Source of the DNA: an uncultured Lachnospiraceae bacterium
GTDB lineage: Bacteria; Bacillota; Clostridia; Lachnospirales; Lachnospiraceae
Direction of reading: 5' to 3'
DNA length: 37,711 bases
Assembly (NCBI GenBank): GCA_964424675.1
Contig: CAYRJT010000001.1
Span: forward strand, 2,343-40,053
Shown here piece by piece: positions 1 through 37,711 of the stretch (position 1 is its first letter; each line of letters begins with the position of its first letter). The position numbers and the translations under genes are program-made. The notes under the pieces were generated by a model. It was not told where the DNA came from and searched no databases. It saw only the letters and a list, made by a program, of their open reading frames with translations.

Positions 1-216
1 CTTCTCCCCATCCTCCTTTTCAGCGGCTTTGATGAGCCGGCCGGCGAGGTCGTCCTCATGCCATCGGGTCATGGTCAGGAGGATGCGGCTATCGGCCTCC
101 TCGAGCCGAGTATAGAGAGTGGTCGCGTACCATTCCCAGACCCGGGCCCGATAGGTCGGGCTCGCGGCCTCCTCCTGATTTTTTACCGGGTCATCGATGA
201 TCATGGCATTTCCCGT
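1..216 (-). pseudogene. Internal fragment of a phage terminase large subunit. It is open to the left window edge and fused in frame to the glutamine-synthetase fragment at 205-483.
   Basis: Minus-strand translation reads TGNAMIIDDPVKNQEEAASPTYRARVWEWYATTLYTRLEEADSRILLTMTRWHEDDLAGRLIKAAEKEDGEK. IIDDP and MTRWHEDDLAGRL are hallmark terminase large-subunit motifs. G+C is 114/180 in nt 1-180, well above the following sequence. Confidence 0.7.
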
Positions 217-483
217 CATGGACAAGGTCGGAATCTCACAAAACGGATCTACAAGTGCTGTATCCAGATCCGGAATAAAGACCATATCTGACTTCTGAAT
301 CTCTGCATAGCCATAATTTGATGCATCAAATCCGATTCCATCTGTCATGATGTCTTCTGTAAAGTGTACAGCCGGAATGGTAACATGGCGAAACTGTCCG
401 TCAATATCGACCATTTTGAAGTCCACCATTTCAATTTCCAGCTCCTGAATCATTTGCATAATATCCTGTACTGTCTTTCCCAT
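205..483 (-). pseudogene. glnA: Glutamine synthetase, N-terminal beta-grasp domain only (about 90 codons). ATG at 483-481.
   Basis: Translation MGKTVQDIMQMIQELEIEMVDFKMVDIDGQFRHVTIPAVHFTEDIMTDGIGFDASNYGYAEIQKSDMVFIPDLDTALVDPFCEIPTLSM matches the Gln-synt N-domain pattern (F.D..G..h..ip, FDgS, SDM...PD..T...DPF). AAGGAGG lies 10 nt upstream of the ATG. The catalytic domain is missing and is replaced in frame by terminase sequence. Confidence 0.65.
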
Positions 484-666
484 CGCGATACTGCCTCCTT
501 TTAATTGAATATTTCAATGTATTTCGCCTTTATCACTCAATTACTATCGTGTAAATTGTATTTTTAGAAATATACTTTTCTCTTCATTCATTATAAACTA
601 TATGTATATTAATTAGGAAGACCTAATCGTAAATTTGTGGTAATGATAAAAGGAGATGGAAAGGTC

Positions 667-1101
667 ATGACAAGAGAAGAAACGTTAAAAGAAATCAGAG
701 AAGCGCAGGATGCCGGTATGAGGTCATTAAGATGTCTTCAGGATGCACAAAAGCTGTTAAACAGTGCAGGAAACTGGGGACTGGTAGATATGTTTGGCGG
801 CAGCTTTTTATCAGGTCTGATGAAGCACTCGAAGATCAGCGATGCAAATCACCAGATGGAACAGGCCAAATATGAGGTACAGAGATTTCAGAAGGAATTG
901 CAGGATATCAATGTGCCGGGAAACTTTGGCGTTGGAGTAGGGGACTTCCTCACATTTGCGGATTTCTTCTTTGATGGGCTTATAGTCGACTGGATGGTAC
1001 AGTCGAAAATCAAAGAAGCCAAAAGACAGGTCGAAGATGCAATCAGAAAGATAGAGATTGTCCTACGTGATCTGGATAACTGGCAGAGGCAGCTTACCTG
1101 A
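667..1101 (+). CDS. Hypothetical protein, 144 aa (alternative GTG start at 637)
   Basis: ORF in the track. AGGAG at 651-655 precedes the ATG at 667. The predicted protein is helical and coiled-coil-like, and I recognise no family. Confidence 0.45.
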   Translation: MTREETLKEIREAQDAGMRSLRCLQDAQKLLNSAGNWGLVDMFGGSFLSGLMKHSKISDANHQMEQAKYEVQRFQKELQDINVPGNFGVGVGDFLTFADFFFDGLIVDWMVQSKIKEAKRQVEDAIRKIEIVLRDLDNWQRQLT

Positions 1102-1914
1102 TTTGGCTTTCACGAGCTCCTCATGGTAAAAGTAGTTGATGAAATTCAGTTCATGTTTTGTACAATAATCATTGATTTCGATGGCAAGGGCTTGCCAATA
1201 ACCCTTGTCATTTCTTTTATAGATGGAAGTGTACAAATCATTTAGCTCAGGATACTTCTCATTGATATAATCCAGAATCACCTGTTTATAGCTGCCACGC
1301 AGATTCAGGTTCTCGAACCAATATTCATCAATGAAGGAGTGAGATTCTTCTATGATGGCCTGATAATCCGTAATACCGGGAAATATAGGCGACATAAAGA
1401 GAACGGTGTGAATTCCATTTTCGTGTAAAGTACGCAGCGTCTGAAGCCTGTCTGCAATGGAACTGGCATGATCCATATCTTCACGGAACCCTTCATCCAT
1501 AGTATTGATGGACATAGAAACCTTAAGATTGCGACATTGCTTTAACAAATCTAAGTCACGGAGAATCAGCTTGGATTTTGTTGAAATTCCCAATTCACAA
1601 TCGATTGATGCCAGCTGTTTTAAAATAGCCTGTGTCAGACAATATTTTTCTTCATACCAGTTATAGCAGTCGGTAACAGAAGACAGAAATACAGATTTGC
1701 CTGTTAGTTTTGCTTTGTTAAGCGGCTTTTCACATATCTTTATATCAATAAAATCACCCCAGGGCTCTTGATGATGGGTAAATCGCTTCATGAAACTTGC
1801 ATAACAGTATTTACAACCGTGTGGACATCCCACATAGGGATTAATCACATAATCACTGGCCGGTAAATTGGATTTGGTTATATAGTCCTTGACATTGATC
1901 ATTTTCTCTTCCAT
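1063..1914 (-). CDS. Radical SAM protein of the SplB / DNA-photolyase-like type
   Basis: CPHGCKYCYA (CxxxCxxC) lies near the N-terminus after YVINPYVG. GGAGG lies 12 nt upstream of the ATG at 1914-1912. That ATG shares one base with the TAA stop (1916-1914) of the upstream gene. Confidence 0.8.
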   Translation of the reverse strand: MEEKMINVKDYITKSNLPASDYVINPYVGCPHGCKYCYASFMKRFTHHQEPWGDFIDIKICEKPLNKAKLTGKSVFLSSVTDCYNWYEEKYCLTQAILKQLASIDCELGISTKSKLILRDLDLLKQCRNLKVSMSINTMDEGFREDMDHASSIADRLQTLRTLHENGIHTVLFMSPIFPGITDYQAIIEESHSFIDEYWFENLNLRGSYKQVILDYINEKYPELNDLYTSIYKRNDKGYWQALAIEINDYCTKHELNFINYFYHEELVKAKSGKLPLPVIQIT

Positions 1915-2531
1915 TAAATCAGGACGCCTCCGTGGTAGTAGCATTCATATACTTTCGTATTCTGACAGAAAATTTCCTCGTAACCTTGAAACCATTGTAT
2001 ATCACCAATCATCTTCGTTTTATATGTATATTCACCCGATTGATAGAATTCCGGTCCACGGCAGGGGTATTCCGGTGTTGCATGACAAAGAGCTTCTTTC
2101 AGAAAATTTGTATTGCCCAGTTCCTTTAAAAGCCGACCAAAATAATTCATAGAATAAATGGCTGTTCCGGCTTTCCATACAGCTTCTTCACCGGAAAACT
2201 TAGCCCCACCCAGCCAAGAATCATAATACAGATAATCGTCCTTCTCGTATTGATAGTCAAAAGAGCCGGGGCGCGAGGAAGTACAACAATCAGCATATCC
2301 AGCATATGTATTTTTAATTGCCTCCATTCGAAATGCAGTCAGCTCCTGTATTTGCAAATCTGCGGTCGCATTTACCTGAGGACTGCACTCATTGTTTTTG
2401 ACAAGATAATCAATTGTGATATGAAAAAGTTCACTTAGCTGAATTAGATTCATAATATCCGGATAAGCAATTCCATTCTCCCATTTTGCAATAGCCTGTC
2501 TGGAAACATCCTTATCATAACAGAATGAAAG
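1914..2531 (-). pseudogene. 5'-truncated XRE-type HTH plus DUF5680-like domain gene
   Basis: The reading frame opens just after a TGA at 2534-2532 and reads LSFCYDKDVSRQAIAKWENGIAYPDIMNLIQLSELFHITIDYLV. This is only the recognition helix and C-terminal part of an XRE HTH. Helices 1-2 are absent and there is no start codon before the internal M at 2453. The C-terminal 130 aa resemble the DUF5680 domain fused to such regulators. Confidence 0.55.
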
Positions 2532-2608
2532 TCATAAAAGAAGTCATGACTGGTTGCAAAAAAGAGATTTATAGTTGCATTTCTTAATAAACTTGAATTA
2601 TATTGAAG

Positions 2609-2693
2609 TATAGTGTATTATAGTGATTGGATACAATTATAGTGAATTATAGTATATTATACTAAATTCCAAAAAATATATTATTTTATAGTG
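2609..2693. repeat. Five direct copies of TATAGTG/TATAGTA (iteron- or operator-like) in the AT-rich leader of the ATPase gene
   Basis: Copies start at 2609, 2619, 2638, 2648 (TATAGTA) and 2687. Start-to-start spacings are 10, 19, 10 and 39 nt, which is close to helical phasing. Confidence 0.6.
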
Positions 2694-2713
2694 TATATAA
2701 GGAGGCAACGAAG

Positions 2714-3769
2714 ATGTCTGATCGAAATCCATATGCAATCAGTTTTGGAAGAATACCTACTCAATATATCAGTAGAACCATCTTAATTGATAGTATAATA
2801 GAGACACTGGAAAGTGATATTGTTGACGAACAGGCTTTCAAGTTGACAGGAATAAGAGGAACAGGAAAAACTGTTACCTTGACTGCAATTGAGAAAATAA
2901 TGAAGGAAAATGATGATTGGATTGTTATTGGACTTAAGTCTAATGCAAATATTACGGAAGATTTAATTGCTAATCTTTACAATGCAGTTCCTTTATTAAC
3001 ATCATTTATTGATACTCAACTAAATTTGTCTAAGTTTGGAATCGGAATCAACATAAGTAATAAAAGTCCTGTTGCAAGTTTAGATTATGCTTTGAAGTGT
3101 ATTTTATCAGAACTTAAAAGGAAGAATAAGCGTGTTCTCGTAACAATAGATGAAGCAAGGAAAACTGCTTCGCTGGTTGATTTTATTCAAGAATTTCAGA
3201 TTTTGATTAGAGAAGATCTGCCAATCTATATAATAGCAGCAGGATTGTATGAAGATATTGAAAGCCTGGAAAATGCAGAAGGACTAACCTTCTTTTTGCG
3301 AGCGACGAAATATGAGATGACACCACTTAATATTACGATGATTCGTAGTGATTATGAGAAAACGCTGAGAGTAAGTCATGAAGTTGCCGAGGAAATGGCA
3401 TATCTAACTATGGGATATCCATTTGCATATCAGGCACTCGGGAAATACATGTGGGACACAAAAGCAGATTACGTTAGTGAGGAAGTTCTTTTATTGGTGG
3501 ATGAGGCACTGTCTGAAAAAGTATATAATAAGATATGGAGTGAACTTGCTACCAGAGATAAGTGGTTTTTACAATTTATTGTTCGAAAAGAAACCATGCA
3601 GGCCAGCGAATTATTGGAGATAACACATAAGAAACATAATGAATGGTCAGAACCAAGAAAAAGACTAAGTGAAAAAGGAATTATTGATGTAAAAACAAGA
3701 GGACATATTTTTGTAAAACTACCTCGATTTCGAGAGTATGTTGAGAGACAGATGCAGTATCCATCTTGA
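2714..3769 (+). CDS. P-loop ATPase (archaeal-ATPase / ORC-Cdc6-like AAA fold) with a probable C-terminal winged-helix domain
   Basis: Walker A is GIRGTGKTVTL and Walker B is RVLVTIDEA. AAGGAGG at 2699-2705 lies 8 nt before the ATG. The gene is visibly more AT-rich than its neighbours. Confidence 0.7.
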   Translation: MSDRNPYAISFGRIPTQYISRTILIDSIIETLESDIVDEQAFKLTGIRGTGKTVTLTAIEKIMKENDDWIVIGLKSNANITEDLIANLYNAVPLLTSFIDTQLNLSKFGIGINISNKSPVASLDYALKCILSELKRKNKRVLVTIDEARKTASLVDFIQEFQILIREDLPIYIIAAGLYEDIESLENAEGLTFFLRATKYEMTPLNITMIRSDYEKTLRVSHEVAEEMAYLTMGYPFAYQALGKYMWDTKADYVSEEVLLLVDEALSEKVYNKIWSELATRDKWFLQFIVRKETMQASELLEITHKKHNEWSEPRKRLSEKGIIDVKTRGHIFVKLPRFREYVERQMQYPS

Positions 3770-3868
3770 TTCGGATAGTTGGCAAGGGTTACCAATGCAG
3801 AACGATATGAAAGAGATTCAGAAGGAAGTAGACATAAAATAGAATTTATTTCTAAACCGGAGGAGATT

Positions 3869-4159
3869 ATGATGCTTAGATATGTACACACAAATATTGT
3901 AGCAAAGGATGCGAAGAAGTTAGTTGAATTTTATAAGAAGGTATTCGACTGCAGAAGCATCGGTGAGACAAGAGATATCAGCGGAGAATGGCTTGATCAG
4001 ATGACCGGTGTCAAGACCTCCCATATCACAGGAGAACATATCTGCCTGCCCGGTTACGGTGAACTCGTTAAGACAGAATACTCCGACGGCCGAAAAGCAG
4101 TCTTCGTATACGCTGCTGATCCCGAAGGGAATATTATTGAGATTCAGAGCTGGTCATAA
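3869..4159 (+). CDS. VOC (glyoxalase/bleomycin-resistance fold) family protein, unusually short at 96 aa
   Basis: The ends MMLRYVHTNIVAKDAKKLVEFYKKVF...LPGYGE and VFVYAADPEGNIIEIQSW are typical VOC termini. GGAGGAG lies just upstream. The ORF-track start at 3779 has no RBS. Confidence 0.6.
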   Translation: MMLRYVHTNIVAKDAKKLVEFYKKVFDCRSIGETRDISGEWLDQMTGVKTSHITGEHICLPGYGELVKTEYSDGRKAVFVYAADPEGNIIEIQSWS

Positions 4160-4292
4160 ACAGTAGATGCAAAACAGAATCATGTAATTACTAAGTCGGT
4201 GAATCAGGGGAAAATATGAGCAAAAGGAAAAAGAGATACAGTATTTCAGCTGTCTGATGACGTCCGTTAGTCATTTCCCTAACAATAGCATT

Positions 4293-5222
4293 CTACCCGA
4301 TTCGAGTCCCGGTCTTCCCATTGATACCGTCCTTGGCCTTTTCAAGCAAGGTAATGAGTGCAGTACGTCCGGACTTACTGGAGGCAAATTCAACACAGGC
4401 CTCCACCTTCGGGAGCATAGAGCCGGGAGCAAATTCTCCGGCTTTGATGTATTCCTTTGCTTCCTCAACCGTCATATGATCCAGTAATTTCTCATCCGTC
4501 TTGCGAAAATGAATCGCCACCTTCTCAACTGCAGTCAAAATAATCAGCATATCCGCATCCAGATCCTGCGCCATTCTGGCACTGCAGAAATCCTTATCAA
4601 TCACAGCACTGGCACCCTTCAGATGATTTCCCTGTCTGACAACAGGAATACCGCCACCGCCAGCCGCAATCACAACATCCCCGGCATTCACCAACGTCCG
4701 AATCGCATCAATTTCAACAATCTCAATCGGACGCGGAGAAGCAACCACACGCCGGTAACCCCTTCCCGAATCCTCTATCATCATATGACCATACTCCTTC
4801 GCAGCATAATCAGCCTGCTCCTTTGTCATAAAATGCCCCACAGGCTTCGTCGGATGCTCAAAAGCAGGATCATTTTCATCCACTCTGACCTGTGTAATCA
4901 TAGTCGTCACAGGCTTATTCAGCCCACGATTTTTCAACTCCTCACGCAGCGCATTCTGCAGATCATACCCAATATACGCCTGACTCATGGCAACACAAAC
5001 AGAAAGCGGTGTATTCGGCTGAGTCACATCCTCACGAGACAAAGCCGCCATCGCATTATTAATCATACCAACCTGCGGCCCATTCCCATGAGAAATAATC
5101 ACCTCATGCCCCTCCTCAATCAAATCCACAATTGATCTGGAGGTAATCTTAGCCGCCGTCATCTGCTCCGGAAGCGTATTTCCAAGCGCATTCCCCCCAA
5201 GCGCAATCACAATCCTACTCAT
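4293..5222 (-). CDS. arcC: Carbamate kinase (E. coli YqeA/ArcC type)
   Basis: MSRIVIALGGNALG start, HGNGPQVG, 309 aa. GGAGGG RBS. It is the last gene of the ygeY-ygeW operon. Confidence 0.9.
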   Translation of the reverse strand: MSRIVIALGGNALGNTLPEQMTAAKITSRSIVDLIEEGHEVIISHGNGPQVGMINNAMAALSREDVTQPNTPLSVCVAMSQAYIGYDLQNALREELKNRGLNKPVTTMITQVRVDENDPAFEHPTKPVGHFMTKEQADYAAKEYGHMMIEDSGRGYRRVVASPRPIEIVEIDAIRTLVNAGDVVIAAGGGGIPVVRQGNHLKGASAVIDKDFCSARMAQDLDADMLIILTAVEKVAIHFRKTDEKLLDHMTVEEAKEYIKAGEFAPGSMLPKVEACVEFASSKSGRTALITLLEKAKDGINGKTGTRIG

Positions 5223-5339
5223 ACAAAACCCTCCATAAGCACATTCCCTAACACATATCCACTAAAGTGCAATTATAACCCTATTCACACACAGTCCTTC
5301 CATAAGCAAAGCCTTCCCGGTCGTCCCAGAACCACCCCT

Positions 5340-6530
5340 TTATCTCTTCCGAGGCTTAGCTTCATCCTCCAACCTCTTAAGCAGCCCCGCCGGATCCTCA
5401 AACTTAGCCAGGAAAATCATAGCCGCAATCACATAAGGCTTAAAACTAGCCTGCTTATAAAGCGGGGTACGATACCGGTCAAACACAGACCCGTCAACCT
5501 CACCTTCCTCACAGCTGACCCCTGAAATATCAGCCGGTAAACAATGCAGATAAAGCGCCTTACCGTCCTTCGTAGACTTCATTAACTCCTCAGAACAAGT
5601 CCAGTCCTTATGCGTTGCATTCTGAGCAAGCAGTTCCTTCTCCAGCTTGTTAATACCATCAAAATCACCCTTACCATACAGATTCGTACGCTTCTCCATA
5701 GCAGCAAACGGAGCCCAGCTCTTCGGATACACAATATCCGCATCCTGAAAGGCCTCCGCCATATGATTTGTCTTTGTAAAGGAACCACCCGTAGCTGCCG
5801 CATTCTTTCTGGCAACCTCTTCACATTCCGGCATAATCTCATACCCTTCCGGATGAGCCAGTACGACATCCATACCAAAACGCGTCATCAGACCAATGAC
5901 ACCCTGCGGAACAGATAACGGCTTTCCATAAGAAGGAGAATAAGCCCAGGACATGGCGACCTTCTTACCCTTCAGATTCTCCACACCGCCAAATTCATGA
6001 ATGACATGCAGCATATCCGCCATACACTGCGTAGGGTGGTCAATATCACACTGCAGGTTCACAAGCGTCGGAATCTGCTCCAATACACCATCCTGATAAC
6101 CCTCACGAACCGCATTGGATACATTGTGCATATAAGCATTACCCTTACCAATATACATATCATCCCGGATACCAATGACGTCTGCCATAAAGGAAATCAT
6201 ATTGGCTGTCTCACGCACCGTCTCGCCATGTGCAATCTGAGACTTTCCTTCATCCAGATCCTGCACCTCGAGGCCCAGCAGATTACATGCCGATGCAAAT
6301 GAAAAACGCGTTCTTGTAGAATTGTCACGGAACAGGGAAATACCAAGTCCGCTTTCAAAAACCTTGGTGGAAATATTGTTCTTTCTCATATAACGCAGAG
6401 CGTCTGCAACTGTGAACACGGCCTCCAGTTCATCATCCGTCTTCTCCCAGGTCAGAAAAAAATCATTTTGATACATCTCTTTGAAATTCAGTTTGTTCAG
6501 TTTATCGATATACATCTGTAATGTTTCCAT
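5340..6530 (-). CDS. ygeW: YgeW-type (knotted) carbamoyltransferase
   Basis: 396 aa, the same length as E. coli YgeW. It is recognisably collinear with YgeW: FRDNSTRTRFSF, DEGKSQIAHGETVRETANMISF, NLQCDIDHPTQCMAD, WAYSPSYGKPLSVPQG, HCLPADISGVSC. An AGGAG RBS sits in the 12-nt gap after the ygeY stop. Confidence 0.9.
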   Translation of the reverse strand: METLQMYIDKLNKLNFKEMYQNDFFLTWEKTDDELEAVFTVADALRYMRKNNISTKVFESGLGISLFRDNSTRTRFSFASACNLLGLEVQDLDEGKSQIAHGETVRETANMISFMADVIGIRDDMYIGKGNAYMHNVSNAVREGYQDGVLEQIPTLVNLQCDIDHPTQCMADMLHVIHEFGGVENLKGKKVAMSWAYSPSYGKPLSVPQGVIGLMTRFGMDVVLAHPEGYEIMPECEEVARKNAAATGGSFTKTNHMAEAFQDADIVYPKSWAPFAAMEKRTNLYGKGDFDGINKLEKELLAQNATHKDWTCSEELMKSTKDGKALYLHCLPADISGVSCEEGEVDGSVFDRYRTPLYKQASFKPYVIAAMIFLAKFEDPAGLLKRLEDEAKPRKR

Positions 6531-6542
6531 ATGTGTTCTCCT

Positions 6543-7736
6543 TTATTTGCAATACAATGTCGGCATAGCAGCATAAACAGCAGCGCATCTTACGAGGTCT
6601 TCTTTCCAGGTACGTTCATTTGGTGCATGTGCCTGTGCTTCCTTGCCGGGGCCAAAGCCAATACAAGGAATCCCGAAACGTCCCATAATCGAAACACCAT
6701 TGGTAGAGAAGGTCCACTTATCAACGACCGGTTCCCCATACATACCCTGATAGGATTCTACCATAGCCTTGGTAGCCGGATGGTCAGAAGGGATGACCCA
6801 AGTCGGGAAGTAGCAGTCTGTCGGATAAACTAGACCGGTATAGCTTGGACGGTCATATTTGTACATAGATACCTCGGCCTGATATTTCTGAACCGTAGGT
6901 AAATTACGGATTTCCTGCAGAGCAGATTCATATGTCTCGCCGTCAGTCAGTCGTCTGTCAATTGAGATGGCACACATATCAGCAACTGCACAGCGTGAAG
7001 GAGAAGTGAAGAAGATCTCAGACACAGCCAGCGTACCCTTGCCCAGAAATGCATTGTCGAGCAGCTTATCATTTAGTGCACGTACCTCCTGTAAAATGTC
7101 ACCCATCTTATAAATTGCATTGTCGCCACGCTCCGGTGCAGAACCGTGACAGGAAACACCCTGTACCTCCACACGGATTTCCATACGTCCGCGCTGTCCG
7201 CGATAGATATGTCCGTCGGTAGGCTCTGTAATCACTACAAATTCCGGCTTTACCTTGTCTTCATTGATGATGTACTGCCAGCAGAGACCGTCACAATCCT
7301 CCTCTTGAACCGTACCGGTTACTAAAACCGTATATTTGTCAGAGAGAAGACCGAGATCTTTCATAATCTTAGCTCCATAGACGGAGGAAACAAGACCACC
7401 AAGCTGATCAGAGGTACCACGTCCGCCGATTTCAGTCTCTGTCTCATAACCCTCATACGGATCAAACTCCCAGTTGGAGCGGTTGCCGATGCCGACATTG
7501 TCAATGTGCGCATCATAGGCAATCAGCGTAGAGCCGGTTCCCATATATCCAAGTACATTGCCCATCGGATCGATTTCTACTTTATCAAACCCAACCTTTC
7601 TCATTTCTTCAGCAATTCTGTCAATGTGTCCTTTTTCTTCACAGCTTTCCCCCGGAATGCGAACGAGGTCTCGCAAGAACTTTGTCATATCCTGCTCGTA
7701 TTGTTCAGCCGCTGCTTTGATTTTGGTAAAATCCAT
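6543..7736 (-). CDS. ygeY: YgeY-type M20 peptidase/deacylase (selenium-metabolism-linked hydrolase family)
   Basis: Collinear with E. coli YgeY: [92 protein letters not shown] lies 7 nt before the ATG at 7736. The track start at 7787 has no RBS. Confidence 0.9.
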
Positions 7737-7823
7737 ATGTATTCCTCCTCTTTGATTATTGACCGTTTTTACAAGTTTGATTTTCATAACCGATCAATCA
7801 TACCTTATTTGGTTCATTACATT

Positions 7824-8513
7824 TTACTTGTTTATATCAACATAACTATACAAAGTATATTTGGATATATTAAAATACTTCGATACCTTATCGCCGGATT
7901 TGGTAATCAAAAAGGCTCCGGCATCATTTAAGAAATTGATTGCTCTGATTTTATCCTCCTTCGACATCAATGCCACCGGAACACCAATCAGATCTACAGA
8001 CTGCTTAATCAATTCATCCAGCAGTTCATTGACATCCTTCGTGATGCGGCTGGGCGCTTCCTTCTTCTCCTCATCCTCGGGACAGGAAATCAGAGAAGAA
8101 ATCGACCGGTCAATGGCAAGCAGATTCGTAATGTCATAATTGATGGCAAGAATATAACGAACGGCACCGGTCTCATCCTGAATGAAGAGCGTACTGGATT
8201 TGAGAATTCTGCCACTGTCGGTCTGTGTCAGGTATGCCAGCCGGTCAACAGGATGCTCGGTGTGATGGGAAATTGTATCCAGAACAATCGGAGACGGCCC
8301 GCCACCGACTTCCCGGTTACTGATGTGTCCGTTTTCAATATGTACAATGGAATGATCCATATTGGCAAGTGCCAGATCATGAATCACAACCTCACAATTA
8401 TTTCCGAACTGTGCCGCCAGTCCTACGGCTAATTGCTTTAATATTGTCAAGGTAGCAGCTTCATTATCCAAAAAATCATCTCCCTTAATTACGAAATTAT
8501 CATTTTGCGTCAT
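7824..8513 (-). CDS. YheO/DauR-like transcriptional regulator (PAS-like sensor domain plus C-terminal HTH)
   Basis: The C-terminal part DKIRAINFLNDAGAFLITKSGDKVSKYFNISKYTLYSY is the YheO-type HTH. The N-terminal 130 aa resemble the YheO PAS-like domain. It lies 87 nt upstream of ygeY on the same strand. Confidence 0.7.
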   Translation of the reverse strand: MTQNDNFVIKGDDFLDNEAATLTILKQLAVGLAAQFGNNCEVVIHDLALANMDHSIVHIENGHISNREVGGGPSPIVLDTISHHTEHPVDRLAYLTQTDSGRILKSSTLFIQDETGAVRYILAINYDITNLLAIDRSISSLISCPEDEEKKEAPSRITKDVNELLDELIKQSVDLIGVPVALMSKEDKIRAINFLNDAGAFLITKSGDKVSKYFNISKYTLYSYVDINK

Positions 8514-8543
8514 TTATCCGTAAATGAGCAGTTTCTACTTATT

Positions 8544-8571
8544 ATCATAGCATAGTAAAGGAGAATTGCAA
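8544..8571 (-). promoter_or_regulatory. Candidate sigma-A promoter of the YheO-like regulator: TTGCAA, 16-nt spacer, TATGAT
   Basis: On the minus strand the -35 TTGCAA corresponds to 8566-8571 and the -10 TATGAT to 8544-8549. Confidence 0.45.
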
Positions 8572-8620
8572 GACAAATTACAAAAAGATTTAGCACTAAA
8601 AAATATTTTTATTCTATTCA

Positions 8621-8649
8621 TTGCAATTTCATATAGTGGGTGATATGAT
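8621..8649 (+). promoter_or_regulatory. Candidate sigma-A promoter of the 491-aa PLP enzyme gene: TTGCAA, 17-nt spacer, TATGAT
   Basis: The -35 is at 8621-8626 and the -10 at 8644-8649. The -10 lies 45 nt upstream of the ATG at 8695. An AGGAGG RBS is present. Confidence 0.5.
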
Positions 8650-8694
8650 GAAATTGTATAAAATCATGAAGTCGAATATCAGGAGGTATGGAAC

Positions 8695-10170
8695 ATGATC
8701 GATTTAACGAGAAATGAACAGGCACTTGAGAAAAATATAGAAAAGGCAAAGGAAAAGAATATTATCATTCCGACCATTGCTCAGATGAAGAATCCCGATT
8801 TGATACCAGACGAGATCAAAGAGAAGCTGAAAAATGTTGGTCTGTGGGATGTCAATCCGTTGAATCTCTTTAGAATATCATGGAAGAATGAGCAAAAGGA
8901 AAGCGGAGGTCTATTTGGCGGCAGCAATTATATCGTACTTCCGTCAGAACTCACCGGTGTGAAGGCGAAGATCATCTGTTTGATTGGGAAATGGTTCCCG
9001 ACAGGCTGTCATAAGGTTGGTGCTTCCTTTGGATGTCTTGTACCAAGACTGATCACAGGACAATTTGATACGACTCATCATAAAGCAGTCTGGCCATCTA
9101 CTGGCAATTACTGCCGTGGCGGAGCATTCAACTCCAAGCTTTTAGGTGCAGAGTCCATCGCAATCCTGCCAGCTGAAATGAGCAAGGAAAGATTTGAATG
9201 GCTTCAAAGCATTGCAGGAGAGGTCATTGCAACCCCAGGCTGTGAGAGCAACGTAAAGGAAATCTTTGATAAGACCTGGGAGCTGAAGACAACGAGAAAG
9301 GATGTACTGATCTTCAACCAGTTTGAGGAGATGGGCAATTATTTATGGCATTATAATGTGACAGGAAGCGCAATAGCAGATGCCTATGAAGAAATGAAGC
9401 AGCCAGGCGACAGATTCGCAGGAGCAGTCTTCACATCTGGTTCAGCAGGCACAATGGCATCCGGCGATTATTTAAAGGAAAAATACCCAACTGCTAAGCT
9501 TGGTGTTGGTGAAGCACTGCAGTGTCCTACATTATTAAACAACGGATTTGGCGGACACCGAATCGAAGGCATCGGTGACAAGCATGTGCCGTGGATTCAC
9601 AACGTAAAAAATACAGATTTAGTCATTGATATTGATGATGAGGACAGCCAGAAGCTGATTCGATTCTTAAATGAGCCAATCGGCAAAGAATATCTTGTAA
9701 AGGAGCTGGGTGTCAGTCCTGAATTTGTAGAGTATCTTAGCTACTTTGGCATTTCAGGGATTGCCAATATGCTATGTGCAATTAAGATGGCGAAGTACTA
9801 TGAGATGACAGAGCATGATGTAATTGCAACTGTTATGACGGACTCTGTTTCTATGTACGGCTCTAGAATTAAGGAGCTGCAGGAGGAGAATGGTGCCTAT
9901 ACATCTACAATGGCCGCAGTGGACTATGCAAAGCACATTGCATCCATCAAGACTGACAATATGCAGGAGCTGACCTACATCGACCGCAAGAGAGTACATA
10001 ATCTGAAGTACTACACCTGGGTAGAGCAGCAGGGCAGAACCGCTGAAGAGCTGAATGCACTCTGGTATGATGATGAGCACACATGGGGTGCTGTCCGCAG
10101 AGAAGCAGGAGCGATTGATGAACTGATTAATGAATTCAATGAACGTACAGGGCTGCTTAAGGACCTGTAA
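8695..10170 (+). CDS. Fold-type-II (Trp-synthase-beta superfamily) PLP-dependent enzyme of unknown specificity, 491 aa
   Basis: Candidate PLP lysine in FPTGCHKVGASFG. STGNYCRGGA and the Gly-rich loop FTSGSAGTMASG are typical of the PALP fold. There are long N- and C-terminal extensions. It is not collinear with YgeX, cysteine synthase or ThrC as far as I can judge by eye. Confidence 0.7.
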   Translation: MIDLTRNEQALEKNIEKAKEKNIIIPTIAQMKNPDLIPDEIKEKLKNVGLWDVNPLNLFRISWKNEQKESGGLFGGSNYIVLPSELTGVKAKIICLIGKWFPTGCHKVGASFGCLVPRLITGQFDTTHHKAVWPSTGNYCRGGAFNSKLLGAESIAILPAEMSKERFEWLQSIAGEVIATPGCESNVKEIFDKTWELKTTRKDVLIFNQFEEMGNYLWHYNVTGSAIADAYEEMKQPGDRFAGAVFTSGSAGTMASGDYLKEKYPTAKLGVGEALQCPTLLNNGFGGHRIEGIGDKHVPWIHNVKNTDLVIDIDDEDSQKLIRFLNEPIGKEYLVKELGVSPEFVEYLSYFGISGIANMLCAIKMAKYYEMTEHDVIATVMTDSVSMYGSRIKELQEENGAYTSTMAAVDYAKHIASIKTDNMQELTYIDRKRVHNLKYYTWVEQQGRTAEELNALWYDDEHTWGAVRREAGAIDELINEFNERTGLLKDL

Positions 10171-10179
10171 ATCCATATA

Positions 10180-10224
10180 GAAAGGCGTCTTTTATCCATA
10201 GGATAGAGGACGCCTTTTCTTTAT
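10180..10224 (+). terminator. Possible intrinsic terminator after the PLP enzyme gene
   Basis: GAAAGGCGTC (10180-10189) pairs with GACGCCTTTT (10209-10218) and is followed by a T-rich CTTTAT. The 19-nt loop is large, so the call is weak. Confidence 0.4.
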
Positions 10225-10274
10225 ACCATCTTAATATCTTGATAAATTCATTTATACGATTTTAACATTTATCC

Positions 10275-10283
10275 TGTTATAAT
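10275..10283 (+). promoter_or_regulatory. Extended -10 element TGTTATAAT upstream of ktrB
   Basis: TGnTATAAT at 10275-10283, about 34 nt before the ATG at 10317. No clear -35 element. Confidence 0.4.
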
Positions 10284-10316
10284 AGTCGAATCTTATAATA
10301 AAGTCGGTATCAATTC

Positions 10317-11660
10317 ATGAAAAACAAAAGAGTTCATCTATCATCTGCCCGGATGATAGTATTAGGATTTATGGGTGTAATAGCCGTCGGGAGTATCTTA
10401 TTAATGCTGCCTGTTTCGGCAAACAGTGGAAAGAGCACCCCCTTTTTGGATGCTGTTTTTACAGCGGTTTCTGCAGTCTGCGTGACCGGACTGGTTGTAC
10501 AGGACACAGCCAGCTACTGGTCGGGGTTCGGTCAGGCTGTTATTCTGCTTCTGATTCAGATAGGTGGGATGGGCGTTATTACCATTGCAGTGTTTATTGC
10601 AATTCTATCAGGAAAGAAAATAGGCTTGATGCAAAGAAGTACAATGCAGGAGGCCATTTCAGCGCCTAATATGCGTGGAATTGTTAAACTGACACACTTT
10701 ATATTAACCATCGCATTTGTCTCAGAAGCGCTTGCTGCAGTCATTATGATTCCCACCTTCTGTCAAAAGGTTGGTCTGCTGAAAGGCTGCTGGTATGCAC
10801 TGTTTCATGCTGTGTCCGCCTTTTGCAATGCAGGTTTTGATCTTATGGGCTCCGTACTTCCTTATTCTTCGTTGACCGGGTTTCGAGGCAGTTCAATTAT
10901 CAACTTTGTGATCATGTTTCTGATTATATGGGGAGGTATTGGCTTTTTAACGTGGGATGATATATGGAACCACAGATTCCATATAAGGTATTTTAGGATG
11001 CAGAGCAAGGTGATTCTGATTACGACAATTGTGCTGATTTTCATTCCTGCAATTTATTTTTATTTCTTTGAATTTTCAAGAGGGGTGTGGGGAGAGATTT
11101 CGGTAAAGGAACGATTTCTTGCCTCTGCTTTTCAGGCAGTGACACCCAGAACAGCTGGCTTTAATACAGTAAATTTAATAGAGATGAGAGATACGAGTAA
11201 GATTTTGACCATTGTATTGATGCTGATTGGCGGATCTCCGGGATCTACAGCCGGTGGTATCAAAACAACGACACTTGCAGTGCTGGTTGCTTCTACAATT
11301 GCAGTATTTCGAAGAAATGAGGATGCACACTATTTTGGCAGACGGATTTCTGTGGAGACAGTTCGTTCGGCATCTGCCGTTTTTATGATGTATATATGTT
11401 TGTTTATGACCGGAGGAATTGCCATCAGTCTTATGGAAGAGCTGCCAATTCTGGACTGTTTATTTGAGACAGCCTCGGCGATAGGAACGGTTGGCTTAAC
11501 ATTAGGCATTACACCAGGATTGGGAACAGCCTCCCGCCTGATTTTGATCAGCCTTATGTATCTAGGCAGAGTGGGTGGACTGACATTGATCTTTGCTGCT
11601 ACATCGGGTACAAAACCTTGCGGCTCTAGGTATCCGCAGGAGAAAATAACAGTGGGGTAA
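10317..11660 (+). CDS. ktrB: Ktr/Trk-family potassium uptake protein, membrane subunit (KtrB/TrkH)
   Basis: 447-aa polytopic membrane protein with the repeated selectivity-filter-like motifs VTGL, IQIGGMGV, CNAGF and RTAGFNT, plus GGSPGSTAGGIKTTT. Confidence 0.85.
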   Translation: MKNKRVHLSSARMIVLGFMGVIAVGSILLMLPVSANSGKSTPFLDAVFTAVSAVCVTGLVVQDTASYWSGFGQAVILLLIQIGGMGVITIAVFIAILSGKKIGLMQRSTMQEAISAPNMRGIVKLTHFILTIAFVSEALAAVIMIPTFCQKVGLLKGCWYALFHAVSAFCNAGFDLMGSVLPYSSLTGFRGSSIINFVIMFLIIWGGIGFLTWDDIWNHRFHIRYFRMQSKVILITTIVLIFIPAIYFYFFEFSRGVWGEISVKERFLASAFQAVTPRTAGFNTVNLIEMRDTSKILTIVLMLIGGSPGSTAGGIKTTTLAVLVASTIAVFRRNEDAHYFGRRISVETVRSASAVFMMYICLFMTGGIAISLMEELPILDCLFETASAIGTVGLTLGITPGLGTASRLILISLMYLGRVGGLTLIFAATSGTKPCGSRYPQEKITVG

Positions 11661-11668
11661 TATTGATT

Positions 11669-12316
11669 ATGAAAAGTGTATTATTGATTGGATTAGGACG
11701 TTTCGGACGTCAGATTGCGAAAAAACTGGATGAGCTCAATCACCAGGTTATGGCTGTGGATATACAGGAGAAAAGGGTAAATGCTGTATTGCCTTATGTC
11801 ATGAATGCCCAGATTGGGGATAGTACAGACCCAGATTTTATTGGCTCTCTTGGCATTCGTAACTTTGATGTCTGCATTGTAGCCATAGGAGATCATTTTC
11901 AGAGTTCTATGGAAACCTCTTCTCTGCTGAAGGAGCAGGGGGCAAAGCTGGTGGTGGCGAGAGCAAGCAGTGAAGTACATGCCAAATTTTTGAAGAAAAT
12001 TGGCGCTGACAAGGTGGTATATCCGGAGGAACAGGTTGCATCGTGGACAGCAATACGCTACACATCGGATCATATCCTGGATTATATTGAACTGGATCAG
12101 AATCACGGAATTTTTGAACTTTCAGTTCCGGAAGGCTGGGTGGATAAAACGGTCGGACAGCTGGATATTCGTAAAAAATACAATGTTAATATTATGGGTA
12201 CACGACAGAATGCAACATTGAATCTTGTGGTGAATCCGAGTACAAAGCTGACCGGTGACCTGACGATGCTGGTGTCCGGAAACGTAAGAGATGTTCATAA
12301 ATGCTTTCATATTTAG
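11669..12316 (+). CDS. ktrA: Ktr/Trk-family potassium uptake protein, peripheral NAD-binding subunit (KtrA/TrkA)
   Basis: MKSVLLIGLGRFGRQIAKKL Rossmann motif followed by a TrkA-C-like C-terminus. Alternative TTG start at 11663. Confidence 0.85.
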   Translation: MKSVLLIGLGRFGRQIAKKLDELNHQVMAVDIQEKRVNAVLPYVMNAQIGDSTDPDFIGSLGIRNFDVCIVAIGDHFQSSMETSSLLKEQGAKLVVARASSEVHAKFLKKIGADKVVYPEEQVASWTAIRYTSDHILDYIELDQNHGIFELSVPEGWVDKTVGQLDIRKKYNVNIMGTRQNATLNLVVNPSTKLTGDLTMLVSGNVRDVHKCFHI

Positions 12317-12331
12317 AAGAAAGGCGATACA

Positions 12332-12421
12332 ATGGAAGTAATCATTTTCATATCCTTTATAGGGATGGGGATTGCCGGTTATTATATGATTAAGAAACTG
12401 GTACAATTCCTGAACGAATAA
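12332..12421 (+). CDS. Possible 29-aa single-pass membrane peptide (MEVIIFISFIGMGIAGYYMIKKLVQFLNE)
   Basis: An ORF too short for the track, found by reading the 125-nt gap between ktrA and the kinase gene. It has a hydrophobic core and a weak GAAAGG RBS. Support is positional only. Confidence 0.3.
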   Translation: MEVIIFISFIGMGIAGYYMIKKLVQFLNE

Positions 12422-12441
12422 TCAAATGATTAGATCCGGAG

Positions 12442-13569
12442 ATGCAGAACATGGGAAGACACAACAGTATACAGGAAGACGAAATTGTATTTACCCCAAA
12501 GTTAACACTGAAGGACATTGGACTCAGTATCGCGATATTGGGAGCGGCAACGCTGGTTGGTTTTTTCTTTGACCAATGCGGCTATAGTGGCGCCAATATC
12601 ATTTTGGTCTATATCATCGGGGTGCTGACGAATTCTATACTGACAGCATGGCCGGGCTACAGTCTGATTTCCTCTTTTATCAGTGTTTTGGTATTCAATT
12701 TCCTGTTTACGGAGCCACGATTTACCTTAATGGCTTATGATAAGGATTATCCGATTACATTTTTAGTCATGTTTCTCGTTGCTGTTCTTGCAAGCTCGAT
12801 GACGATCCGGCTGAAGAGACAGGCAAAAGAATCAGCCAGGGCATCTTTGTTAGCTGAGAAGGAACAGCTGCGAGCCAACCTGCTGCGTTCTATTTCTCAT
12901 GATCTGAGGACTCCCCTGACATCTATATCCGGCAATGCAAGCAATTTAATAACAAACGAGAGTGCATTTGATGAAGCCACGAAGATGCAGATGTATACAG
13001 ACATCTATGATGATTCTATGTGGCTGAACAACATGGTGGAAAATCTGTTGTCCATTACCAAAATCGAGGATGGCAAGTTCAGCCTTCACATGACTGCAGA
13101 GGACGTAGATGAGGTCATTACAGAGGCGGTCAAGCATGTAAAAAGCCTGCGAAAACAGCATGAAATCAAAATTGTGAAATCAGATGAACTTCTGCTTGCA
13201 GTCATGGATTCCAGGCTGATCACGCAGGTATTGATCAATTTATTAGATAATGCAATTAAGCACACACCAAGTGATTCTTTGGTTACCGTTATTTCCAGAA
13301 AGAATGGTGATTGGATAGAAGTCAGTGTCACAGATGATGGAGAAGGCGTATCTGATGATATGAAGGAGCATATTTTTGAAATGTTCTATACAGGAAAAAA
13401 ACAGATTGCAGATAACAGGCGAAGCCTTGGTCTTGGCCTGGCATTATGCAGATCCATCATAGACATTCATGGAGGACAGATTACCGTGGCAGATCATCAG
13501 CCACACGGAGCAGTATTTCAGTTCTCCTTAAAAGCTTATGATTCAAATCTATGCAGTACTACAGATTAA
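12442..13569 (+). CDS. Sensor histidine kinase, KdpD C-terminal type (DUF4118-like membrane domain plus HisKA plus HATPase) lacking the KdpD N-terminal and USP domains
   Basis: H-box LLRSISHDLRTPLTSI, N-box LINLLDNAIKHT, G-boxes VTDDGEGV and GLGLALC. The four-helix membrane region resembles the KdpD transmembrane block. The ATG at 12451 has better RBS spacing than the one at 12442. Confidence 0.85.
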   Translation: MQNMGRHNSIQEDEIVFTPKLTLKDIGLSIAILGAATLVGFFFDQCGYSGANIILVYIIGVLTNSILTAWPGYSLISSFISVLVFNFLFTEPRFTLMAYDKDYPITFLVMFLVAVLASSMTIRLKRQAKESARASLLAEKEQLRANLLRSISHDLRTPLTSISGNASNLITNESAFDEATKMQMYTDIYDDSMWLNNMVENLLSITKIEDGKFSLHMTAEDVDEVITEAVKHVKSLRKQHEIKIVKSDELLLAVMDSRLITQVLINLLDNAIKHTPSDSLVTVISRKNGDWIEVSVTDDGEGVSDDMKEHIFEMFYTGKKQIADNRRSLGLGLALCRSIIDIHGGQITVADHQPHGAVFQFSLKAYDSNLCSTTD

Positions 13570-13593
13570 GAAATTCGTTAGGGAGGTGCAGAT

Positions 13594-14289
13594 ATGAACA
13601 AATCTTTGATTTTGGTTGTAGAAGATGATGCTCCAGTACTGAATCTGATGACGACTACTTTGAAATTACATGATTATAAATATTTGACCGCGGTTAACGG
13701 AGAAAATGCCATTCTGGAGGCCTCATCCCATAATCCGGATATTATCCTGCTGGACCTGGGACTTCCTGATCTGGATGGAGTAGAGATCATCAAAAAAATT
13801 CGTACATGGTCCAATGTACCAATTATTATTATCAGTGCAAGAAGTGAAGATACAGATAAAATAGAAGCGCTGGATGCAGGCGCAGACGATTTTCTGACAA
13901 AACCCTTTTCAGTAGAGGAGCTTTTGGCACGTATTCGTGTGACAGAGAGAAGAATGACCTATATGAAGGGCGACACGGGTAACTCACCTGTCTTTCTCAA
14001 TGGAGATCTCTGTATTGACTACGCAGCCGGATGTGCTTATATGAAAGAAGAAGAGCTGCATCTGACGCCGATAGAATATAAGCTGTTGTGTATTCTCTCA
14101 CAAAATGTGGGTAAAGTATTAACCCACACATATCTTACACAGCATATATGGGGCAGAAGCTGGGATAACGATATCTCATCACTGCGTGTCTTCATGGCAA
14201 CACTGCGTAAGAAAATAGAAAACAGTCCTGAATGCCCACAGTATATACAGACCCATATCGGAATCGGATATCGTATGCTGAAGATATAA
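13594..14289 (+). CDS. kdpE: OmpR-family response regulator, KdpE-like
   Basis: Receiver domain with ILLDLGLPDLDG and ISARSEDTDKIEALDAGADDFLTKPF. Winged-helix output domain with LTPIEYKLL and LRVFMATLRKKIE. Confidence 0.85.
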   Translation: MNKSLILVVEDDAPVLNLMTTTLKLHDYKYLTAVNGENAILEASSHNPDIILLDLGLPDLDGVEIIKKIRTWSNVPIIIISARSEDTDKIEALDAGADDFLTKPFSVEELLARIRVTERRMTYMKGDTGNSPVFLNGDLCIDYAAGCAYMKEEELHLTPIEYKLLCILSQNVGKVLTHTYLTQHIWGRSWDNDISSLRVFMATLRKKIENSPECPQYIQTHIGIGYRMLKI

Positions 14290-14358
14290 CCCAGAGCCTG
14301 TCATAGAAAATCTACTGCCCAAATTCATACTGTTATGTTATCATAGAGGTATCTGATT

Positions 14359-15630
14359 ATGAATTTATTATGGAAGGCAGGATATAATATGGGGAATATG
14401 AAAAATGTAATATCAGCAGTCTGCGTAAAGTGTGGAGCTGAATTTGAGGCAGATCCAAATGTGACGACTTGCAAGAGGTGTGGCGGGATTCTGGATATAA
14501 AATATGATTACGAGTGGATTAAGAGTCAGGTGTCAGTGAAGGATATGGCAGACCGGCATGAAAACAGCATGTGGCGCTATCGTGAGTTCCTTCCGGTACA
14601 GGGTGACAGCAAGGTTCCGAAGCTGCGTGTCGGCTGGTCTCCGTTTTATCAGTCAGAACGGCTGGCAGAGAAACTCGGCATCGCAAAGCTGTACATTAAG
14701 GACGATGGCATCAATCCAACAGCAAGTCTGAAGGACCGCGCATCAGCAATGGCAGTTGTAAAAGCCGAAGAAGCCGGAGCCTCCATCATCGCATGCTCCT
14801 CCACAGGCAATGCCGCATCCTCTCTCGCGGGCAATGCCGCAGCAGCAGGCTTCAAGACCTATATCTTTGTACCCGAACGCGCCCCGAAGGGCAAAGTCGC
14901 ACAGCTCATGATGTTCGGAGCCAATGTCATCAGCGTCAAGGGCTCCTATGAAGATACCTTCCGCTTATCAGCAGAAGCAATCGACCGCTGGGGCTGGTAC
15001 AACCGGAATGCCGCAATCAATCCCTATCTGATGGAAGGTAAGAAGACAGTCTCTCTTGAGATTGCAGAACAATTAAACTGGAAAATGACAGACTATGTAG
15101 CAATCTCCGTAGGAGACGGCTGCACAATCGGCGGTGTATGGAAAGGCTTCAAAGACCTGTATGCGGCCGGCTTCATAGATAAACTGCCAAGATTAATCAG
15201 TGTCCAGGCAGAAGGCTGCTGTCCAATCAACCGCGCCATCGCCGAGGGCAAGGGCTGGCATCCGATGGAAGAAAACACCATTGCTGACAGCATCGCCGTC
15301 GGTGTACCCAGAAATCCCGATAAAGCGCTAAATGCCATCCGTGAATCCAACGGTGTTGTCGTAAACGTCTCCGATCAGGAAATCCTAGATGCCATGAAGC
15401 TTCTCGGAACTATCTGCGGCGTCTTTGCAGAACCTGCCGGAGCCACCGGAACCGCCGGAGTCAAGAAAGCCATTGAGCAGTCCCTGATCCCCCACGACGC
15501 AACCATAGTCACCGTCGTCACCGGAAACGGCCTCAAGGACCCCGCAACCGCCATCACCGCCGCCGGTACCCCCATCACCATCCCTCCACAAATGACCAAC
15601 CTGCTATCCGCATTTCCAGAGTTAAAATAA
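14359..15630 (+). CDS. Threonine-synthase-like PLP enzyme with an N-terminal Cys4 zinc ribbon
   Basis: CVKCG...CKRCGG zinc ribbon. PTASLKDRASAMAV carries the PLP lysine, followed by CSSTGNAASSLAG. Alternative starts at 14389 and 14398. Confidence 0.75.
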   Translation: MNLLWKAGYNMGNMKNVISAVCVKCGAEFEADPNVTTCKRCGGILDIKYDYEWIKSQVSVKDMADRHENSMWRYREFLPVQGDSKVPKLRVGWSPFYQSERLAEKLGIAKLYIKDDGINPTASLKDRASAMAVVKAEEAGASIIACSSTGNAASSLAGNAAAAGFKTYIFVPERAPKGKVAQLMMFGANVISVKGSYEDTFRLSAEAIDRWGWYNRNAAINPYLMEGKKTVSLEIAEQLNWKMTDYVAISVGDGCTIGGVWKGFKDLYAAGFIDKLPRLISVQAEGCCPINRAIAEGKGWHPMEENTIADSIAVGVPRNPDKALNAIRESNGVVVNVSDQEILDAMKLLGTICGVFAEPAGATGTAGVKKAIEQSLIPHDATIVTVVTGNGLKDPATAITAAGTPITIPPQMTNLLSAFPELK

Positions 15631-15799
15631 GCGCGATCAAAACAACCCCTAAATGTCACTGTCATGCAGTCCCAAAAAATGGGAGATCATCAATCCTTAT
15701 TGGTTTTAATATAGATATAAATGGTACAATGACTTTACTGAAAAAATGAATTGTTAAAAGAGATAGTTTCTCTTGACCAGAAAAGACATAGCCACACCA

Positions 15800-15837
15800 G
15801 TCAACATGAAGTTGACCGTTGATACATGTTGATACAT
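15800..15837. repeat. Cluster of GTTGAC/GTTGATACAT motifs: one inverted pair plus a tandem direct repeat
   Basis: GTCAAC (15800-15805) and GTTGAC (15811-15816) form a 6-5-6 inverted repeat. GTTGATACAT is duplicated in tandem at 15818-15827 and 15828-15837. Confidence 0.5.
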
Positions 15838-15899
15838 TTATAGACTTGATGGTGGGTCTGAAGTGACTGTAGTTATGATTTTGGATTTAGATACAGCAT

Positions 15900-15921
15900 G
15901 TTCTTGAACAAGTTCAAGAAC
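15900..15921. repeat. Perfect 10-2-10 palindrome GTTCTTGAAC AA GTTCAAGAAC
   Basis: Read directly from the sequence. It shares the GAACAAG core with the arms of the 156-bp palindromic element downstream. Confidence 0.5.
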
Positions 15922-15949
15922 CATATATTCCTAAAACGCACCAATGTCA

Positions 15950-16105
15950 GAAGAACAAGGGGTATGGCTTCCAATTCGCAGGTCAAGCCAAAGGAGTCTG
16001 AAAACTCAGTGAAAAACGCAGGAGCCATTCTCCTGCGTTTTTCACATCTCTGGGGTTGAAGAGGACGACGCGTCGGAGAATTGGAAGCCATGCCCCTTGC
16101 TCTTC
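15950..16105. repeat. 156-bp palindromic (MITE-like or structured-RNA) element with 28-nt arms around a central hairpin
   Basis: The arm at 15950-15977 is complementary to 16078-16105 at 26 of 28 positions. The element is concentric with the perfect 16-bp hairpin at 16009-16045. The segments between (31 and 32 nt) are not complementary. Confidence 0.6.
16009..16045. terminator. Candidate bidirectional intrinsic terminator
   Basis: GTGAAAAACGCAGGAG, loop CCATT, then CTCCTGCGTTTTTCAC. A GC-rich core stem is flanked by an A-tract and a T-tract, so either strand reads stem plus TTTTT. Confidence 0.55.
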
Positions 16106-16161
16106 GTCCACCTTGGTCACAGTTCTTCATCCGCTAATCTGTCCGTCCATCATTTCCTGTT

Positions 16162-16198
16162 AAAAAAACAGCACTCCCACTTTTCAAGGAATGCTGTT
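16162..16198 (-). terminator. Intrinsic terminator of the DUF3048 lipoprotein gene
   Basis: On the minus strand AACAGCATTCC, a 9-nt loop, then GGGAGTGCTGTT give an 11-bp stem with one G-U pair, followed by TTTTTTT. It starts 15 nt after the stop codon at 16213-16215. Confidence 0.65.
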
Positions 16199-16212
16199 TC
16201 TGACAAACAATC

Positions 16213-17319
16213 TTATTGAATCTCTAAGTTCTTCCAGATATCATCAGGAATCAAAGCGACATAAGTCTTACCTGTATTCAATGTAATCTCTTTTCCATCC
16301 GGATCAAAATACTGTGTTACTGCAAGCTCTTCAGCCTTAGACCATGTAATCGGAAGTGCCTTGCCGTTTGTGATATAGTATCCCTCACGATCATAATCGA
16401 TAGAATGGAACATCATATATCCGTTATCATCAAATACAACATAACGTGCATTCTGCAGAAGAACATTCTTGAATGCTAACTGCTGGTTGTTGTTGCCCGG
16501 ATCAACGTGCTCTGAACCATACTCTGAGTAGTAGTAGAGACCATCCTCTGCGTTGTAATCCAGATACGGCTTGTTGTGCTTATAAGGCAGCTGGATATGT
16601 GATGCATCCTCAGCCTTAGAGTTAGAAGACAAATCTACAGGGCTTGTCTCAGAAGCAAACTGATAATGAGGACCCGGATAGTAATCATTGTATTCCTGTG
16701 TATACTTGGAGTCTGCAAATTTCTTCTCCAGATCTCCTGCTAAAATGTACTCTGTAAATTCTCTTGACTTGCCATTGTCTACACGTGAAAATCCGCCGCT
16801 GAAGTTATTCACATAATCATTTGCAAGATAATCATCAATATAGAACGGGCCGCCGTCATGGCAGATTACTGCATTCCACTCAGGAATCAGCTGCAGGTTT
16901 GTAGGTCTGACACTACGGATAGAACCAAGCTGCTCAATGCTGCCCCAGTCCTTAACGAGAACCATCAGACGTGTAACGCCGTCGTTTGCCATACTGTTTG
17001 TGATTTCATATACGATATCAGCCTTGGATACACCATAGTGCGGAAGAGCTGTCTTCTCATTGTCGACCATGGCTGCAATCGGTCTTTGGTTTTTAATGGT
17101 TTCATCAATCCATTCGTTTGTTAACTCGCTGCGGTACATTCCCTCACGAGATTCCTCCTCTACGGCTACAGGAGCTTCTGTAGGTGTCTGGTCTGTGACA
17201 ACCTCGATAACCGGTTCAGCAACTGCCTCTGCCGGAGCCTCCTCCTTGCCTTTTCCACATCCTGTCATCACCAAACCACAAGCCAGTGCTGTCAGGATGA
17301 TTAAGTTCCACTTCTTCAT
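16213..17319 (-). CDS. DUF3048 (YerB-like) lipoprotein
   Basis: MKKWNLIILTALACGLVMTGCGK is a lipoprotein signal peptide with a lipobox. PIAAMVDNEKTALPHYGVSKADIVYE is typical of DUF3048. GAGAGGAAG RBS. The track start at 17511 adds 64 implausible residues. Confidence 0.8.
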   Translation of the reverse strand: MKKWNLIILTALACGLVMTGCGKGKEEAPAEAVAEPVIEVVTDQTPTEAPVAVEEESREGMYRSELTNEWIDETIKNQRPIAAMVDNEKTALPHYGVSKADIVYEITNSMANDGVTRLMVLVKDWGSIEQLGSIRSVRPTNLQLIPEWNAVICHDGGPFYIDDYLANDYVNNFSGGFSRVDNGKSREFTEYILAGDLEKKFADSKYTQEYNDYYPGPHYQFASETSPVDLSSNSKAEDASHIQLPYKHNKPYLDYNAEDGLYYYSEYGSEHVDPGNNNQQLAFKNVLLQNARYVVFDDNGYMMFHSIDYDREGYYITNGKALPITWSKAEELAVTQYFDPDGKEITLNTGKTYVALIPDDIWKNLEIQ

Positions 17320-17464
17320 AAGTATACTTCCTCTCTTTCTGTTATAAACGATGCAGCTAATGTGATAGCTTTCGTTGACGATTATAACACAAAAGAATCT
17401 GTTCGTCATTACCAAATTTAACATATCTGTAACATTTAATTTTTTTTTTAGAAATACAAATAAG

Positions 17465-17493
17465 TTGTCAGAAATCTCACAAAATGGTATGAT
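17465..17493 (+). promoter_or_regulatory. Candidate sigma-A promoter of the ssnA operon: TTGTCA, 17-nt spacer, TATGAT with TG at the extended -10 position
   Basis: The -35 is at 17465-17470 and the -10 at 17488-17493, preceded by TGG. The leader to the ATG at 17555 is about 60 nt, too short for a riboswitch. Confidence 0.55.
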
Positions 17494-17554
17494 AATAAAT
17501 AGAAAGTTCATGCGAAAACACGGGAATATTTAATGGAATAAGGGAGGTTTTGCC

Positions 17555-18886
17555 ATGTTACTAATTGGAAACGGAAGAATGATTACACGGGATGCTAAGG
17601 CTCCATTTATAGAAAACGGTGCAGTGGTAACAGAGGGACCGAAAATCATAGAAACAGGAGACTACACAGTACTAAAGAAAAAATATCCGGATGCGGAACT
17701 GATCGATGCCAAAGGTGGCGTGATCATGCCTGCATTGATCAATACACATGAGCATATTTATTCGACGATGGCAAGAGGGCTTGCAATCAAAGGGTACAGT
17801 CCGGACGGCTTTCTGGAAATCCTGGATGGCATGTGGTGGAACATAGACAGACACCTGACGCTGGAGCAGACCGGTCTGAGTGCAGAGTCTACCTATATAG
17901 ACTGCATCAAGAACGGTGTCACAACAGTTTTTGATCATCATGCCAGCTATGGTTCCATTCGGGATTCCTTATTCAAAATAGAAGAAGCAGCAAAAAAGAC
18001 AGGAATCAGAAGCTGTCTCTGTTTTGAAATCTCGGATCGTGACGGGGAAGTCAAGATGCGGGATGCCATTTTAGAAAATGAGGCATTTTGCAGACATGCA
18101 CTGTCTGATGATACAGATATGATAGCCGGCATGATGGGACTGCATGCATCCTTTACCCTTTCGGATGACACATTGGCACTGTGCGCGGAGCATAAGCCGG
18201 ATGGGGTTGGATATCATATTCATGTAGCAGAGGGAATCGAGGATCTGTATGATTCTCTGAAGAAGTATGGAAAACGGATCATCGACAGACTGATGGATCA
18301 CGGCATATTAGGAGAGAAGACGCTTACGGCACACTGTATCTATATCAATGAACATGAGATGGATGTCCTGAAGGAAACCGGAACGATGGTTGTACATAAT
18401 CCAGAGTCTAATATGGGAAATGCATGCGGCTGTCCTCCGACGATGAGGATCATACAAAAGGGAATCCTGACCGGGCTTGGAACAGACGGCTATACACATG
18501 ACATGCTGGAATCCTACAAGGTGGCCAATATCCTGCATAAGCATCATCTGTGCGATCCGGGAGCCGCCTGGGCAGAGATCCCGCAGATGCTGTTTGAGGG
18601 CAACGCGCAGATTGCAGGACGTTATTTTAAAAGACCGCTGGGCGTGCTGAAGGAGGGTGCGGCAGCGGATGTAATCATTACAGATTATATCCCGATCACT
18701 CCAATGAATGCGGACAATCTCAATGGACATATCTTATTTGGAATGAGTGGACGCAGTGTTGTTACAACGGTAGCGAATGGACAGGTGCTGATGAAGGACA
18801 GATGTCTGACTCAGATTGATGAGGAAGAGACACTGGCACATGTCAGAGAAGCAGCAAAGAAATTAGCAAATTCCATCAATGTATAA
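17555..18886 (+). CDS. ssnA: SsnA-type amidohydrolase (chlorohydrolase/aminohydrolase superfamily)
   Basis: 443 aa, collinear with E. coli SsnA: MPALINTHEHIYS, WWNIDRHL, FDHHAS, HIHVAEG, LTAHCIY, VHNPESNM, LGTDG. GGGAGG RBS. Confidence 0.9.
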   Translation: MLLIGNGRMITRDAKAPFIENGAVVTEGPKIIETGDYTVLKKKYPDAELIDAKGGVIMPALINTHEHIYSTMARGLAIKGYSPDGFLEILDGMWWNIDRHLTLEQTGLSAESTYIDCIKNGVTTVFDHHASYGSIRDSLFKIEEAAKKTGIRSCLCFEISDRDGEVKMRDAILENEAFCRHALSDDTDMIAGMMGLHASFTLSDDTLALCAEHKPDGVGYHIHVAEGIEDLYDSLKKYGKRIIDRLMDHGILGEKTLTAHCIYINEHEMDVLKETGTMVVHNPESNMGNACGCPPTMRIIQKGILTGLGTDGYTHDMLESYKVANILHKHHLCDPGAAWAEIPQMLFEGNAQIAGRYFKRPLGVLKEGAAADVIITDYIPITPMNADNLNGHILFGMSGRSVVTTVANGQVLMKDRCLTQIDEEETLAHVREAAKKLANSINV

Positions 18887-18899
18887 AGGAGGCGGCTAT

Positions 18900-21800
18900 A
18901 TGGGCGACAGAATGACACCGATCCCATTTTCAAAACTCGTGGATCAGATACTGACAGAAAAGCAACAGGGAAGCATATTCGGAATTCGCGATTTATATGT
19001 GGCGAAGCAGAATCATACCCTCTCTTTATTTGGAGAGAAGATGGAAACACCATTTGGCCCGGCAGCGGGACCGCATACACAGCTTGCTCAGAATATTATA
19101 GCAGCTTATGCGGCCGGAGCCCGTTTCTTTGAACTGAAGACGGTCCAGAAGCTGGACGGTGAAGATCTGCCAGTCAGCAAGCCATGTATCAAGGCAGATG
19201 ATGAGGGTTATAACGTAGAATGGTCTACTGAGTTAACAGTACAGCAGGCATTTGATGAATATGTCAAAGCATGGTTCGCTATCAAGCTTATGGCCAAAGA
19301 ATTCGGAATCGGTGCTATGGATGGCTTTATTTTTAATATGAGTGTCGGTTATGATCTGGATGGTATCAAGCTGAAAAAGATTGATGATTTTATGGAGGGT
19401 CTTAAGGACGCTTCTGACACACCGATATTCCGGGAATGCCGTGCATTTACACTGGAGCATCTGGAACTGTTCACGGATATTACCGAAGAGGATGTGCAGT
19501 CCATTTCTCCTCATATCTGTACGTCAGCAACGCTGTCTACCCTGCATGGCTGTCCGCCACAGGAGATCGAACGTATTGCTACCTATTTAATGAAGGAAAA
19601 GCATCTGAATACATTTATCAAATGCAACCCAACTCTGCTCGGCTATGAATTTGCCAGACGTACACTGGATGATATGGGATATGATTATGTATCGTTTGGT
19701 GAGTTTCATTTCCAGGATGATCTGCAGTATGCCGATGCAGTACCGATGCTGAGTCGCCTGACGGAGCTTGCAGAGCAGGAGAAGCTGGAGTTTGGAGTTA
19801 AGCTCACCAATACATTTCCGGTGGATATCAAGGCAGAAGAATTACCGGGACAGGAAATGTATATGTCAGGACGTGCCCTGTATCCACTTTCAATCGCATT
19901 GGCAGCTAAATTATCAGAGGAATTCAAAGGAAAGCTGCGGATTTCGTATTCCGGAGGCGCAGATTATCATAATATCAAGAAAATATTCGAGACGGGTATC
20001 TGGCCGATCACGATGGCGACGACTCTGTTAAAGCCCGGCGGATACCAAAGGATGACACAGATCGGTGATCTGCTCGGACAAGGACATGAAGGCTATCCGG
20101 AAGATCACGGTATCGACGTAGAGAAGGTCAAGGCACTGGCAAAGAACGCAAGACGGGATAGAAATCATAGAAAACCTGTCAAGCTGCCGGTTTCACGCAA
20201 GATGGAGCGCAAGGTTCCACTGATTGACTGCTTTGTGGCACCCTGCAGAGAGGGTTGTCCGATTCATCAGGATATCACTGCCTATATGGAACTGGTATCA
20301 CGCGGCGAATATGCCAAGGCGCTGTATGTGATTATGGAAAAAAATCCGCTTCCTTATATAACGGGCACAATCTGTGCGCACAGATGTATGAGTAAATGTA
20401 CCAGAAACTTCTATGAGGAGCCGGTACATATCCGGAAAATGAAGCTTCGTGCGGCACGTGGCGGCTACGATGCAGTACTGGCAGGACATTCTGAGGGAAC
20501 GAAGGACAAAGGCAGAGTGGCCATCATCGGCGCAGGACCGGCAGGTATCTCGGCAGCTTATTTTCTGGCTCGTGCAGGCATGGATGTAACGATTTTTGAA
20601 AAGAAAGAGGTTCCAGGTGGAGTGGTCAGACATGTGATACCGGAGTTTAGGATCTCATCAGAGGATGTGATGAAGGATATCGCCTTTGTGGAAAAGCTGG
20701 GAGTGCAGATTGAGGTAAATTCGCCGGTTCATACGATTGATGAATTGAAAGAAAAGGGCTTTAGAAAGATCATCGTGGCGATCGGTGCAGGCAAGGAGGG
20801 CATCCTGTCATTGAAGTCAGGCTCTTCAATCAGTGCAGTTACATTTCTCGAGGATTTCAAGAATACAGAAGGCAGTATGGATATTGGCAGTCAGGTCGTA
20901 GTTGTCGGAGGCGGAAACACAGCGATGGATACGGCACGTGCTGCGATCCGTGTAGATGGTGTGGAGAAGGTGACGCTGATCTATCGCAGGACAAAGAGAT
21001 ATATGCCGGCGGATGAGGAAGAATTGCTGCTCGCGATAGAGGAAGGCGTGGAGTTCATGGAACTGCTGACCCCTGTCAGCTTTGAGAACGGAACACTGAC
21101 CTGTCACCGGATCGAGCTCGGAGAACCGGATGCAACCGGTCGCCGGAGTCCGGTCGAGACAGAAGAGGTGATAGAGATACCGGCAGATGTCGTGATTGGT
21201 GCAGTGGGAGAACACATTGACGATGACTTCTATAAATCAAACAATATCATGATGACGTATGGAGGAAAACCAGCGGTAGATGCCGAAACCCTGCAGAGTT
21301 CGGTTCCGGGTGTTTATATCATTGGAGATGGACGTGGTGGTCCGGCTACGGTTGTTGAGGCAATTGCAGATGCAACCAGAGTATCAGAGGCAATTTTATC
21401 AGAACGGATGTCACGGGATGTCAATGAGGAGAAGGATTTACGGGATATTTATGAGAAACACGGTGTCATTTGTGATTCCATAGATGGAGCTGTGAATACG
21501 ACGACAACGGAGCAAAGGGCAAAAGCCGAGTATGAGAGATGCTTGTCCTGCTTTGCTGTTTGCGAGGCCTGTGTGGAGGCATGCCCGAATCGAGCCAACA
21601 TATCTGTTCGTATTCCGGGTAAAGAAAAATCGCAGATTCTTCATATCGACCAGAGATGTAATGAATGCGGCAACTGCAGAACATTTTGCCCGTATGACAG
21701 TGCGCCGTATCTCGATAAGCTGACGTTATTTGCGACGGAAGCAGATTTTGATCACAGTAAGAATCAGGGATTTGTACTGCTGGATCCCGATAAACAGATA

Positions 21801-21923
21801 TTGAAACTGCGGCTGGGCGAACGTCATTATACGATAGAAGGCTTTGAAGCAGAAAGTCATGTGGATCCGCAGATTATGAATCTCATAGAGACCGTGTATC
21901 ACAAATATAGATATTTATTCTAA
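18900..21923 (+). CDS. ygfK: YgfK-type large Fe-S flavoprotein oxidoreductase (annotated in E. coli as putative selenate reductase subunit)
   Basis: The N-terminal region is a DPD/DHOD-like barrel. Two dinucleotide sites are present, VAIIGAGPAGISAAYFLARAG and VVVVGGGNTAMDTARAA. Cys clusters are CREGCPIHQD, CLSCFAVCEACVEACP and CNECGNCRTFCP. AAGGAGG lies before the ATG at 18900. Confidence 0.9.
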   Translation: MGDRMTPIPFSKLVDQILTEKQQGSIFGIRDLYVAKQNHTLSLFGEKMETPFGPAAGPHTQLAQNIIAAYAAGARFFELKTVQKLDGEDLPVSKPCIKADDEGYNVEWSTELTVQQAFDEYVKAWFAIKLMAKEFGIGAMDGFIFNMSVGYDLDGIKLKKIDDFMEGLKDASDTPIFRECRAFTLEHLELFTDITEEDVQSISPHICTSATLSTLHGCPPQEIERIATYLMKEKHLNTFIKCNPTLLGYEFARRTLDDMGYDYVSFGEFHFQDDLQYADAVPMLSRLTELAEQEKLEFGVKLTNTFPVDIKAEELPGQEMYMSGRALYPLSIALAAKLSEEFKGKLRISYSGGADYHNIKKIFETGIWPITMATTLLKPGGYQRMTQIGDLLGQGHEGYPEDHGIDVEKVKALAKNARRDRNHRKPVKLPVSRKMERKVPLIDCFVAPCREGCPIHQDITAYMELVSRGEYAKALYVIMEKNPLPYITGTICAHRCMSKCTRNFYEEPVHIRKMKLRAARGGYDAVLAGHSEGTKDKGRVAIIGAGPAGISAAYFLARAGMDVTIFEKKEVPGGVVRHVIPEFRISSEDVMKDIAFVEKLGVQIEVNSPVHTIDELKEKGFRKIIVAIGAGKEGILSLKSGSSISAVTFLEDFKNTEGSMDIGSQVVVVGGGNTAMDTARAAIRVDGVEKVTLIYRRTKRYMPADEEELLLAIEEGVEFMELLTPVSFENGTLTCHRIELGEPDATGRRSPVETEEVIEIPADVVIGAVGEHIDDDFYKSNNIMMTYGGKPAVDAETLQSSVPGVYIIGDGRGGPATVVEAIADATRVSEAILSERMSRDVNEEKDLRDIYEKHGVICDSIDGAVNTTTTEQRAKAEYERCLSCFAVCEACVEACPNRANISVRIPGKEKSQILHIDQRCNECGNCRTFCPYDSAPYLDKLTLFATEADFDHSKNQGFVLLDPDKQILKLRLGERHYTIEGFEAESHVDPQIMNLIETVYHKYRYLF

Positions 21924-21936
21924 ATGAGGGATGAAA

Positions 21937-23313
21937 ATGGCAGACAGATATTTGATTGCTGGAGGACAAATTATCTCCGGCGGTGGCAGCAGGACGGCCG
22001 ATATTCTGATCGATAACGGCAGGATCGAAAAAATAGGTGAGGATCTGGCAGATATGACTGCAAGACGTATTGATGCGTCCGGCAGGCTGATCTTCCCCGG
22101 CTTTATTGATGCACATACACACTTTGATCTGGAAGTGTCCGATACAGTGACGGCGGATGACTTTGAATCAGGGACAAAGGCGGCCATAGCAGGAGGAACC
22201 ACCTGTATCATTGATTTTGCGACACAGTACAAGAAGGAAACATTATCAGAGGCTCTGGCAACATGGCACAAAAAAGCCGATGGTGTCTGCTCCTCAGATT
22301 ATGCATTTCATATGGCGATATCTGATTGGAATGAGAATACCGCAGAGGAAATCAAGGAGATGTTTGCAGGCGGAGTGACATCCTTCAAATTGTATATGAC
22401 TTATGACATCAGAGTCAGCGATGGCGTGATTTATGATATTCTGAAGAAAATGAAAGCAGTGGGCGGTATTGTAGGTGTGCACTGTGAGAACAATGATCTT
22501 ATCAACAGACTGGCAGGAGAGCAAAAATCTGCCGGAGATTACTCACCGGCGGCACATCCGAAGTCACGTCCGGCCTGTGCCGAGGCTGAGGCGATACATC
22601 GTCTGCTGACAATTGCCAGAGTGGTTGATGTACCGGTCATGATTGTTCATCTTTCTTCGGAGGAGGGCTATGAAGAGGTTTGCCGCGCGAGAGAAAAAGG
22701 ACAAAAGGTGTACACGGAGACCTGTCCGCAGTATCTGATTCTGGATGAGAGCAGATACCAGCTGGAGGATTTTGAAGGTGCGAAATATGTATGCTCGCCG
22801 CCTCTCAGGAGCAGACAGGATAAGGAATGTCTCTGGCAGGCTGTCAGGGACGGGCAGATCGATACGATATCAACAGATCATTGTTCCTTTACCATGGCAC
22901 AGAAAAGGATGGGGATCAAAGATTTTACAAAGATTCCAAACGGCATGCCCGGAGTGGGCAACAGACCGCAGCTGATGTATACCTATGGAGTGCTGGAGGA
23001 CAGAATGACAGTGTCCCAGATGTGCAGACTACTGTCAGAGAATCCGGCAAAGCTTTATGGCATGTATCCGCGAAAGGGCTGTATTGCAGAGGGCTCAGAT
23101 GCGGATATTGTCATCTGGAATCCGGCTTACAGAAGAACCATCACAGCCGAGGGACAACTGTATCAGACTGATTATAACCCCTATGAGGGGATCAAGGTCA
23201 GAGGCATGGCAGAGAGGGTGTTTTTAAGAGGCATGCCGGTAGCAGAAAAGGGCGAGATAACAAAACCGAATACAGACTGCTATATCAAGCGGGAGGAAGG
23301 AATCAGGATATGA
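21937..23313 (+). CDS. hyuA: D-hydantoinase / dihydropyrimidinase family cyclic amidohydrolase (HyuA-like)
   Basis: PGFIDAHTHFDL, FKLYMTY (carbamylated-Lys region), VHCEN, VHLSS, DHCSF. About 458 aa like E. coli HyuA. Alternative ATG at 21931. Confidence 0.85.
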   Translation: MADRYLIAGGQIISGGGSRTADILIDNGRIEKIGEDLADMTARRIDASGRLIFPGFIDAHTHFDLEVSDTVTADDFESGTKAAIAGGTTCIIDFATQYKKETLSEALATWHKKADGVCSSDYAFHMAISDWNENTAEEIKEMFAGGVTSFKLYMTYDIRVSDGVIYDILKKMKAVGGIVGVHCENNDLINRLAGEQKSAGDYSPAAHPKSRPACAEAEAIHRLLTIARVVDVPVMIVHLSSEEGYEEVCRAREKGQKVYTETCPQYLILDESRYQLEDFEGAKYVCSPPLRSRQDKECLWQAVRDGQIDTISTDHCSFTMAQKRMGIKDFTKIPNGMPGVGNRPQLMYTYGVLEDRMTVSQMCRLLSENPAKLYGMYPRKGCIAEGSDADIVIWNPAYRRTITAEGQLYQTDYNPYEGIKVRGMAERVFLRGMPVAEKGEITKPNTDCYIKREEGIRI

Positions 23314-24365
23314 AACTGATCAAAACAGAAGATGCTGTCGGGCATGTACTGTGTCATGATATCACGCAGATCATCAAAGGTGTGACCAAGGATGCTGTAT
23401 TCCGTAAAGGGCATGTGGTTCAGAAGGAGGATATTCCTGTGTTGCTGTCTGTGGGCAAGGAACATCTGTATGTATGGGAAAAGAGAGAGGACATGCTTCA
23501 TGAGGACGAAGCAGCTCTGATTTTATATGAGATCTGTGTGGGCAATCATATGCATGCCGGTGAGATCAAGGAAGGTAAGATCGAGCTGATTGCGGACTGT
23601 GATGGCCTGCTAAAGGTGGATAGTGAACGTCTGCGTGCAATCAACATGGTCGGTGAGATGATGATTGCGACCAGACACGGCAATACAACCGTGCACAAAG
23701 GAGATAAGCTGGCAGGAACCCGGGTAATTCCACTGATGATTGAAAAGAAGCGTATGGAACATGCTCGTGGTATTGCGGAGGAATATAAGAAAAACAGCGG
23801 TGGACTTCCGATGCTGGATGTGAAACCTTTTTTGCACAAGAAGGTGGGAATCGTGACGACCGGTTCCGAAGTTTATCATGGACGTATTGAAGATACATTT
23901 ACGCCGGTCATTTTAGACAAACTGGCACAGTTTGATACGGAGATTATTGGTCAGAAAATTTGTGATGATGATTCGGCAGGGATTACAGCAGCCATTCAGG
24001 AATGGATACAGCAGGGCGCTGATCTGGTCATCTGTACCGGCGGTATGAGTGTAGATCCGGATGACAGGACTCCGCTTGCAATCAAAAATGCATGCAGCAA
24101 GGATCAGAAAGGACATGTTGTAAGCTATGGTGCGCCGGTACTGCCGGGGGCGATGTTTCTGCTTGCATATAACGATGCCGGGATTCCGGTGATCGGACTT
24201 CCGGGCTGTGTGATGTATGCGAAAAGAACGATTTTTGATCTGATTCTGCCGAGACTGATGGCAGACGAGAAACTGACTGCTGCTGATATCAATTGTCTGG
24301 GAGAGGGAGGCCTGTGTCTGTCCTGCGAGGTCTGTACCTTCCCGAACTGTGGTTTCGGCAAATAG
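23310..24365 (+). CDS. Molybdopterin-binding protein (MoeA-N-like segment plus MoaB/MogA-type MoCF domain) with a Cys-rich tail
   Basis: The KTEDAVGHVLCHDI opening is MoeA-like. VGIVTTGSEV...ADLVICTGGMSVDPDDRTP is the MoCF-binding fold. The tail is CLGEGGLCLSCEVCTFPNC. The start overlaps the hyuA stop (ATGA at 23310-23313). Confidence 0.7.
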   Translation: MKLIKTEDAVGHVLCHDITQIIKGVTKDAVFRKGHVVQKEDIPVLLSVGKEHLYVWEKREDMLHEDEAALILYEICVGNHMHAGEIKEGKIELIADCDGLLKVDSERLRAINMVGEMMIATRHGNTTVHKGDKLAGTRVIPLMIEKKRMEHARGIAEEYKKNSGGLPMLDVKPFLHKKVGIVTTGSEVYHGRIEDTFTPVILDKLAQFDTEIIGQKICDDDSAGITAAIQEWIQQGADLVICTGGMSVDPDDRTPLAIKNACSKDQKGHVVSYGAPVLPGAMFLLAYNDAGIPVIGLPGCVMYAKRTIFDLILPRLMADEKLTAADINCLGEGGLCLSCEVCTFPNCGFGK

Positions 24366-24415
24366 CCGTGGAGTATGTCAGAGTTCATAAATATGGAGCA
24401 AATGGAGCAAAATGA

Positions 24416-25264
24416 ATGAGTATCGCACAAAGTAAGTTTAAGGATATTATGATACAGCAGGATGAACTGATCGTATGCGGTGGAGGACATGTTTCCATTC
24501 CGATTATCAAAATAGGAAAGATGCTCGATTTCAGTGTAACCGTTTTGGAGGACAGACCACTTTATGCTGATCACGTAAGAGCCGCAGGTGCCGACCGCGT
24601 GATCTGTGATACGTTTAGGGACGCACTTTCACAGATTGATGGCGGATCAAATGTATATTTTGTCGTTGTGACACGAGGGCACAGGTATGATATGGAATGT
24701 CTGCGCTCTATTTTTGAAAAGAAGTATGCTTATGCAGGCATGATGGGGTCGAGAGTACGATCCGGAGAGGTCAGAAAAGCATTGGCAGCAGAGGGCATAT
24801 CGGAGGTTGAGATTGCAAAGTTGCATAGTCCGATCGGACTGCCGATCGGGGGAGAGACCCCTGAGGAAATAGCGGTTTCGGTGATGGCTGAGATTGTACA
24901 GGTCAGAGACCAGATTCGCAAGGAGAAGAAAGCTGATGGCTATACACATGAGATCCTGCAGGCACTTCTTGCGGATGACGACAGAAGCAGATGTCTGGTG
25001 ACGATCATTTCCAGAAAAGGCTCTGCACCCAGAAGCGTCGGAACCAAAATGGTGGTTTTCGAAGACGGAGTCTGTACAGGGACGATTGGCGGAGGCTGTG
25101 TAGAGGCACAGGTGATGCAGGAAGCGCTGCATATGATGCGAGGAGCAGCGGAAGAAAGCAGGACGCTTAAAATCAACATGCTGCCGGAGCAGGCTGAGGA
25201 GGAAGGGATGGTCTGCGGAGGGATTGTAGAGATTTCACTTGATGTGATTGATCTGAAAGTATAA
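24416..25264 (+). CDS. XdhC/CoxI-family molybdenum-hydroxylase maturation protein with apparently reversed domain order
   Basis: Residues 17-165 match the XdhC Rossmann-like C-domain (LIVCGGGHVSIP, VTRGHRYD, GMMGSRVR, HSPIGLPIGGETPEEIAVSVMAEIV). Residues about 185-280 match the XdhC_CoxI N-domain (LVTIISRKGSAPRSVGTKMVV, GTIGGGCVEAQV, MVCGGIVEI). Confidence 0.7.
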   Translation: MSIAQSKFKDIMIQQDELIVCGGGHVSIPIIKIGKMLDFSVTVLEDRPLYADHVRAAGADRVICDTFRDALSQIDGGSNVYFVVVTRGHRYDMECLRSIFEKKYAYAGMMGSRVRSGEVRKALAAEGISEVEIAKLHSPIGLPIGGETPEEIAVSVMAEIVQVRDQIRKEKKADGYTHEILQALLADDDRSRCLVTIISRKGSAPRSVGTKMVVFEDGVCTGTIGGGCVEAQVMQEALHMMRGAAEESRTLKINMLPEQAEEEGMVCGGIVEISLDVIDLKV

Positions 25265-25308
25265 TATAGCAGTTGAATATTTCGGGTGATAGAAAGGATG
25301 CAATCAGG

Positions 25309-25974
25309 ATGGAATTGACACCAATCTGGATATCGGTCAGGACAGCATGTGTGTCTATATTGATCACTTTTTTTCTGGGAATTCTTGCAGCGAGAGCCGT
25401 TGCATTTTCAAAGAATCGAAAAGCAAAAATGATATGGGATGGCATATTAACACTGCCATTGGTACTGCCTCCGACGGTGGCAGGCTTTTTTCTACTGTAT
25501 CTATTCGGAGTCAAACGTCCGATTGGCAGTCTGCTGGTTAGTTTTTTCGGGGTGAAGGTTCCGTTTTCGTGGGGAGCGACCGTGATTGCGGCAGTTGTGA
25601 TTTCTTTTCCACTCATGTACCGGTCTGCCAGAGGTGCTTTTGAGCAGGTAGATGAGAATCTGCTGAATGCGGGACGTACACTTGGTATGTCTGAGTGGAG
25701 TATTTTCCGGAAGGTTGTACTGCCATGTGCGATGCCGGGCGTACTCTCAGGCGGTGTACTGGCGTTTGCCAGAGGGCTGGGAGAGTTCGGGGCAACGACC
25801 ATGATTGCAGGAAATATTGCCGGAAAGACAAGGACACTGCCGTTAGCTGTTTACTCAGCTGTGGCGGCCGGTGATATGCGGCTGGCATTTCAGTATGTCT
25901 TGATTTTGGTTGTTTTGTCCTTTATCATTGTAGCTGCAATGAATTATTTCGGAATGAAGGGAAGATCAAGATAA
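25309..25974 (+). CDS. modB: Molybdate ABC transporter permease
   Basis: LTLPLVLPPTVAGFFLLYLFG, EQVDENLLNAGRTLGMSEWSIFRKVVLP (EAA loop), FARGLGEFGATTMIAGNI, TRTLPLAVY. The track TTG start at 25273 is less likely. Confidence 0.85.
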   Translation: MELTPIWISVRTACVSILITFFLGILAARAVAFSKNRKAKMIWDGILTLPLVLPPTVAGFFLLYLFGVKRPIGSLLVSFFGVKVPFSWGATVIAAVVISFPLMYRSARGAFEQVDENLLNAGRTLGMSEWSIFRKVVLPCAMPGVLSGGVLAFARGLGEFGATTMIAGNIAGKTRTLPLAVYSAVAAGDMRLAFQYVLILVVLSFIIVAAMNYFGMKGRSR

Positions 25975-25975
25975 C

Positions 25976-27700
25976 ATGAAGCAGCTTTTGGTTTATCTGA
26001 AGAGTTATAAAAAGGAGTGCATTCTTGCTCCGTTATTTAAAATGCTTGAGGCATCCTTTGAATTAATTGTACCGCTCGTGATCGCGGCAATCATTGATCG
26101 GGGAATCGGGAATCACAACAGCAGCTATATTTACCGCAGCTACGGACTGTTGGTTATGCTGGGACTGATCGGTCTGATCTGCGCTGTAACGGCACAGTTT
26201 TTTGCAGCTAAGGCAGCAGTCGGATTCAGCACAGGACTCAGACATGATCTGTTTGACCATCTGCTGGGGCTTTCTTACTCAGAAATCGATACACTGGGGA
26301 CATCTACCATGATTACCAGAATGACAAGTGATGTCAATCAGGCGCAGACCGGTGTGAATATGTTTCTGCGTCTGTTTCTGCGTTCGCCTTTTGTTGTGTT
26401 TGGTGCAATGATCATGGCATTTACGATCGACTTCAAGGCGGCACTGGTATTCGTCGGAGTGATTCTGCTGTTATCATTAGCGGTCGGACTGATCATGAAA
26501 TACAATATCCCAATGCTGAAACAGGTTCAAATGAGACTGGATACCGTATTGTCACTGACTCGTGAAAATCTGTCCGGTGTCCGTGTGATCCGTGCATTCT
26601 GTAAGGAAGAGGAAGAGATTCAGCGTTTTACCGAAAAGAATACAGAACTTGCAGCGGAGCAGAGAAAGGCAGGCAGGCTGTCCGGCGCACTGAATCCGCT
26701 GACCTATATCATTGTCAATCTGGCGATTATCTGTCTGATCCGTGTCGGTGCGGTTCAGGTCAATGAGGGAGTGCTGACACAGGGACAGGTCGTAGCACTC
26801 TATAATTATATGTCTCAGATTCTGGTCGAGCTGATCAAGCTGGCAAATCTGATCATAACACTCAATAAAGCAATCGCATGCGGCAACCGGATCGCAGATG
26901 TTTTATCGGTCAAAAACGGTATGGAGATCTGTTCTGCTGCTGATGTGAGTACAGATCCGGAAGCTGTTTATAAGGTGGAATTCAGGCATGTATCTCTGCG
27001 GTATCATACGTCCGGAGACGAGGCCCTGACAGACATTGATTTTGCAGTGAAAAAGGGTGAGACCATCGGAATCATCGGCGGTACAGGCTCAGGAAAGAGT
27101 TCTGTCATCAACCTGATCCCGCGGTTCTATGATGCGACAGAAGGAGAGGTACTGGTGGATGGCATCAATGTCAAGGAATATCCGGTTGATGTCCTGCGGC
27201 AGAAAATTGGAGTTGTAACACAGAAAGCGGTTCTTTTTCATGGAACGATAGAAGAGAATCTCAGATGGGGCAATGAGCATGCTTCATCTACTGATCTCAC
27301 GGATGCAGTCCACGCGGCAGCTGCAGATGATGTAGTGGCAGCCAAGGGAGGATTGACAGCCGAAATCGCGCAGGGTGGACGCAATCTGTCAGGAGGTCAA
27401 AGGCAGCGGCTGACAATTGCGAGAGCACTGGTTCGAAAACCGGAGATACTGATCCTGGATGACAGTGCCTCGGCACTTGATCTGGCAACAGATGCAAGAC
27501 TTCGCAGTGAGATCATGAAATTACCCTATCAGCCGACAGTATTGATTGTTTCCCAACGTACTTCTTCTATCCGGCATGCGGATCGGATTATCGTTCTGGA
27601 TGACGGAGCAGTTGCCGGCAACGGGACACATGAGGAATTGCTGGATCACTGCAGTGTGTATCAGGAAATCTATGCTTCACAGTTCAAGAAGGAGGCGTAG
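25976..27700 (+). CDS. ABC exporter subunit (TMD-NBD half transporter) contributing the degenerate ATP site
   Basis: Walker A GGTGSGKSS and signature LSGGQRQR. Walker B ILILDD is followed by S, so the catalytic Glu is replaced by Asp. The switch region is VSQR instead of AHR. The ATG lies 1 nt after the modB stop. Confidence 0.85.
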   Translation: MKQLLVYLKSYKKECILAPLFKMLEASFELIVPLVIAAIIDRGIGNHNSSYIYRSYGLLVMLGLIGLICAVTAQFFAAKAAVGFSTGLRHDLFDHLLGLSYSEIDTLGTSTMITRMTSDVNQAQTGVNMFLRLFLRSPFVVFGAMIMAFTIDFKAALVFVGVILLLSLAVGLIMKYNIPMLKQVQMRLDTVLSLTRENLSGVRVIRAFCKEEEEIQRFTEKNTELAAEQRKAGRLSGALNPLTYIIVNLAIICLIRVGAVQVNEGVLTQGQVVALYNYMSQILVELIKLANLIITLNKAIACGNRIADVLSVKNGMEICSAADVSTDPEAVYKVEFRHVSLRYHTSGDEALTDIDFAVKKGETIGIIGGTGSGKSSVINLIPRFYDATEGEVLVDGINVKEYPVDVLRQKIGVVTQKAVLFHGTIEENLRWGNEHASSTDLTDAVHAAAADDVVAAKGGLTAEIAQGGRNLSGGQRQRLTIARALVRKPEILILDDSASALDLATDARLRSEIMKLPYQPTVLIVSQRTSSIRHADRIIVLDDGAVAGNGTHEELLDHCSVYQEIYASQFKKEA

Positions 27701-27706
27701 AGAAGA

Positions 27707-29449
27707 ATGAAATCATTAAATCAGAGACAGACATTTCATAAGGTTTTGCAGCATTTGAAAAAATACAGATTATTAATGACAGCGACCATATTACTGGCAG
27801 TGATTTCAGTTGCACTGACACTGTATGTGCCGATTCTGATCGGAGCGGCGATAGATCTCATCGTTTACAGACAGGTAGATTTTGCAGGCATTTCTATTTT
27901 CATCATAAGAGTGATTTTTGTATCTGTGATCGTAGCACTTGCCCAGTGGCTGATGAATGTGATTAATAACAGGATGGCATACCTTGTAGTGCGTGATATC
28001 AGGAATGAAGCATTTGAAAAGCTGGAGATTCTGCCGCTTAGCTATCTGGATGCGCAGTCTCAGGGAGGCATCGTCAGTCGTATCATTGCCGATGTGGATC
28101 AGTTTGCTGACGGTCTGCTGATGGGCTTTACACAGCTGTTTACAGGTGTGGTGACCATTCTGGGAACACTCGCTTTTATGCTGTCCATGAATGTAAAGAT
28201 TACACTCGTTGTTGTACTGGTAACACCATTGTCACTGTTCGTTGCCAGATTTATTGCAAATAAGACTTTTTTAATGTTTCGTGAACAGTCAGAAATCCGT
28301 GGTGAACAGACGGCACTGATTGATGAAATGATCGGGAATGTAAAGGTAGTCAAGGCTTTTTCTCATGAAGAGCAGGTACTGGAGAGATTTGACGAAATGA
28401 ACGGAAAGCTGCAAAAAGCTTCCCTGCGCGCTATTTTCTTTTCATCCCTGACCAATCCGTCCACGCGGTTTGTCAACAGTATTGTCTATGCAGGAGTGGC
28501 ATTGACTGGTGCAGCAGCTGTATTGAATGGTGGTATGACGGTGGGTATCCTTTCCTGTTTTCTCAGCTATGCCAATCAATATACAAAGCCATTCAATGAA
28601 ATCTCAGGTGTGGTAACGGAATTGCAGAATGCCATTGCCTGTGCTGCGAGAATTTTTGAGCTGATTGATGAGAAGCCACAGAAGCCTGATGACGAGGCAG
28701 CGGGGATACTGAATGAGGCAGAGGGATCTGTGGTCTGTGAACAGGTGGACTTTTCGTATACAAAGGATAAGCCCCTGATCGAAAATCTGAATGTGATGGT
28801 AAAACCGGGAGAAAAGGTTGCCATTGTCGGACCTACCGGATGCGGAAAAACAACGATCATCAATCTGCTGATGCGCTTCTATGATGTAGATCACGGCAGT
28901 ATCAGCGTAGACGGAACCGATATCAGGAAGATCACCAGGAACAGTCTCAGGACTTCTTATGGAATGGTGCTGCAGGATACATGGCTTCGGAGCGGGACCA
29001 TCAGAGACAACATTATCATGGGAAGACCGGAGGCAACAGAGGAAGAAATCATCGCAGCCGCAAAAGAAGCCTACGCACATTCTTTTATTCGCAGACTGCC
29101 GCAGGGATATGATACGGTGATCGGGGAGGATGGAGGTATGCTGTCCCAGGGACAGAAACAGCTGCTGTGCATTACCAGAGTTATGCTGTGCCTGCCACCG
29201 ATGCTGATTCTGGATGAGGCTACATCTTCTATAGATACACGCACTGAAATGAAGATCCAGAGTGCATTCAATAAACTGATGGAAGGCAAAACGAGTTTTA
29301 TCGTAGCACATCGGCTTTCGACGATTCAGAATGCGGACATCATACTGGTCATGAAGGACGGAAAGATTATCGAACAGGGCAGCCATGAGGAACTGCTGGC
29401 GCGTGCCGGATTTTATGCACAGCTGTATAACAGCCAATTCTACTCGTAG
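27707..29449 (+). CDS. ABC exporter subunit (TMD-NBD half transporter) contributing the consensus ATP site
   Basis: Walker A GPTGCGKTT. Walker B MLILDEATSSID has the canonical Glu, and the H-loop is VAHRLSTI. The signature is degenerate, LSQGQKQ. This is the complementary pattern to the preceding subunit. Confidence 0.85.
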   Translation: MKSLNQRQTFHKVLQHLKKYRLLMTATILLAVISVALTLYVPILIGAAIDLIVYRQVDFAGISIFIIRVIFVSVIVALAQWLMNVINNRMAYLVVRDIRNEAFEKLEILPLSYLDAQSQGGIVSRIIADVDQFADGLLMGFTQLFTGVVTILGTLAFMLSMNVKITLVVVLVTPLSLFVARFIANKTFLMFREQSEIRGEQTALIDEMIGNVKVVKAFSHEEQVLERFDEMNGKLQKASLRAIFFSSLTNPSTRFVNSIVYAGVALTGAAAVLNGGMTVGILSCFLSYANQYTKPFNEISGVVTELQNAIACAARIFELIDEKPQKPDDEAAGILNEAEGSVVCEQVDFSYTKDKPLIENLNVMVKPGEKVAIVGPTGCGKTTIINLLMRFYDVDHGSISVDGTDIRKITRNSLRTSYGMVLQDTWLRSGTIRDNIIMGRPEATEEEIIAAAKEAYAHSFIRRLPQGYDTVIGEDGGMLSQGQKQLLCITRVMLCLPPMLILDEATSSIDTRTEMKIQSAFNKLMEGKTSFIVAHRLSTIQNADIILVMKDGKIIEQGSHEELLARAGFYAQLYNSQFYS

Positions 29450-29498
29450 TGAAGGGTTTATATTATAATGTCGAAGAAACATGGACGCGAGGTAACAG

Positions 29499-30620
29499 AT
29501 GGTTCTGACAGTCAAAATCAAAAAGAAATTAAAGAATTTCACACTGGATGTCAATTTTTCTGCAGAGGCTGGGTGCATGGGTATTTTGGGAGCCTCTGGT
29601 TCTGGAAAGAGCATGACCTTAAAATGCATAGCCGGTATTGAGACACCGGATGAAGGCATCATTATCTTAGATCACAAGATATTGTTTGACTCAGACAAGG
29701 GTATTGATCTGAGGCCGCAGGAGCGCAGGGTAGGATATCTCTTTCAGAATTATGCATTGTTTCCGAATATGACAGTGGCCGAGAATATAGCAATCGGATG
29801 GAAAACACGACATCCATCGGCTGAAAATCATGATACAGATGAGCAGGTGTCAAAAATGATACAGAGATTTCATCTGTCTGGTTTGGAACACCAGTATCCC
29901 ACAAGCCTGTCCGGTGGCGAGCAGCAGAGGACGGCTGTGGCGAGGATGCTGCTGACAGAGCCGGAGGTACTGTTGTTTGATGAGCCATTTTCAGCATTGG
30001 ATACCTACCTGAAAGAGGAGCTGCAGGCTGAGCTCGGTAAAATCATGCAGGAATTCGGAGGAGTTTCGCTGTTAGTAACGCACAGCAGGGATGAGGTCTA
30101 TAAGCTGAGTGATACACTTTTCGTCATTGAGAGTGGTCAGGGAACCTGCCACGGTGATACCAAGGATTTATTCCGTAATCCAAGAAATCTGGCAGCAGCA
30201 CGTCTGACAGGCTGCAAGAATATTTCACCGGTGACTGCTGAATCTGAGAATGTGGTCTTGGCATCGAAGTGGAATCTGCATATACAGATACCTTCACAAA
30301 GCATTGATAAGAGCAGGATGTATATTGGTATCCGGGCACATGATTTTCATAGATACAAAAGATGCACTGAGAAGCCGGTTCAGGTGGAAGAAAAATCCCT
30401 CACAGAAGAAAAGCCGGAGAATACATTTGCAGTTCAAATAAGAGAAATCACAGAAGCTCCGTTTGAATGGAACGTGATGTTTACGATAGCCGGAGAGCCG
30501 GAGGATACAGACAGGCTTTGGTGGAAGGTCAGCAAGGAAATTATACAGACACGAGAGGAACTTGGGCAGGTCGAGATGCTGACAATCAAGAAGGATGGGA
30601 TATTGCTGCTCGATGAGTGA
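29499..30620 (+). CDS. modC: ABC importer ATPase of the molybdate/sulfate type with a C-terminal TOBE-like domain (ModC-like)
   Basis: GASGSGKSMTLKCIAGIETPD, LSGGEQQRTAVARML, LLFDEPFSALD, VTHSRDE, then about 130 aa of beta-rich C-terminal extension. GAGG RBS. Confidence 0.65.
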   Translation: MVLTVKIKKKLKNFTLDVNFSAEAGCMGILGASGSGKSMTLKCIAGIETPDEGIIILDHKILFDSDKGIDLRPQERRVGYLFQNYALFPNMTVAENIAIGWKTRHPSAENHDTDEQVSKMIQRFHLSGLEHQYPTSLSGGEQQRTAVARMLLTEPEVLLFDEPFSALDTYLKEELQAELGKIMQEFGGVSLLVTHSRDEVYKLSDTLFVIESGQGTCHGDTKDLFRNPRNLAAARLTGCKNISPVTAESENVVLASKWNLHIQIPSQSIDKSRMYIGIRAHDFHRYKRCTEKPVQVEEKSLTEEKPENTFAVQIREITEAPFEWNVMFTIAGEPEDTDRLWWKVSKEIIQTREELGQVEMLTIKKDGILLLDE

Positions 30621-30670
30621 GCAGTCATACCCAAGTGTGATTTTATGGATTTTGTTATGAGGATGAAAGT

Positions 30671-31207
30671 TTGAATGATATTATTTTAGTTGCACCAGGC
30701 GAGATTCCGGCACGAGAAGCGCTTGATTACATTGAAGAGCATAAAAAGTACGGGGAGGATTATCTGCATGGCAGTTCTTTACTGCACCAGGCTCCGTCCT
30801 ATGTAGAGTGGCTGGAGCAGATTCGCAGGAATTCGGATGAGAAGACTGTGCAGAAGGATTGGGTGGTATCGTCCACCTTTTTTGCAGTACGGGAAAGTGA
30901 CCGCAGGATTGTAGGTATGGTAGACATCAGACATACACTCAATGATTTCCTACGGGATAAAGGCGGACATATCGGCTATGGAGTGCGCCCGACCGAGCGA
31001 CGGAAGGGATATGCCACTCAGATGCTGGAGCAGACGCTTGCATACTGTGCAATATTAGGGATTGAACGTGTGATGATCGCGTGCTACAGTGATAATGTCG
31101 GCTCCAGAAAAACGATACTGAAATGCGGCGGACAGTTGGAACGCACATTTACAGATGGTACCGGAAAAACCGTGGAGATATACTGGGCAGACTGCAGTCG
31201 GGACTGA
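30671..31207 (+). CDS. GNAT-family N-acetyltransferase, TTG start
   Basis: IVGMVDIRHTLNDFLRDKGGHIGYGVRPTERRKGYATQMLEQTLAY is the GNAT acetyl-CoA-binding core. AGGA lies 7 nt before the TTG. There is no in-frame ATG nearby. Confidence 0.7.
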   Translation: MNDIILVAPGEIPAREALDYIEEHKKYGEDYLHGSSLLHQAPSYVEWLEQIRRNSDEKTVQKDWVVSSTFFAVRESDRRIVGMVDIRHTLNDFLRDKGGHIGYGVRPTERRKGYATQMLEQTLAYCAILGIERVMIACYSDNVGSRKTILKCGGQLERTFTDGTGKTVEIYWADCSRD

Positions 31208-31271
31208 TGTCAGAGTGTTGAAGATCTGCAAACCGGCACCCAGATCATACAGCAGGGAGTGACAAAATGCC

Positions 31272-31898
31272 ATGAATACGGCAGAGAAACAAGAGAAGAA
31301 ACGACATCCAAAATTGCTGGATCAGGATATGAGGCCTGTATTATTTGAGATGTTTGAGATGTCAGGCGAGCGGATGCGGATCATGGAGGAGTTTGTCCTG
31401 TGTAGAAAATGCAGAGCAGACGCAGTGATGTTTGCACCAGAACGCGGGATTATCGGATTTGAAATCAAAAGTGACAGAGATTCGCTGGAACGTCTGGAGC
31501 ATCAGGTCAGAGACTACAGCAGATTCTGCGATTACAATTATCTCGTAACAGGGGCAAAATATATCAGCAAGGCAGCGGAGGTACTGCCGGAGTTCTGGGG
31601 TATCTACTGCATTTCAGAACAAAATGGTATATTAAAGCTGACGATTGAACGTGAGGCGGCTGTCAGTCCGAAGGTGCGGCTTCAGAATCAACTGAAGTTC
31701 CTTTGGAGAAACGAACTGATCGATATCATGAAGCGTCATAAAATCAGGGGCTACAGCAGCAGAAATAAGAGCAAAATCCGGCGACTGTTGTTGGACAATA
31801 TGGACAAGCAGGAATTAAAAAGTGAGTTATTTGAAATGATGATGGAGCGCGATTACTCGATTTATGAAGAGGCTGCAGAGGATGAAGATATCATATAA
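31272..31898 (+). CDS. PD-(D/E)xK nuclease-fold protein (MmcB / sce7726-like)
   Basis: RADAVMF...GFEIKSDRDSLERLEHQVRDYSRFCDYNYLV fits a D...ExK core followed by the Y..fCD motif of MmcB-like proteins. The assignment is from memory of the family pattern only. Confidence 0.45.
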   Translation: MNTAEKQEKKRHPKLLDQDMRPVLFEMFEMSGERMRIMEEFVLCRKCRADAVMFAPERGIIGFEIKSDRDSLERLEHQVRDYSRFCDYNYLVTGAKYISKAAEVLPEFWGIYCISEQNGILKLTIEREAAVSPKVRLQNQLKFLWRNELIDIMKRHKIRGYSSRNKSKIRRLLLDNMDKQELKSELFEMMMERDYSIYEEAAEDEDII

Positions 31899-32051
31899 AG
31901 GCCAAAGCTCTGATCATCAGAGACAAATGAAGGTCAAATGAACTGTAGTATCAAAATCTCTATGTCGAGTACGATAAATCGGACACGTCCTATGCGATAA
32001 TCGAATCATGGAACAGAAATAGAATGATTTGATGAAGCGGAGGGCATTGAG

Positions 32052-32420
32052 ATGAAAAAGAGATTCATTAAGGTTTGTGCAGCGATGATCGGGTTTGCAC
32101 TGATTGTAGGGCTTACCACAAGGACAGTATCGGGTAAGGAGCAGAAGCCGGAGCATCCGACCGTGAATGTATACGAGATGATGGAAGAGGAGTATCTGAC
32201 AGAGATCAAGGCAGTACTGGCACAGAATCATTACAGCAACAGTGGAGTCAATATGACCAAGGTCATTGATGCTGATGAAAATTATTTTTATACAATTCAA
32301 ATCTACCATGCCCGTCTCAGTCAGGCAGATACTGCTCAAAAGCAGCAGCTGATCAGCCAGCTGGAAGCGTTAAGCGGATTTGGAGAGTATGGAACGGTAG
32401 AGTATCAGATTGCAATGTAG
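32052..32420 (+). CDS. Small secreted or membrane-anchored hypothetical protein, 122 aa
   Basis: The N-terminal signal or anchor sequence is MKKRFIKVCAAMIGFALIVGLTT. GGAGGG RBS lies 7 nt upstream. Confidence 0.5.
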   Translation: MKKRFIKVCAAMIGFALIVGLTTRTVSGKEQKPEHPTVNVYEMMEEEYLTEIKAVLAQNHYSNSGVNMTKVIDADENYFYTIQIYHARLSQADTAQKQQLISQLEALSGFGEYGTVEYQIAM

Positions 32421-32529
32421 AACAAAACATGCATAGAATTCCGAATAAATACATAGATTAGTAAATATCCATCAGATTTTGTTACAGACAGTGTGGTGGA
32501 AAACAAATCATATAAGATGTATAAGGGGA

Positions 32530-33648
32530 ATGAGCATGAGTCAGATTACTAGATATTTTGCGGGAGGAAACACGGCAGACGGCTTTGTGAGTTTCTTCCC
32601 GTTTGTTTTGCCACCTCAGGACAGAAAGAGAATGTTTTTCATCAAAGGCGGCCCCGGGGTAGGAAAGAGCAGTTTTATGAAGGTCATCGGATCCGAGATG
32701 GAACAGGCAGGTTATGATGTTGAGTACTTCTATTGTTCTGGAGATCCGGAATGTCTGGATGCTGTGGCAGTGCCGAAGCTCGGTGTCGGCATCATGGATG
32801 CCACTGCTCCGCATTCCTATGATCCGGAGATTCCGGGTGCGCGCGATACGCTGATCAGTCTGGGGGATTTTCTGGATGAGAGGGCAATGAGTCCGTTTGT
32901 CTCTGAAATCGAACATATCAATGCCCATATCAGCAGGAGCTATCGCAATTGCTATCATTATCTCAAGTCAGCAGCCGAGTTGAAAACAGTTGCTGAAGAA
33001 GGCGAAAACCGTGATATAATCAGAGGAGATTCCTCGCGAGGCGAGATGCCCCTGATCATGATAAAAGAAAGAATCATGATTCAAAGATACGTAAAGGGAC
33101 TGCTGGAGAAATATAGTAACGATGATGAAGCGATACAGCAGGCAGATGAGCCATATATCGGGACAAATCGCAATCTGTTCTGTACGGCGTATACACACAT
33201 GGGATTGGTCAGCTATCTGGATGCGATACCACGGGAACGGACAGCTTTGATTCTGGAACATAATGAACAGAGAGTAGACATGATATTGAGAGAACTCAGG
33301 ATACAGATCATGAACAGCGGCAGGAATACGGTCTCACTTTATCATCCGCTGAGATCCACACTGCTGTCGCATCTGTATATTCCAGAGGATCAATTACTGT
33401 TTACAGGGGATATGGCGTTAAAGAACTCGGCCGAATTGTGTAATTCCTATCATGCTTCGGGCATTACCCAAGGGGATACTTTACAGGATCAGAATTTTGA
33501 TGAACTCATTTTGCATGCCATTACGCAGCTGAAATCCGCAAAAAAAGCACATGACGAGCTGGAAAGCTATTACGTTAAAAATATGAATTTCACGGGAGTT
33601 TCAGAGAAATTAAATGAAGTTTTAACAAAAATCAGGAGAGAACAATGA
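32530..33648 (+). CDS. Conserved Firmicute P-loop ATPase of unknown function
   Basis: The opening RYFAGGNTADGFVSFF and FIKGGPGVGKSSFMKVIG (Walker A) match a conserved Bacilli/Clostridia hypothetical ATPase family. AAGGGGA RBS lies before the ATG at 32530. Confidence 0.65.
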   Translation: MSMSQITRYFAGGNTADGFVSFFPFVLPPQDRKRMFFIKGGPGVGKSSFMKVIGSEMEQAGYDVEYFYCSGDPECLDAVAVPKLGVGIMDATAPHSYDPEIPGARDTLISLGDFLDERAMSPFVSEIEHINAHISRSYRNCYHYLKSAAELKTVAEEGENRDIIRGDSSRGEMPLIMIKERIMIQRYVKGLLEKYSNDDEAIQQADEPYIGTNRNLFCTAYTHMGLVSYLDAIPRERTALILEHNEQRVDMILRELRIQIMNSGRNTVSLYHPLRSTLLSHLYIPEDQLLFTGDMALKNSAELCNSYHASGITQGDTLQDQNFDELILHAITQLKSAKKAHDELESYYVKNMNFTGVSEKLNEVLTKIRREQ

Positions 33649-33965
33649 ACACATTTGATAAAATCTATGAGGTAGTAAAGAAAATCCCCAAAGGACAGGT
33701 GGCAACCTATGGTCAGGTTGCCGCCCTGGCTGGAAATAAACGTTGGTCACGCGTGGTGGGTTATGCACTGCATGCCAATCCGGATGGAGATGCGATTCCC
33801 TGTTATCGTGTTGTAACGAAAGATGGCAGAGTAGCGTCTGGCTTCGCCTTTGGCGGTGCCGGAGTTCAGCGAGAACTTCTGGAAGCCGATGGAGTTGAAT
33901 TCAAGGATGATCATGTCATTATGGAAAAATACCAGTGGGACACGCCATTCTATGGGATGGATTAA
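33645..33965 (+). CDS. MGMT-family (O6-alkylguanine transferase DNA-binding domain) protein, 106 aa, with PCYR in place of PCHR
   Basis: IPKGQVATYGQVAALAG and AIPCYRVV. The start overlaps the stop of the ATPase gene (ATGA at 33645-33648). Confidence 0.8.
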   Translation: MNTFDKIYEVVKKIPKGQVATYGQVAALAGNKRWSRVVGYALHANPDGDAIPCYRVVTKDGRVASGFAFGGAGVQRELLEADGVEFKDDHVIMEKYQWDTPFYGMD

Positions 33966-33976
33966 ACTCTAAGGGC

Positions 33977-34630
33977 TTACTTCTCAGTCTTGCTAAATAC
34001 TGACTTTGGCTGTCCACAGACTGGGCATTTATAATCATCCGGAAGCTCCTCAAACGGAATCTCTCCGTCATATTCATAACCACACACGGTGCATTTCCAG
34101 ACAGTTCTGGTCTCTGCTGCCGGAGTATCCTCCTCTGGAATATAAGTAGGCGCATTCTTAGGACTCTTACCCTTCACAACCTTGTGATAATAAGCATAAG
34201 TCATCGCTTCAGCGGATCCGAACACATCTCCGTCAATCAATTCTCCAAGAAAGATTGTATGTGAAGAGGTCTCCGTCTCACCAATTACCTTGAATACCAT
34301 ATATCCACAGGAATCAGGAATGACCGGAAGTCCTTCCTTCATTTCATAAGGAACAGAAGCAAACTTATCCACATCCTTACCCGATTGGAAACCAAACGTT
34401 CCAATCAAAGAGGGCTCACTGTCCACAGACAAGATAGAAACTGCAAATTTTCCTGTTTTCCGGATACACCCGTTTGTAAAATTATCATGATTCATACTCA
34501 GCGCTACAGTCACCGGAGATGAAGTAATCTGCATCACACTATTCGCTACACACCCCGTAGCCCTGTCTCCATCCAGCGTGGAAATCACATAAACCCCATA
34601 AGACAAATTCCTCAAAACATTCGTATTCAT
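33977..34630 (-). CDS. Flavin reductase-rubredoxin fusion (high-molecular-weight rubredoxin type)
   Basis: The N-terminal flavin-reductase-like domain contains SYGVYVIST...[14 protein letters not shown]. The C-terminal rubredoxin has [10 protein letters not shown] and [20 protein letters not shown]. Confidence 0.85.
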
Positions 34631-34678
34631 AAAATCCTCCTTCTGAAAGTCAATTAATTAGGAAATAGTATCTATAAA

Positions 34679-34693
34679 TAGTAATAATTACTA
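34679..34693. promoter_or_regulatory. Perfect 7-1-7 palindrome TAGTAAT-A-ATTACTA, a Fur-family (Zur/PerR-like) operator candidate
   Basis: It lies 12-26 nt downstream of the predicted -10 of the flavin reductase-rubredoxin gene. It matches the B. subtilis Zur box TCGTAATnATTACGA at 13 of 15 positions. Confidence 0.4.
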
Positions 34694-34704
34694 ATGTTAA
34701 TTAG

Positions 34705-34733
34705 AGAATAGCATGAATCAACGATCATGTCAA
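34705..34733 (-). promoter_or_regulatory. Candidate sigma-A promoter of the flavin reductase-rubredoxin gene: TTGACA, 17-nt spacer, TATTCT
   Basis: On the minus strand the -35 corresponds to 34728-34733 and the -10 to 34705-34710. Confidence 0.55.
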
Positions 34734-34868
34734 CACAATTATTCCCTGATTGCAATCCATTTATCCATCCCTTTCTTTGCACAGAATCCAGAAGTGGATT
34801 TGACCTATATATCCGCATAGATAGCAGTGTGATGGGAAGATGCAGGGTTTTTGGACAAGTAAAGTATC

Positions 34869-34961
34869 AGAAATAAATAGAAATTCCAAAGAAATAAAGT
34901 AATCACATTTCTTTGGAATTTCTATGAAAGTTAAGGCGTTGCCTTGTCCAATATAGGATGG
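34869..34961 (-). ncRNA. Candidate small RNA or leader transcript of about 93 nt
   Basis: It is bounded by a near-consensus promoter (34968-34996) and a 19-bp perfect hairpin (34925-34877, 11-nt loop) followed by TTATTTCT on the minus strand. A 5-bp tri-loop hairpin AAGGC-AAC-GCCTT sits in the 5' part. Confidence 0.35.
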
Positions 34962-34967
34962 CACGAC

Positions 34968-34996
34968 ATTATATATCTGCTGTTTTGGAATTGCAA
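34968..34996 (-). promoter_or_regulatory. Near-consensus sigma-A promoter: TTGCAA, 17-nt spacer, TATAAT
   Basis: On the minus strand the -35 corresponds to 34991-34996 and the -10 to 34968-34973. There is no annotated gene directly downstream. Confidence 0.5.
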
Positions 34997-35036
34997 GTGT
35001 TCATGAAGCCTGTTTCTTGTCCAAAATTTGCTCTAA

Positions 35037-35097
35037 GCTGGAGGTAAAGGGGTGCAAGCAAAGGGATGGAAGCAAAAGGCTGGAGGCAAGTGAAAAG
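35037..35097. repeat. Four imperfect tandem repeats of 14-18 nt, purine-rich on the plus strand
   Basis: GCTGGAGGTAAAGG / GGTGCAAGCAAAGG / GATGGAAGCAAAAGG / CTGGAGGCAAGTGAAAAG. They lie directly after the stop codon of the minus-strand gene ending at 35108. Confidence 0.4.
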
Positions 35098-35107
35098 TCA
35101 GCGACCT

Positions 35108-36451
35108 CTACACCGCCAAATCCACATGCTGCAGCGTTCCAACCTCCCCACTTTCCTTCAAATAAACTCCCGTAGACCGAATCACTCCATTTGTCACGTT
35201 TGTCTCCTGGTTATTCAAGGAAAACTGCGTCGAAACATTCCCCAGAAACAGAGCACCGACGCCTGCCTCCTTTAGATTCAACAGTCTGTCATTTCCATTC
35301 TGATCCTTTGTCCAGATCTTCAGATCCTTGAACACATCATCTGCTTCATCAATCCATCCATTTCCGTCTTTGTCATAAGCAGCCAGATCCTTAAATCCAT
35401 CACCGGATTTCGTACCAAACAGCTCATTCCCGTCATTGATCTTGCCATCCCCGTTTTTATCAAGTGCCAGAAAACCGCTGCCGCCATCGACAAATGAAAT
35501 ATTGTCCTCATGACCGTCCGCATCAATATCAAAGAGGAATTTCTGGTCACTGACGGAAGCGACATTACTGTCCAGATTGATCACAAGCGGATCTGTAAAG
35601 ATATAACCGGCTTCTTCCTGCAAATATTCATTTTGTTCCATGTAGCTTCTCGACATCTCCAGTGTGATACCGAAATCAATCGACCGGCCATCTGCCGTCT
35701 GGACATTGCCCACGCTTGTAAATGCCGTGTTTTCCTCCTCCGACATGAAACTGGAAGCAACCGTCTGTTTTACCCAGATGCCATTGACGCCCCGTCCGTC
35801 TGACAGATTCACCTGAGAGTTCTCCATGAAAGCATTGCTCAGAGAGAGTCCGGCACTCATCGAACTCTGACGGCCGTATCCGGAAAAGAAAGAATCCAGA
35901 TCCTTTGACATCTTCTTTGAAAAGTCGTACATGTCAAATTGTCCCTTGGTGATCGGCATTCTGCCCTTTGTAAAGGACTTTTTTACCTGATTCAGAGTTT
36001 CTAAAATCCGCTTCAGAGTCTCGATCATGATCTCGTCCTCAGATTTTTCTCCGGATACACCGTTAGTATTTACCTTATTTGACTGGGTAACGAGCTGATA
36101 ACGCTCTTGTTTTTGCTGGTCACGCTTCATCTGCCGGAGCTTGGCCATCATTTGTCTGGACTCCTCAGAAATCGTCATGGAGACCCCATTGTTCGCTTTG
36201 ATTGTCGAACCTGTAGTATTTCCGCTTTCGAGAAGCCGTAATCCTGATACAGTTCCTCGTGTGATACTGACCGATGCAGAGGTTTCCTTTGAATAGTTCC
36301 GAGACGAGCCCATAGAAATATTGCTCGAATGAATCATCATGCTGCTCACATCCTTTCTCGCGCATGAAACCAGAGTTGATCTCCACCATCCGTGGGGAGA
36401 CAGATACCGTGTCAGAAAGTCCAAAATAGAAATGTACGCAAAATAAGACAA
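35108..36451 (-). CDS. Protein with a C-terminal Ca-binding (DxDxDG / EF-hand-like) repeat domain. The N-terminal half is low-complexity or coiled coil.
   Basis: DPLVINLDSN, FDIDADGHEDNISF, LDKNGDGKINDGNELFG, AAYDKDGNGWIDEADDVFKDLKIW. The start is uncertain: TTG at 36451 has AAGGTG 5 nt upstream, and ATG at 36340 is an alternative. Confidence 0.65.
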   Translation of the reverse strand: MSYFAYISILDFLTRYLSPHGWWRSTLVSCARKDVSSMMIHSSNISMGSSRNYSKETSASVSITRGTVSGLRLLESGNTTGSTIKANNGVSMTISEESRQMMAKLRQMKRDQQKQERYQLVTQSNKVNTNGVSGEKSEDEIMIETLKRILETLNQVKKSFTKGRMPITKGQFDMYDFSKKMSKDLDSFFSGYGRQSSMSAGLSLSNAFMENSQVNLSDGRGVNGIWVKQTVASSFMSEEENTAFTSVGNVQTADGRSIDFGITLEMSRSYMEQNEYLQEEAGYIFTDPLVINLDSNVASVSDQKFLFDIDADGHEDNISFVDGGSGFLALDKNGDGKINDGNELFGTKSGDGFKDLAAYDKDGNGWIDEADDVFKDLKIWTKDQNGNDRLLNLKEAGVGALFLGNVSTQFSLNNQETNVTNGVIRSTGVYLKESGEVGTLQHVDLAV

Positions 36452-36533
36452 TCTTTCACCTTGTATATATCGGCAAAATCAGCTAGTATGATAATAGAAA
36501 CTCGTAAAATTTATAACAAATGTGAGGTAATGT

Positions 36534-37679
36534 ATGAAAATATTGGTCGCGATCGATTCGCTGAAAGGAAGCCTGTCATCACTGGATGCAGGAGCTGCGA
36601 TTCAGCAGGGCATCAAAAAGGTATATAAGGATGCAGATATCACTGTAAAACCGTTGGCAGATGGCGGAGAAGGCACGGTAGAGGCGCTGGTTTCCGGCAT
36701 GGGAGGCGAGCTTGTCACCGTAAATGTTACAGATGCACTCGGCGAGAAGACAGATGCAGTCTACGGAATGATCGAGAGTAAAAAGCTGGCTGTTATGGAG
36801 ATGGCTGCAGCCGCCGGAATTACCATGGTGGCTGAACAAAAGCGCAATCCGAAAAACACAACGACCTATGGGGTCGGAGAAATGATATTAGATGCAGTGA
36901 AACGCGGATGCCGCGATTTTATCATCGGAATCGGCGGCAGTGCAACAAATGACGGCGGTATGGGCATGCTGGAGGCAATGGGGGTTAAATTCTTCAATGA
37001 AGACGGTGGTAATCTGGGACCCTATGGACTGGATATGCTGCGTGTCGCAGACGTGGATGCGTCAGGTTTGATGCCGGAATTGAAGGAATGCACATTCCGT
37101 ATTGCATGCGATGTTGAGAATCCGTTGTGCGGACCACTCGGTGCTGCGCATGTATACGGACCACAGAAGGGTGCAACACCACAGATGGTAGAGCAGCTGG
37201 ATGCGGGTCTGAAGAATTATGCTGATGTGATCAAAAAACGTTTGAAGCTGGATAATATCAATGTTCCTGGCAGCGGTGCGGCAGGTGGACTGGGTTATGC
37301 GTTTGTGACCTTCCTGCAGGGAAAACTGGAACCGGGGATTTCTATTATTCTGGATACAATCGATCTGGAAAAGGAAATAAAAGAAACAGATCTTGTCATT
37401 ACAGGCGAGGGCAGACTGGATGCCCAGACCGCGATGGGCAAGGCACCGATCGGAGTGGCCAAGCTGGCAAAACAGTATGGTAAAAAGGTCATTGCCTTTT
37501 GTGGAGCCGCTACAGAGGATGCAGCAGCCTGCAATCAGGCGGGAATCGACGCCTACTTCCCGATTTTACGCAGTCCGATGACCGTAGAGGAAGCCATGGA
37601 ACGGGATACAGCAGAAAACAATATCATGCTGACAGCTGAGCAGGTATTTCGTCTGATGTTACCATTCACAGCTGATTAA
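36534..37679 (+). CDS. glxK: Glycerate kinase
   Basis: MKILVAIDSLKGSLSS start, ADGGEGT, IIGIGGSATNDGGMGM, GSGAAGGLG, ITGEGRLDAQT. 381 aa. GAGG RBS. Confidence 0.9.
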   Translation: MKILVAIDSLKGSLSSLDAGAAIQQGIKKVYKDADITVKPLADGGEGTVEALVSGMGGELVTVNVTDALGEKTDAVYGMIESKKLAVMEMAAAAGITMVAEQKRNPKNTTTYGVGEMILDAVKRGCRDFIIGIGGSATNDGGMGMLEAMGVKFFNEDGGNLGPYGLDMLRVADVDASGLMPELKECTFRIACDVENPLCGPLGAAHVYGPQKGATPQMVEQLDAGLKNYADVIKKRLKLDNINVPGSGAAGGLGYAFVTFLQGKLEPGISIILDTIDLEKEIKETDLVITGEGRLDAQTAMGKAPIGVAKLAKQYGKKVIAFCGAATEDAAACNQAGIDAYFPILRSPMTVEEAMERDTAENNIMLTAEQVFRLMLPFTAD

Positions 37680-37711
37680 AAATAAAGATGCCAATAAACC
37701 AGAGATTCATA

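Follow-up and report, generated by a model that had tools for sequence, protein, structure and literature searches.

A predicted 2,8-dioxopurine pathway gene set of an uncultured Lachnospiraceae bacterium, in which two other PLP enzymes are found and ygeX is not

Introduction

In E. coli, the reductive uric acid pathway is encoded by the cluster ygeW-ygeX-ygeY-hyuA-yqeA ... ygfK-ssnA-ygfM-xdhD (Li et al., Life Metab 2025); a corresponding cluster is found in C. sporogenes and in canonical Lachnospiraceae loci (Liu et al., Cell 2023, Nat Microbiol 2025). Every pathway step was reconstituted in two studies of 2025 (Liu et al.; Li et al.) with enzymes from E. coli, C. sporogenes, and C. difficile, from which the mechanism applied here is taken. 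The role of carbamate kinase was demonstrated with the E. coli enzymes (Liu et al. 2025), and the functions of SsnA, YgfK, and HyuA are those of Li et al. 2025. In the C. difficile variant, UacX replaces YgfK, and UacY, a D-aminoacylase-type hydrolase, replaces YgeW and YqeA.

Here, a stretch of 37,711 nucleotides (the window) from an uncultured Lachnospiraceae bacterium was analysed. Judged from the sequence, six of its genes very probably code for the middle part of an established route, the 2,8-dioxopurine (reductive uric acid) pathway. The original prediction for this DNA is partly supported. Its pathway type, anaerobic selenium/molybdenum-linked urate catabolism, fits the gene set; its description of the chemistry as largely unassigned is outdated because that chemistry was solved in 2025, and its order of steps, YgeY before YgeW, has to be reversed.

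By the published scheme, a selenium-dependent XdhAC-type Mo hydroxylase would 6-dehydroxylate urate to 2,8-dioxopurine, which would be reduced by YgfK, an Fe-S flavoenzyme. SsnA would open the reduced pyrimidine ring to give ureidomethyl-hydantoin, and HyuA would open the hydantoin ring of this compound to give 2,3-diureidopropionate; ring reduction and opening had been predicted for these three enzymes. One ureido group of 2,3-diureidopropionate would then undergo phosphorolysis by YgeW, with transfer of the carbamoyl group to phosphate, and the carbamoyl phosphate released would be used by carbamate kinase to form ATP, a yield that had also been foreseen. The second ureido/carbamoyl group would be hydrolysed by YgeY, leaving 2,3-diaminopropionate (DAP). 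The sequence carbamoyl to phosphate to ATP is shared with the arginine deiminase pathway (catabolic OTC and carbamate kinase), a likeness noted by Liu et al., whereas the donor here would be a urate-derived ureido-propionate and the transferase is of the knotted YgeW type, not OTC.

Results and Discussion

Identification of the six core enzymes

Family membership was assigned from NCBIfam profile scores against the NCBI curated cut-offs, and the proteins were compared with those of E. coli K-12 by BLASTP.

4293..5222, minus strand: carbamate kinase (YqeA/ArcC type); TIGR00746, 379 bits against a cut-off of 358; 64% identity to E. coli YqeA
5340..6530, minus strand: YgeW knotted carbamoyltransferase; TIGR03316, 797 against 500; 66% identity to E. 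coli YgeW
6543..7787, minus strand: YgeY M20 hydrolase; TIGR03526, 698 against 321.5; 71% identity to E. coli YgeY
17555..18886, plus strand: SsnA amidohydrolase; NF005540, 664 against 444, and TIGR03314, 601 against 455.5; 33% identity to E. coli SsnA
18879..21923, plus strand: YgfK (DOPOR), Fe-S flavoenzyme; TIGR03315, 1416 against 835, full length; 44% identity to E. coli YgfK
21931..23313, plus strand: HyuA D-hydantoinase; TIGR02033, 566 against 393; 39% identity to E. coli HyuA

The six ORFs were found at the coordinates originally given. All of them exceeded the curated cut-offs and scored as equivalogs, and their E. coli counterparts aligned over nearly the full length at 33-71% identity. 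The assignments proposed from motifs were confirmed in this way at the level of profile and pairwise comparison, and the profile search placed the ORFs in the YgeW, YgeY, SsnA, YgfK, and hydantoinase families rather than among ordinary OTC or ArgE proteins. Models of OTC, ArgE/DapE, and dihydroorotase stayed far under their own cut-offs on the window ORFs; for the YgeW ORF, the OTC/ATC models gave at most 123 bits. It should be mentioned that the TIGR03526 alignment of YgeY begins at residue 20 and that the protein predicted on same-species contigs has 397 aa. The true start is probably near 7736, giving this length.

Organization of the two operons

The minus-strand operon ends at 8513 and ssnA starts at 17555 on the plus strand; the two opposed operons, predicted to lie about 9 kb apart, are separated by 9.0 kb. 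The following features lie at the head of the first operon and in the gap.

7824..8513, minus strand: YheO-like regulator, encoded at the start of the minus-strand operon; PAS_6 and HTH_22 domains (Pfam PF08348, PF13309)
8695..10170, plus strand: PLP491, a CysK/CBS-fold PLP enzyme (beta-substituted alanine synthase type); PALP/CysK, 78 bits against a cut-off of 351
10317..14289, plus strand: TrkH, TrkA-like protein, KdpD-like histidine kinase, and KdpE-like response regulator (NCBIfam)
14359..15630, plus strand: PLP423, a PLP enzyme resembling threonine synthase, with a Cys4 ribbon at its N-terminus; PRK08197, 313.7 bits against 303
16213..17511, minus strand: DUF3048 protein, divergent from ssnA (Pfam PF11258 and PF17479)

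The comparison set consisted of 80 ygfK-centred related loci, 66 of which form the ygeY-bearing subset. In the related loci, arcC-ygeW-ygeY-ygeX-yheO is divergent from ssnA-ygfK-(XdhAC)-hyuA, and a YheO-like homologue sits between ygeX and ssnA in most of them. The distance between the starts of ygeY and ssnA is 1.5-5.5 kb in the 66 loci (median 2.3 kb, maximum 5.45 kb) and 9.77 kb in the window, where the two PLP enzyme genes, the Trk/two-component insertion, and the DUF3048 gene intervene. The split is secondary and lineage-specific, because lineage-specific insertions lie between two operons which relatives carry side by side in divergent orientation; the wide gap is not a trait of the pathway. 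The Trk/two-component block is a species-specific insertion outside the pathway: it is found in same-species contigs and is missing from an 85% relative (locus L003), whose two PLP genes adjoin. Among related loci, the DUF3048 gene takes its position opposite ssnA in the window clade only (L001 and L003).

Molybdenum-related genes downstream of hyuA

As predicted, the second operon runs on into genes for molybdenum-cofactor handling.

23310..24365, plus strand: 351-aa protein whose C-terminal domain is of the MoCF_biosynth (MoaB/MogA-like) type; PF00994, 92 bits
24416..25264, plus strand: XdhC-family Mo-hydroxylase maturation factor; PF13478 at residues 18-160, PF02625 at 188-244
25273..25974, plus strand: ModB molybdate ABC permease; TIGR02141, 235 bits against 182.6
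25976..29449, plus strand: two half-transporters of the MsbA-like ABC exporter type, flanked by modB and the modC-like gene; top matches under every curated cut-off
29499..30620, plus strand: ModC/WtpC-like ABC ATPase, ending the long plus-strand run; TIGR02142, 201 bits against 285, and WtpC, 214 against 440, both below cut-off

Homologues of the MoCF_biosynth protein with 51-63% identity occur in six related urate loci, and in four loci (L067, L076, L077, and L079) the homologue adjoins an XdhC-like gene. The domain order of the XdhC-family protein is permuted, PF13478 preceding PF02625, and two matches to E. coli YqeB were obtained for it. The MsbA-like pair is kept in L001 and L003.

The exit step

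In the related loci, ygeX adjoins ygeY in 65 of 66 cases; only the window clade lacks it. With E. coli YgeX as the query, 24% identity over 206 residues was found to PLP423 and nothing to PLP491; the sole match in the window to a Lachnospiraceae YgeX was the same ThrC-like gene, at 24%. The gene was not found in the window and about 16 kb of left flank. This apparent absence of ygeX, with two other vitamin B6 (PLP) enzymes instead, is the new point of the present analysis.

Both enzymes share PLP fold-type II with YgeX/DpaL (2,3-diaminopropionate ammonia-lyase), although neither belongs to the YgeX family. The AF2 model of PLP491 (pLDDT 95) is nearest to CysK, CBS, and beta-cyanoalanine synthase, its top PDB matches being beta-cyanoalanine synthase, CBS, OASS, and SbnA (TM 0.8-0.87), with extra helical parts at the N- and C-terminus. 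K107 aligns with the PLP lysine of CysK, and the Asn loop is matched by STGN 135-138.

Since ygeX is missing, PLP491 and its ThrC-like partner PLP423 are put forward, tentatively, as candidate enzymes of the exit step. They would carry out beta-elimination or beta-replacement on DAP or a mono-ureido precursor, with pyruvate and ammonia as the end products. The original prediction had allowed that unassigned genes of the window supply the exit, which fits 8695-10170 and 14359-15630, two genes not singled out there. No alternative to YgeX was found in a literature search; the C. difficile variant is a published precedent for non-orthologous enzymes filling single steps across lineages, the difference being that the window retains YgfK, YgeW, and carbamate kinase, and that the step affected here is the last one.

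The pathway might instead be an ordinary complete one: ygeX and a purine permease gene would lie at other places in the genome, and the PLP pair would be bystanders in the gap that serve amino-acid biosynthesis, one as a threonine synthase and the other as a relative of cysteine synthase. This reading is somewhat doubtful. In some published urate users, pathway genes such as carbamate kinase lie at other loci, and ygeX could do so here. PLP423 narrowly passes a "threonine synthase" model, as listed above, and solved ThrCs match it at E 1e-59 to 1e-71, with a value of 8e-71 among them. The PLP pair occurs together with ygeX in Diplocloster and L082, and in Candidatus Metalachnospira it follows dapF and an aminotransferase, without purine genes. 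However, three residues common to four solved ThrCs are changed in PLP423: A, A, and L/M stand in place of T88, S155, and R160 (T. thermophilus ThrC numbering), and these changes are kept in all 56 orthologues, in which STGNAAS and NPYL(S/M/L)EG are conserved. PLP491 is far under every CysK/CysM/CBS cut-off, its PALP/CysK matches being weak.

The gene neighbourhood of PLP491 also argues against a bystander role. Among PLP491-centred metagenomic loci with enough flank, 38 of 48 carry at least one purine-cluster gene, a known purine gene being out of reach in the other 10; ygeY and ygeW are both present in 23 of 42. The YheO-type regulator is directly upstream on the same strand in 45 of 68, and YgeX lies within 10 kb in 1 of 80, against 65 of 66 ygeY-bearing ygfK-centred loci. 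Enzymes of the PLP491 and PLP423 types adjoin ygeY-ygeW-arcC in many metagenomic clusters, likewise without ygeX, PLP491 holding a neighbouring cluster position.

It is unlikely that the pathway ends at DAP, with the cell gaining ATP and ammonia and excreting or otherwise using DAP, so that YgeX is not replaced. Urate is still consumed by a ygeX mutant of C. sporogenes, in which DAP accumulates in amounts equal to a significant share of this urate, and such an endpoint would agree with the failure to find ygeX in the window and its flank. On the other hand, DAP has toxic effects on bacteria that are relieved by YgeX/DpaL. In addition, the published pathway takes its carbon yield from pyruvate, and conserved PLP partners adjoin the cluster.

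Entry enzymes and the left flank

By tblastn with E. coli XdhA/B/C/D, YgfM, YgeX, XanQ, UacT, GhxQ, MocA, and YqeC, none of these genes was identified in the window. The absences stated for the window hold in the searches with the E. coli queries and the Lachnospiraceae YgeX. They agree with the earlier view that the window has no hydroxylase subunit, ygeX, or purine permease, and that entry and exit are not carried by recognisable window genes. The hydroxylases, expected to be encoded elsewhere, are indeed outside the window, but not far away. On same-species contigs, genes for an XdhAC-type hydroxylase, XdhABC, a guanine-deaminase-like protein, SelD, YqeB, YqeC, YedE, and a MocA-like protein lie 1.3-15.6 kb to its left. 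Three same-species assemblies, independent of one another, contain this flank, the nucleotide identity being 98.8% over 10.9 kb. Since the first 181 bases of the window do not match the same-species contigs, the adjacency is established for the species and not for the exact assembly.

Scores in the flank exceeded the cut-offs for TIGR03311 (1336 against 830), XdhA (1222 against 780), YqeB (333 against 220), YqeC (201 against 73), SelD (384 against 125), and YedE (522 against 200); the MocA-like protein is below the cut-off of its model. Aligned end to end, the 878-aa hydroxylase shows about 70% identity to the gene after ygfK or hyuA in canonical loci.

The species thus shares with E. coli the orthologues of YgeW, YgeY, YqeA, YgfK, SsnA, and HyuA, for which the same reaction sequence is expected, as well as YqeB, YqeC, and the MocA-like protein near the locus. 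Unlike E. coli, it has no ygeX, sigma-54 regulator YgeV, or UacT/XanQ permease in reach; its regulator is YheO-like, and gene order and the 9-kb split differ. The E. coli entry enzyme is XdhD-YgfM, whereas a single FeS-Mo polypeptide of the TIGR03311 type, without the FAD subunit YgfM, is found here. With the C. sporogenes and canonical Lachnospiraceae cluster it shares the XdhAC-type DOPDH candidate, YgfK, SsnA, HyuA, YgeW, YgeY, SelD dependence, ATP formation via carbamate kinase, and the divergent two-operon layout. The XdhAC-type gene is within 10 kb of ygfK in 64 of the 80 related loci, and about 30 kb away in the window species.

The position of this gene outside the operon, unlike in most relatives, and the failure to find a urate/purine permease in window or left flank might suggest that the six enzymes, alike at the family level only, act on another substrate (e.g. 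another oxopurine or hydantoin) than urate-derived 2,8-dioxopurine; this is very improbable, as all six score as equivalogs well over cut-off, show 55-98% identity to counterparts in loci with the full canonical set, and have the XdhAC-type and selenium-cofactor genes in the same neighbourhood.

Urate-derived 2,8-dioxopurine is taken here as the probable substrate. The entry enzymes predicted in the flank belong to the neighbourhood of the species and are not missing from it. Taken with the two window operons, the XdhAC, XdhABC, and selenium-cofactor genes of the left flank lead us to regard the whole region as a putative supercluster for purine catabolism that exceeds 50 kb, its adjacency being shown at the species level.

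Assignment of the six core genes

The six ORFs that the original prediction had assigned to a urate-type gene set lie where it placed them, and every one scores above its curated NCBIfam cut-off. Identities to the E. coli K-12 proteins extend over nearly the full length in all six cases. As had been read, the genes fall into two opposed operons.

Urate-set genes in the window (score against cut-off in bits; identity to the E. coli protein)
8513 to 4293, minus strand: unit of a yheO-like regulator, ygeY, ygeW and arcC
Ending at 4293 (the operon end), minus strand: carbamate kinase (arcC/YqeA), adjoining the ygeW gene; 379 against 358; 64% to YqeA
Within this unit, minus strand: YgeW knotted carbamoyltransferase; 797 against 500; 66%
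Within this unit, minus strand: YgeY M20 hydrolase; 698 against 321.5; 71%
From 17555, plus strand: unit of ssnA, ygfK, hyuA, a MoCF_biosynth-domain protein, an XdhC-family protein, modB, two ABC exporter genes and a modC-like ATPase
Starting at 17555, plus strand: SsnA; NF005540, 664 against 444; TIGR03314 (IPR017700), 601 against 455.5; 33%
Within this unit, plus strand: YgfK; TIGR03315 (IPR017701), 1416 against 835, full length; 44%
Within this unit, plus strand: HyuA D-hydantoinase; TIGR02033, 566 against 393; 39%

The TIGR02033 model takes in dihydropyrimidinases too, and the assignment of HyuA is based on the score together with the place of the gene directly after ygfK. The models of the ordinary ornithine carbamoyltransferase, ArgE/DapE and dihydroorotase subfamilies scored far below their own cut-offs for these ORFs. 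The continuation of the second operon into molybdenum-cofactor genes was also confirmed, the intergenic gaps being 50 bases or less from ssnA through the modC-like ATPase.

The chemistry of these genes had been regarded as largely unassigned, a view now superseded by two 2025 studies in which the pathway was reconstituted (Liu et al., preprint 10.1101/2025.04.24.650524, later Nat Microbiol; Li et al., 10.1101/2025.05.19.654654, later Life Metab). Urate is reduced to 2,8-dioxopurine by XdhAC in C. sporogenes or XdhD-YgfM in E. coli; 2,8-dioxopurine is reduced by YgfK, and the ring is opened by SsnA to give ureidomethyl-hydantoin, from which HyuA produces 2,3-diureidopropionate. YgeW with phosphate then gives carbamoyl phosphate, followed by ATP formation via YqeA, YgeY produces 2,3-diaminopropionate (DAP), and YgeX converts DAP to pyruvate and ammonia (10.1101/2025.04.24.650524; 10.1101/2025.05.19.654654). 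The sole disagreement of the two groups is which ureido group YgeW takes off. SsnA serves as the marker enzyme of the pathway in Li et al. (10.1101/2025.05.19.654654). Since YgeW precedes YgeY in the published steps, the reaction scheme proposed earlier had these two in reverse order; the remainder of that scheme agrees with the published pathway. Judged from the sequence, the six genes are very probably a copy of this 2,8-dioxopurine, or reductive uric acid, pathway in a rearranged Lachnospiraceae supercluster. The source organism is known from metagenome assemblies only.

Candidate entry enzymes and selenium genes in the left flank

The window holds no hydroxylase subunit, no ygeX and no NCS2 purine permease, just as the first reading had it, and ygfM, mocA and yqeC were not detectable in it either. 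Exact-sequence look-ups with YgeW, a 144-aa ORF and the flavin reductase retrieved same-species contigs from independent samples; those with the genes at the ends of the window (glycerate kinase, radical SAM protein) gave no match. A 27.5-kb contig among them matches the window over 10.9 kb at 98.8% identity; with this contig and a YedE look-up, the map reaches about 15.9 kb beyond the left end of the window. On the right side, the same-species contigs stop just past the glycerate kinase gene.

Genes in the left flank (score against cut-off)
Glutamine synthetase and a GNAT acetyltransferase
XdhC-B-A; molybdenum subunit 46% identical to E. coli XdhA; NF043082, 1222 against 780
Guanine-deaminase-like protein; 356 against 375, slightly under the cut-off
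Cysteine-desulfurase-family protein, SclA-related; TIGR01977, 449 against 377; SclA model, 416 against 525, under the cut-off
YedE; 522 against 200
TusA and a YedF-like carrier
9.2-11.8 kb left of the window: 878-aa fused FeS-Mo hydroxylase; TIGR03311, 1336 bits against 830
YqeB; 333 against 220
YqeC; 201 against 73
SelD; 384 against 125
MocA-like protein; 138 against 186, under the cut-off

The 878-aa hydroxylase has about 70% full-length identity to the gene found after ygfK or hyuA in canonical loci, and thus belongs to the XdhAC type of Liu et al., who showed XdhAC to be a selenium-dependent 2,8-dioxopurine dehydrogenase (10.1101/2025.04.24.650524). This protein is a candidate XdhAC-type entry enzyme; its sequence is compatible with either 2,8-dioxopurine or xanthine regiospecificity. 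SelD, YqeB and YqeC, the selenium-cofactor trait that published work describes as a requirement for the pathway, are all present in the same-species left flank. In an 88% relative, the hydroxylase/selenium block directly adjoins arcC.

Bases 1-181 of the window are GC-rich (about 62% GC) and have no match in the same-species contigs, which are identical to the window from base 182 and carry an intact glutamine synthetase gene in place of these bases. The 181 bases being foreign, contiguity with the left flank applies to the species and not to the window's own assembly. Read on the minus strand, they contain ...TRWHEDDLAGRL..., a phage-terminase-type motif, and join glnA in frame at about codon 100. 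A chimeric join in the assembly or the insertion of a mobile element accounts for this segment.

Molybdenum genes and other genes of the window

In the XdhC-family protein (24416-25264) the usual domain order is inverted, the XdhC_C Rossmann domain (residues 18-160) standing ahead of XdhC_CoxI (residues 188-244). Seven related urate loci have homologues with 35-52% identity, and the inverted order therefore looks real. The modB gene and the modC-like ATPase gene are parted by two MsbA-like ABC exporter genes (25273-30620), an arrangement kept in L001 and in L003, the 85% relative of the window. The ATPase scores under the ModC cut-off and about equally with WtpC, and no modA substrate-binding gene was found within the window.

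The interval separating glnA from the urate operon (window 1063-2453 and 2714-3769) encodes a radical SAM protein similar to "rSAM mobile pair protein B", its 318 bits falling short of the 410 cut-off. The gene of this protein overlaps a DUF5680 gene and adjoins that of a 351-aa P-loop/AAA-like protein; together they possibly make up a small cassette of a mobile or defence type. The genes after the molybdenum genes (31272-33965) encode an sce7726-family protein (Phage_P4_cII in the same-species contig calls), a 122-aa ORF, a PRK06851-like P-loop protein and a short Ogt-like DNA-binding protein, and appear to be unrelated to purine catabolism.

Gene order and the separation of the two operons

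A YgfK scan of species-representative genomes gave 80 loci, onto which the E. coli and window proteins were mapped. This synteny comparison, proposed with the original prediction, recovered the canonical urate layout: [permease]-arcC-ygeW-ygeY-ygeX-yheO, divergent from ssnA-ygfK-(fused FeS-Mo hydroxylase)-hyuA. The nearest YgfK loci are from metagenome-assembled genomes, one at 98% (an unclassified bacterium, S4R_St_43) and three of Lachnospiraceae at 79-91%, followed by Diplocloster species at 62-63%. The fused hydroxylase lies within 10 kb in 64 of the 80 loci, whereas none is inside the window.

The start distance between ygeY and ssnA is 9.77 kb in the window; among the 66 loci with both genes it ranges from 1.45 to 5.45 kb, with a median of 2.3 kb. 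In L003 the gap contains three genes only, namely those of a 491-aa PLP enzyme and a 423-aa ThrC-like PLP enzyme and a DUF3048 gene. Compared with L003, the window has additional genes for TrkH, TrkA, a KdpD-like kinase and a KdpE-like regulator (10317-14289) between the two PLP genes, and this Trk/Kdp-type insertion is common to the same-species contigs. The split is thus the result of successive insertions and is not a feature of the pathway.

Promoter-like sites, which are consensus matches only, are located ahead of ssnA and back to back in the spacer between yheO and the first PLP gene. A palindrome in the same spacer, ATTGCAAT, was considered as an operator and dropped: the window has 4 copies where 1.8 are expected, a count attained in 12 of 100 shuffles. 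Rfam and tRNA scans of the window gave no match; hence the window contains no purine or molybdenum-cofactor riboswitch.

Absence of ygeX and the two PLP enzymes

The new point in this cluster is the absence of YgeX, combined with two conserved PLP enzymes that lie beside ygeY-ygeW-arcC in many YgeX-less clusters. YgeX was found neither in the window, nor in the left flank of about 16 kb, nor in the regions searched of the relatives L003 and L093. It is present in 67 of the 80 YgfK-scan loci. Among the 13 lacking it only L003 shows ygeY, so that 65 of the 66 ygeY-bearing loci have ygeX. The spacer between yheO and ygeY is 36 bases long, which leaves no ygeX remnant there.

PLP enzyme genes of the window
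8695-10170, plus strand: PLP491, 491-aa CysK/CBS-fold PLP enzyme
14359-15630, plus strand: PLP423, 423-aa ThrC-like PLP enzyme

PLP491 gave weak matches to the CysK/CysM/CBS HMMs, far under their cut-offs (78 bits against 351 and 65 against 510). Its family, about 340 clusters at 50% identity (E <= 1e-30), is well conserved and annotated just as "pyridoxal-5-phosphate-dependent protein subunit beta". In the alignment, Lys107 takes the place of the CysK PLP lysine, and the STGN sequence at 135-138 that of the Asn loop; conservation of Lys107, Ser135 and Gly137 is 90% or higher across an alignment whose most distant members have 28% identity. An AF2 model from a shallow alignment (75-87% identity) had a pLDDT of 61 and was not used; on addition of relatives at 28-57%, the value rose to 95. 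The best PDB matches of this model were beta-cyanoalanine synthase, CBS, O-acetylserine sulfhydrylases and SbnA, at target-normalised TM values of 0.8-0.87, and extra helical segments are seen at both termini. According to the model, PLP491 is of the CysK/CBS fold. By its HMM scores it falls outside every named equivalog, and it forms a distinct family.

PLP423 aligns with solved threonine synthases at E values of 1e-59 to 1e-71 and passes the PRK08197 "threonine synthase" model marginally, 10 bits over the cut-off (313.7 against 303). Its N-terminus is a CxxC...CxxC ribbon. Thr88, Ser155 and Arg160 of T. thermophilus ThrC, residues common to all three solved ThrCs with alignments shown, presumably form the O-phosphohomoserine phosphate site; PLP423 has Ala, Ala and Leu at these positions. 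The substitutions are kept across 56 PLP423 orthologues from the collected loci (L003-L177), all of which retain STGNAAS and NPYL(S/M/L)EG. Because the substitutions are conserved despite the PRK08197 pass, automatic annotation as ThrC may be wrong for this family. In addition, a PLP423 orthologue (59% identity) in L069, a locus of an uncultured Oscillospiraceae, is directly upstream of and divergent from ssnA-ygfK-XdhAC. The ygeY side is beyond the reach of that locus. The position of this orthologue is a further tie of the ThrC-like family to urate genes.

Genomic company of the PLP pair

Metagenomes were scanned with PLP491, and the neighbours of the 80 loci obtained (65-77% identity) were identified by tblastn mapping and ORF clustering. 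Of the 68 loci that extend 1 kb or more upstream, 45 have a YheO-type regulator directly upstream of PLP491 on the same strand; of the 42 that extend 4.5 kb or more, 23 have ygeY and ygeW upstream and divergent. PLP423 orthologues occur in 51 of the 80 loci, and one or more purine-cluster genes in 38 of the 48 with enough flank; YgeX is found in one of the 80.

Beyond arcC, the PLP-type clusters often have a Bmp/PnrA-type ABC transporter (L104, L114, L124, L130, L138 and L154), made up of a Bmp/PnrA-like substrate-binding protein, an ABC ATPase and two permeases, whereas canonical clusters have an NCS2 (XanQ/UacT-like) permease in the same place. This transporter may serve as a different route of purine or urate import. 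Two PLP491 loci classed as having no purine gene also carry it, and one has a gene of the purine-nucleoside-phosphorylase family.

These associations suggest, tentatively and short of an even chance, a widespread second form of the urate cluster, in which YgeX is replaced by a PLP491-PLP423 module that is under a YheO-type regulator and performs the exit step. The module would often be accompanied by the Bmp/PnrA-type importer instead of the NCS2 permease. In the lineage of the window, a canonical cluster would first have gained the PLP module, ygeX being lost afterwards. From DAP, or from a mono-ureido intermediate, the pair would produce pyruvate and ammonia, with a chemistry or stereochemistry possibly unlike that of YgeX.

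Two observations count against simple replacement: the PLP pair and ygeX occur together in Diplocloster and in an 86% relative, and in Candidatus Metalachnospira the pair follows dapF and an aminotransferase gene, with no purine genes. The main rival is that ygeX is encoded elsewhere in the genome and the PLP pair is unrelated, a serious though doubtful possibility; the window would then be an ordinary rearranged copy of the known cluster. Next comes termination of the pathway at DAP, which agrees with how a C. sporogenes mutant in ygeX behaves and seems unlikely here.

Implications

Among the papers covered by a literature search, none mentions enzymes of the PLP491 or PLP423 type. In Li et al., the neighbourhood marker of YgeX is Pfam PF00291 (10.1101/2025.05.19.654654), and the PLP491 and PLP423 genes are therefore indistinguishable from YgeX in that survey. 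If replacement is true, earlier PF00291-based surveys would have counted the PLP genes as YgeX.

The urate pathway lowers host urate and is under engineering into probiotics. Its last step settles the fate of the purine carbon, in other words, pyruvate and short-chain fatty acids or excreted DAP. If many gut Clostridia end the pathway with other PLP enzymes, gene surveys for urate degraders would need an additional marker. In that case there would also be a new experimental handle on the stereochemistry of DAP and the ureido intermediates, and pathway engineering would gain another exit module.

Follow-up and report, generated by a model that had tools for sequence, protein, structure and literature searches.

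A 491-aa PLP enzyme and a Zn-ribbon paralogue of threonine synthase (ThrC), encoded within a reductive urate cluster of an uncultured Lachnospiraceae bacterium, probably constitute one conserved two-enzyme reductive urate/purine module that replaces the 2,3-diaminopropionate ammonia-lyase YgeX in this organism. The gut-bacterial reductive urate pathway was not elucidated until 2025, and YgeX is its terminal step, at which both founding papers end (bioRxiv 10.1101/2025.04.24.650524; PMC12507026). Because YgeX is absent here and the two PLP enzymes are present in such clusters across phyla, the last step of the pathway is probably performed differently. The window, which is the whole stretch of 37,711 nucleotides that was analysed, contains the following features:

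4293..5222, minus strand: carbamate kinase (arcC/yqeA type), last gene of the minus-strand operon (TIGR00746, 379 bits, cut-off 358)
5340..6530, minus strand: knotted carbamoyltransferase YgeW (TIGR03316, 797 bits, cut-off 500)
6543..7787, minus strand: M20 hydrolase YgeY, 12 nt upstream of ygeW (TIGR03526, 698 bits, cut-off 321.5)
7824..8513, minus strand: YheO-like regulator, first gene of the ygeY-ygeW-arcC operon (PAS_6, PF08348, 117 bits; HTH_22, PF13309, 65 bits)
8544..8649, one copy per strand: divergent promoter-like pair TTGCAA-N16/17-(TG)TATGAT (pattern count)
8695..10170, plus strand: 491-aa CBS/OASS-like fold-type-II PLP enzyme, family P0001 (PALP, 34.2 bits; cysK, 78 bits; AF2 model)
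10317..14289, plus strand: TrkH/TrkA, short KdpD-like kinase and KdpE block (profile matches)
14398..15630 (alternative upstream start 14359), plus strand: Zn-ribbon ThrC paralogue, family P0272, partner of the 491-aa enzyme (NF006050, TIGR00260)
17555-18886, plus strand: ssnA (NF005540, 664 bits)
18879-21923, plus strand: ygfK (TIGR03315, 1416 bits)
21931-23313, plus strand: hydantoinase hyuA (TIGR02033, 566 bits)
23310..25264, plus strand: molybdenum-cofactor domain protein and XdhC-type maturation factor (profile matches)

A reductive urate (2,8-dioxopurine) cluster was recognized by ssnA, ygfK (or UacX), hyuA, ygeW (or UacY), ygeY, carbamate kinase and a molybdenum hydroxylase. All of these are in the window except the hydroxylase, whose Xdh-type MoCo subunits are encoded by two genes on other contigs (C61 and C240) of the MAG. 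The products of ssnA, ygfK and hyuA account for upstream steps of the pathway. The window shares these three genes, ygeW, ygeY, carbamate kinase and the molybdenum-cofactor genes with the published cluster, but differs from it in having the PLP pair and no ygeX. The gap between ygeY and ygeW (6531-6542) is 12 nt long, reads AGGAGAACACAT and holds only an RBS, which confirms the observation in the initial annotation that ygeX is missing from between them. No DpaL/YgeX was found above cut-off with profiles TIGR03528 (curated cut-off 532 bits) and NF006058 in the window or in the MAG (2.65 Mb in 409 contigs, 74.6% complete), where the best match (66 bits, on contig C263) is an IlvA threonine ammonia-lyase; a bona fide ygeX elsewhere, the observation that would have spoken against the original proposal, was thus not encountered in this 74.6% complete genome. 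Because of that level of completeness, ygeX could sit in the missing part.

The 491-aa enzyme belongs to the fold-type-II PLP enzymes, whose hallmarks are a PALP domain, a Schiff-base lysine and a fold like that of tryptophan synthase beta. This placement follows from the profile match (34.2 bits to PALP, PF00291, just below the gathering score of 35), from superposition of its AF2 model (pLDDT 94.9) on OASS/CBS, and from a lysine, K107, that does not vary across 32 sequences; its family also conserves the STGNY and GSAGT loops. It does carry extensions at both ends, as had been described, some 75 additional residues preceding the PLP core and some 100 following it. Contrary to the earlier impression that it was not collinear with cysteine synthase, the core (about residues 75-390) is collinear with both cysteine synthase and CBS, the family profile matches cysteine synthases in the PDB at E 5e-34, and the target TM-score is about 0.85. 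The best folds found with Foldseek were cysteine synthase, beta-cyanoalanine synthase and CBS; OASS/CysK, CBS, beta-cyanoalanine synthase and SbnA all have the core fold (E about 1e-17, target TM-score 0.79-0.87). In common with OASS and CBS, the enzyme possesses a Schiff-base lysine, an S-T-G-N carboxylate loop, a glycine-rich phosphate loop and a T-D-S motif. An unusual Asp contact to the PLP ring nitrogen was considered, but cannot be claimed because the alignment shows this T-D-S motif to be CBS-like. The differences from the OASS/CBS branch are that the extensions are helical and accompanied by a helical insertion of about 20 residues, that the lysine context is H-K-V-G rather than S-V-K-D-R, that a loop reads GIGDKH rather than GIGAGF or GIGYDF, and that the genomic setting is purine catabolism rather than sulfur metabolism. 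The cysteine synthase profiles for CysK/CysM (TIGR01139 and TIGR01136) gave 78 and 74 bits, below cut-offs of about 350 (351 for cysK), and the NCBIfam profile search gave no DpaL match at E <= 0.001. OrtB, a subunit of 2-amino-4-oxopentanoate thiolase, was considered because of its similar length and was set aside: there was no NCBIfam match and no OrtA-like gene was seen. The enzyme is not the orphan it had been called, since its highly conserved family has more than 8000 scored homologues, relatives in at least 591 species genomes, and a conserved partner gene.

That partner, the ThrC paralogue, exceeds the cut-offs for threonine synthase (NF006050, 313.7 bits against 303; TIGR00260, 234 bits against 167). 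It is approximately 40% identical over the catalytic domains to the short-form ThrC of the T. thermophilus, A. aeolicus and B. subtilis structures (E 7e-71 to 2ZSJ), but differs from ThrC in an added N-terminal CxxC...CxxC ribbon, in always occurring together with the 491-aa gene, and in its location within purine clusters. The canonical active-site motifs (GSFKDRG, STGNT, NPxRxEGQKT and GNAGN), which PDB ThrC sequences and seven canonical ThrC drawn from the same sets of genomes retain, are altered in the paralogue: 44 paralogues read ASLKDRA, STGNA, NPY[LMT]xEGKKT and GDG[CN], the family having shifted from GSFKDRG to ASLKDRA, STGNT to STGNA, NPxR to NPYL and GNAGN to GDGC. Family-wide, the ThrC invariants replaced are T by A (STGNT), R by L, M or T (NPxR), N by D (GNAGN), and G by A (GSFKDRG). 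From the T. thermophilus ThrC structures, the altered residues presumably include substrate-phosphate ligands. Because conserved active-site residues of ThrC are lost, the paralogue is predicted not to be a threonine synthase; DpaL was absent from its 25 best family matches in the NCBIfam profile search.

The two PLP genes are 4 kb apart in the window, with the K+-uptake/two-component block (10317..14289), which is not part of the module, between them. In relatives at 78% and 72% identity they are adjacent. In 44 of 80 species loci, no more than 10 kb separates the ThrC paralogue from the 491-aa gene, and genome-wide the paralogue is present in 67 of the 79 genomes with the 491-aa family; in a sample of 200 Clostridia genomes, full-length Zn-ribbon orthologues occur in exactly the seven genomes that have a 491-aa orthologue. 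The two genes are thus paired genome-wide with each other, and also with YgeY and SsnA. The initial annotation had presented the two enzymes as alternatives, whereas they form a conserved and normally adjacent pair. No paper describing the two enzymes together was found, and prediction of a complex between them returned a score of 0.00, which gives no verdict on binding either way. It is very unlikely that lyase activity resides in the 491-aa enzyme alone, with the ThrC-like gene encoding an ordinary threonine synthase linked to it by chance, as might be suggested by the NCBIfam scores of the latter and by two loci (L066 and L101) that lack a ThrC-like gene but have the 491-aa gene in an operon with ygeW, ygeY, ygfK, ssnA and hyuA. 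Both of those genomes carry the paralogue elsewhere, canonical ThrC genes coexist with the paralogue in carrier genomes, several invariant motifs have changed, and the paralogue is confined to 491-aa-family genomes in the class sample.

The association of the pair with purine clusters, in gene content and in conserved synteny, extends across phyla. Reductive urate clusters that contain the pair occur in Clostridia, Chloroflexota, Synergistota and others: 46 of 80 loci hold at least one of ygeW/OTC-like, ygeY, arcC, ssnA, ygfK and hyuA, and genes for Xdh subunits, adenine deaminase and Bmp-type transporters are frequent among the 80 as well. In operons such as those of L028, L080 and L026, the pair is located exactly between ssnA/xdh and ygeY. 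As to whether the pair also replaces YgeY in the Chloroflexota, YgeY is present in four of ten genomes. An unrelated role for the 491-aa gene, with ygeX hidden in the unassembled quarter of the MAG, could be argued from the incompleteness and fragmentation of the assembly, from the monocistronic appearance of the 491-aa gene here with unrelated K+ genes downstream, and from several relatives in which the 10 kb around the pair hold no purine genes, an observation that counts against a purine function. This explanation is highly improbable: purine genes are found in conserved linkage with the 491-aa gene in several phyla, pair-bearing genomes of 90-97% completeness also lack ygeX, and 67-80% of the 491-aa-family genomes possess YgeY above cut-off (53/79) and an SsnA-type gene (63/79), compared with YgeY in 16 of the 200 genomes (8%) of the class sample.

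Replacement of YgeX by the pair is favoured by their distributions, which are complementary among YgeY-bearing genomes. Of the 16 YgeY-bearing genomes in the class sample, nine have ygeX without the pair, six have the pair without ygeX, and one has ygeX with only a distant homologue of the 491-aa enzyme; ygeX therefore occurs in 9/9 genomes without the pair and in 0/6 with it. The phylogenomic co-occurrence test proposed at the outset thus came out largely in favour of the idea. Likewise, ygeX was not found in the nearest relative (G235; 92% and 86% identity), nor in the isolate Anaerotignum sp. MSJ-24, whose genome holds the pair, YgeY and SsnA. Across the 491-aa family, 65 of 79 genomes lack ygeX and 14 have both, the dual carriers often possessing a full canonical ygeX-ygeY-ygeW(-arcC) cluster with the pair elsewhere. 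The expected specificity of the PLP family for ygeW/ygeY genomes without ygeX was therefore observed in the class sample but not throughout the family. The pair and ygeX show a strong negative association rather than strict exclusion, and the counts overstate it because related genomes are not independent.

The pair resembles YgeX/DpaL (EC 4.3.1.15; characterized in E. coli and C. sporogenes) in fold type and in cluster position, beside ygeY and ygeW, although neither protein belongs to its sequence family and both genes can coexist with it. Non-orthologous replacement, as originally suggested for one enzyme or the other, agrees with the co-occurrence pattern, but the either/or does not, as both occur as a conserved pair. 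The two enzymes together may carry out a PLP-dependent alpha,beta-elimination, via aminoacrylate, that yields pyruvate and ammonia from the last C3 intermediate, presumably 2,3-diaminopropionate (most likely in the D form) or the 3-ureido compound that precedes it, albizziin. Of the two, the ThrC paralogue is the more probable direct counterpart of YgeX: at one locus (L053), in a genome without the paralogue, the gene order is 491-aa gene, ygeX, YheO, ygeY, ygeW, which puts YgeX in the usual place of the paralogue beside the 491-aa gene. The 491-aa enzyme may then have a beta-N-substituted alanine as substrate, for either elimination or replacement at the beta position, or act on the other enantiomer. 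Two points count against replacement: YgeX performs its reaction alone, so that two genes would stand in for one, and the 491-aa core is closer in Foldseek to beta-replacing enzymes than to lyases.

Because 14 of 79 genomes hold both, several with the full canonical cluster, the pair may do something that YgeX does not. Chemistry beyond YgeX would explain the coexistence, for example a direct PLP-dependent cleavage that frees (D-)albizziin of its beta-ureido group, or a beta-replacement that routes the purine-derived C3 unit through serine or phosphoserine to 3-phosphoglycerate rather than to pyruvate, but it is a rather doubtful proposition. It is unlikely that the pair provides a different exit route, in which beta-replacement of the C3 unit would give serine, cysteine or O-phosphoserine, and SerC and SerA would lead on to 3-phosphoglycerate or biosynthesis with no pyruvate formed. 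Such a route would fit the kinship of the 491-aa core to OASS, CBS, beta-cyanoalanine synthase and SbnA, the presence of the pair alongside a complete YgeX cluster in some genomes, and one locus (L031) that has, after the pair, genes for a SerC-like aminotransferase and a SerA-like 2-hydroxyacid dehydrogenase. However, SerA-like neighbours are found in only 3 of 86 loci, and those of L031 may be mere biosynthetic neighbours because dapF and an aminotransferase come next. Phospho-amino-acid chemistry is disfavoured for the ThrC paralogue because it has lost residues that canonical ThrC keeps around its phospho-substrate, and functional replacement accounts better for the negative association with ygeX.

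As first described, the 491-aa gene (plus strand) is divergent from the gene for the YheO-type regulator (minus strand), which has the PAS_6 and HTH_22 domains expected of YheO-like proteins and adjoins the 491-aa gene in 12 related loci. The report of divergent promoters with identical TTGCAA / TATGAT hexamers was also accurate: TTGCAA-N16/17-TATGAT has two matches in the whole window (0.02 expected by chance), on opposite strands (8544-8571, minus; 8621-8649, plus), both in the 181-nt spacer between regulator and 491-aa gene. The regulator probably controls both divergent transcription units. In related loci, the twin promoters do not recur in exactly this form. An Rfam scan of the window and one related locus (L005) gave no riboswitch or leader in the vicinity of the genes; its sole match was a T-box before valS, in L005.

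The reductive urate pathway is being pursued for urate-lowering probiotics. In this organism, and in about a third of YgeY-bearing genomes of the Clostridia sample, two unnamed PLP enzymes take the place of YgeX, which is missing. Database labels for the pair are threonine synthase for one, and cysteine synthase or generic PLP protein for the other. The PF00291 domain is common to all fold-type-II PLP enzymes, and for this reason a survey based upon it would be unable to tell the pair from YgeX. The published neighbourhood survey scored YgeX by this Pfam domain (PMC12507026). Counts of YgeX or PF00291 will misjudge which bacteria complete the urate pathway. The replacement would give two large protein families a function, and the last step in carriers of the pair becomes a matter of directly testable enzymology, including its stereochemistry and products. 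Chemistry beyond that of YgeX, if true, would add a branch to anaerobic purine catabolism and a new enzyme activity to two unnamed fold-type-II families.

One minus-strand operon of the window holds a YheO-like regulator, ygeY, ygeW and carbamate kinase; with ssnA, ygfK, the hydantoinase and the molybdenum-cofactor/XdhC genes on the plus strand, it makes up the gene set for reductive urate (2,8-dioxopurine) degradation. The features discussed here are:

4293-5222, minus strand: carbamate kinase
5340-6530, minus strand: ygeW (TIGR03316, 797 bits)
6543-7787, minus strand: ygeY (TIGR03526, 698 bits)
7824-8513, minus strand: YheO-like regulator (PAS_6 and HTH_22)
8695-10170, plus strand: fold-type-II PLP enzyme of 491 aa
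10317-14289: TrkH/TrkA K+ uptake pair, then a short KdpD-like kinase (375 aa; DUF4118, HisKA and HATPase) and KdpE
14398-15630, plus strand: threonine synthase (ThrC) paralogue with a Zn ribbon
16009-16045: strong terminator-like hairpin between the ThrC paralogue and the DUF3048 gene
16213-17511, minus strand: DUF3048 protein (432 aa), between the ThrC paralogue and ssnA, convergent with the former
17555-25264, plus strand: ssnA, ygfK, D-hydantoinase (hyuA type) and molybdenum-cofactor/XdhC genes

The E. coli cluster has ygeX between ygeY and ygeW. Here the two genes are separated by 12 nt (AGGAGAACACAT) containing only a ribosome-binding site, and the initial annotation was right that ygeX is missing from this position. 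The DpaL model (TIGR03528) gave no match near its cut-off in the metagenome-assembled genome (MAG) that holds the window (2.65 Mb, 409 contigs), which at 74.6% completeness is not proof of absence; the best match, 66 bits on contig C263, is the threonine ammonia-lyase IlvA. The species collection's closest relative (G235), whose 491-aa protein and ThrC paralogue are 92% and 86% identical, respectively, to those of the window, has no ygeX either. Two genes for Xdh-type molybdopterin-binding subunits are on other contigs of the MAG (C61 and C240; loci L138 and L139), so that the genes for the first pathway step probably lie outside the window, or the assembly has separated them from it. In the pathway as described in 2025, YgeX converts 2,3-diaminopropionate to pyruvate and ammonia (bioRxiv 10.1101/2025.04.24.650524; PMC12507026; commentary PMC12990295).

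The 491-aa protein scores 34.2 bits on Pfam PALP, just below the threshold of 35 bits, and falls far under all NCBIfam cut-offs (for cysK, 78 bits versus 351). It is not the orphan it was initially taken for: more than 8000 homologues were scored, 340 representative clusters (50% identity) match at E <= 1e-30, and relatives are encoded in 591 confirmed stretches of a collection with one genome per species. Members from Clostridia, Chloroflexota, Synergistota, Spirochaetota, Atribacterota and other groups share more than 60% identity, a sign of strong constraint. A confident AlphaFold2 model (pLDDT 94.9, from a 32-sequence alignment) superposes its core on cysteine synthases, beta-cyanoalanine synthase, CBS and SbnA, with target TM-scores of about 0.8-0.87 at 20-25% identity, so the earlier statement denying collinearity with cysteine synthase is wrong for the core. 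K107, the Schiff-base lysine within PTGCHKVG, shows no variation; also conserved are STGNY (carboxylate loop), GSAGT (phosphate loop) and a TDS motif like that of CBS. Unlike the cysteine synthase/CBS group, the protein has about 75 additional N-terminal and about 100 additional C-terminal helical residues, and a helical insertion near 331-350.

The 491-aa gene has a constant companion in the ThrC paralogue, which lies within 10 kb of it in 44 of 80 species loci, usually adjacent and in either order, and is present genome-wide in 67 of 79 genomes with the 491-aa family. Among 200 genomes of class Clostridia, full-length ThrC paralogues bearing an N-terminal Zn ribbon are confined to the seven genomes that have a 491-aa orthologue, and all seven have one. 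In a relative with a 78%-identical 491-aa gene, the next gene encodes a 414-aa PALP protein 72% identical to the window's ThrC paralogue; because relatives lack the TrkH/TrkA-KdpD-like/KdpE block that separates the two PLP genes in the window, the block is read as an insertion. At two loci (L066 and L101) the 491-aa gene is in an operon with ygeW, ygeY, ygfK, ssnA and hyuA, and its partner is elsewhere in both genomes.

At least one pathway gene surrounds the 491-aa gene in 46 of 80 loci. All-against-all clustering of 86 loci recovered carbamoyltransferase (32 loci), carbamate kinase (24), the Xdh MoCo subunit (22), YgeY (21), hydantoinase (20), SsnA (18), YgfK (12) and the YheO-like regulator (12); further recurrent neighbours are the FAD and 2Fe-2S subunits of Xdh, adenine deaminase, a UacX-type reductase and purine-type transporters (Bmp/ABC). 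The pair occupies the expected place of ygeX in whole operons, as in L028 (ssnA, uacX, xdh, adenine deaminase, ThrC paralogue, 491-aa gene, ygeY, carbamoyltransferase, arcC) and similarly in L026 and L080. In non-Clostridia loci SsnA, YgeY and hydantoinase are genuine, and the carbamoyltransferase is an unassigned OTC- or ATCase-like enzyme, not YgeW. Four loci of Chloroflexota and other non-Clostridia (L087, at 3241-5219, L077, L078 and L088) have two different carbamoyltransferase genes beside carbamate kinase, possibly for phosphorolysis of both ureido groups; L087 combines an ATCase-like enzyme that exceeds the asp_carb_tr cut-off with an OTC-like one, and none of the four loci has YgeY. 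In two close relatives (L031:14529-18805 and L005:7690-9709) the neighbours of the pair are serC-like and serA-like genes and/or dapF and an aminotransferase, which may be biosynthetic bystanders or a clue to the fate of the C3 unit.

YgeY scored above its cut-off in 16 of the 200 class-sample genomes: nine possess ygeX without the 491-aa family, six possess the family without ygeX (this MAG and five genomes 89-97% complete), one possesses both, with a 35%-identical homologue located elsewhere, and none has neither. In 79 further genomes carrying the family, YgeY was present in 53 (8% in the class sample), an SsnA-type gene in 63 and ygeX in 14; all these figures are counts, not statistics, from related and hence non-independent genomes, mostly MAGs. 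The pattern, a test of which was suggested initially, is nonetheless clear: the pair and ygeX are largely complementary, though not exclusive. Several genomes with both carry the pair away from a full canonical ygeX-ygeY-ygeW-arcC cluster. L053 (ssnA/ygfK, 491-aa gene, ygeX, YheO, ygeY, ygeW), in a genome without the ThrC paralogue, looks like a natural exchange of YgeX for that paralogue with the 491-aa gene kept. Given this order, and ygeX in four of 12 family genomes without the ThrC paralogue versus ten of 67 with it, we infer that the role of YgeX falls more to the paralogue than to the 491-aa enzyme, which would supply a step that YgeX lacks. In a Chloroflexia MAG (G247, L117:244-2763), a single 839-aa ORF spans a YgeY match and a YgeX match, an apparent fusion that fits consecutive action of the two.

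The ThrC paralogue exceeds ThrC HMM cut-offs. Canonical ThrC is also kept in the class-sample genomes that carry the paralogue, and appears in this MAG as contig-end fragments. When 44 paralogues were aligned with PDB ThrC sequences and seven canonical ThrC taken from the same genome sets, invariant motifs were altered family-wide: GSFKDRG to ASLKDRA, STGNT to STGNA, VN-SxNPxRxEGQKT to NRNAAINPY[LMT]xEGKKT (losing the Arg) and PVGNAGN to SVGDG[CN] (Asn to Asp). Judged by these motifs, the paralogue is not a threonine synthase. In T. thermophilus ThrC structures the substrate phosphate is presumably bound by T88, S155, R160 and N188; if so, the paralogue would have abandoned phospho-substrate binding and acquired an acidic residue, which would suit an amino-bearing substrate.

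The 181-nt divergent spacer contains, one on each strand, two promoter-like sites with the identical hexamers noted initially and a TG-extended -10; the pattern, defined after the sites were seen, is absent from the rest of the window (0.02 expected). In 12 loci a YheO-like gene neighbours the 491-aa gene, divergently or directly upstream. This arrangement would fit common control of both divergent units.

Most likely the pair would turn the final C3 intermediate of the pathway into pyruvate and ammonia via aminoacrylate. The published work suggested D-configured intermediates and found that YgeX acts on both isomers, so a two-enzyme solution could divide the labour: one enzyme per enantiomer, a racemase plus a lyase, or albizziin versus diaminopropionate. 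A genuine alternative is exit of the C3 unit by beta-replacement towards serine or phosphoserine, suggested by the OASS/CBS-like fold of the 491-aa protein and by occasional serC/serA-like neighbours, although such neighbours are rare. Our literature search found no paper linking either family to purine catabolism; since PF00291, the YgeX marker of a published neighbourhood survey (PMC12507026), is common to YgeX and both proteins, that survey probably merged the pair with YgeX. The pair, from two uncharacterised enzyme families, is shown to be a conserved, selectively maintained module of reductive purine-degradation clusters, largely complementary to YgeX.
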